Source of the DNA: a virus | IMG/VR virus record: IMGVR_UViG_3300038443_001768 | Strand: one strand, 5' to 3' | DNA length: 64,000 bases | Part shown: positions 1 through 64,000 of the stretch, piece after piece | Numbering within the stretch: the stretch's first letter is position 1 | Layout: every line of letters begins with the position of its first letter | Notes under the pieces: generated by a model | Told to the model about the DNA's origin: nothing | The model's input: the letters and a program-made list of their open reading frames with translations, nothing else | Database searches by the model: none | Translations under genes and position numbers: made by a program

Positions 1-199
1 TGTGTGTAACGAGCCAGCCGCCGAGGTTGAAGCCTTCGCCGCTTTCCCATCGCCGGCTAGGCAAGCAGGGGCAATAACGGTCTGCGATGTGGAAGGCCGC
101 GTCCATCATTGGTACGACGTGTGCGTCACCGCTGGTGGTTTTGAAGGCTTCCCACATCCGACGATCTCCTGTACCCCTATGAAAGTCCGCCCGACGCGC

Positions 200-550
200 T
201 CACGCTACGCCCCAAAGGCCACGATTGGTGAGCCAGAGAAGCTCGCGTCCCGACGCTCGCCATTCCGTGAGGGCCTTGTATGCTACCTCTTGCTCAGTGG
301 TTAGTCGCTTGCTACCAAAGACGGCAAGCTTGGCGTCAAGCGGATCGTTTGTATGCAGGTCCGACACCGAGTGCATCAGATGGACGATCCAGTAGTGGAC
401 GTTGCGGTGGCAGGTAGGGCAGAGTTCGACCGTGTCGCGATCGAAGAGCGCGTTTGAGTTGATCGCCGCCTGCCAGGCCTGAGGCACGACGTGGTGCCGC
501 TCCGTGGTGAGCGGTCGTGGTCGGTGAAACTTCCTCGCCGTGCATGCCAT
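200..550 (-). CDS. HNH endonuclease
   Basis: HHVVPQAW...VELCPTCHRNVH, an HNH motif with CxxC. Confidence 0.75.
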   Translation of the reverse strand: MACTARKFHRPRPLTTERHHVVPQAWQAAINSNALFDRDTVELCPTCHRNVHYWIVHLMHSVSDLHTNDPLDAKLAVFGSKRLTTEQEVAYKALTEWRASGRELLWLTNRGLWGVA

Positions 551-2106
551 GGACGAATAGTACGCTTCGGTTCGACGAGTTCGTCAAAACCCATCTCCGC
601 CTCGTGAGCATCGAGGCCTTGGGCTTGAGTTCGTAATCGTGGTGATGACGATTGTCGGGCTCGTTTGGTTCGCCCGCCGTCGAGATCAGGGCGCTGGCTT
701 CCGCCCGCCAACACTGTTGTTCCGGGCGGCTCATGGACCCCTATGAAAGTCATCGGGCGCTGTCGTTATTGGTATCGGTTTGGTGCCTGTCGGTGGAGGC
801 TTCGTACCACTTCTTATTTTTCCTCTCCTGTGTGGCACCAGCAACGCGTTCCTTGAGCCCCTCCCACTGCTGAGGACGTTTTTCTAGTCAACAACCCTAA
901 CAAACCAAACCCGCTCATGGAGCCATTTCCCTTACTGGTCCTGTGGATGTCCACTATGTTGGGGTTCTTAGTGGTCCAGTTTGTGTTCCTGTATGCCTTT
1001 ACAGTCATGTAAAGGGAGAATGAGTGGGGGCGCACTGAGACGTCCCCCACATTCCCCACAACCCCCCACGACCGACTCAACGCAACCATCACTCGACCCC
1101 CTAGACGCCCCTCGCCTACCCCGCTCTGAGAGAGCGCCGACGCCCGCTCTGACGTCCATAGACAGACTCAGCCGTCCGTACCTACTGCCGACGCATCCCG
1201 TGCGCTTAGAGCGGACGAGAATGGCTTTCGTATCCGTCACTGCTACAGATGGGCGGCCGAATCGGGTACTAGGGATGCCCTCTGGGGGTATGGGTTGCGT
1301 TGGGATCAAGTCATAGCGGTTGGTCCGATGGATCGGATTTGGCTCAAACGCTTGACCTCGACGCGAACATAGGTTCGCTGGGGTCGAGTTCGCCTATAAC
1401 AGCGTTCGCATCTCAGGCGAACACAGGCTAAATGTTCGCTGAGAACAGAGCGTCTACGCGCCAAAGTAGCCGGTATGCGCCGCCCATACCCCCATTTCCC
1501 ATCCATCGGGTGTAGGTACCGACGCCTACATAGGCTGTCTATATGATGTCCTAGGCCTAGGACTACATGTTGAGATTTGGCTCTACTAGGCCAAATGCGA
1601 CCGCAACGGTTGCAGTTGCGCAAGCAACGACGTTTCGCCGCAGGCGAAACCAGCAACCCTAGGGTTGCGGATGGCCGGAAAACCAAGTCCTACATGTTGC
1701 GCTCAGAGCCCTTACGTGGCAAGGCATTGCGAGTACTTATACGCCAATGGCTCCATCTTATCCCTGTACAGGGGGCGCTCTCACGCGTGTAATGGGCGGC
1801 GGCAACCGCTGGACTGGCAATCTCGGCCGCAGCGGAACCGGGGAGAGCGATCCCCCGGGGGTTCCATCGGAATCGGCATATGCCAGACGCGGTCATCCGC
1901 CGTCACTCGCCTAGTGCGTCTCCCAGTGACACCGGACAGACAGGGAGTCAGTCCCCCGGATGACCCGCGTATCGAAACTCCGCTAGTCGGCACGGACCCT
2001 AGGTCCGGCGAACGCAAGCAACGCGTGCCAGTGCGGCGGAGCGCACTGCCCCGGTCAAGTAACCAATGCCTATAACTAGGCACGGACTCCGGGAGCAAAG
2101 GTGACT

Positions 2107-2123
2107 AGTCAATGTCATTGACT
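2107..2123. promoter_or_regulatory. Palindromic operator-like site AGTCAATG-T-CATTGACT
   Basis: Perfect 8-bp inverted repeat; near copy AGACAATGACATTGACT at 2804-2820. Confidence 0.45.
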
Positions 2124-2599
2124 TCCAAATCACGTTGTAGAACTACGCGTCTCACGCGTACGCGCGTCTCACGGGACAGCGCCGACTCACGCCAAAGACC
2201 CGAACCCCTCGCACGATCAATGACCCCCAACGACGGGGATTCACGATCAACGCCTAGGGGTCGATCACGGACAAAGAGCGGCGCGCCCAAAGAGCGAACC
2301 GGACACAAAGAGCGAACGTAGGACTATGACAATGAGAGTAGGAGGATACGAACGGATGACTAGTAGAAGTGCCCATCTGCCTCTCACGCGTAGGCCTAGG
2401 CCTAGTGCGATGCGCGTCATGCAGCCGATTGGTGGGCAACAAAGCAATGACCATAACAACCGTGTCCTCACTCACTCGACGATGCGACGAAAGCGAACCC
2501 CTTCATTCCTGCCCCGCTACGGCGGACGTTAGGCGTAGGGCTACCGAGTAGTTGATCGACAACGTCGAGCCGATCACGGCAGTGGCACTGACTACCGAA

Positions 2600-2646
2600 T
2601 CTCACGACCGCTGAGAGCGTCTCACGATTCGGTCGAGCGTCTCACG
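2600..2646 (+). repeat. TCTCACG direct repeats with exact 20-bp period (iteron-like)
   Basis: Copies start at 2600, 2620, 2640; further copies at 1779, 2150, 2167, 2382. Confidence 0.7.
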
Positions 2647-2937
2647 GACGCGTCGCACGGTTACACGCGCGTGTAACGGATGGCCGATCCTCTCCGCCGA
2701 TGGGCGGACCGATCGAACCCCCACCCGTTGGACGCTCTGCCGCGCGACCCCTAGGAGCGAACCGACCGACTCAATGAGCGAACCCCGGACAATGACAGTA
2801 GGTAGACAATGACATTGACTTGACGGAAGCCAAGAGCGTCAATTCAGGATGTCGTCGGGGTAGCGCCCGACCAACGGTAAGTTATAGGTCATGGTCGGTG
2901 GTCCGGCCAAACGTTGCTTTGCCTATAACTTGCAGGC

Positions 2938-2972
2938 GGCGCCTTGGGGTTCGATTCCCTAGGGCGCCTTTT
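2938..2972 (+). terminator. Hairpin with tRNA T-loop-like loop followed by TTTT
   Basis: GGCGCCTTGGGG-TTCGATT-CCCTAGGGCGCC-TTTT. Confidence 0.45.
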
Positions 2973-3000
2973 GGTTCAACCCTAACTAGGGAGTACTTGT

Positions 3001-3288
3001 ATGCATTCCTCTCGTTACGCTCGGCTGGTCGATGCGGCGGACGCAATGTCGGCGCGCGTTCTGGGGTTCTACGTCCCCGATGACTGGTCGGAAGACGTTT
3101 CCCCGCGCGGCGTCGTTCTGATGGTGCGCGACTTCGCTCCGCATTACGCGGTGCACGACTTCGAGGCAGCCGCGGTCGACGACGTCATCCGCGATGGTCG
3201 TACGTTCGAACACCAAGTCGAAGCGCTGAGCGCTTTCGCGCGGTCATGCGATGACGCGTTCCTGGCGTCGATCGATTTGGCGGGATGA
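3001..3288 (+). CDS. Hypothetical protein
   Basis: ORF with upstream GGGAG SD. Confidence 0.6.
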   Translation: MHSSRYARLVDAADAMSARVLGFYVPDDWSEDVSPRGVVLMVRDFAPHYAVHDFEAAAVDDVIRDGRTFEHQVEALSAFARSCDDAFLASIDLAG

Positions 3289-3599
3289 GCGATGACTTGT
3301 CACCCCTCCGCCGACGTCGTCTGTTCCGCCGCCGGCTCGACTACAGCGTCTGGCGCTGTCGTCGCCGCAATCGTCTTTGGGATGGTCCTCCTAATGGCGA
3401 TCCTTCCCGCCTACGTCCTGTACAGGCGGGACCGATGATCGGCCGTCTACGGCGGCGCGCGCTACGCCTCGTGCTTGGTGAGGAAATCTACGCATTGGTC
3501 ACGAATGACTGATGCTGAGTACGCCTCACTGGCCGCGATCGCCATGGCCTACATGCTGGCCATGGATGAGTAGTTCCATCACAACTCGAAAGGTGCATC

Positions 3600-4001
3600 A
3601 TGTCCTACAAGTACGCTGCTCTCATCATCGGCGCATGCTGGGCCGTGTCGTTCGGTCTCGTCGGCGCGTCGATGGCGCGCGCCGAGACTCAGCAGCGGTA
3701 CCCGAACGGTCACTGCTACGGGTACGCGGTTCCGTCCCTGGATTGCGTGTCACCGGACTGGACGGGGGTCGTTCAGCGCTGGTCGTCGATGCACGTTCCG
3801 GCCGATCGGCGCGGTTCGGACGTCCAGTGTTACTCCGCCGTCTCGGGACGTCCCTACGTGCAGCGCATCGGCGCGTTCGGTCCCTACTGGACGGCGTTCG
3901 CGCACGGGCATGACGTCGCGGTCGCGGCCTACGATCGGGTGCATCATGACTTCGTCAACATGACTCACCGGTCAGTGATCTGCGCAAGCTGGGCCGACTA
4001 A
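3600..4001 (+). CDS. Hypothetical secreted/membrane protein
   Basis: Hydrophobic N-terminus ending ARA; AAAGG SD. Confidence 0.65.
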   Translation: MSYKYAALIIGACWAVSFGLVGASMARAETQQRYPNGHCYGYAVPSLDCVSPDWTGVVQRWSSMHVPADRRGSDVQCYSAVSGRPYVQRIGAFGPYWTAFAHGHDVAVAAYDRVHHDFVNMTHRSVICASWAD

Positions 4002-4190
4002 TGCTCCTAAAGGGGCGTACCCGCACCGGCGAGACCGTGCATGCGGTTGAGTCTCTGCCCAACGATCCGACGCCACTAGGACACTCGCACGGGCGGTTCC
4101 GTCCGGCCCTATGCGGGGCATTGGTGCGTCCGACGCAACACCGCTTCACAGGCAACGAACCGCGCGCGTGCAAGCGCTGTCGCGCGCTCG

Positions 4191-4244
4191 CTAGCGGCTA
4201 GATGTAGGGGTCGGTCGAGCGCCGACCCCTAGATGTGGTCCTAG
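4191..4244 (+). repeat. 54-nt intergenic hairpin, family 1 copy 1
   Basis: CTAGCGGCTAGATG-[11-bp stem, 5-nt loop]-GATGTGGTCCTAG; same length and flanks as 5467-5520. Confidence 0.8.
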
Positions 4245-4267
4245 TCTCAACATGTAGGAGTCGTGTC

Positions 4268-4579
4268 ATGCGTGAATTCACCAATACCTACACAGTGGCC
4301 GAGCTTGACCGTATGCGCGCGGTCGCGGTCGAAAGGGAACGACGGGCGGCAGAGGATCGCGCGCGACGCCTGCGCGAGGAGGCAGAACGGGAGGCAGCAC
4401 AGGCAATCAACCTGTATGAGTCGATCGGTCTCACCATTATCGGTGTAGATCGGTCGCGCGCGGGGTGGACACTGAGTCTCTCCGATGGGTCAACACTGGT
4501 CATGACCTACGACAGCGACGAAGACTCTTTCTGCGGGTGCGATCTACGGCGTGACCCGAGCGGACGTCACGCGCAGTAA
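4268..4579 (+). CDS. Hypothetical protein
   Basis: AGGAG SD before ATG 4268. Confidence 0.65.
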   Translation: MREFTNTYTVAELDRMRAVAVERERRAAEDRARRLREEAEREAAQAINLYESIGLTIIGVDRSRAGWTLSLSDGSTLVMTYDSDEDSFCGCDLRRDPSGRHAQ

Positions 4580-4616
4580 GAGCGGCCGATCAAACGTCCA
4601 CACCAAAGGAACGTCT

Positions 4617-4949
4617 ATGTACGCGTACACATTGACTGTACCGTTGTGCGACAACAACGGACGCGACCGCGCCGACGTCCATCGGCACCTATGCGCGGTG
4701 TTCGCGCGCCGATTTGGGGGCTGGACATCTACCGACCATGTCGGCGGGTGGTTCGCTCCCGGTGCCGACCACCCCGGGACCGAACCGGTTCGGCGGTATG
4801 AGATTCTGACCGCTGAGCAAACCGATGCGTTCGATGACCTAGCCGCATGGGTCGCGTCAACGATGGCGCAGGACGCGGTTCTCGTCATAGGGCCGGTACC
4901 GGTGCCCGCGCGGTTCATCTCCGCCGCTACGTCGACTCGCGCCGCGTAG
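4617..4949 (+). CDS. Hypothetical phage protein
   Basis: AAAGGA SD; PLCDNNG...FGGWT...GGW...QDAV pattern typical of phage small proteins. Confidence 0.7.
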   Translation: MYAYTLTVPLCDNNGRDRADVHRHLCAVFARRFGGWTSTDHVGGWFAPGADHPGTEPVRRYEILTAEQTDAFDDLAAWVASTMAQDAVLVIGPVPVPARFISAATSTRAA

Positions 4950-5164
4950 GGGGTTCTCGGTGCGTCTCTACTGCCGCCTCTGTAGCTGCTTTGTTCGGTC
5001 CCCCTGGTCGCGTTGCTCGCACTGCGGGACCGAACACTCCCGCGACGCCCCAGCGCTTGAAGAGCCGATCCGTAAGCGTCGCCCATCCGCGCGTACGCGC
5101 GGTCTCGACCGCGGTTACCGCCGGTAGCCCCGTATCAAGGCATACGCCTAGAAAGGTCTCAGCA

Positions 5165-5470
5165 ATGGCCAAAATCTCAGCGCGCGGGTCGGTCAAGCTC
5201 GCGCAGGCATCGAACGCGTACACCGACACCGATGGATGGGACCATAAGGTGAGGATCGCTCTCCGCTCGGATGGCGCGATACTGTACGCGCATGACTTGC
5301 GGTCACCGGATCGGCGAGACGCCTACGGTGCGCGCGGCTGGAATCGGGGCGGCTACTCCATCCAAGCTCGCCTGAACAAAGAGCAGATGTCCTCACCCGT
5401 CACGGCACTGAGCGTCTTCGAGCGTTACGCGTCGGCGCGCTTTGGCGCGACCCTCGACAGCCCGCGCTAG
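5165..5470 (+). CDS. Hypothetical protein
   Basis: GAAAGG SD before ATG 5165. Confidence 0.7.
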   Translation: MAKISARGSVKLAQASNAYTDTDGWDHKVRIALRSDGAILYAHDLRSPDRRDAYGARGWNRGGYSIQARLNKEQMSSPVTALSVFERYASARFGATLDSPR

Positions 5471-5520
5471 CGGCTAGGTGTAGGCCTAGGGTTGATCCCT
5501 AGGCCTAGACGTGGTCCTAG
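5467..5520 (+). repeat. 54-nt intergenic hairpin, family 1 copy 2
   Basis: CTAGCGGCTAGGTG-TAGGCCTAGGG-TTGAT-CCCTAGGCCTA-GACGTGGTCCTAG. Confidence 0.8.
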
Positions 5521-5551
5521 GCCTATAACTACCCTTGAAGGAACACCCAAA

Positions 5552-6187
5552 GTGGAAACCAAAACCTACAAGTACACGCATTCCGAGTCCGCGCGCAAAG
5601 CAGCGATGCGGCGGCGCATCCTTCAGACCTTCGCCGACGCGTCCGCTGATGATCTTGCGTCCGGGCAGGAATGGTACTACCGCGCGAACCGTGCAGCCGC
5701 ATCGATCGCTGAAGGTTCCTCACTGTCCGCCGACACAGTGGCCGGTGTGATCGCCGCTCTGTCCCCGCGGTGCGCGTGGGCCACGAATCTCGCATGGGCG
5801 TCGGCCGTCGTCGATGCCTACGTCGGCGGTTCCGATGCTCCCCCTGCGGTGCATACACGGACGATGCGCGCGCAGGCATGGCGCATCGCACAGGGAGAGC
5901 GCCCGTTGGACGTCCTCAACGGACCTAAGGTGCGCGCGTTCTACGCAAACATTGTCGGCAACGCCGACGCCGTCACGGTCGACACGTGGGCCGCGCGCGT
6001 CGCGGAAGGCAACTGGACGCCCCATCCGCGTAAGTCCGGCAATAACTACGCGGCGACCGATGCCCCGCAGGGGCGTCGCTACGCGCTGATCGCGGACGCG
6101 TACCGCGAGGCCGCCGCACTGGTCGGTCACTCCCCGCGCGACGTTCAGGCCGCCGTATGGGTGCACGTACGGCAGTCGGCGGACTAG
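5552..6187 (+). CDS. HhH-GPD-fold DNA glycosylase/lyase-like protein
   Basis: LNGPKVRAF (HhH Lys), AVTVDTWAARV (cf. EndoIII VDTH), QAAVW; GAAGGA SD before GTG. Confidence 0.6.
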   Translation: METKTYKYTHSESARKAAMRRRILQTFADASADDLASGQEWYYRANRAAASIAEGSSLSADTVAGVIAALSPRCAWATNLAWASAVVDAYVGGSDAPPAVHTRTMRAQAWRIAQGERPLDVLNGPKVRAFYANIVGNADAVTVDTWAARVAEGNWTPHPRKSGNNYAATDAPQGRRYALIADAYREAAALVGHSPRDVQAAVWVHVRQSAD

Positions 6188-6211
6188 TCCTACAGCCCTG
6201 AGGAGCTATCC

Positions 6212-6406
6212 ATGTACTACAAGATCACCGAGGAGTTGCCCGACGGACGCGTCCGCGGACTAGGCCGCACCGGCGACCGCGAAGAGGCGCTGCGCATCTA
6301 TCACGCCGATCCGCGATGGGCGCGCACCCTTCATCAGTCGAGCACCCCGTTCCCGCCCGCTAAGGCGCAGCGAGGGGAGCTATCCAAGGCCTACAAGAAA
6401 GGCTAG
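6212..6406 (+). CDS. Hypothetical protein
   Basis: AGGAGCTATCC-ATG start. Confidence 0.7.
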   Translation: MYYKITEELPDGRVRGLGRTGDREEALRIYHADPRWARTLHQSSTPFPPAKAQRGELSKAYKKG

Positions 6407-6412
6407 TCCTGT

Positions 6413-6547
6413 ATGTCTCAGTCTCACGGCGGTTCACGTTCGCGCGGCGATGACTTCGCTGAGATGGTCTCAGTGATTCTCATGATTGCCGGGATCGCGC
6501 TGTGCGTGATCGCGCCACTCGTCGAAGTCATCAAGTCCATCATCTAG
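6413..6547 (+). CDS. Small membrane protein
   Basis: 44-aa ORF with one hydrophobic helix; GAAAGG SD. Confidence 0.55.
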   Translation: MSQSHGGSRSRGDDFAEMVSVILMIAGIALCVIAPLVEVIKSII

Positions 6548-6565
6548 CTCAGGGAGCTATCCAAG

Positions 6566-6802
6566 ATGTACAACAACCTCTTCAACCCCAACGTCCCCTA
6601 CCGCGCGGACGGCCATTGGTCGCTCCCGCTCAACCGGCGAGTCGCCTACGCCGACGAGCGCGCCGGTAGGATCGCCGAGAATGTGGCCAACCGGGAGCGG
6701 CTCGGACCCGTCGTCGCCGTCGATGGCGAGACCTATCAGTTCGACGCCTATGCGGAGCTACTGTCGGCCGCGTACCCCGGCCGGAACACCATCAACAACT
6801 GA
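6566..6802 (+). CDS. Hypothetical protein
   Basis: GGGAG SD inside the repeat motif. Confidence 0.65.
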   Translation: MYNNLFNPNVPYRADGHWSLPLNRRVAYADERAGRIAENVANRERLGPVVAVDGETYQFDAYAELLSAAYPGRNTINN

Positions 6803-6812
6803 GAGGATCGAC

Positions 6813-7043
6813 ATGTCCATCAACTACGCTCGCATGCAGCGTTCGCTGCCTCGCCTGAAGGCGGCGCTCACTCGCGCCGTCAAGAGCGGCGATCCTGCCC
6901 GCGTCGAGGCCGCGTGTCGCGCCGCTGTCGCCGAATGGGACGCCTGCGGGGCATGGCCGGACGATTGGTCGCGCTGGCAGCGCGCTCTCGACGATTCGCG
7001 TCCGCCGTGGGAGTGGATTCGTCTCGAAGACCTCAGCGCGTAG
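6813..7043 (+). CDS. Hypothetical phage protein
   Basis: GAGAGG SD; WPDDWSRWQRALDD motif. Confidence 0.7.
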   Translation: MSINYARMQRSLPRLKAALTRAVKSGDPARVEAACRAAVAEWDACGAWPDDWSRWQRALDDSRPPWEWIRLEDLSA

Positions 7044-7093
7044 CCGCGCGGGGCATCGGACCTCTCGGTGCCCCCTGCGAGTGCGAGCTATCC
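7035..7093 (+). repeat. 59-nt hairpin element, family 2 copy A
   Basis: AGCGCGTAGC-[variable stem-loop]-AGTGCGAGCTATCC. Confidence 0.85.
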
Positions 7094-7146
7094 AGGCCGC
7101 GCAATCCAGGCCGCGCATCAACTAGTCCTACAAGAAAGGCAACATC

Positions 7147-7545
7147 ATGGCCAAGCGTTCCCCTGACCGCGAGCGGTTCCTCGCCGACGTCATCGTGACG
7201 GCCGTCGAGGGCGGCATCGGCTACTGGTCGCAGGTCTCGGATTACCGTTGGTGGTCCGATCTGATCGGCGGGCACAACGCTACGGCGGTGTTTGAGACAT
7301 CGGTGATCGTCTACCCGCTGCTGGACGATGAGTCCGGCTACAGCGTCAACGGCGTCCCCGTCGGCATCGACTCGATCGCGCGCGCCATCGAGCGGATCAA
7401 GTCCGACCGATCCATTCGGCTCAGCGATGCCTACTTGGCGCGCATCCTGATCGCCGACCGTGACAACGACGCCGGGAACCTCGATTCCGACGACGCCGAC
7501 GTGATCGTTCAGGTAGCGGTGCTCGGTGACGTCATCTACGGGTGA
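7147..7545 (+). CDS. Hypothetical phage protein
   Basis: EGGIGYW...DADVIVQVAVLGDVIYG; GAAAGG SD. Confidence 0.75.
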   Translation: MAKRSPDRERFLADVIVTAVEGGIGYWSQVSDYRWWSDLIGGHNATAVFETSVIVYPLLDDESGYSVNGVPVGIDSIARAIERIKSDRSIRLSDAYLARILIADRDNDAGNLDSDDADVIVQVAVLGDVIYG

Positions 7546-7561
7546 GGCGGGGGAGCTATCC

Positions 7562-7771
7562 ATGTCTTACGACGCAATCCTGATCGAGTTCCGCGACCGC
7601 CGCACCGATCGCACCGTGTGGGCGGTCGTCGCTGATCGGATCGTTTGGTGCACCCCTACCGAGGTCACCTACATCAAGTGCGACAGTGGCGTGCGTCACG
7701 GGTCGCGCATCCTGCCGTCCGAGTACGTGGCGCTGCGCCCCTGCGTGGCCGATCGGCCGATCGGGCGGTAA
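7562..7771 (+). CDS. Hypothetical protein
   Basis: GGGAGCTATCC-ATG start. Confidence 0.65.
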   Translation: MSYDAILIEFRDRRTDRTVWAVVADRIVWCTPTEVTYIKCDSGVRHGSRILPSEYVALRPCVADRPIGR

Positions 7772-7793
7772 ACGACAACTAAGGGAGCTATCC

Positions 7794-7907
7794 ATGTCTG
7801 TCGTGTTCTTCATCATCAAGTGCCCGCGCTGTTCGTCTGAGGCGTGCGTCCGCGTTGGACGCACCGGTGTCTGCGGGCGCGGCCATCACGTCCGAGTCAA
7901 CCGCTAG
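7794..7907 (+). CDS. Small Zn-finger-like protein
   Basis: CPRC...C...C..GHH; GGGAGCTATCC-ATG start. Confidence 0.55.
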   Translation: MSVVFFIIKCPRCSSEACVRVGRTGVCGRGHHVRVNR

Positions 7908-7964
7908 CGCGTAGCCATCAGGGGCCAAGTCATAGGATTTGGCCTCGATGAGTGCGAGCTATCC
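7906..7964 (+). repeat. 59-nt hairpin element, family 2 copy B
   Basis: 58/59 identical to 12579-12637. Confidence 0.9.
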
Positions 7965-8001
7965 CACGCACTGCATGTCCATCAACAACTGGAGGTACTT
8001 G

Positions 8002-8178
8002 ATGTCCAAGTCGCAGTCGTTCACGTCCCTGTCGGCGGCGATGGGGTACCTGAAGGCCCAGGCTCGCGCGGAGGCGAACGCCGCCCACGCGGAGGACCTG
8101 AAGCGCGCCGCCAACCTCCGCCGGTCCGCGTCGATTGCCCGCAAGGCGCCCGGCACGGGACCGCGCATCGCCGCCTGA
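8002..8178 (+). CDS. Hypothetical protein
   Basis: GGAGG SD. Confidence 0.6.
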   Translation: MSKSQSFTSLSAAMGYLKAQARAEANAAHAEDLKRAANLRRSASIARKAPGTGPRIAA

Positions 8179-8225
8179 GCCGTCGCTCCAGCCAGTAGTC
8201 GGTTCGACACAGGTACCCCGGCGAC

Positions 8226-8289
8226 TAGCCGTCGCGGGCATCGGGTGAGACAATTCCGGTGCCCTCGATGGGTAGCCACGGAGCTATCC
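8226..8289 (+). repeat. Hairpin element, family 2 divergent copy C
   Basis: TAGCCGTCG-CGGGCATCGG...CCGGTGCCC-TCGATGG...GAGCTATCC; inner stem shared with copy A. Confidence 0.7.
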
Positions 8290-8778
8290 CAGCGACGCAG
8301 ATTGTTCTACAACAACAGGAGCAACGCCATGACCACCAAGATGACGCCCGACGAGGCGCGCAAGGTCACCCGTCCGCAGCCCCGGGCCGGTGATCGCTGT
8401 GTCTTCTACTCCGAGATGTTGCACGAGACCGTCGACTCCCATGGGCGGTGGTTTCTGGTGCGTGACTACACGGGCCAGGAAGTCACCGTCGTCCGTCACC
8501 TGCGAGGGGTCAACGACCCCGCCCCTGAGTACGACGGGCCGGGCGAGGACGACGTCGAAGACCACGACGCCGATGAGGGCGGCAAGGGGTGGTTCGAGTG
8601 CTCGCGCGGCTACATCGTCCGCGCTCTCGACGGACGCGAGTTCATGGTTCACGTCGAGGAAATCGACGGCTGGGACCGCGACCTTGGACAGTTCTACGGA
8701 CCCTCCGGTGTTTGGGGCAGCGTTGAGTAACGAGCTATCCCAGCGCAGCACAGATTGTTCTACAACAACAGGAGCAAC
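8281..8778 (+). repeat. ~45-bp leader direct repeat flanking one gene (8281-8325 and 8732-8778)
   Basis: GAGCTATCCCAGCG-N3/5-CAGATTGTTCTACAACAACAGGAGCAAC in both copies. Confidence 0.85.
8329..8730 (+). CDS. Hypothetical protein
   Basis: AGGAG SD. Confidence 0.7.
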   Translation: MTTKMTPDEARKVTRPQPRAGDRCVFYSEMLHETVDSHGRWFLVRDYTGQEVTVVRHLRGVNDPAPEYDGPGEDDVEDHDADEGGKGWFECSRGYIVRALDGREFMVHVEEIDGWDRDLGQFYGPSGVWGSVE

Positions 8779-9138
8779 ATGAAGACCTACGGTGAACCTG
8801 GCGGCGTGTACCTGACGTATGCGCTGAACCTCGATCGCGGCGCCTACGTGGTCGAGAACGAGGCCGGAGACGAGCTTTACGCGTCTGGCTCTGAGGCCGA
8901 CGCGCAGCGCTTCTGCGAAGACCTGATCCAGCGCGAGGCCGCCGCTCTCATGTACCAGTCGCAGGCGGCACGCGACGCTCAACGCGGCGGCTACGGAGGC
9001 CCTGCGTACTGGCAGTATCTGGACGACCATGCCTGCAAGATGCGCGACTACTGGCGCGCCCGTGGAGACGAGGAGCAGGCCGCCCTCATGTTGACCCGTT
9101 CGCTGGGTCAGGCGCTCGCTGGCAACGACGGCGAATAA
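8779..9138 (+). CDS. Hypothetical protein
   Basis: AGGAG SD. Confidence 0.7.
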   Translation: MKTYGEPGGVYLTYALNLDRGAYVVENEAGDELYASGSEADAQRFCEDLIQREAAALMYQSQAARDAQRGGYGGPAYWQYLDDHACKMRDYWRARGDEEQAALMLTRSLGQALAGNDGE

Positions 9139-9163
9139 CAACCTCATCAGTTAGGAGCTATCC

Positions 9164-9457
9164 ATGTCCTACAACTCAGACGGCGAGCGCACCGTCCTCA
9201 CTGACGACGCCTACAAAGAGGCGTTCGGTTGCGGGCGCGCCGCAGCCCGCGAGTACCTCAACAACCTCGAAGGCGCGACGCGCAGCGAGGCCCACTGCGA
9301 CGACGTGCGCGAGTCGGTCCACCCGCGGGCGTTCTCGGAGGCGTTGGACGCCCTTGAGGACTTCGCCGCCCTGCCCATCTCAGAGGCCGTCGATGACGGA
9401 ATCAACGAGGCGTGGAACGAATTCATCCACGACGTCGCAGTCAACGACTACATCTAG
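9164..9457 (+). CDS. Hypothetical acidic protein
   Basis: AGGAGCTATCC-ATG start. Confidence 0.7.
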   Translation: MSYNSDGERTVLTDDAYKEAFGCGRAAAREYLNNLEGATRSEAHCDDVRESVHPRAFSEALDALEDFAALPISEAVDDGINEAWNEFIHDVAVNDYI

Positions 9458-9466
9458 AACAACAAC

Positions 9467-9760
9467 ATGCCTAAGATCGCAGAGACCTACAACGGCTGGA
9501 CCAACCGGCCGACCTGGAACGTCAACGTCTGGCTTTCCAACGATGAGAGCCTCTACTGGACGGCCCTGGACGTGGTGCGTGGCTACAAGGAGCACACCAC
9601 CAATTGGTCCGCGAAGGGTGCGGGCCAAGCGCTGCGCGAACTGGTCTTCGCGAACCGCGACGACCGAGGCGGGTTCGGTGACCTGAGGCGCACCGAGCTA
9701 TCCAAGGTCAACTGGACCGAGCTTGGCGCGGCCTGGCTCGAAGACATCATCCACGGCTAG
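9467..9760 (+). CDS. Conserved phage hypothetical protein
   Basis: YNGWTNxxTWNVxxWLxND...VNWxEL motif common in phage early genes. Confidence 0.75.
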   Translation: MPKIAETYNGWTNRPTWNVNVWLSNDESLYWTALDVVRGYKEHTTNWSAKGAGQALRELVFANRDDRGGFGDLRRTELSKVNWTELGAAWLEDIIHG

Positions 9761-9899
9761 GACCATGAGCATCATCGACCTCATCGCACTGACCCAGGCC
9801 TCTCTACTGGAGAGCGTCTTCGACTTCTACTACGACAACCCAGCGCGCCAGCCAGGAGGCTGGCACCGCGCTATCCGCGCTCACATCAAGGCGTAGCAC

Positions 9900-10151
9900 A
9901 TGAACATGGACCCCAACATCGTCCTGCTGACCTACCAGGGAGTCGTCCGCTATCACGGACGGGTGGTTGTCACGGTCGGCGACGAGACGCTCTCGCAGGC
10001 CGTCGTACGCGCCCTGGACGCTGACCCCGACTTGCCGACGCCGCAACCGTGGGACCGCCTGCTCTTCCCGGACGCCGCGCCCGGCTCACAGTGGGCGACG
10101 CTGACGACGGAGCGGTTCCCGGCGCGCTCCATCAACCCCTTCAACGGCTAG
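9900..10151 (+). CDS. Hypothetical protein
   Basis: ORF in gene array. Confidence 0.6.
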   Translation: MNMDPNIVLLTYQGVVRYHGRVVVTVGDETLSQAVVRALDADPDLPTPQPWDRLLFPDAAPGSQWATLTTERFPARSINPFNG

Positions 10152-10160
10152 GACGACAAC

Positions 10161-10367
10161 ATGACACGCAAGGACTACGAGTCGATCGCGCTGGTGCTGC
10201 TGTCGGAGCGTTCGCGCTCGATGGGCGACGAGTTCGACAACGACGTTGCAGCCAAGGTGCTCGACAACGTCGCGTACGCGCTGGCCGTCGAATTCAAGGC
10301 CGACAACCCCCGGTTCGATCGGGACCGGTTCCTCATCGCGAGCGGCGCAACCCGAACCAGCCGCTAA
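10161..10367 (+). CDS. Conserved phage hypothetical protein
   Basis: MTRKDY...DNPRFDRDRF motif. Confidence 0.75.
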   Translation: MTRKDYESIALVLLSERSRSMGDEFDNDVAAKVLDNVAYALAVEFKADNPRFDRDRFLIASGATRTSR

Positions 10368-10400
10368 GCGAGCTATCCAAGTTCTACATCTAGGAGCAAC

Positions 10401-10643
10401 ATGAAGGCCTTTGTCGTCTACATCGACACCGACGAACTCTCCGCCGCCGATCTGCGGGTGGCGGTCATCCTGGGGGCTGATTGCGGCGCAGACACCGAGC
10501 CCGCCGTGACCGTCGAGAGGATCGTCTACGACGGTTACCGCCTCGATGTCCGCACCGGCGAGCGCTCCGGACCCAAAGCCCTCACCCTGCGCTACAAGGC
10601 GCAGCCGCTCAGCCATGGTTACGCCGACAGCGACCCCTTCTAG
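10401..10643 (+). CDS. Hypothetical protein
   Basis: AGGAG SD. Confidence 0.65.
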   Translation: MKAFVVYIDTDELSAADLRVAVILGADCGADTEPAVTVERIVYDGYRLDVRTGERSGPKALTLRYKAQPLSHGYADSDPF

Positions 10644-10649
10644 GAGTAC

Positions 10650-11186
10650 ATGATGAACAACGACATCCGCACCGCCAACGTCGAGGTCTCCGAGGCCCCT
10701 GGCGGTCGTGGCGGCTACCACATCGTCCGCTCGCACGGCATCGCCGGTACGTGGTGGGCGTGCTCGCGCAGTGGCGACGACGCCATCTCGATGGCTGTCT
10801 ACGCGTCGCTGTTCGGTGAGTGCCCGCGCCGCCCGTGGGAGCCGCCGATGGCGCCCAACGAGGTCGACGGCATGAGGTCGCCTCTGGCGGTGTCCTACGA
10901 CAGCGAGGCCGATGCGCGAGAGGCCTTTGAGCGCATGGAGCGCGCGTGGTCGGCGGCCCTGCGGGGGACGCTGGTCGAGCTTCAGCCCTACGCGGAGGAC
11001 GACGACTCAGTGACCCTCACCGACGAGGACTTCGAAGTCCTCAACCAAGGTGGCTATATCAGCCTCCCCGACGGGCGCGTCGTCATCGACGGGCTCGACT
11101 GCTGCGCGCACGTCCTGACGCCGGGCACCTATTGGGGCGCGGACGGCAACTGCTACGAAGTACCAACCAAGATCACCAACAGCTAG
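10650..11186 (+). CDS. Hypothetical protein
   Basis: AGGAG SD. Confidence 0.7.
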   Translation: MMNNDIRTANVEVSEAPGGRGGYHIVRSHGIAGTWWACSRSGDDAISMAVYASLFGECPRRPWEPPMAPNEVDGMRSPLAVSYDSEADAREAFERMERAWSAALRGTLVELQPYAEDDDSVTLTDEDFEVLNQGGYISLPDGRVVIDGLDCCAHVLTPGTYWGADGNCYEVPTKITNS

Positions 11187-11197
11187 GAGCACACCCA

Positions 11198-11677
11198 ATG
11201 TCTGCGTTCGTCGTCAGCAAGGCCCATATCGATGCTATGATCACGGCCGCGATCGACCTGAACATCAACTACTGGAACGGCGAGAGGTGGTGCGTAGTCA
11301 GCGCCGCTACCGCCAACGAGGTCGGACAGGCGCTGGTCGACGAGTGCGTGCGTTCGGTCAGCTACCGCTACCCCAACGATGACGTCAAGGCCGGTGAATT
11401 GCCCGGTCCCGGCGACGCCTACTACGTCGAGCCGTACCAGTACATGCGCACGCGTAGGTTCTCCGACGCAGAGGTCCGGGACCTCGTTCGCTGCTACGAG
11501 TATCAGGCATGCGAACACCCTGGATGGCGGACCTCACCGGCCGAGTACTTCTGTCGCGCCGTCGAGGGCAAGCTGCTATCGCGCATCCCGGGCGAGGGCG
11601 CGCGTTGGGGCGTCGAAGCCGACGACGTCGGCTACGGCACACGCAACGACTTCAACATCACCGATCTACTCAGCTAG
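11198..11677 (+). CDS. Conserved hypothetical protein
   Basis: MSAFVVSxxHID...CYEYQACEHPGW motif; AGGAG SD. Confidence 0.75.
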   Translation: MSAFVVSKAHIDAMITAAIDLNINYWNGERWCVVSAATANEVGQALVDECVRSVSYRYPNDDVKAGELPGPGDAYYVEPYQYMRTRRFSDAEVRDLVRCYEYQACEHPGWRTSPAEYFCRAVEGKLLSRIPGEGARWGVEADDVGYGTRNDFNITDLLS

Positions 11678-11687
11678 GGGCAACGCC

Positions 11688-11969
11688 ATGAACTCGATCA
11701 AGTTCCAGGCCATCTCTGAGGCGGCGGCGCGCGACCTCGACGGCAACGTTGTCGCGGCCTTCGACCTCGCCGACGAGGACGGCTGCTATCCCGCGGCGCT
11801 CATCGCGTGGCAGGGACGAGCCCATCCGACTCGTCACGGCACCCACATGGCGGTCGTGCCGCCTGATCGCGCAGTCTATTTCGTCGATGGCGCGTACGAC
11901 TTCGCCGAATCCCTCGACGCTGTCAGTGACGCCTTCCATCGCTGGCTGCGCAAGAACCCCATCAACTAG
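11688..11969 (+). CDS. Hypothetical protein
   Basis: ORF in gene array. Confidence 0.65.
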   Translation: MNSIKFQAISEAAARDLDGNVVAAFDLADEDGCYPAALIAWQGRAHPTRHGTHMAVVPPDRAVYFVDGAYDFAESLDAVSDAFHRWLRKNPIN

Positions 11970-11983
11970 GAGCTATCCACGTC

Positions 11984-12190
11984 GTGAAGAGCATTATCTT
12001 CTTCCGGGTCGATGTGCCCGGCATCGGTGACAGCGTTCGCGTCCAGGACGACGTCGCCGGCATTGACAGCAAGCTGCGGGCCGCACACCTGAACCACGAC
12101 CTGACCATCGAGGTCACGACGTCGTCGGGGCGTGCGCTCGTTATCCCGATCGATCTGATCGGGCCGTTCCGCGACTACCAGGACCGATGA
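11984..12190 (+). CDS. Hypothetical protein
   Basis: AGGAGCTATCC upstream of GTG. Confidence 0.6.
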   Translation: MKSIIFFRVDVPGIGDSVRVQDDVAGIDSKLRAAHLNHDLTIEVTTSSGRALVIPIDLIGPFRDYQDR

Positions 12191-12578
12191 TGGAGTCCGC
12201 GATCACGCAGGACACGATCATGGCGGTAGCGCTGCGACATGATCCTTACGCCGAGTGGGCGTCCGACGAGCCGGACGAGAACTGCCTTCTCATCGCGCAT
12301 CATGCGGTCGTGTTCCTGCTCGACCGTTACCCCGACGCCTACGAGGACCCCAACGTCCTCGCTATCGGCGATCACACACGCGTCGTCTTTCCGACCCTCA
12401 ACAACTGGACCCTGTGGCGAACATCAACGAGCAGCGCGAGGTCGCGCAGCACATCATGTCGCTCATCGTCAAGGGCACGCCGCATGCCGACGCGCAGATC
12501 GCGGAGGCCGGTATGTGTCTCGCCGAACTGGTCATCGCGCTCGATCATTGGCGGCGTACCGGCGGATTCGACCCCTAC

Positions 12579-12637
12579 AGCGCGTAGCCATCAGAGGCCA
12601 AGTCATAGGATTTGGCCTCGATGAGTGCGAGCTATCC
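12579..12637 (+). repeat. 59-nt hairpin element, family 2 copy D
   Basis: AGCGCGTAGCCATCA-GAGGCCAAGTC-ATAG-GATTTGGCCTC-GATGAGTGCGAGCTATCC. Confidence 0.9.
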
Positions 12638-12662
12638 AAGCCCTACAACTAAAGGAACACCT

Positions 12663-12875
12663 ATGCCTGTCGTTCACTTCACATCCTCAGACTCCTTCAT
12701 GGAGTTAGACAATCGCGCCGCGCTGACCGCTGACGTCGAGGTCGTCGACTACGTCGAGGCCACCTACTGCGCCCTCCGCACGGGTCCCGACGGCGTCACC
12801 ATCGCCGTCTACGAGGGCGGCGCATGGGAACTGCCGGACGGCCGCCGGTTCTCCGATTGGGCCGTCCGGGTCTAG
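12663..12875 (+). CDS. Hypothetical protein
   Basis: AAAGGA SD. Confidence 0.65.
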   Translation: MPVVHFTSSDSFMELDNRAALTADVEVVDYVEATYCALRTGPDGVTIAVYEGGAWELPDGRRFSDWAVRV

Positions 12876-12884
12876 GACATCAAC

Positions 12885-13277
12885 ATGATCGTCAACGGCA
12901 CCACCTACCACGACCGCACCGACGAACGTGTCATCGCGGCCCTTGAGTGGGCGCGCGCGCGCCGCGTCCGTATCCGGGTCCACTACGGAACCACCGTGAC
13001 CTCGATGCCCGCCTCGCTGGGCTCGCCTGTCGGGTCTGATTGGGGCGACACGTATCACGTCGAGGGCTACGTCGGGCGCTCCACCGGCAACGAGAAGATT
13101 CCATTGTTGGTCAACAACGCTCGATCCACAGGCGGCCCCGCGATCCTCGACGACTGCATCGTCAGGGTCCGTATGGCGAACCGCTCCGAGGGTGGCGATA
13201 TCTACCGCCACCCCTCATACTGTCCCCCGCCGCGTGGCGACTTCGACGAGAAGACCTACAACCGACATTTCGCCTAA
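12885..13277 (+). CDS. Conserved phage hypothetical protein
   Basis: NGTTYH...GYVGRSTGxxKIPLL...GGPAILDDCIV motif. Confidence 0.75.
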   Translation: MIVNGTTYHDRTDERVIAALEWARARRVRIRVHYGTTVTSMPASLGSPVGSDWGDTYHVEGYVGRSTGNEKIPLLVNNARSTGGPAILDDCIVRVRMANRSEGGDIYRHPSYCPPPRGDFDEKTYNRHFA

Positions 13278-13279
13278 GC

Positions 13280-13540
13280 ATGCCTACTACTCAGGAAATT
13301 CAAGCTGCTCGCGACGGCCTGCGGCGGCTCGCGCGGGTCATCAACCACGCGGCCGACGAACTGCACCTTGCGTCGCTGTGCTCGTTGACCATCGACCGAA
13401 ACCCCAACGACGACAACCTGCGAGATGATCAGCGCCGCTCAATCGACCATCACGTCGCGGCGGCGCGCGGCGTCATCGAGACCCAGCCGCCCCTGTACGC
13501 GTACGCGCTGTTCACGCTTCTATCCAAGCACGGACTCTAA
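13280..13540 (+). CDS. Hypothetical protein
   Basis: ORF in gene array. Confidence 0.6.
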   Translation: MPTTQEIQAARDGLRRLARVINHAADELHLASLCSLTIDRNPNDDNLRDDQRRSIDHHVAAARGVIETQPPLYAYALFTLLSKHGL

Positions 13541-13549
13541 GGACCCTAC

Positions 13550-14209
13550 ATGACCAAGATCATCAACAAGCTCTTCGGCCGCTTCAAGGAGCAGCCGCTT
13601 TGGAGCGACGAGTCCTCGAACCAGCGCTGGTCAATTGGGCCGATCAAGTTGGAGTACAAGCCGAGCGTTGGTCTGACGTGGTGGCTCGGCAAGGGGTCGT
13701 CGCTAACCCTGGGCCGACGCCCTGGGTTCAAAGCTCTGGTCCCGGTGTGGGTGCCGGTCTTGCTCCCGGTGCGGCTGCGCATCTTCCACCGCGACGGCGT
13801 CACAGTGACGCTGCGCTTGCGTCGCCCGTACCTGACGCGCTGGGTGCTCTGCGTCGGCACCTGGGCCTACGACGGCGGCGGGCGGCTCGCCAGGGGGCCT
13901 GAGTTCTACCGGCGCGTGGTGCTGACGTGGTGGCGGGTCACTCACCGCCCGCAGAGCGACTACTACATCAAGCCCTGGTACGGCTACGGTGCGGACGGGC
14001 TGGAGTTGTTGTTCAGAGACCGCGAGGCACGCAAGGCCTCCAACGCTCCATTCAAGACCGACCCAGGTGTCGACTATCCCCGCGTAGAGCGCATCTGCCA
14101 GTTCCCGTGGGGATCGACGCCGCCGCGCGGATTCCCGCTCCGCATGGGTGTCCTGGACGGGTTCCGAGACTGGCGTCAGACCAAGTACTACAAGAAGGTG
14201 GCGGCATGA
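13550..14209 (+). CDS. Hypothetical basic, Trp-rich protein
   Basis: AAGGA SD; 219-aa ORF. Confidence 0.65.
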   Translation: MTKIINKLFGRFKEQPLWSDESSNQRWSIGPIKLEYKPSVGLTWWLGKGSSLTLGRRPGFKALVPVWVPVLLPVRLRIFHRDGVTVTLRLRRPYLTRWVLCVGTWAYDGGGRLARGPEFYRRVVLTWWRVTHRPQSDYYIKPWYGYGADGLELLFRDREARKASNAPFKTDPGVDYPRVERICQFPWGSTPPRGFPLRMGVLDGFRDWRQTKYYKKVAA

Positions 14210-14463
14210 CCATCAACCCCATCATCTACGACGCCGACGACTGGCGAGTCATCCGAATCAATCCGATCGACTTCCGGGTCGAGCGGCACTACAAGGGAAC
14301 CGACCACGTGGACTCAGCGCTGGTGTCGCTGCGCGAGACCGTGCATCCTGGCCTGCGCGAGTTCATCGTCGTGCGCGGTCCGTTCTACAGCTATCAACTG
14401 CCCGCCGAGCTTGCGCGAGCCATGTGGCATGCAGTCACGCACGGCCTCGGCATCAGACTCTAA
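14206..14463 (+). CDS. Hypothetical protein
   Basis: ATGA overlap with upstream gene. Confidence 0.6.
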   Translation: MTINPIIYDADDWRVIRINPIDFRVERHYKGTDHVDSALVSLRETVHPGLREFIVVRGPFYSYQLPAELARAMWHAVTHGLGIRL

Positions 14464-14474
14464 GGAGAAACAAC

Positions 14475-15008
14475 ATGTACCGCATGCAGCGCCGCTACGT
14501 CAGCAACCCCAACTACGAGCACGCGCTGGCCGTCTTCGCGGACGGTCTGCTCCGCAACAACGACTACGACCGTCAGCTATGCGGGGCGGTCCTCCACGGC
14601 GGCTCCGATCGGTTCGGCTCGGACGTCTTCGACATCGTCGACCCCAACGTGGTACCGGACCATTTCGTGCTCGGTCCGATCTTCGTCGGGCTGGGCTCCG
14701 ACACGGACTGCGACGGCACCACCTACCACGCCGTCAAGATCGACGCCGACAACCTGCGCGACGCGCTGATCCAGGCGGACGAGTACCCGCACGTCTACAA
14801 GGTCATCACGCTTCGCGAGGCCGACGATGACGACATCTGGGAGGACGGCCGGAAGCCGGGCTGGGACGAGCGCGCCTACTTCCTCCAGGAGGGCTACGCC
14901 TCGTTGGGCGCGGATTGGAACCCGTGGGTCTACGACGACTCGCTCGGCACGGTGCTCGATCACACCAACGACGTTCCGGTCATCAACGATGACGACCTCT
15001 ACTACTGA
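14475..15008 (+). CDS. Hypothetical acidic protein
   Basis: AAGGAG SD. Confidence 0.7.
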   Translation: MYRMQRRYVSNPNYEHALAVFADGLLRNNDYDRQLCGAVLHGGSDRFGSDVFDIVDPNVVPDHFVLGPIFVGLGSDTDCDGTTYHAVKIDADNLRDALIQADEYPHVYKVITLREADDDDIWEDGRKPGWDERAYFLQEGYASLGADWNPWVYDDSLGTVLDHTNDVPVINDDDLYY

Positions 15009-15021
15009 GAGGAGCTATCCG

Positions 15022-15231
15022 ATGTTGAACAACGAGTACATCATGTTCTTGGTCAAAACTCGCCTGACCCAGGACTGCGACGACGTCGTGCTCGTCAAGG
15101 CGCGCGACCGTGAGGACGCCAAGCGGCAGGCGTTGCCGTTTCTCGGCCACTACGCCAACGAATACGTGGTCGAGCCGTTGACGCGAAGGACGGACAACGT
15201 CATCGTCAGTCTCAGCTTCGCCCTCTCCTAG
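15022..15231 (+). CDS. Hypothetical protein
   Basis: AGGAGCTATCC-G-ATG start. Confidence 0.65.
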   Translation: MLNNEYIMFLVKTRLTQDCDDVVLVKARDREDAKRQALPFLGHYANEYVVEPLTRRTDNVIVSLSFALS

Positions 15232-15293
15232 AAAGGACATCATGTACAACGCATTCGTCATCTATCGAGACCGCATGGAAAGAGAGGCTCAGC

Positions 15294-17708
15294 ATGGCCG
15301 ATGAGTACGAAGACGATAAGAGAATCCTCCTCGTCGAGGACACCAAGACACAACTCATCGATGCGCTGGCCGACCTGATGCTGATCCATGGCGGCGACGG
15401 CTCGAAGGTCCAAGACGAGATTGAGCGCGCCTGGTCGTCAGCGCACCGCCACTACGAGGCCGAGAAGGACGGCGACTCCGAGGGCTTCACGCTCATGGTG
15501 TGCGCGCAGGACGGCAGCCGCTCGGTTCCGCTGCGCGAGTGGGTGACGCGATGACCGGCCGACAGATCGGCACCGTCGAAATCCTGCGTCTCAGGATCTA
15601 CAACATCGACCCCGACGACGAGTACTCGGACGAGGTCGCGGTCGAGCCGGGCGAGTGCCCCGTCCTCGTCGAGGACGGCGTCTACTTCTGGCGCATGAGG
15701 GGCCGCCTCAGTCGCCGCGTCGGTGCTGACGTCGCGGCGCTCGGCGATGGAATGTTCATGGTCTCGCCAGGCGTTGACGTTCAGGTCGGCGACGAGATTG
15801 AGTTCTCGTCGCGTCGGTTCTCCGCCGATGAGTTCCAGGCGCTGCTCAGCGACGACGTTTGTCGCGAGGGTGACACCTCTCAGCGCCTGCGTTTCAACAT
15901 CAAGGAGGGGTATCTGCGATGAGACGCGTCAGGATCGAAGTCACCGAGTACTACATCATCGATATCGGCGAGGAAAACGACGGCACGGACGCCGTCCTGG
16001 AACTCGACGAGATGGACTCAGACGATCGTGCCGCCGCCTACCAAGAGCGGTACGTCAGGGTCTTCGATGACAACACTGGCGGCGAGTTGCCGGTCGATCG
16101 GACGGTCGTGTGATGCTGCTGACGTTCTCCGTGTACTCCGCGGAGCCCTACCCAATCAACGAGTCGTGGTATACGCTCGAAGAGGCTATCGAGGCCGAGT
16201 CCCACACCGTCGCCGCTGAGGCAAACGCGGATCACATCCCGGACCCGTCCGAGGACACGCGCGAGGCTTTCCGGCTGGAGGTCGTGCATGCCGCTACGGC
16301 GGCGTTGCAGCGGCCGGGCGACACCTACCGTGACCCGCTCGGGGTCGTGTGGTCGCTGGTCGAAGACCGCTCCCGAACCTAACGAAAGGACACCAAGATG
16401 AGCACCAAGTACGACGCCTACGTGGAGGCCATCAATCGCGCCGACGAGGCGATGCAGGAGGCGTTGCGCGTCTTGCCTCAAGACGCCAGCGAGCTATCCG
16501 TGCTGGTCACGAACGGAACGTTCCGTGACGTCCGTGCGACGCTCACGATGGCCTACGGGCTCCAGAGGGAGGCCCAGGATGGGACTCGCTGACATCGCCG
16601 CCCGCCTGGCGGCGTACGAGAACGAGGAACTCTCCTACGACGAGGAGGTCGAGTTGTTCCAGGAGTTGCTGGACACCGACGTGATCTACCATCTCCAGGG
16701 CTCGTACGGGCGCCGGATGCAGGAACTGATCGAGGAAGGGAAAGTGCGTGTCGCAGGAGGTAGCTGAGGTCGTCGTGTGGATCGAGACGCCGATCGACAC
16801 CATCAAGTACACCATCAGAGGGATCGCCCGGAATGATGGAGCGCCCCTGGGTGGCGTCTATGTCGAGCGCGAGACCGACGGCGGCGTCGATCAGGCGCAG
16901 GCCGAGGTCGTCCAGCACGGGCCTAGGCTTCTCCTGGACTTCATCCAAGGCTGGCTCAGCGAGAGCATCATCGATGATGACGACGAGCACGACCGGCGGT
17001 GGAATCAGCGCCCGGTGGGCCTATGGTCGCTGATCTGGCGGGCCTGGATGGACGCTGCGGGGGCGCCCACGGCGTGAGAGTTGTCCGGTATCTAGTCGAG
17101 CACATCGCGATCTGCGCAGGTTTCGTGAACGGAACCAGGCACTTCAACGAACGAAAGGACTGAGCAATGATGAGACTTGAGGAAACCATCACGGTGGAGC
17201 GAACTGGCCGCTCCATCGCCTACCGAGGCAGCTACCGAGGCGGCGTCCTCACCATCATCGACCATCGCGGGTACGTGATGACTCCCGAGGAGTTGGGCTA
17301 CGCGGTCGGCGACGAGGCATATGAGAGGTCCCTGAGCCTGCGTCGTAAGCGCGCGCTCGAACTCTGCAAGCTCATCTTCGGTGGCTTCGTTGCCGACGAG
17401 GAACGCGGTGACGACCAGGCCTCGTACTACGCGACCCGACTTCACCGCTTCCACCTGCGCGGTGTCGACCGCACCGAGCAGGGCGTACGCTGGGTGTGGG
17501 AGTACGAGACCTTCTCCCCCTACACGGACTGATGATCGTTCTCGGCATTTTCTGCGTCGTCGTGGCGAGCGGGGCGCTGATCCTCGCAGGCGACGCATTC
17601 GTGCGTTCGGTCGATGATCTCAATCCCGTGCCGCGTGTCCTTGCTGCGCTGGCCCTGTCTGGGCTATGCGCGATCTTCATCTACCTGGCCGCGCTGTGCT
17701 TGGCTTGA
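15294..17708 (+). other. Run of small translationally coupled hypothetical genes (15294-15554, 15551-15922, 15919-16113, 16110-16382, 16398-16592, 16579-16767, 16748-17077, 17167-17532, 17532-17708)
   Basis: ATGA/GTGA overlaps and SD sites; 16579-16767 has an LQGSYGR motif typical of phage small proteins. Confidence 0.65.
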
Positions 17709-17733
17709 CACAACCAACGGAAAGGAATAAGGT
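17705..17733 (+). promoter_or_regulatory. Sigma70-type promoter
   Basis: TTGACA-N17-TAAGGT, 7 nt before ATG 17741. Confidence 0.55.
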
Positions 17734-17740
17734 ACTCACC

Positions 17741-20700
17741 ATGACGACCTGGAACCCTGTCATCGATCTGCCCAGCGGCCACCGCGTCTTCGCTGGAGGC
17801 GGGCGGTTCGCCGTCGCCGACGAGTCCGGCTCGTGGCCACATCTCACCGATGACGGCGTGCTGTGGCTGGACTTCGACCGCCCGCTCACGCTGGGCGAGG
17901 AGGCCAGCGAATTCGTGCCGCGCGACCGCGTCATGCCAATGATCCCGCTGAAGCGCGAGGACGGAACCGAAACCCGCACCGTCGCTGACGCGGCTTCGAT
18001 CGTGGCGTTGTCGCTGCGCTTCGATTGGGGCATCAACGTGCGGGGGACGCTGTTGAGGGCGGTGCGCGCATGAGCAGCAACGACGCCATCAACCGGGTCG
18101 CCCTGGCGCTGCGCGCGGCGTGTTGCGCGCATCCCGACCAGCGGGTGATGCAGGTACTGGTCAACGCATGCTGTGGTGTTGACCCGTTCTATCTCGAAGA
18201 CAGCGAAGCCGAGCAGGCGCTGCGCGCATACGCTGAGAAGGCCGAGTAGGAGCTATCCATATGCTGATGAGTTTCGGACTCCGCCTCACCGGCTACTACG
18301 GCGACTCGCCCGCCGAGGAAGGCGGCTACGACGGCTACCGCGTCATCAAGTCCATCAACTTCTCACTACCGATGGTCGAACCCGGTGATGTCGACGCAGC
18401 CATCGACGCCGTCAACGTCGAGGAGAAGGCGCTCTCGCAGATCGACTCGTTCATCTCGTGGTGGGTGACTGCTGAGCGTTTCGAGTGCTACACGCTGATC
18501 GAAACGGAGCGCCAGCGGTCGTTCTTTCGCTACGAACTTCTGCGCGCTCTGACCCACGCACTGGACGGAACCGATGACAGCTGCGTCTTGTACCGCTACG
18601 AGATGACAGACGAGTCGTGTTTCGTGTCGACACTGCGCCTCTACAACACCACAGACGATGCCTGATCGACGCACCCGACTCAACGACCTCGTCAATGTCT
18701 ACCATCGCCGCCATTACGGCGACTACGACGACATGTACGAGGACTTCGAGCAGACCTATCTCGCCGAAGACCACGACGAGAGTCTCCCGATCCCCCGGTA
18801 CGCGTCTATCGCGGGTGACGAGACTTACGGGAAGATCACACTGTTCGATGACATCAACGAGGCGCTCGCCGATCAGGCCGCAACCAGCGACAACGGTGAG
18901 TACCTCAACGTCCCGGAAGGAATCATCGACCTCGACACCGGCGACGAGGTCGAGACCGTGACGCGCACATTCCTGAAGGCTGACTACGACCGCCTGCGTG
19001 CGGCGTTCGACGAGTCGTCGCCCGACGACGTCGGCAGGGCCACCAAGATCGTCGCCATCGCCGACGACATGTTCAACAGAAAGGACAACACATGATCACC
19101 GCCATCGAAGCCACGGAGGAGCACATCGAGCAGGCCCTCGACGCGCTCAACAAGATGTCCCTCATCGTCCGCAATGACATGCTCATGCGGGGCGAATACC
19201 TGACGCCCGATATCGTCGATTACGAACTCGCCAAGAAGGGCGCGATCTGCGGAGGGCACAAGGCCTGCGCCGTGGGGTCGCTCTATCTCGCCGCCGGGGT
19301 TCGCCGCGAGCGTCGCGAATTGGCCTGGTCGCTGCCCGGAGCCTACCCGCACGAGCGCCCGTACTTCATGGCCAGTCGCCCCGCGTTGCGTGTCGCCTAT
19401 GAGGCGCTCAACGCAGCCGCTGAGCGATACTGCGGGCGGCATGGTATCGACCTCGACAACTACACCCGCTACGACGCCATGACCAACGAGGCCGGGATGT
19501 TGGAACGCCTCTTCGAGGCCACCTACGTCGGCACCGACGACGTCGTCATCGACGCGGCGGTCGAGCTTCCCAAGATCATCAACAGCGCTAAGCGCGCGCT
19601 GCGTCGTCAGGCTGCGCTCGCGGCCTGATCTACACCAACAACGAGAGGATCATCCCGCATGCACAAGATCATCAACAACAAGTCCCCGCGTCCCGGCCAG
19701 CCGAACCCGTACATCGAGCGGAGTCTCGACGTGCTGACCAAGCTGTGTGCGTCGGCAACGCCTCAGACGCGCGAGGCGCTCGAACTGTCCACGTTCCGGG
19801 CGCTGTCGCTGCTGGAGAACAAGCTCATCAAGCGGGTTGCCGTTCACCACACGGGTCAGGCCGGGCGGCCGGCGTACCTGTACGCGCCGACCGCCAAGGC
19901 GCGCCGAGCCGTGGAGGACCGGCTCCGCAGCGGGCGCATCGTGCGTCGGGGGCGTCGCCTGGTGGTGGTGTCGTGACAGGCTCGACGTTCCCAGAACAAA
20001 GCGGAGGCGACGCCTTCGACTTTCTCGTCCACGATCGCATCACCATCTGCGCGCGCTGCGGGTACGCGGCCTGGCGCGACGGTTACCCCTGCAACCGCTG
20101 CGGCGGCCTGGAGCCCCGGGTCTACGTACCGCTCTCGGAAGTCTCCGCTTTGCTGGGGGATCAGGCCCACCCCGACTGGTCCGACTACGTCGCCACGAAC
20201 CTCCTCGATGCGCTTGAGCAGGTCCCAGACACGGGCGACTGGCACGGCGCGCTGCGGGCGTGGTGCGGCGCTCGGATCAGCGGCAAGCTCGCGCCGAACC
20301 GGACAGGCGCATCAGGCCAGAAGGGCAGGCCGAGCGATGCATGATCCGCACGACTACACGATTGAGGTGTGCCGTGTTTGCGGAGCGCAACTCAGCCTCT
20401 ACGGGAACGGGCGGTGTCCAGTCGATCGCGCGCACTGGCGAGTCGGCGGCATGGCACGTCGTCGCGCGGCCTGAAGCTCAGCAGGATCGGCACTATGGCG
20501 CGGCCGTGATCTCGCCCGAGGCGAAGACATTCGCGGCTCCCACGTTGGCCGACAACCAGGAGGAGGAGCAATGAAGGTCTACAACTACAAGGATGGTGTT
20601 CGGCGCGCCGTTGTGCGCGTCGAGCATCACATCGATTTCAACTGGCTCGTCTGGACCGCAGCCAACCTCATCGATGGCGTCGTCGACGCTGGCGATGACG

Positions 20701-22532
20701 ATGTGGTCGAGCAGGTCGAGGAGGCAGCCGCGGAGTTGACCCGCCGTGATGTCGAGCGGCGGCTTCGTAGTAACCTCGCGCTGGACGGCGAGGGATGGAT
20801 CGATTTCCAGGACGAGCGAATCAGCCTTGCCGCCGAGACCTGGGACGGCCACTTCGACTACAACGAGGAGATCGTGCCGCTGTTGGTGGCGCGCCTCCAG
20901 ACCTTGTTCCCTGAGTTCAAGGAGCCAACATGAGGCGCTCGCTGTTGTTTTGGTTGTTGTTGGTCGCGGCTGTCTTTTGTTTCGTGATGGCGGCGGTGGT
21001 CTACGTGCGTGATCACCGAACGACCATCACTGTGTCTTCGGATGAGCGCGTGCCAGCACTGAGCCAGGCGCTGGCGAAGCGGGCCGCGCCACTTCCTGAG
21101 CGCCTCGCGTACTGCGATTTCATGCGTCCGTTCGGTACGTTTATGTCGAACACGCAAATCATGTGCTGGGAACGAGCGCTCGATTGGCGGCGTACATGGC
21201 CTCAGGTGAAGGTCCTGTGCCGCCGTCGTGGGCTCGTATGCTGGCAGAGGAGGCTGCGGGACAGATGAGCTATCCCAGAATCATCATTCTCAGCCTCGTC
21301 GGCCTCTTGCTGCTGCCTTCGTCGACGCTGGCGCAGCGGCACACACTGGGTCAGGGCGCGGCCGTATCCAACTACGGCGTCACAGTCGCTGGGCAGCAGA
21401 CGTCACCTACAATGACGGTGATCTTCACGGGCCAGCAGCGGTATCCGCACGGACGATGGGTGCTGCGCTTCGCGCAGGTAGCGGCCGACGACACCAACAT
21501 CGTATATGTGCCCGTGGCGGCACATCCATGTCCTGGGCCGTATTACGTTGTACACCTCATAGGTGAACAGGCTGAGTGTTTCGCAGCCTTCACCGATACG
21601 ATTCCAAAGGAGGTCATCGCATCGCTAAGACAGAACACGTGATCGGTCGATTCGCGGTCGTCCCAAACCACATCTATGGACCCTCCGTGATATGCCGCGG
21701 GTGGGGGCTGGTGGACTCCTGTCCGTCGGCGGAGTCGGCGGAGCGCATCGCCGCGGCCCTGAACGCGCTCATCGTAGACGCCGACGCGCTCACATACTCC
21801 TACGGCATACCTGAACTCAACGCCCTCGAAGAGCGCGAGAAGGACCGCGTGATTCGCGCACTTGGTCGTTACATCAGAATGCGCTGAATTCAATGCAGCG
21901 TTCGACGCACTTGACTCGCGTCGCCTCGGCCTGGTAGGTTGCACACGGCATGCGCTCGGGCCGACCCGCCCCGGCGTGTGGACCAACAGCGGGGCCTGAG
22001 GGGCGCCCAGCACAGGGGCGCCTCTCGGGTTCCCGAGGCCGGGCAATGCGAAGGCTCTACCGAGACATTCTCCGCCGTCGATCCGCCACCAGGCGCGAAC
22101 CCGACATGGCCGCCTATGAGGCCTTACGGAGAGCCGCATACGATGCGTTCCGTGCCCGCCAGAGCGGTCTCCACGTGGGTCGGCCGCTCCACCATCGCAG
22201 ACCTCGTGATCTCTCGTAGCGAGCTATCCGCCGCCGCACGTCGCAACGACGCGCTCGTCGCGGCCGGCGTCCCCATTGATCGCCTGTTAGCGGACCTGAA
22301 CATGGAACCGCGCTCCTTGATCAGCGTTGCTGAGCAAAGAGCCCTGCGGATCGCACTCCTTCACGACGGCTGGACAGAGACCGAGTTGGACGTCATGGGA
22401 AGCATGCTGCGTCCGCAGCGCGTCCGCCTCGAAGAGGCCACGAGGTTCTGGATGCCTACCTTCTGCGCACTCGTCATCGACGGCGCTGCGCTTGTCCGTC
22501 GGGCTGAGCAGACTTACTCATCCCGCGCCTGA
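17741..22532 (+). other. Run of hypothetical genes (17741-18073, 18070-18249, 18261-18665, 18658-19095, 19092-19628, 19659-19976, 19973-20344, 20571-20933, 20930-21268, 21265-21642, 21639-21887, and one ending 22532)
   Basis: Coupled ORFs. 19659-19976 is winged-helix-like (GRPAYLY); 20930 and 21265 have signal/TM N-termini. Confidence 0.65.
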
Positions 22533-22676
22533 GAGCGCTATTTGCGTGCCTCTGTGAGGCCTAAGCTGGCGCGCCAGCGCTCCTCTATGAGTAGGTTTGG
22601 TGGCCGCCTAGGCCGCCGTAAAGCCCTTATTTGCAGCCATTTCCTGCCCGAATGGGTAGGTTCGGTGGCGAAGCGT

Positions 22677-22704
22677 TTGACATCCCCAGTTTTGGGGGTA
22701 TATT
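22677..22704 (+). promoter_or_regulatory. Sigma70-type promoter of the DGQHR gene
   Basis: TTGACA-N16-TATATT. Confidence 0.6.
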
Positions 22705-22766
22705 TGTCCACACCGAACGACCCACGAGGGAAGCCAAAGAGGGCGGAAATCGAGGGAACGAAGAGG

Positions 22767-22864
22767 TCACGGACCTAAGTCTCAACCGCGAGCAGTCCGC
22801 CCGAAATCCAAGGGAGGCGCACACCGAGAGGTGTCGTTCGGGCAGACTGCTCGCTTTTCTGTGA
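22767..22864 (+). ncRNA. Structured 5' leader (candidate attenuator/cis-regulatory RNA)
   Basis: GCGAGCAGTC-C-GCCCGAA pairs with TTCGGGC-A-GACTGCTCGC; inner ACACC-GAGA-GGTGT; outer TCACGGA/TCTGTGA. Confidence 0.5.
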
Positions 22865-22921
22865 GGGAACGGCGAAGCAGGAAACCATATCGCATCCAAA
22901 GAGAGAAGGAGGTTTCCTCAC

Positions 22922-24238
22922 ATGTCCACGCAGAGTGCAACCGAGACCACCAAGGGGCAGGTCGTGCTCGTCGCCATGGAGAGCGGCAACATCGACACGA
23001 CGTGCTACCGAGGGTCGGCACCGCTGTCGGCGCTGTCGGCGATCTCACAGGCCGACGTGTTCGACCAGGTCGCCAACCCCGGCGGCCTTCAGCGCGACCT
23101 GTCGCCGAAGCACGCCAGCGACGCCTACAACTACGCCAACCGCGAGCCGAACCCGGAGTTCCCGCGCGCGTTCCCCGAGGTGATGCTCAACGTGCGAGAC
23201 GAGGACGTCGTGTCCGTCGAGGCCATCAACACGGGCCGCCAGCGCCAGATCAAGGTCATCAAGTTCGCCTTCGATCTGAGTGCCATCGACGACGCCATCA
23301 AGGAGGGCCGGATCGCCGTGTCCCGCATGGACGGCAACCACCGGCTCTGGTTCGGCAACGGCGATGACAAGAACCGCGCCCCGGTCGACACGGTGGTGCC
23401 GTTCCAGATCCACGTCGGCCTGACGCCGGAGCAGGAGGCCAACCTCTTCACCGACGTGAACGCCAACCAGAAGGGGCTCAACTCCTCCCACCTCCACGTC
23501 CTGCGCTCGCGCCTGACGCCGGAGGAGCAGGAGCTTCGCGACCACCCGGAGCGCGTGTTCGCGCTGCGCCTCTCCGAGGACACGGAGTCGCCGTGGCACG
23601 ACCTCGTCCACATGGGCGGCTCGAAGCAGGGCTCGCGTGCGGCCGGGCAGGAACGGCCGGTGTCGTTCGTGACGCTGGAGCAGGGGATCAAGCGGATGCT
23701 CAACAAGTCCGTCTACATCCACGACCTGCCCAACCCGAACGCGCAGTACGTGCTGATCCGGAACTTCTGGAACGCCGTCCGCGCGGAGTTCGAAGACCAG
23801 TGGCAGAACCACAAGGAGTTCCTGCTGCTGAAGAACCTCGGTGTGCTGTCGCTGTCCATCTTCGGCGGCACGGTCATCGACCGCTCGATGGCGCGCGGCG
23901 AGGTCACCGCCGAGGCCATGCGGGGCTACATCACGCAGGCCAAGGACGTCTTCGACTGGCACAAGGACGCCAAGGGCGAGCGTTCCCTGGTCGGTATGTC
24001 CGGCAACCGGGCCGCGCTGATCGTCTCGGGCGAACTCGCGAAGGACCTCGTGGACCCGGGCGAGTCGGCCATCGTGCAGTCGCTCCAGGAGCGTCTGCTC
24101 GCCGAGGCCGGCACGATCCCCGACGAGATGCCCGCCGAGTGGGAGCGCCGCCCCGACGTGGCCGACCTGGTCGCCGCCGGGGTCCGGGCCTCGGTCGGCG
24201 GGCTTGAGGACGACGGTCAGGAGCCTGACCAGTCGTAG
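22922..24238 (+). CDS. DGQHR-domain (DndB-like, ParB/Srx fold) protein
   Basis: GLQRDL...FPxxxLN...MDGNHR...EQEANLFTDVNANQK motifs; AAGGAGG SD. Confidence 0.85.
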   Translation: MSTQSATETTKGQVVLVAMESGNIDTTCYRGSAPLSALSAISQADVFDQVANPGGLQRDLSPKHASDAYNYANREPNPEFPRAFPEVMLNVRDEDVVSVEAINTGRQRQIKVIKFAFDLSAIDDAIKEGRIAVSRMDGNHRLWFGNGDDKNRAPVDTVVPFQIHVGLTPEQEANLFTDVNANQKGLNSSHLHVLRSRLTPEEQELRDHPERVFALRLSEDTESPWHDLVHMGGSKQGSRAAGQERPVSFVTLEQGIKRMLNKSVYIHDLPNPNAQYVLIRNFWNAVRAEFEDQWQNHKEFLLLKNLGVLSLSIFGGTVIDRSMARGEVTAEAMRGYITQAKDVFDWHKDAKGERSLVGMSGNRAALIVSGELAKDLVDPGESAIVQSLQERLLAEAGTIPDEMPAEWERRPDVADLVAAGVRASVGGLEDDGQEPDQS

Positions 24239-24252
24239 TCCGAGGGCGAACA

Positions 24253-24308
24253 TTTGCGGGTTTTCCCCGCAAAACGCGAGAAAGGGCGGCCTTGAAAGCC
24301 GCCCTTTC
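24253..24308 (+). terminator. Two hairpins after the DGQHR gene
   Basis: TTTGCGGG/CCCGCAAA and GAAAGGGCGGC/GCCGCCCTTTC; the second overlaps a TTGAAA-N17-TAGGGT promoter-like site. Confidence 0.55.
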
Positions 24309-24749
24309 AGTGTGTAGGGTCCAAGACCCCCCACACATCCCACGGAAAGGGACCAGTTGTACACCAAGACCCATGATGCGCACCTGTTGGGCCTCACGGC
24401 CCTGGAGGAGCGCTCCATCATGATGGCCGCGTTGCTGGCCTACGAGGGCCGCCACGATGAGGCAGAGGCAACGCGATGGGCAGCCAACTACCACGGCATC
24501 AGCGACACCGAAGACGCCAGGTAGTCGGAGGGGCAGGGAAGATGCTGCGTGTCCGCTCAGTCTGACTGAGCGGACACAAGGCCTCACCAAAGGGGTAGGT
24601 CTTGATAATCACCATCATCTACCGTCGGCGCGACGTCTTCATGATGGAGACCGGAGATATCGACGATCCCGCCGAGACCGTGGCGCATCTCGTCGCGCTC
24701 GGCGCGCAAGACATCGAGGCGCTGCCTCAGCGCGCGCCAACGACGCGAC

Positions 24750-24778
24750 TTGACACCGTGCCCGCGATGTCATAGAGT
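24750..24778 (+). promoter_or_regulatory. Sigma70-type promoter
   Basis: TTGACA-N17-TAGAGT. Confidence 0.6.
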
Positions 24779-24820
24779 GCTTGTTGTCAGTCGTTCCCCA
24801 CACCAAAGGAGGTCCAGACC

Positions 24821-25465
24821 ATGAGCCCCACATTCCCGACGCACTCGCACTTCGAGGACCCCGGCGCGCAGGACTCGAAGGCCGCGTCGAAGTCTCAGAC
24901 TCGCGCGCTCTTCTTCGCCTCGGGTCTTGACGTCCGGCCGCTGAGCCTGACCTACGCCGAGGCCTCCAGCTACCTCGACCGCCTCAAGGACGCCGCGCTC
25001 GCCGAGGCCGCGATCGACGAACTCCAGGCACGCGGAGCGACCGGCGCTCCGAAGCTGCCCAAGGCGGTCCGCGATGCTCGCCATGGGGCGCTGTGGAGGC
25101 GGGCGTGGGCGGCGGGCGTCGCGGCCGCTGAAGCCCACACCCCGACGCCGATGACAGTGGTTGAGCGCGCGAACCCGCTCGCCGACATCATGGGCGGTGA
25201 TCCCGGTCCCGTGGTGCGGCAGTACGAGCCGGTCGCCGACGGCGTTTGTGGCTTCGCCTGGGTCACCATCCATCCGGGCAACTCATCGTTCGCGCGCTGG
25301 CTGACCAAGCAGGATCTCGCGCGGCCCCACTACAGGGGCGGCGTCCAAGTCTGGATCAGCGCCTACAACCAGTCCTACGAGCGCAAGTCTGTTCACGCGC
25401 AAGCGATGGCAGAGGCGCTGCGCGAGGAAGGCGTTCAGGCCTACTCGGGCGGAAGGCTCGACTGA
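24821..25465 (+). CDS. Conserved phage hypothetical protein
   Basis: GVCGFAWV...QSYERK...AYSGGRLD C-terminal motif; AAAGGAGG SD. Confidence 0.75.
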   Translation: MSPTFPTHSHFEDPGAQDSKAASKSQTRALFFASGLDVRPLSLTYAEASSYLDRLKDAALAEAAIDELQARGATGAPKLPKAVRDARHGALWRRAWAAGVAAAEAHTPTPMTVVERANPLADIMGGDPGPVVRQYEPVADGVCGFAWVTIHPGNSSFARWLTKQDLARPHYRGGVQVWISAYNQSYERKSVHAQAMAEALREEGVQAYSGGRLD

Positions 25466-28400
25466 TGAGCAACACCGTCCGGCTCACCAGCACTCACGGT
25501 GAGGTCCGCTACGGCAAGAGCCTGTCCACGGACTTTCAGCGTGTCGCCGACAGCACCGGCGAGGCGTGGCTCGCCGAGGACATCGACTGGTCTGACCGCG
25601 ACGACTACCCGCGCTGGTTTGTCCCTCGCGGGGAGCGCGCACCGCAGGACGGCCCCTGCTGGGTGGGCAGTGTCCTCATGACACATGACGGACGCGTTCG
25701 ACGCGACGTGGGCTACTCCGAGGCGCAGATCGCCGCCATCGTGGAGGCTGGGGCCGTGGCGTTCAGTGCTGTCGAAGCTCAGCGCTACGACGATGACGTG
25801 ATGCGCCCGCTCTACATCGATTGGAGCGCGGCGTCGAATTCGGACCGGAAAGGAACTCTGAGTTGTTCTCCCTGACCATCCAACTCGGTAACGAAGCGAT
25901 GCGAACGCCGAGAGATGTCGCTCGGTCCCTGTACCGGCTCGCTGACCATCTCAACGACGGTGGCGACTCGGATGGCTACGTACGCGACGACAACGGCAAC
26001 ACCGTAGGTCGCTGGACCGCCGAATGGCCGATCGTGGGAGACGATGAGTGATGCCATTCACGCTTGCTGATCCGCCGCCGATTGAGCAACTCGATCACAT
26101 CATCGTCGCCGCTCACCGCTCGGTCGTCTACAGTCGGTTCGATCCCGAGCGGGCGTGGATTCTCTTGACCTACATCAACGGAACAGGGTGGGCCATGTGG
26201 GGCTCTGAGCCCAACGAACAGGTTGCACGCAAGACCGCGTTCGAGCGCACCCGGCGGACAGGGTATCGCTACGCCGTGATCGCCTACTCGGATCTCGCTG
26301 AGCGCGACCAAGCACTACTGGCCTCGGCCCGAAAGAACGCACGATGAGATACAAGGCACGACTCCTCTACGCGGATGGCGTGTCGACGATGGTGACGATC
26401 GACATCCACGATGACGTCTCCTCGCCCGAGGCGGCGCGCGCGGCAGCCGAAAAGTATGCCTTCGACGAAGGCGCACAAGTCGACGACGTCTTCATCGACG
26501 GCGCGACGATACTGGTGTCGCCGTGTCTGGAAGTCTTCTACGACGGACTCGAAAGGGGCACCCTGTGAGATACATGGCCAAGCTCGTCTTCGACGACAAT
26601 ACCGACATCGACGTCGCGATCGACATCGACACCAACGAGGTCGACAACCCGCGCATGCTGGCCCAGTACGCGGTCGGGGCCTACGCTGAGCGTCTCAACG
26701 CCCGCATCGATCGCGTCTGGCGCGACGAGGCCCACCTCTTCGTCTCCAACGGCGCGTGGTATGAGCGCGACGTCGAGGGCTACGTCGAGAGGGGCGCGAT
26801 GTGACTGTGTCGGCTCCGCCATCGTCGTACCAGGCCGGGGTCTCGGTCAGCGGCCAGAAGGTCCACGCCGTGGCGCCCGGCACCGTGGTCCGCAACCCCT
26901 TGACGTTCGCGCGCGAGGCGCGCTCCCTCTGCGGCGAGGACGTCGTCGCGGTGCCACGCGAGCACTTCGACCCCGATAACGAGGCCGCCTGCTGGCGATG
27001 CGTCAGCAGCGTTCGCCTGCTTCGTGGTCCAGGCGCCTAACCGCTCAACGAAAGGAACCAATCATGAGCTTCAAAGTCGAGGTGATCGCAGACAGTTCCG
27101 GCAAGTGGTACAGCAACGCCGTTCGCTTCGCCACAGCCCCGGAGGCAGAGGCTGCGGGTCACGATCTTGCCGGCCGCTGGGCACTGGTTCAGGAGTGGCG
27201 CGTCGCTGAGTCCGACGAGCCCGTCAACTACATCTGGCGGGCCGGCCAGGCGGTGCCGGTCTAATGTTCTGGGCGAAAACGCTCCGAGGCCGCGCGTGGG
27301 CTGACTCGGTTCCCGCGCGCACCGAGACGTCGGCCCCGGTGGGGACGGCCCCGGCGCGTGTCCTGATCGGCATCCAAGACGACGGCCACACCGTAACCGG
27401 TGTCATGGACGTCGACGAAGCAGTCGACCTCTATCGAGGTCTCGGCATCGCGATCCGTGACGCGGGCGGTGAGGTGCCGAAATGAGAGAGATTCGTTACG
27501 AAACCACATCCAACGACCGGACGCTGAAGATCAAGCGGATCAAGGTATGCAAGACCGGCGCTCGCTACGACGACATCGTTGACGAGCTTGAGATCGAAGA
27601 AGAACGCGACGGCTCGTTCAGCGTCTACATGGATCACTCAGACGGCGACCCTGACGACAACAGATGGGCCGACATCACCATTCGTAGAGAGGACGCACTC
27701 ATGCTGTTTGAGTGGCTCGCTACCAAGGAAGGAGGAGCGCGCAGCGCATGACCGTGCACCACTTCACGTTTCAGCGCATCGTGCATGGAGACGACGTCGT
27801 CGAGATCGGCAAGGTGCTCGATCGCCTCACCCAAGAGGGCCGAGAGGTCGTGTCAGCATCGCACTCCGTGTACACGATCACCACCTTCAATCAGACCTAT
27901 ACGTATGTGGATGTCGTCGTAGTTACGCGCGAGGCCGAGACCACGTATGAATCAAGGACTACGTATGAGCGAGACCTCATCAGCCGCATGGAGGACTGGC
28001 TCGGCGTCCACGAAGGCTACATCGACGAGCACGAGGACGAGTACCGCGCCCTCCAGCGAGAGGTGCGCGTTTACCTGAGAGGAAACCAATGACCCGCGCC
28101 ATCACACCCAGCGAGGCCGCTGACCAGGCAGCGGCGGCACCGAACATTCCGGATCAGGTCTTCGAGGTCTTCAACGAGTTGATCGTCAAGAACCTAAGAG
28201 ACGGCGAGGCGCACGTCCTTCTGGACGATGCCGTGACCGCAATCTCAGGCGCGCTAACCGTGGAACGGCAAGACGTCCTCGACAACCACTGGCTTGACGT
28301 CGAAGACGCCTACCGCGTCCAGGGCTGGGTCGTCGATTACGACAAGCCCGGCTACAACGAAACCTATTCAGCGTTCTTCACCTTCAGGAGACCTCGATGA

Positions 28401-30070
28401 CCGACATGATCCATGCCGACGTGGTCGCCCAGCGCGAGCTATCCCTGCGGCGGCATCTCAAGACCATCAACCCGACCTGGCCGACCTACTATGTCGGCGT
28501 CGCCGAAGAGGCTATCGCGGCCGTCGAGGCTGGCGAGGACGACTTCAAGATCACCATGCCGGGCGGACGAACCGTGACGGCCGAGAACGTGATCTCTGCG
28601 TTTTCGCTGAGTGGGTTCATCGAGGTCGCCAATGACTGACACCCCGTCGATCGAGGCGCGGTCCAGGCGAGACGTCACGTACACGCTGACACCGACGGGT
28701 GACCGAGAGATCGACACGCTACGGCTTTGCGTGCTGGCCCTCAACAACCTTGACGACCCAGCGACTGTTCGCGTTGTCCGGTACCTGTACGAGCGGTATC
28801 CAATCGTTCCCGCTGCCCCAGAAAGGAAAACATGAAGTGAGCACGCCAGACCCATATCGCGCCTATAAGATCGGCTCAGCAACAGCCGCGCTCAACGTAG
28901 CGTCGGAAGCGCTGGGAACGGCCTTCATGAGCCTCCTGTCACTTGAGGGCTACGACTCCGCTGTCGTGGTCGCCGTGCGCGAAGCCCAGGACGCGGTTCG
29001 GCGAGCACAAGGAATTACCCTTGACTGGCACGAGAAGGACGACTGAATGAGCGCGCCGCTGAAGTTTCCGCTCACGCTCTACGTGTGCCCGGCCTGTGAG
29101 ACGGTCGACCAGGACCAGGACTACACAGGCGGGCACGACTTCAACACGCACCCTGAGTGCCACCGCAACCAACGCGTCCCTGTCCGCGTCATCGCCTTCG
29201 ATACCGCTGTGTGGGTGCTGACGACAGCACTCGTCGGCGCTGGCATGCCGCGTCAGCGCGCAGAGGTCACGGCGATCGAGCTACTCAACGACGCTGAGCG
29301 CATCGCCGACGTCACCGCTCAGCCATATCGAGAGGAGGAGCTATGAAGGTCTACGCAGCTTATGTCTACAACGGAGCGAGCCCGCCGCACTTCGTGGGCG
29401 TGTACTCAACATATGCGAAGGCCTTGCTTGCGTCGAGCCCACGCATCGACGACATGGTCAAAGAGTTCGAGATCGAGCCCGACGACCGCTCATTCCCAGC
29501 GATCTCTGGGACCATCACGGCGTGCGAGAACTGCAACGTCGTCCTCGCCCGTGACGGCGAGGTCGTCGGTCGACATCCGGGCACCGTGTGTTCGCACCTG
29601 CGCGGCGGGACCTACGTCAATCTCAACTCTGTCGTCGACGCCGTCATGGACGCGCAGGCGGAGTTGCAGACCCCGTTGGGGTTCTACCGCATGTATAACC
29701 CCAACTACAAGCACGCGTTGCCAATCGAGTATGACGAGGAGATCGAAGACCGGCTGGCGAAAGCACTTGCACAACTACACGCGCTGCTCGTCGCCCTGGG
29801 CACGCCGATGTATCAACCCGCCACCCACGAAGAGGTCGAGTCGATCGACCTGAAGCCAAATCCGTGAAGGTCTACGTGGCCTTTCATAGAGGCGAATTCT
29901 TCGGCCACGACGTGCCGCCCGGACCGAGTTCGTTCGTCGGCGTCTACGCAACGCGCGAGGAGGCGCTACGTCACTGCTGGCCTGAAGGCGACTCGCAATT
30001 TGTCGAAGAGCGCGAACTTGAGGCTGCTCGCGAGGAAGAGCCGTCGTTCCCGCAATGGAACTTCCCTTGA
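25465..30070 (+). other. Run of ~18 small coupled hypothetical genes
   Basis: Includes 25465-25875, 26048-26347, paralogues 26344-26568/26565-26804, 27064-27264, 27482-27751, 27748-28092, 28089-28400, 28397-28639, 29047-29346, paralogues 29343-29867/29864-30070. Confidence 0.65.
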
Positions 30071-30095
30071 CATCAGCCCGCAACTAGGCTAGGGT
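30067..30095 (+). promoter_or_regulatory. Sigma70-type promoter, leaderless gene
   Basis: TTGACA-N17-TAGGGT, 7 nt before ATG 30103. Confidence 0.6.
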
Positions 30096-30311
30096 CATCG
30101 CCATGACGCCGGAGCGCGCCTTCCATCTGTTCGGAGACGTGCTCTCGAATCGTGACATCAGGATCTTCTCGCGCAGCGATCTCGCCCACGGGCGCGTGTG
30201 GTTCGTCCACGCCACCGTCGGCGATGAGACGCGCGAGGTGTTCCAGACCAACGATCCCAGCTTGGCGGCGCGTTGGCGCGAAACCTACACCCGACTGGAA
30301 AGGAACGCTCA

Positions 30312-30656
30312 GTGAAGAAGAGAATCTTCAAATACTCTCTTGAGGTCGAGCCGCGCCAGATGCTTCATCTTCCGGCAGGGGCAGAGCTTCTCTCGGTGAT
30401 CGCCGACGCCCTCGGGCCGAAGCTGTACGCGCTCGTAGACCCAGAGGCGCCGGCCGAGCCGCGCATCCTACGCACCGTCGTTGCCGGCGAGGTCGTCGAA
30501 GGGGACGCGCTCGACGCCTACATCGGGACCTACGTGGTCGGTGAGGGGCGCTTTGTCGGCCATCTGTTCGAGCAGGCGACTGGCGTCGGCGACGAACGCG
30601 ATCGACGTTGGGACGCCGACATGGCCGACCTGCGACGCGAGTTGGTGGCCTCGTGA
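30312..30656 (+). CDS. Conserved phage hypothetical protein
   Basis: IFKYxL...LPAGAELLSV...YIGTY...HLFE motif. Confidence 0.7.
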   Translation: MKKRIFKYSLEVEPRQMLHLPAGAELLSVIADALGPKLYALVDPEAPAEPRILRTVVAGEVVEGDALDAYIGTYVVGEGRFVGHLFEQATGVGDERDRRWDADMADLRRELVAS

Positions 30657-30948
30657 GCGGGCTCCCGCTCCGGCAACAAACTGTCCGCGACGATGACAGC
30701 GCCTATCCCGGCGGCGTGACGTTCCGGCCGTTCACGGCCGTCGCCGCTGAGGGTGCCCGGATCGCGCTGTTCACCTGTGATGCGTGCGGCGCGACCGTCA
30801 TGCTCGACCCGCGCGAGGAAGACGGCAATCCGCTCGAAACGCATGCCGAGTGGCATGCCGCTTTCACGACACAGCGCCTGTTCAAGCGGTGCGCGTACTG
30901 CGGGCTCACGCGGCTCTGCGAGTGGCGCGGTCGCGGCCGATGGATCTG

Positions 30949-30996
30949 CGACGGCTGCTGGGACGAGACAACCGACGGCTGCTGGGACGAGACAAC
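30949..30996 (+). repeat. 24-bp perfect tandem duplication in a CDS (DGCWDETT x2)
   Basis: CGACGGCTGCTGGGACGAGACAAC twice. Confidence 0.9.
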
Positions 30997-31561
30997 CGGC
31001 GGCGGCGATGCGACAGACGCTCCGGCCGAGAAGTGAACGCCTGATGATCTGGGTCGCCGTAACGGCGCTGGCGTGCCACAACGCCTATCTACTTAGGAAG
31101 ATTCACCAATCAAATCTACGGATCGACACAGCCTGGGACGCATGGCGATCCGACATCCCGTTGATCAGGCAGCGTGTCGCACGCCTGATCGGTAAGGAGA
31201 TCTAAGTCTATGCAGGACAGTCGTTGGTACCCAACAGTGGTGACTGTGACACTTTACTGGGACGGCTTCACCGACCGTGATATCGAGATCCTCGAAGAGA
31301 GCGACTTCGAGGTCGTTCGCGAAAGCAACTACCTCGTCCTGGAGCGCACCGTGAGTGGAAACTGTGACGCCGTCGCTAACGCAGGCATGATACTGCGCGA
31401 CGTCGAAGACGCCCTCGTAGTCCTCGATATCAGCGTCTTTGAGGTGTCGATCGTGGCGAGAAAGGCGGCCGTGTAATGGTCTTCGTTGCGTTGGCGCTGG
31501 TAGTGCTCTTTATCGCGCTCTTCTGCGGGTTGCTTATCGCGATGATCGATCGGATGTCGTG

Positions 31562-32242
31562 ATGCTCCCCGACGACCTCATCGAGCGGCTTCGAGACGGC
31601 GATGATCCGCTCCACATGGCGAAGAAGCTGCTCCGATCGGGACATGATCTCGGACGCCACGATAAGAGCGCCGCCAACTGTCACGTCATCGGTCTCGACT
31701 CGATCGTGCTCTTCGACTTCGGCGGGCGCGGCATGATTCGCTACTACGACTACTCGATGCTCGACGGGTCACTGAGCAGCCTCTACAACGAGGACGGCGG
31801 CTTCACGATCGGTGTGCACAATCACCGCTACGAAATCGCCAAGATCCCACTCCTGGGCTGCTACGCCAACGTCACCACCGCGGTCGACGAGACCGACGGG
31901 CGCGGCCGAATGCTGCTGCATGAGCACGAATTCTCATCCGGGATCGACGGCGAGCTTGGAGTCACGTATCGCGACGCACGCCTGATGCGGCCCTTCGATG
32001 TCGAGGTCATGATGCCCGGCTCGTCGGTAATCATGCAGCCTGAGGATCTCCACACCGTTGTCGTGCCGCGCCGTCAGCGGGCCGCTTGGATGGTGATCGA
32101 GGGCTCGCGACGCGATGACATCACACCGCTCTTGTATTCGCCGACCAGAGACCTTGTACTCAACTCCGATCACCTCTACCAGCCCATCCATGGTCGCGCT
32201 AAGTCGGCGATCGGCAAGCTCATTGAGGAGCTATCCGAGTGA
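31562..32242 (+). CDS. Putative cupin-fold protein
   Basis: HNHRYEI and EDLHTVVV motifs. Confidence 0.5.
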   Translation: MLPDDLIERLRDGDDPLHMAKKLLRSGHDLGRHDKSAANCHVIGLDSIVLFDFGGRGMIRYYDYSMLDGSLSSLYNEDGGFTIGVHNHRYEIAKIPLLGCYANVTTAVDETDGRGRMLLHEHEFSSGIDGELGVTYRDARLMRPFDVEVMMPGSSVIMQPEDLHTVVVPRRQRAAWMVIEGSRRDDITPLLYSPTRDLVLNSDHLYQPIHGRAKSAIGKLIEELSE

Positions 32243-32754
32243 CGCTCAGCGAGCACGTCTACACATTACGGCGCATCGTCTATCTGCTCATCCTGCTGCT
32301 GCCAACACCGCCGTCAATCATTTGGGGCAATTGGGGTAACGGTGATCTTCTCGTGATGGTAGCGTTGTTTTGCGGGATTATCGCGTTAGCGCTCTCAGGC
32401 CCACTGATCATGGAGACCTGGGATTTCTACGACGACGACCGCGCTCGCGCTATCGCCTCGCGTGGTCGTCGCTACAGTCGCGGGCGCGTCGTTGCTATCC
32501 CTGATCAAGACACCGTCAGGGTTGAACTCATCGAGCCCGATGCGGGGACAGGACGCGCCTGGTTGTGGCCGCTGTATCTGAAACCAGGACACTATACGCC
32601 CAACCACAACTATAGGATCTTCCGCACCGACGTCGAAGGTCAGGACGACGCTGCACTTGAGTACGCGACGGAGCTTCGTCAACAACTGCTGGCGCGTAAC
32701 GCGCGGCCGGCACCGGAAGCACGAGCGCTAGCAAAGACCATCAACCGCGGTTGA
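32239..32754 (+). CDS. Membrane protein
   Basis: Two N-terminal hydrophobic segments. Confidence 0.6.
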   Translation: MTLSEHVYTLRRIVYLLILLLPTPPSIIWGNWGNGDLLVMVALFCGIIALALSGPLIMETWDFYDDDRARAIASRGRRYSRGRVVAIPDQDTVRVELIEPDAGTGRAWLWPLYLKPGHYTPNHNYRIFRTDVEGQDDAALEYATELRQQLLARNARPAPEARALAKTINRG

Positions 32755-32779
32755 CAGCAACCGACGAATCTGGGACAAT
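32751..32779 (+). promoter_or_regulatory. Sigma70-type promoter, leaderless gene
   Basis: TTGACA-N17-GACAAT, 7 nt before ATG 32787. Confidence 0.55.
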
Positions 32780-32786
32780 ACACCGA

Positions 32787-33161
32787 ATGACTACAACGAA
32801 GACTCCCGTCGATCTCTGGGTCGAAGCCCTAGAGAGCGACGAGTTCCAGCAAACCACCTGCGTCCTCACCGACAAGGACGACAAGGACTGCTGCCTAGGC
32901 GTCGCCTGTAAGGTTTACCAGCGCGAAGTGGGCGGCCTCACACTCTCCAGCGACGCATCCGGATCAGTACTGTACGACGGCAATGTAGGCACACTCCCGG
33001 AGGTGGTTCGTGACTGGTTCGGCCTCGCTTCCGCAGAAGGCGAGTACGTCGATGACGGCGGCTACTCACAAGCCTTGACCGGCGACAACGACGACCGCGG
33101 CTATACGTTCAAGGAGATCGCTGCTATCATCCGCGACCGCCCGGAGGGGCTCTTTCGATGA
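32787..33161 (+). CDS. Conserved phage hypothetical protein
   Basis: WVEALES...CCLGVAC...ND...TFKEIA motif. Confidence 0.7.
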   Translation: MTTTKTPVDLWVEALESDEFQQTTCVLTDKDDKDCCLGVACKVYQREVGGLTLSSDASGSVLYDGNVGTLPEVVRDWFGLASAEGEYVDDGGYSQALTGDNDDRGYTFKEIAAIIRDRPEGLFR

Positions 33162-33763
33162 GCGAAGCAGTACTTGATTTGACGGAGTTCAACTTCGTTC
33201 CGTGGCCGAAGATCGCGCGCCTGAATCGCGAGACCATCATCACGGAGAAGATCGACGGCACGAACGCAGCGATCCAGATCCTCGACGACGGCCGCGTTGG
33301 CGCACAGTCGCGGAAGCGGCTCATCACGCCCGAGGCCGACAACTTCGGCTTCGCGCGCTGGGTGATGGAGCACGCGGACGAGCTTCGTGACGGCCTCGGT
33401 CCAGGCGTGCATTTCGGTGAGTGGTGGGGCTCTGGTATCCAGCGCGGCTACGGACTCCAGAACGGTGAGAAGCGTTTCTCGCTCTTCAATACCTCGCGAT
33501 GGAACGACGACAACACACCGGACTGCGTCGGCGTGGTGCCGGTTCTGAGAACGCTCGATCGCCTCGACGCGGTCGCGATCGATGACGTAGTTCAGTTCCT
33601 GCGTGTCAACGGATCGGTCGCAGCGCCAGGCTTCATGAACCCCGAGGGCGTCGTGGCCTTTCACGTTCCCGGCCGCACGTTCTACAAGGTGCTGCTGGCA
33701 AACGACCACATCCCAAAGGGCGCTGACGCGCACGTCGACTACTCGACCGAGGCGCCGCAGTGA
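33158..33763 (+). CDS. RNA ligase (nucleotidyltransferase domain)
   Basis: Motif I TEKIDGTN, HFGEWWG, FSLFN, PEGVV, YK. Confidence 0.85.
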   Translation: MSEAVLDLTEFNFVPWPKIARLNRETIITEKIDGTNAAIQILDDGRVGAQSRKRLITPEADNFGFARWVMEHADELRDGLGPGVHFGEWWGSGIQRGYGLQNGEKRFSLFNTSRWNDDNTPDCVGVVPVLRTLDRLDAVAIDDVVQFLRVNGSVAAPGFMNPEGVVAFHVPGRTFYKVLLANDHIPKGADAHVDYSTEAPQ

Positions 33764-34807
33764 CGAAGCGCCTCAGCGAGGAGCGTAGGGTTCGCCTGGA
33801 CGGATCGTCGGTCTACAAGCTCGGAGACCTCGAAGACCTCATCCAACGCGCCTACGACAGCGGCGCTGGTCGTGACGCGAACGTCAACGTGCAGTACTCG
33901 CCGCCCGGCGAGAACTCGGCATCGCGTGCGTCTCTGGTCGTATTTTGGCACGAGGTGACGGCGTGAGCACGCGCTCACAACGCTCGCCGGCCTACGAGGC
34001 GCGCGTAGCTGAAATGTCAGTCGAGGAGGCGCGCGAGGAAGTTCTACGCCTCCACGACAAACTGTTGCGTTATCGGACGCGCGCCGAGCGCGCCGAGGAC
34101 CGCTACCTACGACTCGCGCCGCACGTGCACGCGATGGCCTATGCGATCGGCATCACTGACGTTCCTCAGCGAGACGATGTCATCCAGATCTACCCAGGAC
34201 ACTAAGGAGGAAGATTTGAGCGACACCGTGACCCTCTTCTGCGAAGAGGGACAACACGACTGGGAACGCGAACGCAAGCGCGGAAAGGCACCCAAGAACT
34301 GCCCCAACCACCAACCGAGCCGCGCCAAGCTGTCTCCCGAAGAGGCGCAGCGACGCCGCCAAGAGGGCCGCGCGCGCGCCAAGGCCGAGCGCGACGTCGC
34401 CGGCATCGCACGAGTACTTGAGTTCTCCGAGTACCTGAAGCGAGACGCAGAACTCTTCGCAGCCTTTGAGGCCGGCTTCATCAAGCGCCACGAGTACGTT
34501 CGGCGGCGCGGCCCGATGCCGCCTACGCCGAGCGGCCCCGACTACTCGGCCGCCCGCGAGGCAGGTGTCTATCGAGGCGCGTCGGCGGAGGACAATGAAC
34601 TCATCGCGGCGTAGTCTCAAGATCAGGCAGGCCACGACGAGATTCGACATCCTGCCGACCTTGTACGGGTTCGAGGTCATCGATCGCGACGGCCGTACGG
34701 TCGCCGAAACCGACACTCGCGCCGAGGCCGAGACCCTGTGCCATGACCTCGACGACGCGGCCTTCGTCGGCCGGTCAGCGTTGGCCGACACGATCGCCCG
34801 CCTGTAG

Positions 34808-35157
34808 GTCCATACCCCCTAGGGGTACCAGAAGTAACTGAGCCAAATCTGAGCGATTCAAGTGGGTCACATCTCTAGAACCCAAGCCGCAGAGCCGAAA
34901 ATTCAGGGGTGGGGGTATCGAAATCTCGGCGGCGGTCGTTCAAGTGGGTCGAATGTGGGTAAAAAATTTGGCTCTAGAATGCGGCGATTGACCACTTGAC
35001 TCCTGGGGACCCTATAGAGGGTCCCAGGAGGTGGTGAGAGCCGGTCAGGCGAGGCCTGTAATTCGATCTCCACCGAAACCCATACAGACACCCTCCCGAG
35101 GCTAGGAATCAATTTCAGGGCGGCGCAAACGCCCGCAGCGACGACGCAAAGGACTAT
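34808..35157. other. 350-bp intergenic region with repeats and a hairpin (candidate origin/regulatory region)
   Basis: TTCAAGTGGGTC x2, CTCTAGAA x2, hairpin 35000-35030, lower GC. Confidence 0.45.
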
Positions 35158-35457
35158 ATGAGCACACCTAGATACAAGATCCCCCGCGACCGGCTCGTCA
35201 GGATGATCGATGAAGCCGCGCGCGCCGCGGGCGTCGGTCCCGCCGAGCACTCGAAGCTGTCCGTCGTCGCCGCCACAACCGCGGCGGTCATGGTGGGCAA
35301 TTTCGTCGACATCTGCGATTGCCCGTGGCGGCAGGCCATGGGAACCGCGAAGGGCGGCGGGGGGTTCGCCAAGAACTTCGACCGCCTCGCCGACGTCTAC
35401 GTAGTTGCCGCCAAGACGCGCTGCGCTTCTGCGTTCTACGTCCTGGAGACCGAATAG

Positions 35458-36189
35458 TTGCCTAAGATCCTCGCCACCGCCGACCTGCATGGGACGCTAC
35501 CCGAGATCCCGGACTGCGACGTACTGATCATCGCGGGCGACGTCTGCCCCGACCATCCGATCGGCAAGAAGGAGCGTTACAGCCTGCCCGACAACGGTTC
35601 GGACTTTCAGCTTGATTGGCTGGACCAGTCGTTCCGGCCGTGGCTGAGCGATCTCGGTGAGCGCGGCATTCGCGTCATCGGCATCGCCGGCAATCACGAC
35701 TTCGTCTTCGAGCGCCTGGCTGAGGCGGTCGACAATCTGTTCTTGCCGTGGACGTACCTCCGCGACGAAGGCACTTTGATCGGCGACATCTCCGTGTGGG
35801 GAACGCCATGGGTGCCGGGTCTCCCAAGGTGGGCCTTCCATGGTACGGAGCGCGCGCTTGAGCTTCGCCTCGACGTCATTCCGTCCGACGTGGACATCTT
35901 GATCGCTCACGGCCCGCCCTACGGGATCTTGGACTTCGTCGCGCCGCAGTTCGGATCGCTCCATGTCGGTGATCGAGCCTTGCGCGAGCGGCTCGTCTCT
36001 GGTAGGCTGCGTCCACGCGTCGTGGTCTGCGGGCACATCCACGAGCAATACGGGATCGATTACGTGCGACACGCCAACGGCGATACCACCACGGTCCTCA
36101 ACGTATCCCACAACACGGAGAACTACGAGCCCGTCAACCCTGTGGTTGAGATCTACGAGTTCTCTCACCTAGAGGAGGAAGCAGCTTGA
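35458..36189 (+). CDS. Calcineurin-like metallophosphoesterase
   Basis: ADLHG, IAGDVC, AGNHD, AHGPP, CGHIHE. Confidence 0.9.
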   Translation: MPKILATADLHGTLPEIPDCDVLIIAGDVCPDHPIGKKERYSLPDNGSDFQLDWLDQSFRPWLSDLGERGIRVIGIAGNHDFVFERLAEAVDNLFLPWTYLRDEGTLIGDISVWGTPWVPGLPRWAFHGTERALELRLDVIPSDVDILIAHGPPYGILDFVAPQFGSLHVGDRALRERLVSGRLRPRVVVCGHIHEQYGIDYVRHANGDTTTVLNVSHNTENYEPVNPVVEIYEFSHLEEEAA

Positions 36190-36628
36190 GCACAATCACA
36201 TGGACGAGCCGGTGCGGCATCGAGAACAGCGCCAAGGTAGTCGCGGCCCCGAACGGCGAAGCAGTGTTCGACGTCCTCGGCAGTGGGCGCGCCTACACGA
36301 ACATCACCCCAGAGGCGGCCGCCGAGATCATCGCCGCATTCAGAGAGGTCTTCCCTGGCGTTGATGACGACAACTACTACGTTACCGTTCACTGGACCGA
36401 CAACCCCAAGATCGGGGTGCACGCCGGCCGACAGGAAGACATGAGCGTCGGCCCCGAGCATGCCTCCCACGAGGAAGCTGCACTAGCCCGTGCACGCGAG
36501 TTGCTCTCGTTCCGTGACGGCCATTTCACCCACTTCGATGTCAGGCACCGCGGCGTTGTCAAGAAGTTCAAGAACACGTCCCACCTCCCGCCCGTAGAGT
36601 TCGTGTACTCGTTCGAAGAGGTCTCCGC

Positions 36629-37081
36629 ATGAGCGGCTACGACGACTGGGGGCGTAGCCCCCGCCGCGACACCGCCCACGGCCTCGGCTATCTCCTGGCC
36701 TGGGCCGTCGGGATCGCGCTCATCGTGGGCGTCGTCTCGGCCGGCGTCTGGTATTTTGGCGTCGCGACATCAGATGTGAAGGGACGCGGCGACGCCACCA
36801 AGGTCCACAACTCGGCCACCAACCGGATCTTCGCGCAGCAGCACTTCGAGGATCTCTACGCCGGTATCACCGATCGCGACGTGCCGAACCTGAAGTCGGC
36901 CCGCGCGGCGCTGAAGCGCGATCCGCACGACCAGGCCCTCCAGACCAACATGACGGGCGTCCAGCAGATCTGCAACCAGGACGTCGCCGACTACAACGCC
37001 AGCGCGCGAAAGTTCCTTGAGCGCGACTTCAAGGCGGCCGATCTGCCGCCCCGCATCGATCCCGTCGCTACCTGCGAGTAG
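36629..37081 (+). CDS. Membrane-anchored hypothetical protein
   Basis: N-terminal TM helix; C...YNA motif. Confidence 0.65.
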   Translation: MSGYDDWGRSPRRDTAHGLGYLLAWAVGIALIVGVVSAGVWYFGVATSDVKGRGDATKVHNSATNRIFAQQHFEDLYAGITDRDVPNLKSARAALKRDPHDQALQTNMTGVQQICNQDVADYNASARKFLERDFKAADLPPRIDPVATCE

Positions 37082-37095
37082 CGAGAAAGGACATC

Positions 37096-37662
37096 ATGTA
37101 CAGAATCAAGAACATCCTGAAGTACGCGTCGGTCGCCGCTGTAGCGGTGCTCGTCGGATGCGGGTTCGCCGCCATCGCCGAGAAGCCCGACTATCAGCAG
37201 CAGATGGAGGACCAGTCCGGCCGCCTCGCCGAGGCCATGACGAAGGCGGTCCCGTACCCGGAGACCGCGATGCGCGACTCCCTGGAGCGTCGGCAGTTGA
37301 GTGACCGCCTCCAGCGCTTCAATAAGCCCAACAAGATCGGCTACCTCTACGTGTTCGAGATGGGCTCGCGCGAGCCGGTCGGGTACTACGTCGTGCGTGG
37401 CAAGATCTCATCGGTGCAGTCGCAGATGACGAATCCTGTGCAGACCTGGAACCACAAGTGCTCGTCCTCGCAGGGCGCGTGTGCCTACCTGGGTTCCGCG
37501 GAGTCGATCGGCGATGACGGCTCCTTCGGACCCAACGAGGGCGGTGACCGAGGCATCTTCTTCTTCGATTCCAAGGGAGCGCTCCATGAGACCGTGCAGG
37601 ATTGGCACTACTCGGACGCCCCGATCGAGGTCTGGAAGGACGCCCCCAACCTGGGGTCGTGA
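37096..37662 (+). CDS. Exported hypothetical protein
   Basis: Signal-like N-terminus; YLY...GYYVVRGKISS...DGSFG...IFFF. Confidence 0.7.
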   Translation: MYRIKNILKYASVAAVAVLVGCGFAAIAEKPDYQQQMEDQSGRLAEAMTKAVPYPETAMRDSLERRQLSDRLQRFNKPNKIGYLYVFEMGSREPVGYYVVRGKISSVQSQMTNPVQTWNHKCSSSQGACAYLGSAESIGDDGSFGPNEGGDRGIFFFDSKGALHETVQDWHYSDAPIEVWKDAPNLGS

Positions 37663-38719
37663 TGACCAACTACAGCGTCCTCATTCTGAACTACCCGCAC
37701 GACAAGGGCTCATGGACACGGGTAGCGCGGATGGCGTGCTCGCCGTTGCAGGCGGCGCGTGATCGTTGCGAACTACTGCGTGATGACGCTCAGGGGTTGC
37801 TGCGCGCAGACACTTTCCCTGTTCTGGTGACCTGGGACGAGGGAGACGAGCCCCGCGCGGAGTTGTTCGAACTCAAGCGCATCACGACGCCGCGCTGGGA
37901 AGTCGACTGAACGCGCAGCACAACGAACCCTCCGCCGCCATGACTTCGGGCGGCGGGGCGGCTTCTTGGAGCGGACTAGATGACGGAACCCACGAATACG
38001 GACGCGGAAACACAGGATGGCTCCCAGCATGAAACAGTCGTGTACTACGCGGTCGAGGCCTACGAGATCTTCGCTGCTTCGGGACGAACAGGGCTCGCCT
38101 TGTGGCTGGCGGCAGCGCCGGACTCCCAAGATCGTCGCCTCCGCAAGCACGCAGCATTCGCTTACATGTATGGATGTAGTGCCGGCGAGCGGCGGCAGTT
38201 GTTTGCGAAGCGCTTTGAGCAGTGATGTCGACTACGGAATCTGTGACGCGCAGCGAGAGGTCGTACCCACCCAGGGCTTGCCGCTACACTTAGACACGCT
38301 GAGTGAATGCTTTCACTCATCTGTGATCTGGTACGACAAGCATGGCGTCCAACTCCACGGAGAGCATCATGTCTAAAGTGACCAGGCTCGACGACTATCA
38401 GATTGAGATTGACGTGCACGACGACGGGTCGTGGCCGTTCGTGAATCTGTCTCGTCATCCCGACGGCTCGCTAGAAATCCACGTCGACAGCGGCGATGGT
38501 CTTGGGGCACCCGACGCCTGCACCGAAGCTGAAGTCGTCATTGACGCCAAGGCCGCACGCGCGCTGCGACGCTTTCTGAAGCGGACCGAATGATCTGCGC
38601 GCGCTGTAAGATCACATGGCGCGCCCTTTGGTCGTGGTGCCCAGGCCGATGCCCTTCGCCGCGCCCAGAGGCGGAGGCCGCGGTGTTCATGAACGGACTC
38701 TGGCGCTGCGGTGAGTTGC

Positions 38720-38748
38720 TTGACAACAGTAAAAGCGCTGTGTAGCTT
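38720..38748 (+). promoter_or_regulatory. Sigma70-type promoter, leaderless gene
   Basis: TTGACA-N17-TAGCTT, 6 nt before ATG 38755. Confidence 0.6.
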
Positions 38749-39438
38749 ACCGCTATGAGGTACTGCCGAAAGTGTGGCCTTCAGCTACGTCCCAGCGATG
38801 TCTTCACGCTCGACCCTGATGATCAACGTCTAGGCTTGTGTGTGAGTACCTCGCGCTGCGCCCGCCGTGCACGCCAAGGCAAGTACCGAGAGAACCTGGA
38901 TCGCTTGTTTCCGCCGTCGATTGATGAGAAGCTGCGTGTGATCGAGCAGCGCCTGATCGCTGATTGCGAGCCGGTCCTTGACCACGCGTTCCAAGATCAG
39001 GAACACCTCGATCGCATTTATCGTCTCGCCCGTGACGGACGCCGCTTGGTGCGTTCGTGCTGGTGAGGGTCGTCCCACAAGGAGGCATTTTGTATTCACC
39101 GTCAGGTGGTTCGATCGTCGACATGAACTCCATCATGTCGATCAAGGACCAACACACGATCTCGAACGCCGCCATCGAGGCCTACGCGGGCAACCATGTC
39201 GCCGCCGAGCGCCACCGCTGCTTCGCCGGCTACGACATCGGCGTCCTGGACAACGAACGTCTGGAGGGTCGCTGATGTTGGCGGCCATTGTTGAACACGC
39301 CGCGCTGGGTTCGATCTTCGCATCAACAGGTGCCTGCCTTCGCGGCCAGTGTGATCACCTCCATCACAAGCTCATGCTGGGCGCGGCCGCAATCCTCGCT
39401 GAGGCCATCGTCATGGTCTCCTTGATCGGCTGATCGCA

Positions 39439-39666
39439 GTGGATGAGTTCGCCTTCAACCCGAAGGACTATCAGCGGGTCTTCTTGCCTGCTCTGTTGTC
39501 GGAGGCGTTCTCGATCTCACGCAACGAGGCACGCAGGATCGTCGAGCAGCGTGGCCTGCGCATCGACGGTACGACGTTTGCGGGGTTGGACTGCGCGGTC
39601 ATCGACATCGACGGCCGCGTGGGCCAGATCGGTAAGAAGCGTTTCGTTCGGCCGGTATACCAGTGA
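39439..39666 (+). CDS. Stand-alone S4 RNA-binding domain resembling the TyrRS C-terminus
   Basis: SRNEARRIVEQRGLRIDG...GQIGKKRF. Confidence 0.7.
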   Translation: MDEFAFNPKDYQRVFLPALLSEAFSISRNEARRIVEQRGLRIDGTTFAGLDCAVIDIDGRVGQIGKKRFVRPVYQ

Positions 39667-40204
39667 AGGCTGCCCTCAGCGGCTTTTTGACCGTCGTGTC
39701 CTTGATCGTGGCCATCATGGTGGTGGGTTATCTTGGCTCGCGCCCGTCGCCGGCCTTGACGCCTATGCCGCCACCACTGACCAAGACCGCAGCGCTGAAG
39801 GCGCTGCGCCGGGCGTGCTACCACGAGGGCGGTATCAAGTCCGTCTCATCCTACCCCGGGGAGAGCACGGCAGAGTGCCGGTCAGGGCTCGTGATCAAGT
39901 TGGGCGTGTCGAAGTGACGCCTGAGCCCGACGCGCCGTTCTCGGAGGTTTGGATGCGGCGTTGAGTACACAGGTGAGCTTGGCGACGCAGCCTACTGGAA
40001 TGTCGACCCGGATCGCACGTATCAGGCGCGGACGTTGGGTCAGAATACCTGACCAGTGGCGCGGCAACACGACGCATCCACAGACGATCCGCAAGCGCCA
40101 ATCTAAGGGTCTCCGTAAACACCGCCGTGGGCGGCCTTACGAACAAAGGTGGCTTCGGACGGCTCCGCAGGAACGCTGGGGGACTAAGATCGAGGACTTT
40201 GTCG

Positions 40205-40233
40205 TTGACATGGCCGACTTGATCGACTAACTT
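40205..40233 (+). promoter_or_regulatory. Sigma70-type promoter, leaderless gene
   Basis: TTGACA-N17-TAACTT, 7 nt before ATG 40241. Confidence 0.6.
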
Positions 40234-40583
40234 AGTCGCTATGGCCGACTACTTCAGGACACGCGAGGAGGCCCGCCGAGCCGCCGCCGAACTGAACGCC
40301 CGACCTGAGGCAGATCTTGTTGTTCGGTTCGCGCCCACCGAGGCCGAGCCAGAACATCGTCAGCGCGGCGAGCGGTGGCGTCTGATCGAACTTCAGCCAA
40401 CGCGTCAACTTCCGCCAGGCCTGCGGCCGTCGTGAGGACCATCAGGTTAGGGCCGCTCGTCCTAAGGGCGGCCGCCGAGCCACGTAACTGGCAGTGCTTC
40501 AACTGCGGGCGGCGATGGACGTTTTCCGAACTCACAGAGCGCGGCCTCAGCCCTTGCTGCACCTACATCGCCAAGAGGAACCC

Positions 40584-41234
40584 ATGAAGGCCAACGAGAT
40601 CGACAACTACATCAACTCATCGACATCGGTCTCGGTGTGGATCAAGCCGGTCGCGTGGAGCACGACGAAGCGCGAGATCAAGGCCATCCCCTTGGCGCGT
40701 GACGGACGGCGCGTCCATGTACGGCTCGTGGGACAGGAGATCCCCAACGATCTCTACAGAGGCAAGACCGCAACGCTCAAGGAGCGCGAGGAGTGGGTGT
40801 CCACGAACGCCGTCTGGTCTGATTGGGCGTCAGTGGAGGAGAACCGCGCCCGCAAGGCCGCTGAGCAGGAAGAACAGCAGCAGCGCTGGCTCGCCGAATA
40901 CGCGGCCGAGAAAGCCGCTAAGCGTGCCGCTGTTGAGAAGTGGTCACAGCCGCTGCGCGGGATCGAGATCGCCAAAGACGTCGACACCTCGAACTGGCCG
41001 ACCAGCCGCTGGGACGACTTCACCTGCGATCTTGCCGAGGTTCTCATCGACTGCTTCGAGGCTTCCAAGACCATCACTGTCCGCGAGCCCTTGATGGTGA
41101 AGATCGCCAACGCGGTCGGCGCGCTTCGTGATGAGATCGAGGAACTCAACGATCGAGCGCTTGACCTCCAGCAGGCCGCCAATCGCGCCGCCGCCGATGC
41201 GCAGTTCTGGGCCGACGAGGCGCACGGAGAATGA
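40584..41234 (+). CDS. Hypothetical coiled-coil protein
   Basis: GAGGA SD; A/E/Q-rich helices. Confidence 0.65.
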   Translation: MKANEIDNYINSSTSVSVWIKPVAWSTTKREIKAIPLARDGRRVHVRLVGQEIPNDLYRGKTATLKEREEWVSTNAVWSDWASVEENRARKAAEQEEQQQRWLAEYAAEKAAKRAAVEKWSQPLRGIEIAKDVDTSNWPTSRWDDFTCDLAEVLIDCFEASKTITVREPLMVKIANAVGALRDEIEELNDRALDLQQAANRAAADAQFWADEAHGE

Positions 41235-41435
41235 GACTCGACCACGTCGCGCAGGCCTTGGAGCGTGCGTTCTCGATCTATGACGAGTACATCGAGCGCG
41301 GCTCGTCGCGCTCCAGCGCAGCAACCCTAACGGCGTCGGCGATCCGTGTCGAGCGACACAAGCTCGTAGCCCTGCTCAACGATCGCGACGCCGGCATCAT
41401 TGGCGGCTCAGGTAGTCAGATCACACGGTGCGTTG

Positions 41436-41464
41436 TTGACGCCCGCGCGGCTGCTTGATACGCT
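41436..41464 (+). promoter_or_regulatory. Sigma70-type promoter, leaderless gene
   Basis: TTGACG-N17-TACGCT, 6 nt before GTG 41471. Confidence 0.5.
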
Positions 41465-41902
41465 CAACGTGTGAAGCGACCGCCGCGCCGCAATCGTGAG
41501 CTTGATGACTATCGGAGTCCCTCCGAGGTCACGCTGCGCGCGCTTCAACATCCAGGGGCTGGCCGTCATCGTCGTTCTCGTGAGGATGAGAACCGACGCC
41601 GTGGTCGCCTCAGCGGCGCAGAGCGACGCCGCATCATGTCCGACCTAGACTGAAAGGAACCCCAACATGCCCAACGTGATCGTGATCACGGCCGGCCTCG
41701 AAGACGTGCGCATCGAGAAGATGCCTGAATCCACGCTCCTGTCTCGGCTTGAGGACAATTACTACGGACAGAACCCTATTTTCCTCAACGAGACCAACGC
41801 CGCCACAGATCCCAACTACTGGTCCGAGGGATCGATCCTCGTCATCAAGGGCGAGATCACGCCGCCGCGGGCGATCCAGCACGTGACGAAGTACTCACTG
41901 GC

Positions 41903-42136
41903 GTGAGCGACGCACCGAAGGGCCTGCGGTTTGAGGTGTTCGGCGAGTACTACGACGTGCCGCCAAAGAACGCTCGAAACATCGGCTTCGGGTTCCGCTG
42001 GCGTCTCGTCGGTGCTGACGGCGAGGTCGCTGTTTCGCCCGAGCACTTCACGAGCGTCGAGGAGGCGCGTTCTCATATCGCGGCCAACCGAGGCCGCTTG
42101 AAGGCCGCGTCTCGCTCGAAGGTCTACGATGTCTGA
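41903..42136 (+). CDS. YegP/DUF1508-like protein
   Basis: FRWRLVGADGEVAVSPEHFTS..EA. Confidence 0.5.
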   Translation: MSDAPKGLRFEVFGEYYDVPPKNARNIGFGFRWRLVGADGEVAVSPEHFTSVEEARSHIAANRGRLKAASRSKVYDV

Positions 42137-42587
42137 GTTCGAGTACTCGCTTGGCAATGCTATCGCCGTTGCCGCCGATGTTCATCGCGGCCAACGCGAC
42201 AAGGCCGGCGAAGACTACATCCTTCACCCGCTGGCCGTCATGGCCATGGTTGCGCCTGATCGCGACGCCATGATCGTAGCGGTATTGCACGACGTCCTCG
42301 AAGACTGCGAGCCGTCGCGCCTGCGGGCTGTTCGCTACGGGCTGGAACGTTCGTTTCCGTCGTGGATCATCGAAGCCCTCGATGCGCTCACCAAGCGCAA
42401 GGACGAGCCCTACGAGGAGGCCATCGAACGTGCCGCCGATAACTACCTGGCGCGCAAGGTGAAGATTGCTGATCTGACCCACAATCTAGATCCCCGCCGC
42501 ATCCCGGCGTCGCAGATCGTGGACAAGGATTTCGCTCGGTGGGATCGCTACCGCAGAGCGTTGATCAGGCTGGAACGCACGCACTGA
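42129..42587 (+). CDS. RelA/SpoT-type HD-domain hydrolase
   Basis: HRGQRDKAGEDYILHP, AVLHDVLED, VKIADLTHN. Confidence 0.85.
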   Translation: MSEFEYSLGNAIAVAADVHRGQRDKAGEDYILHPLAVMAMVAPDRDAMIVAVLHDVLEDCEPSRLRAVRYGLERSFPSWIIEALDALTKRKDEPYEEAIERAADNYLARKVKIADLTHNLDPRRIPASQIVDKDFARWDRYRRALIRLERTH

Positions 42588-43064
42588 TGGAGATCAATGT
42601 TTGGTACGACCCGAACGCACGCGATGTCCTCGCTAGGATTGCACCCGGCTGGCGTTGGCAGGTCATTGATGATGACTATGTAGCTGCGTCTGGGATTGTA
42701 CGAAATAGCGGTCGCCCGTTCGGTCACCGCAAGGTGGCGATAAAACGCGCACGCTCTACGGCAAAGAAGCTGTCACTCGCGCATCGCGAGGAGTTCGTGT
42801 CAGTTGAGACGCACGATGCGCTTATGCGGCGTATCGAGAAACTTGAACAGGAAGTGATGGCCTGATCGACTTCGTCGATATGGAGCGGATGAAGCTATCC
42901 TCCGATCCCAACACATGTGCGCTGTGGTTGGCGTTGACGACGCTTCAGGAGATCTCCTTCAACAACGCCGACGCCGACGTTCGAGCCCATCGCGCGCTCG
43001 GGCAGATCGGCCGCTACCTCGAACAACACCGACAGGCCTTCGAGGCCTGAGAAAGGCAACGACC

Positions 43065-43673
43065 TTGAGCACCGCTCTCATCGTGGTTGATGTTCAGAAC
43101 GACTTCCTCCCTGGTGGCGCGCTCGCTGTCCCTGACGGAGATGAGGTCATTGCGCCGATCATCGAGTTCGGGCACAATGCCCTCGTTGATGTCGTTGTCA
43201 TGACGCAGGATTGGCACGACGCCGACCATGTTGGTCACCGACGCGCCGCCCGAGGCGAGACTCCGACCTACACGGATGGCGATTGGCCCGTGCACTGCGT
43301 CGCCGGCCTGAGTGGCGCTAATATCGCGTTCAGTCTCAGACACGCCTTCAATGACGCGCCCGTGTTCCGTAAGGGCACCGACCGTGACGCGGAGGCATAC
43401 TCGGCCTTCGCTGGGAAGCTTGGCGATATCGGGCTCGACGACTACTTTCGCGCAGAGGGCGTCGATCAGGTCTTCGTCGCCGGCCTGGCACTCGACTTCT
43501 GCGTCCGCCAGACCGCGCTTGACGCATTTGGTCTCGGATACCACACGACCGTCCTGGCTGACGCGACGCGCCCAGTTACGTATCTTGGCGGTGTGCTCAC
43601 AGGGGCCAACTTCGGCCGCTATCAGGGCAACGGCCTAGAGGTCGATACCGTTGAGGCTGTTCTCGAACCCTAG
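43065..43673 (+). CDS. pncA: Nicotinamidase/pyrazinamidase
   Basis: VVDVQNDFLPGGAL, QDWH, WPVHCV, KG...YSAF, GLALDFCV. Confidence 0.9.
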   Translation: MSTALIVVDVQNDFLPGGALAVPDGDEVIAPIIEFGHNALVDVVVMTQDWHDADHVGHRRAARGETPTYTDGDWPVHCVAGLSGANIAFSLRHAFNDAPVFRKGTDRDAEAYSAFAGKLGDIGLDDYFRAEGVDQVFVAGLALDFCVRQTALDAFGLGYHTTVLADATRPVTYLGGVLTGANFGRYQGNGLEVDTVEAVLEP

Positions 43674-43675
43674 GC

Positions 43676-43703
43676 TTGACATCTAGGTAAAACAGTGTAA
43701 CCT
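43676..43703 (+). promoter_or_regulatory. Sigma70-type promoter
   Basis: TTGACA-N16-TAACCT. Confidence 0.55.
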
Positions 43704-43710
43704 TCTATAG

Positions 43711-43834
43711 GTCTCCGAATCGACTGGCCGCGACCTCCAGGTAAGGAGCGAGGGGAGCGCAGGTCCGGTCCTAATTTGAGCAGCACCACCCCGGCGCGCG
43801 GAGTCTTACACAACCTGCTCGCCAGCGGTTCGGA
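43711..43834 (+). ncRNA. Candidate structured RNA (~125 nt)
   Basis: TCCGAATCG-A-CTGGC pairs with GCCAG-CGGTTCGGA; internal GACCT/AGGTC, CTCC/GGAG, GAGCAG/CTGCTC; begins just after a promoter. Confidence 0.5.
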
Positions 43835-43899
43835 TAAGAAAGGAACGAGTTGATCAGAAAGCAGTTCGAGAAGCAGGCCGCCACGGTAGGACGCGCCTG

Positions 43900-45142
43900 A
43901 TGGCGTCCTTTGACTTCACAGAGGTCATCTCTGTGCGCGCTAACCCCAGCGGCCACGAATGCGCAGCCGAAGCCGAGATCCTCGTCATGGGCCGCCGCAT
44001 CGGCTTCGTCGGTGGCTCACGATACGCGAGCACTGTCATCGAGGCCGCCGAAGACGCGATCTTCGATGCCTTGAAGCCTTTGATCGCAGCTATTCAAGAG
44101 CATCCTGGCGTCGAGCGGGTTTCTCGGTTCTGGACCGACGATGTCGACATCGAGGACTACGAGGAACCTGACGACGACGTCCGCATCCCCAACGATCAGT
44201 GGTTCGCCAATGCCTGATCAGGAAAGCGCCGACCTGCTCAGCCGCGTCGCTCGTCTTGAGGAGTCGCTGCGCTCAATTAGAGACATTCAGGAGGCCCTGC
44301 CGGCCTGGGTCCGGCTCAAAGACCTCAACAACTCCAACACCGCGATCAGACGCATCGTGAATAGAGCCCTACTCGACACGAGCGTCAATTCTTTTGATGC
44401 GTAGATGGCTTGCCGGATGCTTGGCCGCGCTGTTCCTGCGCCCGACCTCGACGGTCCCGCTCGACGTGATCGAGCACGGCGACCCAGACGTCGATGACAT
44501 GTGGCGGCGCGCGCTCGTCCGAGGGCGCCTTCAACCGGAGGCGTCGCCGGTTGACCCTGATGCGAACCGCGAGGCCCTCATCGATATCGCTCCGGAGGAG
44601 TTCTGGCGCGAAATCGAACGCTCTGTAACCTAAAACGATGAAAGGAATCACGTTGACTCTAACCGATAAGTCGGCCCGCGAGCTTGCCACGCAGGTCGTG
44701 AAGGACAATCGAGCCGCGCGCGTCAAGTTCGGCCGCACCAACGGCGCGCCGCGTCTTCACGTGATGGTGCCGCCCGAGTCAGCGCCTGAGTGTGATCCGA
44801 CGCGGGCCTCGTTCACGCTGCGCAGCGCCAATGACTGGTCTACATGCCCGCTCAATCAGCGCATCACACGCAATCGAGACATGGCCGCCGCGCAGCCGAC
44901 GGAGGCCTTGATGGCCTCGAACGGAAAGAAGCGGTGAGTGTCTGATGCCCGAGGCCTATATCTCTCTCGATCTCAGTGCCGGCGAGGCGCGGTCAGTGAT
45001 GTCGGTGCTGGGAAGGGTCAGCTACGATGCCCTCATCGAGGGCGAAGCTGATCATGACATTCTCACCGTATATGAGGCCTTGTTGAGCGTCGTGGGGCGC
45101 ATTCCTTTCGGTACGCCAAATTTGGTGAACGAGAATGCGTAG
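43900..45142 (+). other. Run of hypothetical genes (43900-44217, 44210-44404, 44397-44633, 44638-44937, 44945-45142)
   Basis: Coupled ORFs. Confidence 0.6.
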
Positions 45143-45792
45143 CCGAATCGTTCATCTACTCGCTGTGCTCATCATGGTCTCAGCGGCTTTGATCGTAATC
45201 GGCGCTGGAATCCATACAGCGATTCATTAGATGGCTATCGGCGGGGTCGTATACGCTCCGGCCGACGCGGCAATCACAGCCGCACTGAGTACGCTCTTCT
45301 CTTGCGGCCCTCACGATGAGGAACGCCTACGACGTCCGTCAGTACGGCGCTGGCGCTGCTGGTTCTGTAAGAGAAACCGCGACGGACGCGTACGCTGCGG
45401 CTGTCGCGACGGCTGTTAGCCCGCGAATAGCGCTAGGACCTCAAGGGCGCAAACGACGACCACGTAGACTGCTAGTGGTCGATGGCTCTTGAGATAGCTC
45501 TTCTTGATCATTCGTTGTCCCCATCGCCGGGCGGCTTCAAGAATACCGGCAACCCCATCATGGCGGCGAACAGAAGAATCAGTGTCGGTCGTTCCTGCCC
45601 CGACGCGAATGTCTCGTGGAGAAATCCCGTCATTCCGCCCAGGAACAACATCATGTCTCGTAGCACTGGCCATCTGTTCATGTCTCATAGGTCACGCGTA
45701 GAGCGGATTGGTCAAGGTCCCTCACAAGGCCTAAATAGTATCAGCGAGGTCGGCATCAAGACCTACGGTCCAGTAAACAGGAAAGGATTACA

Positions 45793-46143
45793 ATGGCAGC
45801 AAGCTCGTCGACACGGCCGTCAACGATCACTTACACATATCACGACCCGTCTCGCACTTTTGACGGGACGCCTTACGAGGCCGCAGGCCTGGCTATCGAT
45901 CAGGCGACCTCTGTGGCGAAGCTCCTTCAACGCGCGCTACGAGACACGCATGTACAGGTCCGCAACGCCCACATGCAGCGAAATCTCGATCTGGGCGGGC
46001 AACCCGACGCAGACCCATGGGACAACTCGGCGCAGAAGCGACTACTGGACTCGTTCGCCTCGCAGACCACGGACATCCATCACAGACTGAGAATGCTCCG
46101 TAAGGCCGCCGTCTATGACCCAAAGAACCCACCGAAGGCGTAG
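45793..46143 (+). CDS. Hypothetical protein
   Basis: AAAGGA SD. Confidence 0.65.
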   Translation: MAASSSTRPSTITYTYHDPSRTFDGTPYEAAGLAIDQATSVAKLLQRALRDTHVQVRNAHMQRNLDLGGQPDADPWDNSAQKRLLDSFASQTTDIHHRLRMLRKAAVYDPKNPPKA

Positions 46144-46394
46144 CGCCTTGGAGGCGTCCGTATACGGCGTTCCGATCGTCACGTCACGTTTCGTCGAGCC
46201 TGGGAAGATGATGCTCTTCAACGGCCAGGTCATGATGCGCCCAGTAGACTGGCTGCGCGTCAGGTACCCGCGCTCGCCCGTATGGTGCTCGCGCACGCTC
46301 GGCCATCGAGAGCTTGAGCGCGAACGCCGCCTCCGACGCCGAGGTTGACAATCTGGTAGTCTTGTGGTAGCCGCTGACCGAGGCAAAGGTCGGG

Positions 46395-46820
46395 TTGGGA
46401 GACATCGCCCTCAGGGCGTCTCGTGTAGGTCCGGCGGCTCATCACATCCTCACTACTAGGGAGACAGACCCTTTGACACCTGTACTGAGCGGGCTCACTG
46501 ATGGGCAGCGCAATGTCTTGCGCGCGTTCTACGAGTTCGGACCAATGGACGACACGGCCCTGACCGTGTACGTGCACCACGTGGCCGATAAGGCCATGTC
46601 TAGTTCTGGCATTCGCACGCGACGCGCGGAACTAACGCGCACTGCGCCACCGCTGCTTCAGGCAGTGGACACGAAGCGGCTCAAGTCCGGTCGTCGCGCC
46701 GCGATTCACGCGCTGACACCGACGGGCTACGCGTTGGCCTCACAGGCCGCGTTCGCTGAGCAGGTCAACACGGCCGGCGTTGAGTCGCCTGTTCGCCGCC
46801 TACAGTTGGTTGCCGCGTGA
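46395..46820 (+). CDS. Putative winged-helix DNA-binding protein
   Basis: GPMDD..L...SSSGIRTRRAEL...SGRRA. Confidence 0.55.
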   Translation: MGDIALRASRVGPAAHHILTTRETDPLTPVLSGLTDGQRNVLRAFYEFGPMDDTALTVYVHHVADKAMSSSGIRTRRAELTRTAPPLLQAVDTKRLKSGRRAAIHALTPTGYALASQAAFAEQVNTAGVESPVRRLQLVAA

Positions 46821-47012
46821 GGGTCTGGATTTACCCGGCCAACGACGCACCGGAAGACCCGATCGAGATCGTCAACGTTGAGCGAATTTCGCTCATCGAT
46901 GGCGAATCGCACGGCTCTGGGAGCAACTTCGGAGTCACCAACGGTTTCAAGGGCCGGCTCGTGTGGGTCTCATCGCCCAATGTGGCCGCTGTCGTTGTAG
47001 ACGTCGTCTAGG

Positions 47013-47480
47013 TTGGCTGCCAACAATGGGGAACTCGTTCGCGAGTTCCACCGCTATTTCGGACTGCCTGTACGGGATGAGTTCACGGAGATCTCGTCGG
47101 ATGAGATCGACTTCCGGTTGACTCTGCTCACCGAGGAGTACCTTGAAGTGATGGAGGCCTTTGGTCGACCAGTGACAGTCGAGCGCGTGCCGTACGACAC
47201 CGACCCAGACTTCGTTGAGGGCTACAAGGAACTCTCCGATCTCGAATACGTCCTGCACGGGTTCGACATGCACCTCGGGCAAAAGCTTGACGAGGTGTTC
47301 GCTGAAACGCACCGCTCCAACATGAGCAAGCTCTGGGAGTGCGAGTGTGGCGTCGAGGACAGCACTTGTCAGCAGTGTAACGGAACAGGCGAGTATGTCA
47401 AGCGGCGCGAGGACGGAAAGATCCTGAAGAGCCCGACCTACTCAAGAGCCAACATCGCTCCGATCTTGGAGGACAACTAA
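47013..47480 (+). CDS. MazG-like/PRA-PH-family nucleotide pyrophosphohydrolase with a Cys4 insert
   Basis: LLTEEYLE, KELSDLEYV, ETHRSNMSK, REDGKILK. Confidence 0.75.
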   Translation: MAANNGELVREFHRYFGLPVRDEFTEISSDEIDFRLTLLTEEYLEVMEAFGRPVTVERVPYDTDPDFVEGYKELSDLEYVLHGFDMHLGQKLDEVFAETHRSNMSKLWECECGVEDSTCQQCNGTGEYVKRREDGKILKSPTYSRANIAPILEDN

Positions 47481-47923
47481 TGGGACGAATCAAGAGGATT
47501 TTCACGCAAGGCGGCACCAACAAGGGCGAGGAACGCGAACTCGACATGGATGAGTTCTACGACTCCGTGTGGGCCGCAGTGCCCGACGACCTCAAGGCTG
47601 AGGGCATCGCCGTCCTCCGCCGTGAGATCAAGGACCCTGCGTTCTTTCACGCTGTCAGCGAAGGCATCCGTCAGCACGGACTCCGTGAGTGGGATCGACA
47701 TCCTCCGTTCGCGGCGGAGATTGAAGTCGGCGGCGAAACCATGACCTACCCGTGGCACTTCGGCGGCGGCATGGGCATTCGCAATCTGCTCCGTCAGGGC
47801 GGCGTCACCGACGACCGACTGCCTGACAACGCAACCGACATCTACTACGGTGAAGGCACGAACGTCAAGAACCTCGACGACTACTACATGCAGTGGCTTG
47901 AGGCCGCCGTGGGGGCTCGATGA
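47480..47923 (+). CDS. Hypothetical protein
   Basis: HFGGGMGIRNLLR motif. Confidence 0.65.
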   Translation: MGRIKRIFTQGGTNKGEERELDMDEFYDSVWAAVPDDLKAEGIAVLRREIKDPAFFHAVSEGIRQHGLREWDRHPPFAAEIEVGGETMTYPWHFGGGMGIRNLLRQGGVTDDRLPDNATDIYYGEGTNVKNLDDYYMQWLEAAVGAR

Positions 47924-48552
47924 GGAGAGAGGAGGCCGGGCGCTTGAAGGAGCAGCTACTTCGCGATATGCGACGTCCTAGCGGCACGCTGCGCGTTGGC
48001 TTCCACGCCGGTCCCGGCACCGGCAAGTCGACCACGTCGGCGCTCGTCTTTGGCGCGCTCAAGCAGCGAGGCCGCAACGTCGAGATGTCACACGAGTATG
48101 CGAAGGACTTGACGTGGGAGCAACGCTCAGCCGCGCTCGCCTATCAGCCATACATTGTGGCGAAGCAGATGTGGCGAGAACGCCGACTAGATGGCCAGGT
48201 TGAGGCGATCCTCACCGACACCTCGACGCTGTACTCGTTCATCTATGGCACCGAAGAGAACGGCGTCACACCGGCGTTCAAGTCCTGGGTTTTGAGCGAG
48301 TACTTCAAGGTACCGCGCCTGGACTTCTTCCTACTTCGCGATCACGAGCGCCCCTACAACGAGAAGGGCCGTAATCAGACGCGCGAAGAGGCCGAGGCCC
48401 TGGATGCTCCGATCCGTAACTTGCTCATCGAGCACGGCGTCGTCCACGATCTCATCGCAGTCGATGCGAAGAACAACTCACACATCGACTACATCGTTGA
48501 TCGCGTCGAGCAGGCGCTTTCGCTTCAGCGGATGTTTGGTGATGAAGCCTAG
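47920..48552 (+). CDS. P-loop ATPase/kinase (NadR/AAA_28-like)
   Basis: AGPGTGKST, EYAKDLTW, TD, GRNQTREEA. Confidence 0.8.
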   Translation: MRREEAGRLKEQLLRDMRRPSGTLRVGFHAGPGTGKSTTSALVFGALKQRGRNVEMSHEYAKDLTWEQRSAALAYQPYIVAKQMWRERRLDGQVEAILTDTSTLYSFIYGTEENGVTPAFKSWVLSEYFKVPRLDFFLLRDHERPYNEKGRNQTREEAEALDAPIRNLLIEHGVVHDLIAVDAKNNSHIDYIVDRVEQALSLQRMFGDEA

Positions 48553-50522
48553 TGCCTAAGCTATCGCGCGGCGAGGACCAGCTAGAACTATCACTAACCG
48601 GCGCCGAGGATTTCCAGGCCGCGCTGGCCGCGGTCAAGGCGATTCCGGGCCGTCGCTTCGACGGTGACCGCAAGCTGTGGTGCTTCCCGGAAGATCCGTC
48701 GATCGCAGAGCGTCTCATGGTGACGGTGAAGCCTGAGCTTTCGCCTGACCTGTTGGGCTGGATCAAGGCCTCCAAGAAGAGCAGCCAGAAGGAACTCGTC
48801 ACACCGCTTCCCGACGACGCCGAACTCATCGTTCCTTGGGCCAACGCTCGCGTTCCGTGGCAGCCTGAGTTCGTTGGGCCGAAGACAAACCAGGTGGAAT
48901 TCAAGGGCTTGTACGCCTTCCAGCGCGCGTTTGTTGATTTCGCGGCGGACAAGTCCGACGACAACGCAGCGTTGCTGCTAGCCGACGATATGGGGTGTGG
49001 GAAGTGCGCTCAGAGTTCCTCAGCAATCATCGAATGGCTAATGCGCTCAGCCGGCCTCTACGAGATGCTCGCCAACAACCCCAACGGCGTCCCCGTCGAG
49101 GGCCTCGCCTGCGCTGCCGATATGTTGAAGTGGGCCGCCGTCGAAGACGGACCGAAGCTCATCATCTCGCCAGCGTCGGTGAAGGGAACCTGGGGTCGCG
49201 AGCTTCGCATGTGGCTCGGTCAGGCTGAGCCCATCTTCGTCATCGACGGGGCGGCCACGCCAAGGCGCCGCAACGCACAGCTTCTCGACGCCATCAACAA
49301 CTCCGGTTGGGCGGTCATCAACTGGGAGCAGCTTCGCGTCAAGCGGGAGATCCGTAAGGTCCGCACACGTATGGTGCACGCCTTGACGGGTGAATTCTTG
49401 GGCTGGAAGGAGAAGGACAAGGAGGTCACGGTTCTCCGTGAGCCACTGTTTGAGGAGACTCCCTGGGTGGCCGCCATCGCTGATGAGGCGCACCGCGCAA
49501 AGAATCGTAAGGCGCTGACCACGCAAGGTCTGTGGCGCGTTGGTGCGCGCTTCAAGATGGCCTTGACGGGTACCCCGCTCATGAACTCGCCGGACGAGTT
49601 GTGGTCGATTCTGCGCTGGTTGTACCCAGACGAATACACCTCGTACTGGCGGTTCTTCGATCAGTACGTGGACTTCTACGAGGGCCAGTACGGGAAAATC
49701 ATTACAGGCGTCAAGAACGCTGACGCGTTGCGGTTCGAGCTTTCGACTCGCCTGGTCCGTCGCACTAAGGATGAGGTGCTGGATCAGCTTCCCGAGAAGA
49801 CGCGCGAGTTCGTCCCGATTACGCTGAATAAGAAGCAGCGGAAGCTTTACGACGAGGCCGAGAAGCAGCTTTGGTTTGAGGTCGAGCAGGCCATCAAGGG
49901 TGGCGATAGATCTGCGCTGAAGTTTGCTAAGGAGGTCTCAGCGAACCCAGCCGCTGTCTACATGGTCCCGAATGGCGCGGCGCGTATCGTGCGTCTGCGT
50001 CAGATCGCGTCCACGCCGGCCTTGTTGGGCGGCGAGGACGATTCGGCCAAGCTCGACGCAGCCGTCGAGACCATCATTGACAACTTGGGCTCGCAGTTCG
50101 TGGTATTCTCTGAGTTCGTCGATACCTGCCACATCCTCGTAGAGCGTCTACGCGCGAAGGGAATTGCGGCCGAGGCCTTCACTGGGCAGTCTGAATCCGA
50201 GGATCGAACTCGGATGGAGAACGACTTCCAGGCCGGCGAGATCGACGTCCTCGTTGGAACGATCGGCGCGATGAAGGAGGGCATCACCCTCACAGCGGCC
50301 AGCAACATGATCTTCCTTGAGCGCCACTGGACACCAGCGGTGAATGAACAGTGCGAGGATCGTTGTCATCGCAACGGGCAGAAGAACGCCGTGACGATCC
50401 TTATCTTCGAGGCCGAGGACACGGTTGATGCCCAGAAGATCTCGCCAACAAACGCAATCAAGTCGCTCATCGTTTCCTCGGTCATTACCAAGGATGACGT
50501 CGCAGAGCGGAGGAGGAAGTGA
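48552..50522 (+). CDS. SNF2-family helicase
   Basis: ADDMGCGK, DEAHRAKN, LTGTPLMN, EGITLT, QCEDRCHRNGQ. Confidence 0.92.
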   Translation: MPKLSRGEDQLELSLTGAEDFQAALAAVKAIPGRRFDGDRKLWCFPEDPSIAERLMVTVKPELSPDLLGWIKASKKSSQKELVTPLPDDAELIVPWANARVPWQPEFVGPKTNQVEFKGLYAFQRAFVDFAADKSDDNAALLLADDMGCGKCAQSSSAIIEWLMRSAGLYEMLANNPNGVPVEGLACAADMLKWAAVEDGPKLIISPASVKGTWGRELRMWLGQAEPIFVIDGAATPRRRNAQLLDAINNSGWAVINWEQLRVKREIRKVRTRMVHALTGEFLGWKEKDKEVTVLREPLFEETPWVAAIADEAHRAKNRKALTTQGLWRVGARFKMALTGTPLMNSPDELWSILRWLYPDEYTSYWRFFDQYVDFYEGQYGKIITGVKNADALRFELSTRLVRRTKDEVLDQLPEKTREFVPITLNKKQRKLYDEAEKQLWFEVEQAIKGGDRSALKFAKEVSANPAAVYMVPNGAARIVRLRQIASTPALLGGEDDSAKLDAAVETIIDNLGSQFVVFSEFVDTCHILVERLRAKGIAAEAFTGQSESEDRTRMENDFQAGEIDVLVGTIGAMKEGITLTAASNMIFLERHWTPAVNEQCEDRCHRNGQKNAVTILIFEAEDTVDAQKISPTNAIKSLIVSSVITKDDVAERRRK

Positions 50523-50778
50523 TGTCGTTCTTTGACGACGACGCACACGATGAGGGCTTCGATCACAACGACGAGCCAGCGCCGGGTACTGGGGCAGCGT
50601 GGGCAGCGGCGGTCTTCATGGCCACCAATCTCGTGCTCTGCTTGTGCGGCGGGCTGGTCTTCGCGATGACCGTAAACGCGCTGCCGACGGGCGTCGATCA
50701 CGTGACGTTCCGTCAGGCAACGGCGGCGGCGTTGTTGCTGCGCATGGCTGCGATCGTAGCCCGCGCCTAGGAGGAAGG

Positions 50779-51198
50779 ATGTCTGATCTATCAGCACTAG
50801 AGAGTAAGTTTCGACGCCTCGCCGAGCTACGCGAGCAGCGCGATATTGACAAGAAGGCCGCCGAGAACTCCGAGTCCGAGTATCGGGCCTACGAGGCTGA
50901 GTTGTTTGAAACGATCGAGGAATCCGCGTTGCGTGGAACGGTCGAGTTCGACTTCGGCGGCGATCTTGGACTTATTCGATTCCAGCCGCGTCGAACCATC
51001 TACGGTCGTGTCATCGACAAGGCCGCAGCCTTGGAGGCACTGGAGGCAGAGGCCTTGGTTGAGGAGATGACCGCACCGAAGATTGAGGCGCGCCGTCTCA
51101 ATGAGTTGGTCCGTGATCGCATGGAATCCAACCAGGAACTCCCAGAAGGCATCGACTACTACGAGAGGCGATTCTTCACGATTTCGAGGAAGGGATAA
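50779..51198 (+). CDS. Hypothetical replication-region protein
   Basis: AGGAGG SD; coiled-coil N-terminus. Confidence 0.65.
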   Translation: MSDLSALESKFRRLAELREQRDIDKKAAENSESEYRAYEAELFETIEESALRGTVEFDFGGDLGLIRFQPRRTIYGRVIDKAAALEALEAEALVEEMTAPKIEARRLNELVRDRMESNQELPEGIDYYERRFFTISRKG

Positions 51199-51296
51199 GT
51201 ACCACTTTACAGGCACTTGAGTGGTATATCCACAGTATTTGACAGCTAGTTGTGCTACACTTCATCTACTAACCCAACGAGGAGTTTTCTCAACAC

Positions 51297-52091
51297 ATGG
51301 CAGCAAAGTCGCAGGAACTTGAAGTACTAGACGAGACCAGCACCGACCTGGACGTCATCTCCGCCGAGGAGGAGGCGCTCATTGCGGCCAATCAGGCCGA
51401 CGTCGATGCCTCTGAGTTCGTCATCCCGATCGTCAAGCTCGCGCAGCCGCTGACCGACGAGGTCACCTCTGGAACCGCTAAGGCCGGCGAGTTTATACTC
51501 GGCCTAACCGGTGAGGCATTCGCGCCGCCGGTGGAGTTCGTCGTCGCCGGTAAGGGCAAGGGCCGGTTCAAGCCGGGACGTGATGGCGAACGAACACTAG
51601 TCGCCTACGACACGCCGATCGTTCCGTGGAAGGACGACCCCTTCTATGGCAAGCCGTTCTCCGAGCACCCGGACGCAGAGGAGAAGTTCAAGGCACGCGT
51701 CGATGCCGGCGAGATCGAATGGGGACACGGTCCGACCATTCAGACAACGTTCAACTACACCGGCTACATCGTTGGCTCTGACGTGCCGGTACGTCTCAGC
51801 CTCCGCCGCACTTCCGCTCCCGCGGCCCGTAAGTGGAACACGCTCCTCGATGCAGTCCTTCGTGGCCGCTTCTGGGATCAGGTCTTCACTGTGGGCAGCG
51901 AACAGCAGAAGAACAACAAGGGCGCGTACTACGTGGTGACGGTTCAGCCGTCGCGTAAGACCACGCCCGACGAGAAGAAGGCCGCCATTCAGTTGGCGAC
52001 CGCGCTGCGTAACCAGTCCGTTACCACCGTCGGCGAGACCGACGACGGCCCCACGGTTGCGCCAGACGCCAACGGCGGCATCGAGCTTTAG
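51297..52091 (+). CDS. Putative ssDNA-binding/annealing protein
   Basis: Acidic termini, location in the replication module, strong SD, followed by a hairpin. Confidence 0.5.
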   Translation: MAAKSQELEVLDETSTDLDVISAEEEALIAANQADVDASEFVIPIVKLAQPLTDEVTSGTAKAGEFILGLTGEAFAPPVEFVVAGKGKGRFKPGRDGERTLVAYDTPIVPWKDDPFYGKPFSEHPDAEEKFKARVDAGEIEWGHGPTIQTTFNYTGYIVGSDVPVRLSLRRTSAPAARKWNTLLDAVLRGRFWDQVFTVGSEQQKNNKGAYYVVTVQPSRKTTPDEKKAAIQLATALRNQSVTTVGETDDGPTVAPDANGGIEL

Positions 52092-52121
52092 CTCGACAGC
52101 ACCCCAGCCGTTCCCCTCACA

Positions 52122-52159
52122 CGCGACCCGGACCGGCCTTAGGGCCGGCCGGGATCGCG
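52122..52159 (+). terminator. GC-rich hairpin after the putative SSB gene
   Basis: CGCGACCCGGACCGGCCT-TAG-GGCCGGCCGGGATCGCG. Confidence 0.5.
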
Positions 52160-52196
52160 GTAAGTCTGAAGTACCTCCAAGAGAGGAGGATCATTG

Positions 52197-53162
52197 ATGT
52201 CTGAAGCCAACCCATACGTCGGCCGGTTTATGAAGCTCTTCTCCGGCCTCGACGACGCCTACGGCACCGGCCGCGGTCAGTGGGTGAGAGAGCAGCCAAG
52301 GCGCGCTCAGTTCTCAGAGCATCTCGCCGGACGCGGCCCAGGACTTGGAATCGGCCCGTTGCGCCGTGACGGAACCGTCGTTTTCGCCGCAGTCGATCTC
52401 GACGAGCCCGACTTCGACACAGCTTGCGAGATCGCCAATCTTCTGCCCGGCACCCAGTTCATTGAGCGCAGCCGATCGGGCAATGCCCACGTGTTCTCGT
52501 TCTTCTCCGAGCCGCTCGAAGGTTGGATCGCGCGCGGCATTATGCGCGAAGCCACCGCTGCCGTCGGGCGGAAGTTCGTCGAGGTGTTCCCGAAGCAAGA
52601 CCGTCTCAAAGACGACATGCTAGGGAACTACATCAACTTGCCATATCATGGTAAGGATCGACCAGTGGTGGGACTCTCAGAAGACGGAGAGACCAATGTC
52701 GACCTTGACGATCCGATGTCGTTGGAGTCTTTCATCATGGAGGCCGAACACGCCCTCAACGACCCCAAGGATTGGATCAAGCGCGCCCGCTGGCTCGGCA
52801 TCCCCAGCCCTGAGGAGCGATCCGCCGAAGGTCGCGAGTTCGGCACCTCGCAAACGCTCCACATGTGCTGTGAGCACGTCATCGCTGAGCGCGACGACAA
52901 CCCGATCGTGGCTGGCCATCGCGCGGTCGTGTATTTCGCCTTGGCCAAGCAACTCGCCAACTGCGCCTTGTACTCAGAGGATGAATCAGTTGAGTTGCTC
53001 TCGTTGATCAACGATTCTTCACCTGATCCGATCCCAGAGTCAGAGCTTCGCCACATGTACCGCAACGCCGTTCGCGGACAGTACACATCCACAGGCTGCG
53101 ATGATCCTCTCTTCCAGCCTTACGCACATCCAGAATGCCCCATCTCAAATGGAGGAAAGTAA
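52197..53162 (+). CDS. AEP-type primase/polymerase with C-terminal PriCT-like domain
   Basis: AVDLDE, SRSGNAHVF, EVFPKQ, GNYINLPY; Cys-containing C-terminus. Confidence 0.75.
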   Translation: MSEANPYVGRFMKLFSGLDDAYGTGRGQWVREQPRRAQFSEHLAGRGPGLGIGPLRRDGTVVFAAVDLDEPDFDTACEIANLLPGTQFIERSRSGNAHVFSFFSEPLEGWIARGIMREATAAVGRKFVEVFPKQDRLKDDMLGNYINLPYHGKDRPVVGLSEDGETNVDLDDPMSLESFIMEAEHALNDPKDWIKRARWLGIPSPEERSAEGREFGTSQTLHMCCEHVIAERDDNPIVAGHRAVVYFALAKQLANCALYSEDESVELLSLINDSSPDPIPESELRHMYRNAVRGQYTSTGCDDPLFQPYAHPECPISNGGK

Positions 53163-53732
53163 ATGGGCTGCTCAGCCACAGCAAAGCTTCTCTTCGGTGT
53201 GCCGCTCGACCATGAGCAGCACCCGTTCGCTCGTTACAACGATGACTACGAGACGGTCGACAACCTAGGCAATCCTCTCACCGAGGAAGAGTTCGATGTA
53301 CTTACTGACGATACCGACCTAGGTGAGTACTTGGCCGCGCGCGCTGGCCATGAGAACCCATGGAAGACATACCCGCCGTATCTGGAGCGCGACGAATACG
53401 GCCCATACGATGAGTTCAAGAAGTGGCTCGCAAGAGATCCTGAAGGTCAGGAATTTGATGCCCTGATCGATGCTTGGAGAGACCTGAAGAGCGAGCTTGA
53501 GGACGCAGCACCTGTTGAGATCGCCTACGCTGGCGACCTTCAGTACGGCAGCCCGCAGTATGTGATCTCCCTGAAGGGCTATGAGAACAGCGTTGATTGG
53601 GGCGCTGAGAAGATCGATCTTCCTGAGCAGCCATCGCAAGAAGAGACCGACACAGCGGTCGAGTTCTGTCGCGCAAACGCGCTGCCTGACTTCTCGGACG
53701 CCGGCTGGGTGCTGGCCGCACAGTACGGCTGA
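53163..53732 (+). CDS. Hypothetical acidic protein
   Basis: GGAGG SD. Confidence 0.65.
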   Translation: MGCSATAKLLFGVPLDHEQHPFARYNDDYETVDNLGNPLTEEEFDVLTDDTDLGEYLAARAGHENPWKTYPPYLERDEYGPYDEFKKWLARDPEGQEFDALIDAWRDLKSELEDAAPVEIAYAGDLQYGSPQYVISLKGYENSVDWGAEKIDLPEQPSQEETDTAVEFCRANALPDFSDAGWVLAAQYG

Positions 53733-54085
53733 TGGACTTCAACCCCAACAACCTCAACGCGCCTGAGGCTCCGATCTGGGCGACCTACGTTCCTGAGCGG
53801 CGGCCGAAGCTCAATAGCCACAAACAGAGAAGCCACGCGCTCGGCGCGTTTCAGTATCGACGCAACGTCATTCTCTACAAGTTCATCAACTCTGAGTGGG
53901 TCGAGGTCTACAGGACCGAAAACGGACATGACGATGTCATGTCCTGCGATCGCTGTGGCGGCCAACCTGAGTACGGTTACTGGCGCTCTGTGTGGGAGCG
54001 GGGAGAAGACGGAAAGATCAAGGAACCATTTAGACGGCTAGCGCTTTGCGGCTGGGACTGCCAGCGCGCCGAGGAAGGTAAGTAG
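53732..54085 (+). CDS. Hypothetical protein with CxxC
   Basis: Coupled ORF. Confidence 0.6.
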   Translation: MDFNPNNLNAPEAPIWATYVPERRPKLNSHKQRSHALGAFQYRRNVILYKFINSEWVEVYRTENGHDDVMSCDRCGGQPEYGYWRSVWERGEDGKIKEPFRRLALCGWDCQRAEEGK

Positions 54086-56277
54086 TGACGGACGTAAGGC
54101 TGACCGAGTTCGCACAGCTTCTCGCCACAGCTGACGAAGACGCCCGCGACGCGCTGATCTCGCGCGTCAAGTTGATGGCTATGCAGGCCGCGGCACCAGA
54201 GGCGTTCGAGCCGCCGATCACGCCGCTCGGAGAATATCTGGAACGTGACATTCCGGTCCCGCCGATTCTGGTTGAGCCGTGCCTGCTCGTGCGTGGCGGC
54301 ATCATGTGCACCGTCGGTCGTGCCGGGAAGGGCAAAGACGCTCCCAACGACACCCCGGTGTTGACGCCGGGCGGTTGGAAGGCGCTCGGCGACGTCGAGG
54401 TCGGAGATCGAGTCATTGACCCGGCTACGGGTCGTGCCGCGCGTGTGTCTGGCGTTTACCCGCAGGGGCTCCGCCAGGTTTATAGAGTGACGCTCTCAGA
54501 CGGCACATCTACTGAGAGCAGCGATACGCATCTCTGGGCCGTCAATAAGTGGAATCGTGATTACTACGTGAAGGAGCTTCGCGAGTTCAAGGATGACTTG
54601 ACTAATTCGCGCGGCGACAACAAGTGGTTCCTGCCACTAACGAGGCCTGTCGAGTACTACAACGCAAGCCCAGATATCGATGGGTATGTTCTCGGCGTCT
54701 TGCTTGGCGATGGCGGCCTGAGCAACGGCAATCTGAACCTCGTAAGCTCGGAGCAGGAACTAGTTGATCTCGTCGCTGAGCGACTAACCGACGGGTGCTC
54801 GCTGCGTAAGTGCGGACAGCATCCGCTCCGCTGGAGAATCGTCGGACCGTCACAGGGTCACACAAATCCAGCAATTTCGACGCTGCGCAAGATGGGCCTA
54901 TGGGGAATTCTATGTCATGAGAAGTTCATCCCCGCCGACGCCCTATTTGCTCCGATCGAGTACAGACGGGACCTACTGCGCGGTCTTATTGACACTGATG
55001 GTCATGTGCGTACGTCAAATGGGCGGACTACGTTCTACACGGCGTCTGAGAGGCTTGCAAACGATGTAGCATCGCTTGTCCGTTCTCTTGGCGGCGTATC
55101 TAAGGTGTCGTTCAGGTCACGAAAGTCGCCATTTGCAGACGCCATGACGTCTGAATATTCGGTGTCGATCCTTGTCGATTTCAATCCTGCGCTGCTATCG
55201 AGGAAGGCAGCTAACTGGAGACGTCCGTCTAGGTACTCACGGTCTATTGAGGCTGTTGAGCCCAGCCGGGTAACTGAAACAACCTGCATCATGGTTGACA
55301 GTCAGTCACATCTGTACATGCAGAATGACTACATTGTCACCCACAACACTCAGGTCAACCTGAACCGCATTCTCAAATGGGCTGCCGGGATGCCACTATT
55401 CCCGGATGTCAAGACACCCAACGGTGTCCCAGTGCTGGCACCGACTCAGCCACTGAAGACCTTGATCATTGAGAACGAGGGCGCGGCTGGCATGTTCCAC
55501 AAGCAGATCAAGACCATGATGTACGCTGATGGCTACCTGACGCCTCCACAGCGCGAATTGGTGAAGGAGAACGTCTTGATCTGGGGTGACGGTGGCTACT
55601 CGGGCTTGAAGCTCGACGACCCCAACGCCCTCAACAACGTACGTGCCGGATGCGAGAAGTGGGAACCCGACATCGTCTTCATTGAGCCTTTCCGAGGGCT
55701 GTGGAGCGGTGACGAGAACTCATCAACCGATATGGCCAAGGTGGCCGACGCGCTCTCAGGCATCGCTGCTGATTTCAACTGCGGTGTCATCCTCACTCAC
55801 CACGAGAAGAAGGGCGGCGCGGGCAACGACGACGACAAGATGTCGGCTGCGCGAGGGTCGACGGTGCTGGAGGGCGTTGTCGCGACGATGGAGAACTTTG
55901 AGATCGCCAAGGGCGGCGATTACCGCGAGATCTCCTACTCGAAGATTCGCTACAGCGGCGGCGAGAAGATCTTGCCGATCCGCATGGAGTGGCAGCACAG
56001 AGACTGGTGGTACCGCCACGTGCCGCTCGACGCGATCGAGCAGGCGGTCCTTGACGTCCTCGCCGAAAACGAGGACCCGATGACGATCGGCGAGCTAGTC
56101 GCGGAGACAGACGAGAAGGAGCACAAGATCCGCAACATCATGAAGGCGTTGGTCGATCAAGGCAAGGTCAAGGCTATGCCGAGTGTTCACACCGGTACAG
56201 GGTCGACAGGCAAGCGTTACCGGCTGGCTGTCCCGACCGGCGACGACACCGGGGCCGGCGCAGGAATGGAGTTCTGA
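54085..56277 (+). CDS. RecA-family (AAA_25-like) replicative helicase containing an intein
   Basis: Walker A GRAGKGK|T split by the intein; IENEG, VFIEP, THHEKK, ARGST; C-terminal wHTH. Confidence 0.85.
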   Translation: MTDVRLTEFAQLLATADEDARDALISRVKLMAMQAAAPEAFEPPITPLGEYLERDIPVPPILVEPCLLVRGGIMCTVGRAGKGKDAPNDTPVLTPGGWKALGDVEVGDRVIDPATGRAARVSGVYPQGLRQVYRVTLSDGTSTESSDTHLWAVNKWNRDYYVKELREFKDDLTNSRGDNKWFLPLTRPVEYYNASPDIDGYVLGVLLGDGGLSNGNLNLVSSEQELVDLVAERLTDGCSLRKCGQHPLRWRIVGPSQGHTNPAISTLRKMGLWGILCHEKFIPADALFAPIEYRRDLLRGLIDTDGHVRTSNGRTTFYTASERLANDVASLVRSLGGVSKVSFRSRKSPFADAMTSEYSVSILVDFNPALLSRKAANWRRPSRYSRSIEAVEPSRVTETTCIMVDSQSHLYMQNDYIVTHNTQVNLNRILKWAAGMPLFPDVKTPNGVPVLAPTQPLKTLIIENEGAAGMFHKQIKTMMYADGYLTPPQRELVKENVLIWGDGGYSGLKLDDPNALNNVRAGCEKWEPDIVFIEPFRGLWSGDENSSTDMAKVADALSGIAADFNCGVILTHHEKKGGAGNDDDKMSAARGSTVLEGVVATMENFEIAKGGDYREISYSKIRYSGGEKILPIRMEWQHRDWWYRHVPLDAIEQAVLDVLAENEDPMTIGELVAETDEKEHKIRNIMKALVDQGKVKAMPSVHTGTGSTGKRYRLAVPTGDDTGAGAGMEF
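54337..55347 (+). mobile_element. Class 3 intein with LAGLIDADG homing endonuclease (337 aa)
   Basis: Block A DAPNDTPVLTP, block B SDTHLW, LGVLLGDG and LRGLIDTDG, block F TTCIMV, block G IVTHN|T. Confidence 0.9.
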
Positions 56278-56437
56278 TGCTGGAGGCGCGCGACGTCTAC
56301 GAGCTTCAGCGCGATCTCGATCGCGAGATCATGGGCCATACGACGCTTCCGGCCTGGGACGAGTTGTCCTGGTCGGAGCAGGACGCATGGCAGGTCAAGG
56401 CCGACGAGGTCAATGATAAGAACATGGAGGTCTCTCT

Positions 56438-56908
56438 GTGGGCAGCACTGATGGACGAGTAGGCGGAGCCGACACGGCGGCTGAGTACTTCTACTTGGCT
56501 GGTCCGATGACCAACATCCCTGCGTTCAACTTCCCTGAGTTCCATCGCATCGCAGGGATCTTGCGCGCTCAGGGATACAACCTGGTCAACCCGGCTGAGC
56601 TAGATGAGGAGATCGAACGCAAGGAAGCAGAGTCGTCGCCAGACGGGCGGCATCGCGGACTCAAGCACGTCAAGACGTGGGCTGATTGTCTACGTAGAGA
56701 CATTGAAGTCGTTGCCGCCACGAACTGCGTCGGCGTCATCGTCATGGATGGCTGGGAGCACTCGCAGGGCGCGCAGTTTGAGACCTACGTGGCGTACAAG
56801 CTGCGAATGCCGATCTACCGCTTCCTCGAAACAGCGCCAGACGAGTTTACGCTCGTAGAGATCCAGCGCGGCCCGTCGCTCACAGCGGCCGGGGTCGTTG
56901 ATGGCTGA
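56438..56908 (+). CDS. DUF4406/nucleoside 2-deoxyribosyltransferase-like protein
   Basis: YLAGPMT..P.FNFPEF, NPAE, GWEHSQGA..E. Confidence 0.8.
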   Translation: MGSTDGRVGGADTAAEYFYLAGPMTNIPAFNFPEFHRIAGILRAQGYNLVNPAELDEEIERKEAESSPDGRHRGLKHVKTWADCLRRDIEVVAATNCVGVIVMDGWEHSQGAQFETYVAYKLRMPIYRFLETAPDEFTLVEIQRGPSLTAAGVVDG

Positions 56909-57853
56909 AATCATCGTCGTCCGCGCCGACGACTACACGGACTACCTGGACGCATCAACGGACGAGGCGTGGGCGCGCAACGCTCACGGCCTGCTAAGTG
57001 AACGCCTGGAAAGCGGCCACTTCTACCACGACCCAGGCGATGAGCCTATCTACGACGGTATGTCGGTTGCTGAGATCGGCGAGATCACCGACCCGGAGAT
57101 CAAGAAGGTCGCGACGACTAAGTACAACCGCTGGGTCAGAGCCAAGCGTGAATGGCAGGACGAGAAGGCAACCTATGACGCGATCGCCGAAGAGGTCGCG
57201 AACGGACCGACATGGCGCGAGTACAAGTCAGGCCGCCGCGAGCCCACAGCGTGGGGACTTCTCGACGCCCGATCAGACTACGAGTACGAGAGAGTCGAGT
57301 TGATGACAGTGAGGAACTATGACTAAGCATCCCGACGAAATCGTCTCTGTCTACGACGACGTCAGCGGTGACTGGGAAGGGTTGTACTTTGACGGCCGCC
57401 TCGTTACACAGAACCACAGCATCGAGGCCGGCGAGGTCCTCTCACTGATCGGCTATGACGTCACGTATGCGTCGGCCTCGGCCGAAGAAACCGGCGGTCG
57501 CTTTCCTGATAGACTTGAGGATGTCGTAACGACGAGGGAACTACGCCGCCGCTCACTCCTCGCCGAAGCAGCAGAGCTTCGCGCCAAGGCCGACGCATTG
57601 GAGGCCTCGATTGAGCACTGAGGTGAAGGACTTCCGTCTCTACCTGCACCGCAGCAAGGAGACCAACTACGACGCCTGGCAGTACGACCTTGGCTGGTCA
57701 ACCGAAGACCCAGGCTTCGAGAAATTCAAGTACTGCGGTTACGAAGTCGAACTGATCACTCAGATCGACAGAGAGACCGGTCGCTGCTTCGCAATTGGAA
57801 TCATGGACCGCGGCAAGCTTGTCGATTTTGAACGAGGAGTAGAACTCACTTGA
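56898..57853 (+). other. Three hypothetical genes (56898-57326, 57319-57621, 57611-57853)
   Basis: Coupled ORFs. Confidence 0.6.
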
Positions 57854-58584
57854 GGCTTATTGGACTACACGCACGGCTTCACGCCGGTAAGGACACAGCA
57901 TTTGAGTTCATCGATAACTGGGCGTTGGTCCGCCGTCAGCTTGCGCAGCGCCGCGCCTTCGCTGATCCGCTGAAGATCTCTGGTATGCGCGCGCTTGGCT
58001 TCAAGGACATCAAGCCCGATCCCGCCGCCGAAGCACATTGGGCCGTCAAGGTCGCCAACCAGATCAAGGAAACCGGACGAGTAACGGTTACCTGGGTCGA
58101 CGACACCGGCGACATGCAGAGCCGAACCATCACCGGCCGCGAACTGTGGCAGTTGTACGGCACCGAGGCGCACCGAGCAGATGACCTCGGCTCAAGCTTC
58201 GGCGCGAACTTCTGGGTCGACAACTTGCTCCCAGCGGGAACATCATCGGAGCCGCTCACTCGCGCCGCTAACGGCGAGGCCACGAGCCTGACGCCGCTGT
58301 GGTACAAGAACTTCGAGGACTGGCGCGGCGTGCGTCCCGATGTCGCAGTCGTAACAGACGTCCGGTTCCCCAACGAGGCTACCCGCATTCTCAAGCTTGG
58401 CGGTGAGGTATGGAAGATCGACGCCGATCAACGGCTCGGTCCCAACACTGACGGCCATGCTTCGGAGCAGCCGCTCGACGATGACTACATCAGCCGCGTC
58501 ATCGACAACAATACCGATCTCAACAACTTCGCCACAGGTATCGAGGCCGCGTTGGTGGGGACAACGTTTACGCCGGCTAAGTAA
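57850..58584 (+). CDS. Deoxynucleoside monophosphate kinase (T4 gp1-like)
   Basis: LIGLHARLHAGKDT, FADPLK, RELWQLYGTE, VTDVRFPNE, HASE. Confidence 0.85.
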   Translation: MRLIGLHARLHAGKDTAFEFIDNWALVRRQLAQRRAFADPLKISGMRALGFKDIKPDPAAEAHWAVKVANQIKETGRVTVTWVDDTGDMQSRTITGRELWQLYGTEAHRADDLGSSFGANFWVDNLLPAGTSSEPLTRAANGEATSLTPLWYKNFEDWRGVRPDVAVVTDVRFPNEATRILKLGGEVWKIDADQRLGPNTDGHASEQPLDDDYISRVIDNNTDLNNFATGIEAALVGTTFTPAK

Positions 58585-58587
58585 CGA

Positions 58588-59229
58588 ATGCTCACCATTG
58601 ATGACATCAAGGACGATCGTCGGCGGTCAGGCTTTCGCGGCGTAACCGTCGATCGTGGCGGTTACACCCGGCAGGCCAAGCCTTACCGCGCCTCCAAGGG
58701 CGTAAAGGGCAGTGGCCCGAACTACGACTATTGGCGTGGCCCCCGGCGCGCAACAGCCGAGGAGGCGGCGCAGGATTACTGCGACCACGTCAACTACGGA
58801 GCAGCAACCCCAACAGCCCGTTTGCACTCGGCCGGCCATTCAGCGCCAGCGCGAGAATCGTTGCCCCGCGATCCTGAGGTCGAGGCCGCTCTTGGGGTTC
58901 TGAGGGACGCGCGGGCACAGCGTCAGGGCAAGCAGGGCTACGTGTACTGCATTGGTGAGTCTCAGGGCGTCGCGTGGGGAGTGAAGGTCGGCTATTCTGT
59001 GAACCCCGAGAAGCGCGTCACTGAACTGCAAACCGGCAATCCTCGCATTCTCTCAGTGATCGGAAAGATCAAGGGGACGCCCGACGATGAGAAGCGGCTT
59101 CACTCAAAGTACATGAAGTACAACCTGATCGGTGAGTGGTTTGTACCGACGCGTGAGTTGCTGTCCGAATTCGGTCTCAACAGTTCAGGTTACGGTGACC
59201 CAGATCTTCCAGGGAATGGAATGGTTTAG
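58588..59229 (+). CDS. GIY-YIG (T5orf172/MUG113-like) endonuclease with AP2-like N-terminus
   Basis: GYVYCI, VKVGYSVNPEKRVTELQTGNP, EKRLH, GEWF; SGFRGVT...EEAA..Y. Confidence 0.8.
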   Translation: MLTIDDIKDDRRRSGFRGVTVDRGGYTRQAKPYRASKGVKGSGPNYDYWRGPRRATAEEAAQDYCDHVNYGAATPTARLHSAGHSAPARESLPRDPEVEAALGVLRDARAQRQGKQGYVYCIGESQGVAWGVKVGYSVNPEKRVTELQTGNPRILSVIGKIKGTPDDEKRLHSKYMKYNLIGEWFVPTRELLSEFGLNSSGYGDPDLPGNGMV

Positions 59230-59415
59230 ATGAAGTACAAGATCTACGACATGGATGACTGGGAGGTTATCCGTGACGAAACCGGCAAGACCCTGTACTC
59301 GGGTCATCGGCCATACACGCGTGACATCTTCGAGGCGCTTGGGCTCGACTACGACATTGAGTTCATCGAGGATGAGGAGCGCGCCATGGACATCATCTAC
59401 GAGGGCGCTGAGTGA
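59230..59415 (+). CDS. Hypothetical protein
   Basis: Small acidic ORF. Confidence 0.55.
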   Translation: MKYKIYDMDDWEVIRDETGKTLYSGHRPYTRDIFEALGLDYDIEFIEDEERAMDIIYEGAE

Positions 59416-59783
59416 CCGACAATGAGCTTCATTGGCTTGCCGGCTGGCTAGAAGGTGAAGGATCGTTTGTCGTCACTTCAGGTAAGTCCTACAACGATAA
59501 GCGGTATACGCGCATCCGAGTCAACGGGTCCTCAATAGATAAGGATGTCCTCGACTACGTGAAGTCGATCGCGGGTGGCGTAGTAAACGGCCCGTATGAA
59601 CGAACTGGCGGAGCAGGTAAGCATGTGTACATGTGGACACTGTCGACCCACAAAACCGCGCTGCCGCTACTTATTGCGCTTGAGCCTTTGATGGTTGCCG
59701 CGCGCCGCAAGGCTCAGGTCCGTAAGGCGATTGAGGCCGCAGAGGAGTACATGTCCGTCCAGCAAGGTAAGAAGGGATTCTAG
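59412..59783 (+). CDS. Free-standing single-motif LAGLIDADG endonuclease
   Basis: LHWLAGWLEGEGSF. Confidence 0.8.
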   Translation: MTDNELHWLAGWLEGEGSFVVTSGKSYNDKRYTRIRVNGSSIDKDVLDYVKSIAGGVVNGPYERTGGAGKHVYMWTLSTHKTALPLLIALEPLMVAARRKAQVRKAIEAAEEYMSVQQGKKGF

Positions 59784-59789
59784 ATAGAA

Positions 59790-61643
59790 ATGGTGGACTT
59801 TGACGTAGAGACTGACGGCCTTCAGCCGTGGTCGCAGAAGCAGAGCGCGTTCATGTATCAGTTCGGCGACGACTCTGGTGCCGTGGAGGTGCTCGATCCG
59901 CTCGTCGATGGTGAGCGTATCCAGTGGTGGTTCAATCGTGGTGCCGACGAGGGCCTGCGGGCATGGAACACGAAATTCGATCGCAGCTTCGCTCACATCT
60001 CACCCTTCGATATCCCCGGCGACGGCGCCTGGCACGACGGCATGCTGCTGGCGCATGCGATCAATGAGAACCGCTCAATCGCGCTGAAGTCTGTCGCTAA
60101 TGAGGTTCTCGGACCAGGCTCGGACGACCTCCAGAAGCAGGTCAAGGACTGGCTCACCGCTGAGCGCCGCCGCCGGAAGAGCGAGGCGCACAAGGAGGGC
60201 ACGGAACTCGTCGAGCCAACCTACGCCGATGTCCCCCGCGACCTGATGGCCGAATACGCCGCAGAGGACATCGTCCTTACCCGCAAGGTCTGCGACGCCT
60301 ACGAGCCAATCATCGCGAAGTCCAAGGACCTCACCGACATCGTGGCCTTCGAGCATGAAGTCCTCGACGCGCTGTGGCATGTTGAGCGTCGCGGGTTCCC
60401 AGTCGACGACCACGGATACCACATGCTGCTGCACGAGGCGGCCGAGAACCTTGAGGCGCTTGAGGATCTCTGCATCGCGCTCGCCGCCGAGGGCGGGGTT
60501 GAGGGGCTGAACCCGAACTCCACGGCGCAGATCATCAACGCGCTCAAGGGCCGCAAGGCCGACCTCACCTACATGGTGACCAAGAACGGAAAGCTCTCTG
60601 CTGACCGTGAGAATCTTGAGGCCGTAGATGATGAACTCGCCAAGGCGATCCTTGAGTACCGGGCGGAGCGAAAGGTGCACGGCACGTATGTGCTTCCGTA
60701 CATCGATCGCTCGTATGCGGCGGCGCTGCGCTCGTGGAAGGAGCCCTTCATCGCCCCTGACGGCGCGATCCACGCAAACTTCCGTCAGGTCGGAACAGTC
60801 ACTGGCCGCATGTCGTGCTCTGACCCCAACCTCCAGAACCAGCCGCGAGACGACCTGCGTCTGCGCTACAACTTCCGCGCCGAAGAGGGCAAGAAGCTCG
60901 TCACGTGCGACCTCTCGAACGTCGAGATGCGCGTCTTCGCCGCCTACGCGGGTGAGGGCGCGCTGCTGCGGACGATCAAGGAAGGCGGCGACATTCACAC
61001 GTTGACCGCCGAGATGATTGGTATCCGCGATCGTAAGCGAGCCGGCGGCGCAGTTGAGACCGCTCGTCAGCGCGGCAAAACATTCAATTTTAGTGTAGTG
61101 TACGGCGGGGGTGTCAACACCATCATGAAGCAGCAGCGCGTCTCTAAGGATGAGGCCCGCCTGATGCTTCAGCGCTACAAGGACGCCTACCCAGAGGTCG
61201 TGCGGCTTCAGAACCGCATCGCCTACCGCCTCGCCGACACCGGCTACATCAAGTCCGCCTGGGGCCGCCGGTTCCATGTCGACCCACGCGACTCCTACAA
61301 GGCCGTCAATTACCTCGTTCAGGGCACGTCGGCGGACTTGTTGAAGGCCGCGCTGATCAAGCTCCACAAGCAGGGCGTGCCGGTCGTGGGATGCGTGCAC
61401 GACGAAATCATCGCCCATGTTGATGAGTCTGACGCCGAGGAGTGCCGCCAGACCATCATCGAGGCGCTAACCGATCACCCCATGATCACCGAGAAGGTTC
61501 CGCTTGAGGCGGAGGGCGACATTGTCAATCGCTGGTCTGACGCCAAGCCGCTCGAAGAGCGCGACAAGGACGGCCGTAAGACTGGCCGTAAGTACTACTT
61601 TGATCCCGAGTGGGCGCAGGTTGAGCGCCGGTACGTGAAGTGA
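59790..61643 (+). CDS. polA: DNA polymerase family A (3'-5' exonuclease + polymerase, no 5' nuclease)
   Basis: DVETDG, NTKFD, YAAED; TGRMSCSDPNLQN, DLSNVEMR, RQRGKTFNFSVVYG, VHDE. Confidence 0.95.
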   Translation: MVDFDVETDGLQPWSQKQSAFMYQFGDDSGAVEVLDPLVDGERIQWWFNRGADEGLRAWNTKFDRSFAHISPFDIPGDGAWHDGMLLAHAINENRSIALKSVANEVLGPGSDDLQKQVKDWLTAERRRRKSEAHKEGTELVEPTYADVPRDLMAEYAAEDIVLTRKVCDAYEPIIAKSKDLTDIVAFEHEVLDALWHVERRGFPVDDHGYHMLLHEAAENLEALEDLCIALAAEGGVEGLNPNSTAQIINALKGRKADLTYMVTKNGKLSADRENLEAVDDELAKAILEYRAERKVHGTYVLPYIDRSYAAALRSWKEPFIAPDGAIHANFRQVGTVTGRMSCSDPNLQNQPRDDLRLRYNFRAEEGKKLVTCDLSNVEMRVFAAYAGEGALLRTIKEGGDIHTLTAEMIGIRDRKRAGGAVETARQRGKTFNFSVVYGGGVNTIMKQQRVSKDEARLMLQRYKDAYPEVVRLQNRIAYRLADTGYIKSAWGRRFHVDPRDSYKAVNYLVQGTSADLLKAALIKLHKQGVPVVGCVHDEIIAHVDESDAEECRQTIIEALTDHPMITEKVPLEAEGDIVNRWSDAKPLEERDKDGRKTGRKYYFDPEWAQVERRYVK

Positions 61644-61860
61644 GTCTCGAAGACCGTATCGACGCCGCCGCAGTAGCGCTGTTTGAGCTTATGGCCGACG
61701 AGTACGACTGTTGGGATGAAGATCCATTGGAGCAAGGTAGACGCTGGCGTGATATGGCGAGGGCAATGATCGAGGCGACACGCGAAGACAGGGTCGAATA
61801 CTGGCTCGACAGGTACGAGGCCAAGTACCGCACAGACTGGAGTTCAAGGCCTAGCTAACG

Positions 61861-62250
61861 ATGCACACTTACTGTAACGGCACCTACCATTATCACAGCC
61901 ACGACGATGGGTTCGAGCAGTGGCATGAACTCTGTCCGGGCGAACCAGCCTGTAATAGTCCGCGCCGCTCGATCGAAGCTCTGGCTGTGAGAATCCCCAA
62001 CAAGATTTGGGTTGACATCAAGGCCGAGCGCGCCCGCCAGGACGCCAAGTTCGGTGTTCAGCGCCACGATAACGCAACCTGGAAGCTCATCCTCGATGAG
62101 GAGACAGGTGAGGTTGCGACTGAATGCCTCCAGGAGATCTTCGGCGACATCGCCAACGGTCACGGTAACTTGCGCGAAGAACTCATCCAGGTCGCCGCCG
62201 TGGCCGTCGCCTGGGTCGAACATCTAGATAGGAGCACAGATGCCGGTTGA
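61861..62250 (+). CDS. MazG-like NTP pyrophosphohydrolase
   Basis: ERARQDAKFG...ILDEETGEVA...REELIQVAAVAVAW. Confidence 0.75.
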   Translation: MHTYCNGTYHYHSHDDGFEQWHELCPGEPACNSPRRSIEALAVRIPNKIWVDIKAERARQDAKFGVQRHDNATWKLILDEETGEVATECLQEIFGDIANGHGNLREELIQVAAVAVAWVEHLDRSTDAG

Positions 62251-63047
62251 CGGCCCGTTGGACCTGTTGTACACGATGCAGGGCGAGGCGTCGATGCGCG
62301 CCGAGCGTGCGAGCAGCCACGCCAATGCGTTGCGCGCCGAGGCCGACGATTACGAACGCGAGGCCTTCCGTCACTCGTCGCAGGTTCAGTGGCTACAGCA
62401 GGCAATCGACGCCATGAACACAATGCCCGAGGACGCAGATGAAGCTTGAAGTCAAGCACGAGGACAATGACCTGTCGATCAGCGGTGATCGCCGTACGTT
62501 GACAGCGCTGATGGAGATCATGCGTATCGCGATGTCGAACACGCGACGCGTGGCGTACGGTTCCATCGACGATGAAGTAGAGGGGCAGGTAGGATCTGTA
62601 AAGGTGAAGGTCCTGTGATACGCCTGGAGACACGCTTCACAGTGGCGCGTAAGTCAACCTACGAAGATGCGGCGGTGGAGGCCGAGAAGCGCCTGAAGGG
62701 CACGTTTGTGATCGACTTTGTCCGTGACGGCGTCGCTGGCGCTCCCGGCGTACCGACCTATGAGGCAGCCTGATGGGACACATGGAGTGGGATCACAACG
62801 GGCGCGCAAAGTGGCGGCAGCGGAGCACAGTTCCGTGTCCCGGGCCGCCCGGTCACGGAGGTTGCATCGGCCGGTATGAGGACGACTACGGGTCAACGAA
62901 GTGGTGCCCGACTTGCACGTATGGTGACGGCCAGCAGGTCGTGATCACATGGACGCCGTGTCCTCGGTTCGACGCCCCGCGTCCGCCCAAGGGTTGGACT
63001 CCAGAGCGGTCAGCGGAAGAACAGATTGACGCAATCTACGGAGGCGT

Positions 63048-63440
63048 GTGATGGCTAAGAAGAAGGCTTACAAGGTTCCGTTCGACGACTACTCTGGCGA
63101 TCAGCTTCACTATGCCGACAAGTGGACAAACCTTGTCCACTTTCCAAACGGCTGGGAGGCCTACAACGACGACTGCGACAATCCTGCAAACCGAGTCGAG
63201 GCCGGCGTAGAGTGGCGCGAGCCGTACGAGTTCGAGGACACGCTCAGGTACGTTACCTACCATCGCGGCCGTAGCGCCGCGTATTTTGAGTTCGTGTCGC
63301 TCAATGACGGTCGGCGATACACGATGTTCTTGAAGCAATTCGATCAGGCGGTGAGTCGGATGGTCATGGGCCAGTTCACGGGCCGCTTCGGTTTTGTCAA
63401 GTACGGCCACAACTACGGAGTTGCACTGCTCGATGCCTGA
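63048..63440 (+). CDS. Hypothetical phage protein
   Basis: GRSAAYF...YTMF...GRFGFVKYGHNYG; GGAGG SD. Confidence 0.7.
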   Translation: MMAKKKAYKVPFDDYSGDQLHYADKWTNLVHFPNGWEAYNDDCDNPANRVEAGVEWREPYEFEDTLRYVTYHRGRSAAYFEFVSLNDGRRYTMFLKQFDQAVSRMVMGQFTGRFGFVKYGHNYGVALLDA

Positions 63441-63801
63441 CGCGAACGGAAACATCAAGGGCATCGCAGTACCTGCGTCGGCGAAGTGGCCCCCAGCGAG
63501 GCCGCCAAGGACGAAGTATGTGCCGCCCGACGAAGCTCCACGCAAGAAGAAGCGCCGACCCAGATCGGTGAAGGTCGTCGAGTGCTGCGATCTCTGCGGC
63601 AACACTGTCAGCGACTTCTGCGCGACCCCTCTACATGACCAGATCTACAACCGCCCTATTGGCAACACCGACTGATGCACGATGACGACATCATCGCGAT
63701 GATCCTATTGATCATCGTCGTGATTGGTTCTCTAGCACTCGCCTGCGCCGCGTCTGCGTAACCAACAACCCAAACATTCGAAACAAGGTACACTTCATCT
63801 A

Positions 63802-64000
63802 ATGGGCTCTGAATCCTTTTTCCCTATCGGCACACGCCTCACCCACATCGAGACCAAGGAGGTCTTGATCGTCACCGGCGGCGGCGACCAGTTGGTTGTC
63901 TCTCCGGCTGAATTCGGCCCGCCGCGCGCTCTCGGAATCGTCGAGGCGCGGCAGGACTACACCGCAGAAATCCCTGAGGGCGGTGTCGTCGACACGCCTG
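63802..64000 (+). CDS. Partial hypothetical protein (runs off the window)
   Basis: ATG 7 nt after a TACACT -10-like box; frame open to the window end. Confidence 0.5.
   Translation, partial: MGSESFFPIGTRLTHIETKEVLIVTGGGDQLVVSPAEFGPPRALGIVEARQDYTAEIPEGGVVDTP

Follow-up and report, generated by a model that had tools for sequence, protein, structure and literature searches.

A selected octamer with one-way orientation along the early arm of a family of uncultured phages

Results

The octamer AGCTATCC is a real, selected recognition signal. It is common to a family of uncultured soil and freshwater phages, in which it nearly always lies in one orientation along the early arm. In the 64,000-nucleotide stretch of phage DNA analysed here (the window), the word occurs as the 9-mer GAGCTATCC, with 21 exact copies on the plus strand and none on the minus strand, as the initial annotation had reported. 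Shuffled versions of the window contain 0.46 ± 0.73 copies over both strands, with a maximum of 3. The reported distribution also stands, with 14 copies between 6203 and 12629, five between 15012 and 22221, two at 28436 and 32228, and no others in the window; the GC content, put at about 66%, is in fact 61.9%. A literature search for the word returned no phage paper among the matches listed.

Across the family the invariant core is the 8-mer, preceded by G at position -1 in 128 of 157 sites, and the family-wide flank profile shows nothing conserved beyond these 8 bp. The window shows no excess of variants with a single mismatch (four on the plus strand, five on the minus). One additional 8-mer lacks the -1 G; it lies where ORF 42889-43050 begins (42893-42900, plus strand) and may be a chance occurrence. 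Five copies do carry the AWG-NN-CTACA extension that had been described as placing two CTA units 11 bp, or one helical turn, apart; the periodicity itself is not conserved. Since the CTACA extension is lineage-specific and missing from the family-wide profile, the helical-turn idea is unsupported.

The 21 sites, all on the plus strand, occupy varied positions. Six are fused to the Shine-Dalgarno (SD) sequence of a start codon: 6203-6211 (ATG 6212), 6554-6562 (ATG 6566), 7553-7561 (ATG 7562), 7785-7793 (ATG 7794), 9155-9163 (ATG 9164) and 15012-15020 (ATG 15022), the starts at 6212, 7562, 7794 and 9164 having been singled out correctly beforehand. Two adjoin a stop codon and SD (11970-11978, GTG 11984; 18250-18258, ATG 18261), and one spans a stop/start junction, where it encodes Met-Ser-Tyr-Pro (21267-21275, ORF 21265-21642). 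Six copies within genes read as Glu-Leu-Ser. The four such copies already pointed out are present and conserved in the relative G001: 9695-9703 (ORF 9467-9760), 16491-16499 (ORF 16398-16592), 22221-22229 (near the N-terminus of the ORF ending at 22532) and 28436-28444 (ORF 28397-28639). Two more lie near the 3' end of ORF 6212-6406 (6377-6385, with ATG 6413 27 nt downstream) and at the end of ORF 31562-32242 (32228-32236, also the SD of GTG 32239). Three copies form the 3' foot of a hairpin cassette: 7085-7093 (cassette 7035-7093), 7956-7964 (cassette 7906-7964) and 12629-12637 (cassette 12579-12637, a 98% copy of 7906-7964). Another lies directly 3' of a long hairpin (8281-8289; hairpin 8222-8280). 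The remaining two are found directly 3' of the stop at 8730 (8732-8740, with ATG 8779 38 nt downstream) and in an intergenic gap (10370-10378, with ATG 10401 22 nt downstream). A further hairpin cassette on the plus strand (5468-5551), upstream of a DUF7178-like gene, lies near the fitted origin of the gradient described below (about 5.5 kb).

The word marks the early arm throughout a siphovirus family so diverged that core proteins share only 31-50% identity. The family has a T5-like plan (HK97-type head, tRNA arrays), is apparently lytic and is probably actinobacterial; a search of cultured phages found no close relative. Forward and reverse counts are 20/0 in G001 (9-mer), 16/1 in G017, 7/1 in G019, 23/0 in G020:C22, 18/2 in G033, 11/0 in G034, 18/0 in G035, 14/1 in G038, 9/0 in L072 and 10/0 in L073. 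The word keeps the orientation of the arm even within or flanking blocks of reverse-strand genes (L026:14505; G17 18815; L068:2577; G20 18352 and 18859; L041 2263 and 3063). This behaviour makes a signal acting at the DNA level likelier than a ribosome-binding or RNA site. Word density falls roughly as 1/distance from the start of the early arm, the count correlating with log distance at r 0.98-0.998 (origin fitted), and sites can be as close as 16-57 bp (G017, G020, G033, G038). The sequence is invariant in phages of 54-68% GC. The polarity and early-arm confinement described at the outset are upheld, and the two functions offered with them, shut-off of early genes and a directional DNA signal, are both live readings.

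L029, L067 and short head-region contigs contain no word, but they leave out the dense early zone and so carry no weight here. IMG/VR pair scans, of limited sensitivity, gave clear dispersed arrays only in this phage family; the other matches with several copies were either repeated in tandem or scattered 3-4 times. One family contig comes from G020, a Saccharibacteria-labelled bin whose relatives show nothing.

Comparison with G001, a proxy relative of the window genome (PolA 91% identical), together with codon usage, indicates that the exact bases of the word are under selection. The word is conserved at 14 of 15 alignable sites, against a background of 30%. In early genes 21 of 29 Glu-Leu-Ser codon triples are spelled as the word, compared with 0 of 26 elsewhere. 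The word occupies all three reading frames, and 54% of family sites have a placement that is not fully coding, against 17% of background. The word does resemble an extended SD, and duplicated leaders exist, but the codon test and the retention of the word throughout the family despite unrelated flanks and frames refute RBS bias, codon bias or local duplication as its main cause; an origin as a by-product of these is extremely improbable.

The earlier view that the word is not merely an RBS holds across the family, where only 32 of 157 sites lie 0-6 nt before a start. Nor does it behave as a promoter element: it keeps no fixed distance from starts or promoters, with offsets from predicted sigmaA starts ranging from -67 to +25. 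Word sites show no RNA-pairing bias (paired probability 0.52 versus 0.51). A complementarity to tRNA positions 5-13 was considered and rejected; the -2 base does not extend the match.

Neither reader put forward by the initial annotation survives comparison across the family, because word-positive genomes exist without them. The DGQHR (DndB-like) gene (22922-24238, plus strand) is not found in word-positive G017, G019, G033, G034, G035 and G038, and the winged-helix-like ORF (46473-46820, plus) is not found in G017, G033, G034 and G038. A trans-acting sRNA with a perfect complement is likewise excluded for G001, except for one that is antisense to a word site; there are no reverse copies in its 139.5 kb (99% completeness). 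A T5orf172/MUG113 nuclease (58588-59229, plus) is a candidate nickase and not a universal one, being absent from G033 and G038 and present in word-negative G018; its structure model is poor (pLDDT 56). HNH (found only in G001 and G017) and WYL were also rejected as universal readers, the latter having failed its test. A 70-residue protein (34595-34807, plus) tracks the word in several relatives and is absent from G033, G034 and G038; it is at most a secondary candidate. Its predicted fold of three strands and two helices (pLDDT 82) gave weak structural matches (best Z 5.3; AP2 and lambda-Int domains Z 3.3-4.0).

The best, as yet unproven, candidate reader is a basic protein of 51-66 residues, about one-third Lys/Arg with an Arg-rich N-terminus, encoded just downstream of the portal gene. 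In G001 its gene lies at 131159-131359 on the minus strand, a region outside the 64-kb window. The protein is present in all word-positive genomes with a head region (G001, G017, G019, G033, G034, G035, G036, G038, G042), a distribution that no other accessory family was found to share. In word-negative G018, sister to word-positive G019, the gene is cleanly missing behind the portal. The G001 and G033 versions of the protein share about 60% identity, compared with 31-43% for the core proteins of these two genomes. Searching with the basic protein brought up three new contigs longer than 36 kb, from two independent phages, and in each of them the word is oriented as predicted. In G045 the gene is present, yet the word is missing from 8.7 kb of genes that run rightward, which may or may not be its early arm. 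No Pfam, PHROG or PDB relative was found. The link between gene and word rests on one loss (G018) in one family, and common descent can account for the remaining cases. The protein may instead be a non-specific, protamine-like DNA condenser.

Discussion

Nick motifs, stoperators and Chi clusters, arrays of a short word on one strand of a phage early arm, have long been puzzling; the function of nick motifs is not known, and in tf-like phages neither is the enzyme. The array described here adds AGCTATCC, a word fixed across a deep family.

We tentatively favour a reading, possible rather than probable, in which the word sites are stoperator-like docking sites for the basic protein. The octamer, with G preferred in front, would be an asymmetric DNA site kept one-way along the early arm, and would be read by a phage protein that the late head module encodes. 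Expressed late, the basic protein would occupy 5-25 sites, most closely packed where the early operon begins and frequently located at RBS/start junctions. There it would form a polar roadblock and the early arm would be shut down. The protein may in addition enter the capsid along with the DNA. A fuller version, in which this head-module protein of about 50 residues reads the word, covers the early arm in graded fashion, travels in the virion and silences or shields the first-used DNA, we consider rather unlikely. If the basic protein does bind the word, it would be among the smallest sequence-specific phage DNA readers, and the family would make non-temperate use of stoperator logic.

The nearest precedent for such docking is found in the Cluster A stoperators (L5 gp71, TipsytheTRex repressor), with more than 20 asymmetric, transcription-oriented sites, many in short intergenic gaps, each readable by a monomer (PMC9283540). 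The many asymmetric, oriented sites are the point of likeness (21/0 in the window, with relatives alike). However, word orientation follows the arm and not every local gene, and the family is apparently lytic, with sites in the early arm only and a 1/x gradient; no integrase or repressor occurs among the Pfam matches listed for the window and for G001 (best 25 of 36 families). Cluster A sites are 13 bp long and substitution-tolerant, in temperate phages with a 183-residue repressor (PMC9283540), whereas the word is an 8-bp invariant core without conserved flanks. Being short and near-invariant, it resembles an enzyme target more closely. Conserved words at the RBS position also occur as the Start Associated Sequences of Cluster K mycobacteriophages and Microbacterium cluster EF (PMC7302621, PMC4351075), but only 20% of word sites are at starts, and many lie in genes or antisense to local genes.

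If the signal were read in RNA, a RegB-like endonuclease or an Arg-rich RNA-binding repressor would recognise AGCUAUCC in early transcripts, or the word would be part of an RNA-processing cassette. The word never leaves the sense strand of the early arm, it overlaps the spacer between SD and start at 32 of 157 sites, it closes a long RNase III-like stem in folded 59-nt cassettes, and the Arg-rich N-terminus of the basic protein would suit such a role, as would the T-loop hairpins and SD-like repeat that word-negative G018 has instead before its first genes. Yet copies antisense to local reverse-strand genes would matter only with read-through transcription, promoter spacers contain one reverse copy (G003 10287) and one forward copy (G20 6637), and there is no overall bias towards pairing or unpairing. 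T4 RegB reads four nucleotides, GGAG overlapping the SD of early genes, plus an enhancer; GGAG is not in the invariant core of the word, and no RegB-like gene was found among the family matches examined. We regard an RNA target as distinctly improbable.

Two further alternatives keep the signal in DNA. The word could mark places where a core nuclease, in a programmed way, nicks one strand of the virion DNA as it is packaged, by analogy with Pseudomonas phage tf, Rembedalsseter and T5; we judge this somewhat unlikely. The tf motif is a near-exact 9-bp word on one strand, and the left half holds 11 of its 14 sites (PMC3517423); motifs of this type, including those of LUZ24-like phages, recur in 61 phages that share little DNA similarity, frequently where genes begin (PMC11780129). 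The word shares this anatomy (near-exact, one-strand, early-skewed, family-wide), its near-matches are not enriched in the window, and the family is T5-like in plan. Against this, its sequence differs from the tf-type consensus TACTRTGMC and from the T5 consensus, and its sites are far denser, down to 16-57 bp apart when the closest tf nicks are separated by 1.5% of 46 kb (about 700 bp). In addition, tf-family motifs are 88% coding, like background, while non-coding placement of the word is enriched threefold, and no accessory nuclease is universal.

A Chi-like or KOPS-like role, in which a helicase-nuclease or translocase of the host reads a word concentrated near the first-entering or exposed DNA end, is less likely still. 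The comparison here is with the end-clustered Chi sites of the lambdoid, LLS-type phages (20 of 23 LLS sites in one orientation) and of MD8 (32 of 32) (PMC12315714). The word is likewise an octamer kept in a single orientation, and its copies thin out from the start of the early arm, a putative genome end; its invariance across phages of widely differing GC fits a host reader, and no recombinase is among the Pfam matches listed (window; best 25 of 36 for G001). Chi, however, is a host word abundant in the chromosome, and our IMG/VR scans, limited in sensitivity, found AGCTATCC arrayed only in the phage family; its co-loss with a phage gene would also go unexplained. To our knowledge, the word matches neither the E. 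coli nor the B. subtilis Chi. Should the nick or the Chi reading prove true, those systems would extend to a large uncultured, probably actinobacterial, phage family. Logan contig breaks near word sites, seen in four contig sets, are explained by stretches shared between strains.

A polar word in the early arm

The 9-mer GAGCTATCC (the word) occurs in the window as 21 exact copies on the + strand, with no copy on the − strand, against 0.46 expected on both strands together after shuffling (maximum 3), and ranks top among over-represented 8- to 10-mers. The initial annotation was thus right on copy number and polarity, and its positions, Shine-Dalgarno (SD) fusions, in-gene Glu-Leu-Ser copies and CTACA extensions all match; its GC content of roughly 66% should read 61.9%. 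Recognition looks all-or-nothing, since one-mismatch variants show no excess over background in the window.

Of the window sites alignable to G001, a near-complete relative (82% mean identity), 14 of 15 are wholly conserved, compared with 30% for random 9-mers. Within early genes of the family, 21/29 Glu-Leu-Ser instances are written as the word, against 0/26 elsewhere. Given this conservation and spelling, sequence comparison indicates that codon or ribosome-binding-site (RBS) bias cannot explain the word, in agreement with the earlier view that it is not merely an RBS.

In the flanks of family sites only a G at −1 (128/157) is conserved, plus a weak A at +1. Sites occupy all three reading frames, 54% are not fully coding (background 17%) and 20% of family sites sit 0–6 nt upstream of a start; neither fixed spacing to promoters nor bias to paired or unpaired RNA was found. 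Cumulative count in the window is linear with log distance from a fitted origin (r 0.996) near the start of the arm (about 5.5 kb), which in the relative G020 coincides with a strong predicted promoter. Arm-strand orientation is kept inside or next to small reverse-strand gene blocks (L026, G017, G020, L041, L068), several of these copies being homologous positions and not independent. Taken together, flanks, frames, gradient, arm polarity and the lack of promoter spacing or RNA-pairing bias favour a polar signal at the DNA level; an RNA-level role through read-through transcription is possible.

A lineage-specific 59-nt hairpin cassette ends in the word at three window copies. Two more long hairpin cassettes (4195-4260 and 5468-5551) have common flanks, precede early genes and are RNase III-like. 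Between window 6203-9163 and G001 33593-36586, gained or swapped gene cassettes are often flanked by word copies. Seven reverse copies (G003, G017, G019, G033, G038) lie mostly past the early zone, within replication genes; common codons may explain them, with 4 observed in G003, G017 and G019 against 0.7 expected.

Range within the phage family

All sufficiently covered relatives except G018 have an early arm marked by the invariant 8-mer core AGCTATCC. Copies of the 9-mer (arm strand/opposite strand) number 20/0 in G001 and 18/0 in G007. Counts of the 8-mer core are 16/1 in G017, 7/1 in G019, 23/0 in G020:C22, 18/2 in G033, 11/0 in G034, 18/0 in G035, 14/1 in G038 and 4/0 in G042, and among contigs 7/0 (L026), 4/0 (L028), 5/0 (L041), 9/0 (L072) and 10/0 (L073). 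Core proteins of distant members are 31-50% identical to those of G001, and GC ranges from 54 to 68%. In pair scans of IMG/VR, clear dispersed arrays turned up in this family only.

The early arm of G018 is present from its start, yet lacks the word. This loss is derived, because its sister G019 is word-positive. A T-loop minihelix with a repeated SD-like word precedes about ten of the first early genes in G018 (oriented 436-3902, L054 region); these elements are possible tRNA-mimic processing signals.

Search for a reader

Six-frame searches were run with profiles of every shared accessory protein. For each of DGQHR, the winged-helix ORF, WYL, HNH, T5orf172 and a 70-aa protein, there are near-complete genomes that carry the word without it. 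Word-positive G033 and G038 lack both the DGQHR and winged-helix proteins, the readers first suggested, as well as T5orf172 and the initially promising 70-aa protein. The T5orf172 nuclease (window 58588-59229) holds a fixed locus and has an AP2-like N-terminal part, replaced in G018 and G019 by a Cys-rich N-terminus.

The sole accessory family left is a basic protein of 51-66 aa in which Lys and Arg make up about one-third of the residues and 1-2 residues are acidic; its gene directly follows the portal gene. This protein was found in G001, G017, G019, G033, G034, G035, G036, G038 and G042. Its gene falls outside the window and was confirmed in genomes other than the window's own: G001 (131159-131359, minus strand), G002 and G007. 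The protein is more strongly conserved than core proteins, and no Pfam, PHROG or PDB relatives were found. Searching with it yielded three new long contigs (two independent phages), all with the word in the predicted orientation. It is cleanly absent from the G018 portal locus, a single instance of co-loss with the word (n=1). As a caveat to the link, the gene is also present in G045, where 8.7 kb of rightward genes hold no word.

Model for word function

Arrays of a word on one strand of the early arm are an already known class of puzzle. At the sequence level the word does not match stoperators, tf-type nick motifs or start-associated sequences (SAS); no earlier description appears to exist of this word, its family range, its 1/x gradient or the candidate reader. 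We tentatively propose, by analogy with stoperators (PMC9283540), that the basic protein, made late, would dock on the polar sites and block elongation and initiation throughout the early arm, here in a lytic setting. This stoperator-like silencing fits because word density peaks upstream and at RBS junctions.

Nicking at the word, which closely matches the tf/Rembedalsseter pattern, is a somewhat doubtful alternative: neighbouring sites are in places only 16-57 bp apart, the word is enriched in non-coding DNA and no accessory nuclease is universal in the family. Octamer length and end clustering agree with a Chi-like host signal, which is unlikely given that arrays appear limited to one phage family. 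An RNA target, with which sense-strand placement and SD overlap agree, seems slightly less probable still. More than one of these explanations could hold at once; a core nuclease, for example, could be guided by the basic protein.

The phage and its host

The window covers the arm, from early to replication genes, of a siphovirus of about 140 kb that occurs in soil and rhizosphere metagenomes, and encodes an SNF2 helicase, Pam3-gp34 SSB-like protein, AEP primase, intein-containing helicase and PolA. Genes for an HK97-type head and a terminase are found in G001, as are tRNA arrays and genes for RNA repair; the matches listed for it (25 of 36) include neither an integrase nor a sigma factor or RNA polymerase. 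An Rpf-type transglycosylase in a relative, predicted leaderless-type promoters and short stretches matching genes of Mycobacterium and Streptomyces phages suggest an Actinomycetota host. G020:C22 (L063-L064), a 31-kb family contig inside a GTDB Saccharibacteria-labelled genome of atypical 2.8 Mb size, is probably misbinned.

No sigmaA-like + promoters were found in window 1-17700 (the first ~45 genes) even at low threshold; ten strong TTGACA-type promoters lie between 17.7 and 43.7 kb. G001 shows the same pattern, unlike G017, G019 and G020, which carry sigmaA-like promoters within their dense zone. A divergent gene-free region (1300-2900) with many CCTAGG and TCTCACG repeats is a candidate origin or terminus. 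A degenerate tRNA-Ala-like structure (2890-2975) heads the early arm, and ARAGORN calls only its G001 counterpart (L019:8448-8526); further T-loop hairpins occur at 5490 and 26136. The helicase intein (54085-56277), which G001 lacks, has a LAGLIDADG domain; a free-standing LAGLIDADG gene (59412-59783) lies upstream of polA. A nicotinamidase-like gene and probable phosphoribosyltransferases (window 43065-43673; G001 99058-100197; G017 74443-75846) likely form an NAD salvage module. In one family member a permuted tmRNA-like gene (L196:1731-2212) adjoins a tRNA array.

Follow-up and report, generated by a model that had tools for sequence, protein, structure and literature searches.

The ~7-kb early mRNA of phage T7 carries five RNase III signals in which loops or mismatches lead to single-strand cuts, leaving stabilising 3′ hairpins behind (PMC3867540), and the targets in phage SP82 are stem-loops with internal loops that receive a single downstream cut (PMC1935012). 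The E. coli enzyme has a minimum helix of 11 bp (PMC1540722), and RNase III of S. coelicolor has a preference for duplexes rich in GC, its cut falling at a [4/4] internal loop (PMC10126417). Here we compare these systems with a family of RNA hairpins in a 64,000-nt stretch of viral DNA (the window, at its full length). By analogy, these hairpins are on balance probably host RNase III cut-and-cap signals of a long early message, of the T7/SP82 kind.

The window derives from an uncultured lytic siphovirus of ~140 kb, for which we infer a probably actinobacterial host. A blastn search of the region brought up no cultured relative: its matches to Mycobacterium and Streptomyces phages were short and confined to genes, and the element itself had none. 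Searches for host assignment found no bacterial match for one enzyme and no WhiB, and RtcB matches came from mixed phyla at about 50% identity. The features discussed below are as follows.

2815–2975, plus strand: putative early promoter region and structured leader, ending in hairpin 2938–2968
4191–4244, plus strand: sister hairpin F1a, with 22 bp and two G·G mismatches in 54 nt, UAG/GUG core, without the 9-mer
5467–5520, plus strand: hairpin F1b, sister of F1a, without the 9-mer
6203–32236, plus strand: span of 21 sense-strand copies of the 9-mer GAGCTATCC
6813–7043, plus strand: 76-aa ORF found in this phage only, inserted directly 5′ of copy A
7035–7093, plus strand: copy A, an interrupted 21-bp RNA hairpin (7035–7089) with the 9-mer at its end
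7906–7964, plus strand: copy B, with the architecture of copy A and another upper arm
8220–8289, plus strand: copy C, with a UAG/GUA core, the G·G mismatch and the inner stem of A (hairpin 8220–8277)
12414–12587, plus strand: 57-aa ORF 5′ of copy D, start uncertain
12579–12637, plus strand: copy D, an exact 59-nt duplicate of B apart from one G-U to A-U change

Copies A, B, C and D together with F1a and F1b form one six-member family; the family described in the initial annotation is real but larger, as it also takes in 4191–4244 and 5467–5520. Common to all six hairpins is a UAG/GUR core that carries a G·G mismatch and sits beneath a 13–16-bp arm, and the conserved mismatch box consists of U·G, A-U, G·G and usually C·A. 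The interrupted helices total 19–23 bp, about two turns, with stabilities of −29 to −38 kcal/mol. They lie between small early genes from 4.2 to 12.6 kb, each where a gene ends, 23–57 nt 5′ of the next start codon, with the upstream stop codon inside the 5′ arm in five of the six.

Three copies (A, B and D) are 59 nt long with the flanks originally reported, and their boxes were located at 7041–7045/7079–7083 in A and 7912–7916/7950–7954 in B. In copy A a 4-bp helix, CGCG/UGCG, replaces CAUC/GAUG beneath a 10-bp stem, so the insert does still pair as claimed; the upper arm of B comprises 4 bp, an A bulge, 11 bp and a tetraloop. The single-base difference reported between B and D falls at 7922 (G) and 12595 (A), with the U partner kept either way. 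Because B (z −3.3) and D (z −5.75) are a recent duplicate, the window holds two independent versions. Copies A and B recur, identical to the window, in an independent assembly (L088), and D in another that is 99.9% identical (L129). The length of 59 nt is not fixed as had been proposed: in a relative (G001), the orthologue of A is 57 nt (L004, 7104–7160) and the position orthologous to B holds 56 nt with a different upper arm. The divergent copy, first given as 8226–8289, does share A's inner stem, and a covariance model untrained on it recovers it with E 0.001–0.004; in relatives this copy retains the G·G/C·A box with a different, co-varying 4-bp helix. Upper arms have been exchanged between positions, and in the relative F1a and F1b have traded upper stems.

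Covariation and a sense-strand folding bias support the proposal of a structured RNA module. In an alignment of related sequences fitted to the model, 93.8% of cells were paired and 11 of 21 pairs had changed on both sides, although only two phage lineages have the family and arms are common to several copies, so that these are few covariation events. The covariation score was matched in 0–1 of 500 shuffles, and slid controls were 29–45% paired. The sense strand folded 4–14 kcal/mol better than the antisense strand in all 12 copies compared. One core descriptor found every one of the six copies in the window and four of five in the relative, with two weak false matches on the minus strand of the window, and a hairpin descriptor gave 6 matches in 10 kb against a shuffle mean of 0.03. 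In silico, the lower stem of copy A was outcompeted by alternative folds when 30–100 nt of flank was included. The element corresponds to no described Rfam family (no matches at E ≤ 1 in a covariance-model search across the window). Neither the hairpin model nor the sense-strand descriptor matched in two distant records, G002 (46% complete) and G003 (29% complete), and two metagenome pattern matches lay in unrelated DNA and were dismissed as chance.

The family resembles the T7 signals R0.3, R0.5, R1, R1.1 and R1.3 in comprising five or six interrupted hairpins of about 45–68 nt between early genes, shortly before the next start codon and without a U-tail, and in having conserved flanks around a variable top (R0.5 versus R1.1). 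Unlike those of T7, the stems here are GC-rich, a symmetric G·G/C·A box takes the place of an asymmetric loop, the hairpins overlap upstream stop codons and three copies are fused to a repeated 9-mer. Two SPO1 intergenic hairpins, which we take to be mapped Bs-RNase III sites, are likewise 59 nt, with a CUAG...CUAG base like that of F1a and F1b and a swappable top, and in one of them the upstream stop codon falls within the 5′ flank; their mismatch box differs, and SPO1 genes have many separate early promoters. When folded, T7 R0.5 and R1.1 and the two SPO1 hairpins span 52–64 nt with conserved flanks and a variable top, 10–48 nt ahead of a start codon. Copy B was more like R0.5 and R1.1 than 99.4% of structure-preserving shuffles, a weak result after multiple testing, and sequence similarity to the SPO1 hairpins was not above that of shuffles. 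The S. coelicolor rpsO-pnp hairpin, an RNase III/AbsB site, is also GC-rich and intergenic. It is cut at a small symmetric internal loop, but that loop is [4/4], both sides are cut and cutting leads to decay, whereas the loops here are 1x1 or 2x2 (PMC10126417).

Because position and geometry match the T7 and SP82/SPO1 early RNA sites, we favour host RNase III, and the likeness to T7/SPO1 early-region hairpins also supports the 'processing site' of the initial annotation. A translation-coupled switch, likewise raised there, is no more than conceivable, given the upstream stop codons inside the 5′ arm of five copies. The 13–16 bp above the box exceed the 11-bp minimum of the E. coli enzyme (PMC1540722). 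By inspection, the GC-rich helices beside the box fit the proximal-box preferences of the E. coli enzyme poorly (PMC1540722); the actinobacterial enzyme favours GC (PMC10126417). Structure, strand, position, family and the exchange of arms are observed; a single transcription unit, the enzyme, its cut and where that cut falls we infer. The two-turn, interrupted hairpin would form on the mRNA strand only, between a gene end and the next start, and be bound by host RNase III. As the box breaks the helix, the cut would fall at or beside it, probably mainly on one strand, so that a protective hairpin would remain at the 3′ end of the upstream message and the downstream message would begin with a short new leader. 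The upper arm would need only to pair, which would let recombination or conversion via the conserved flanks exchange it among copies. The 9-mer would be a separate signal of older date, contributing the final base pairs of A, B and D.

The rightward transcript carrying all six hairpins probably starts at 2815–2975, where the leader hairpin (12 bp, T-loop cap, U-tail) is kept with stem changes in the relative. A sigma-70-type promoter scan of 900–16000 detected none, a scan that other promoter types may escape. No U-rich tail follows the stems, the tails being AUCC, UCUC and GCCU. The hairpins could alternatively be uncleaved REP-like 3′-end barriers or weak, U-less terminator-like attenuators that grade expression of the early operon by blocking 3′ exonucleases or partly stopping RNA polymerase. 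Strong hairpins at or just past stop codons, with variable loops and upper stems, speak for such a role. We nevertheless regard it as unlikely, as the invariant internal mismatch box lowers stability and is needless for a barrier, the stems lack both a U-tail and a promoter detected behind them, and the relative encodes no Y1 HUH transposase of the REP/RAYT kind.

A, B and D are built on the 9-mer, which is a signal of its own on the sense strand. GAGCTATCC occurs 21 times in the window against 0.46 expected, with about 8 copies in ribosome-binding sites, 6–7 in coding sequence and the rest intergenic. The coding copies use the rare codon CTA (6% of Leu codons), and 6 of 14 E-L-S tripeptides are encoded via the 9-mer. 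Phages with DNA polymerases of 77% identity both retain it in ribosome-binding sites and in coding sequence, and in a relative further removed it occurs without hairpins in the part of the genome examined. The initial annotation had coupled the hairpin to the 9-mer, which it would sequester; as a general feature this was not supported, since 17 of the 21 9-mers have no hairpin, and the absence of the 9-mer from F1a and F1b also argues against it. The proposed TAGC/GCTA pairing stands for copy B, which starts TAGC, but A and D pair only AGC/GCU (3 bp). Only the first 5–6 bases of the 9-mer are paired, its UCC being unpaired in A, B and D, and in copy C it lies outside the stem (8281–8289), at a spacing of 3–15 nt that varies among relatives. 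At window position 22217 and in the relative's orthologue of 10370, TAGC is directly followed by the 9-mer; these 'empty sites' could be hairpin deletions or, equally, a stop codon plus a 9-mer.

Considered as an extended Shine-Dalgarno sequence, the 9-mer paired with a 16S tail at −8.4 kcal/mol against −5.6 to −7.5 for other sites, and the stronger pairing was limited to the GG-preceded half of the 9-mers and did not extend to coding copies. A search for an antisense guide found no exact complement on the relative's transcribed strands and few, scattered wobble matches. A match of the 9-mer to the complement of tRNA positions 5–13 is probably coincidence, because the flanks fail to extend it and the phage tRNAs lack a 9-mer complement. 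In being short, asymmetric, present in ~20 copies, co-oriented with transcription and mostly at gene starts, the 9-mer is like the start-associated sequences of cluster K mycobacteriophages (PMC12699233) and the cluster A stoperators (PMC9283540). It differs in sequence and in having about one third of its copies in coding sequence, and the phage here, unlike those systems, is without an integrase or identified repressor.

An invariant G·G/C·A box beneath variable stems, and a strand-specific 9-mer under nucleotide-level selection even in coding sequence, could also mark binding sites for a phage protein or the host RNA polymerase/Nus complex, with the box as protein site and the 9-mer as a boxA-like partner in antitermination or translational control. 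The U-tailed hairpin 5′ of the first early gene and a 42-aa Arg-rich ORF encoded by the relative agree with this, but that ORF is missing from the window, the relative has no NusG paralogue (nor an RNase III or a phage recombinase), the sites start 1.3 kb past the leader terminator that would need overriding, and hairpin and 9-mer are mostly apart (17 of 21; F1a and F1b without one). We judge such binding sites quite improbable. A further reading, to which we likewise give little credence, is phage-specific post-transcriptional control at hairpins and 9-mer that are not host RNase III sites. A phage-encoded factor, either the phage's RNase P ribozyme or a nuclease or RNA-binding protein that recognises the G·G/C·A box and GAGCUAUCC, would cut or protect the early message one gene at a time, and newly acquired genes could plug into these modules via the element's stop codon.

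That the hairpins are substrates of the phage's own RNase P appears remote. The stem would end U-A and then UCCA like a tRNA acceptor, and a cut at the 5′ foot would give the downstream message a paired, protected 5′ end; yet A, D and the relative's B have a broken terminal pair (two of five family copies of the 59-nt type keep it), a T-loop at 12 bp from the foot is absent, such a tail is missing from F1a, F1b and C, and in B it reads CCC. Against these points stand C-1, U+1/A72 and a UCC(A/C) tail in B and the relative's A, as well as the occurrence of C-1 in many phage tRNAs and of a U discriminator in some. The relative also encodes a CCA-adding enzyme and an RNase P RNA-like gene that keeps the CCA-pairing GGU loop (E 7.8e-6, below the gathering score).

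The flanks of A and D force unrelated ORFs to end Ser-Ala-stop, as first noted: ORF 6813–7043 stops at the second TAG of copy A, and ORF 12414–12587 stops inside D. Gene swaps occur at A and B, and breakpoints at A, B and C. Such swaps recall the PeSL cassettes of the T4-like phages RB49 and phi1, which also combine repeated intergenic stem-loops with a hypervariable small-gene region, and here too some gene gains and losses coincide with elements (PMC2839356). The initial annotation had raised a gene-cassette junction, and elements of an attC- or PeSL-like kind, mainly serving insertion and excision of small genes, would account for single-phage genes directly 5′ of A in the window and of B in the relative that terminate within the element at its TAG, for the exact 59-nt copy of B at D (within a gene block absent from relatives), for the exchanged arms and for some lineage-specific genes with 9-mers on both sides. 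Unlike PeSLs, however, the elements have no terminator part and no promoter that the sigma-70-type scan detected (PMC2839356). Junctions with a 9-mer are no richer in breakpoints (10 of 13) than other junctions (10 of 14; p=0.55, with low power at 27 junctions in two genomes). Enzyme searches, done on G001 (99% complete), found no tyrosine, serine or Y1 recombinase and no match to PF00589 or PF01797. The stem base is AGC/GCT, without the AAC/GTT core of integron attC sites, and GTAG, which forms the foot of REP elements, lies inside the stem in A, B and D and is missing from some copies. We therefore consider a main role in cassette exchange very unlikely, and junction function at most a by-product.

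Judged by analogy, the kind of signal is most likely already known, namely T7/SP82 RNase III punctuation, and the phage group is what is new. If host RNase III is indeed the enzyme, T7/SP82-style punctuation would extend to an uncultured, probably actinobacterial, group of large siphoviruses. The hairpins, a dozen natural substrates whose stems vary freely around a single invariant mismatch box, could then serve to probe how RNase III of high-GC Gram-positive bacteria, little studied in this respect, selects its targets.

The 59-nt hairpins of the initial annotation are real, well-supported RNA structures; all of its listed features were recovered in the window, and copies A (7035-7093), B (7906-7964) and D (12579-12637) are also present in independent assemblies. 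In folding, these copies have a base of AGC/GCU, a G·A mismatch and four pairs ending in U·G and A-U. Above this come a loop of G·G plus C·A, a helix of 4 bp, a bulge or 1x1 mismatch, and an upper stem of 9-11 bp with a variable loop at its tip; the lower stem of A was sensitive to flanking sequence in silico. Across the family, the 4-bp helix takes the forms CGCG/UGCG, CAUC/GAUG, CGUC/GACG and CGUC/GAUG. The length is not a fixed ruler as proposed, since A and B have orthologues of 57 and 56 nt in the related phage genome G001, and D, missing from relatives, is a recent duplicate of B. Beyond the copies originally listed, the family extends to hairpins at 4191 and 5467 (F1a and F1b), which share a U-A-G/G-U-R core and the G·G mismatch. 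A descriptor combining this core with a 12-bp hairpin found exactly six sense-strand sites in the window versus 0.03 per shuffle, and a model from five copies detected copy C (8220-8289), which was not among its training sequences, at E 0.001-0.004 for the window and 2e-5 to 7e-5 for G001.

Covariation upheld the suggestion of a structured RNA. When eight distinct sequences were aligned by fitting to the model, 93.8% of cells were paired and both sides changed in 11 of 21 pairs, representing fewer independent events because the sequences are related and share arms; at most one of 500 shuffles reached such values, and slid controls lay well below them. Owing to G·U pairs, the sense strand gives the more stable fold in each of the twelve copies, by 4-14 kcal/mol, which points to mRNA as the probable acting form, with single-stranded DNA of the sense strand as the less likely alternative.

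In F1 and family 2, each 5' arm can accommodate two TAGs spaced by seven bases, and in five of six copies one of these ends the upstream gene. These arm TAGs serve as stop codons, explaining the Ser-Ala-stop ends noticed earlier in upstream proteins. Arms are exchanged: G001 has a different arm at B's position, the F1a and F1b arms are swapped between phages, and A and C have one arm in common. Lineage-specific genes lie directly upstream of A in the window and of B in G001, using the element's stop codon, and several lineage-specific genes are flanked by copies of the 9-mer GAGCTATCC. That the elements are gene-cassette junctions is quite improbable. In a hand-curated, low-powered comparison of two genomes, synteny was broken at 10 of 13 junctions with the 9-mer versus 10 of 14 without (p=0.55); with very high turnover in the region, 9-mer junctions break no oftener than others. 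No tyrosine, serine or Y1 recombinase was found in G001. Recombination between conserved flanks is most readily regarded as a side effect, one weaker here than at PeSLs (PMC2839356). A 47-bp direct repeat (8281-8327 and 8732-8778), comprising 9-mer, leader and ribosome-binding site, brackets a 133-aa gene missing from relatives, a layout as expected if insertion or duplication occurred via recombination at the leader.

The 9-mer is a separate signal, apparently older than the hairpins. The two had been considered coupled, but 17 of 21 9-mers in the window lack a hairpin, F1a and F1b lack the 9-mer, and in C it lies outside the stem at variable spacing; it persists in the distant relative G002, with six sense-strand copies and no family hairpin in the available partial sequence. 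The predicted pairing between hairpin and 9-mer stood in part: basal pairs exist, but only three or four include the 9-mer. Whole G001 has 20 copies, and in both sequences they are exclusively on the sense strand within the first 26-30 kb of the arm; in the window, their density drops farther from its start. About eight build ribosome-binding sites. Six or seven copies in coding sequence retain the rare codon CTA, and the 9-mer encodes six of 14 E-L-S tripeptides; this usage, kept in relatives, shows nucleotide-level selection within genes on the 9-mer, whose window copies span 6203-32236. Its layout is comparable to cluster K start-associated sequences (PMC12699233) and stoperators (PMC9283540). 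Copy C in relatives (contigs L004 8945-9055; L100 2585-2670) has a longer context in which GGUUCG/CGAACC could pair additionally, and a 15-nt spacer, missing from the window copy, precedes the 9-mer.

The window covers the rightward arm of an uncultured, roughly 142-kb phage. It has no near cultured relative, and its DNA polymerase shares 29% identity or less with those of actinophages. G001 (139.5 kb, 99%-complete) is 65-95% identical in DNA sequence over shared blocks, contigs L100 and L101 are its variants, and the G002 polymerase is 77% identical. From the gene content of G001 (an HK97-type head, 25 tRNAs, tRNA-repair genes, a presumed tape measure ORF of 1,874 aa, and no integrase found) we read the phage as a lytic siphovirus, and GC content, AAAGGA-type ribosome-binding sites and best hits suggest an actinobacterial host. 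The arm begins as follows.

About 900-2975: gene-poor control region, followed by some 100 small genes and, after these, the genes for helicase, primase and DNA polymerase A
2849-2975: structured leader ahead of the first early gene, consisting of a pair of hairpins followed by a 12-bp stem

Within the control region, 1000-2830 carries short repeated motifs (CTCACG, GAGCGAAC, CAATGAC/CATTGAC), is about 77% conserved in the relative, and likely holds divergent promoters or an origin. At 54085-56277, an AAA helicase gene has a LAGLIDADG-type insertion, probably an intein, absent from the relative's 394-aa gene.

We modestly favor the prediction that the hairpins are RNase III signals of the T7/SP82 kind, with which their number, position and shape agree. 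The approximately 7-kb T7 early mRNA has five such signals, where mismatches give single-strand cuts that leave stabilizing 3' hairpins (PMC3867540); in SP82, the sites contain internal loops and receive a single, downstream cut (PMC1935012). Above the conserved mismatch site, or box, the stem runs for 13-16 bp, more than the 11-bp minimum (PMC1540722). GC duplexes are the preferred substrates of S. coelicolor RNase III, whose cut falls at a small, symmetric internal loop (PMC10126417). When the early regions of T7 and SPO1 were folded, hairpins of 45-68 nt were obtained 10-48 nt upstream of a start codon; their flanks are conserved and their tops vary. Two SPO1 hairpins, unannotated in its record (L113 5796-5854 and 7106-7164, between genes 43/44 and 45/46), are 59 nt with conserved flanks and differing tops, and in one of them the stop codon of the upstream gene falls within the 5' flank; their likeness to the window hairpins is architectural only. 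We presume that both are probably Bs-RNase III sites. The sequence of B is similar to those of T7 R0.5 and R1.1 (about p=0.005 relative to structure-preserving shuffles), a signal that is weak once multiple testing is considered. The poor fit to E. coli box rules counts against RNase III, as does the sensitivity of A's lower stem to its flanks. No RNase III gene was found in G001, so the enzyme would be the host's.

An uncleaved barrier or attenuator is an unlikely alternative; the hairpins lack U-tails. The leader's 12-bp stem has a U-tail and a tRNA T-loop-like loop and is the sole sense-strand terminator-like site in 900-16000; its sequence is altered yet paired in the relative, ARAGORN calls a pseudo-tRNA there, and the leader is a possible attenuator or RNase P substrate. 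A protein-binding or antitermination site is rather unlikely. G001 has a 42-aa arginine-rich ORF (39513-39641), missing from the window, with a stretch resembling the lambda N arginine-rich motif. Cleavage of the hairpins by phage RNase P is very improbable: although an RNase P RNA-like gene whose GGU loop is intact occurs in G001, only two of five family-2 copies retain an acceptor-like end and the hairpins have no T-loop.

G001 22521-22824 (L094 2521-2824), minus strand, upstream of the window: RNase P RNA-like gene (RF00010, 28 bits, E 7.8e-6)

G001 also encodes RtcB, Thg1, a CCA-adding enzyme, Pth2, an RF-1-domain protein and an RNA ligase beside its tRNAs. Rfam returned no matches to the hairpins; their sequence family is undescribed, and as predicted RNase III signals they would be of an already known kind.
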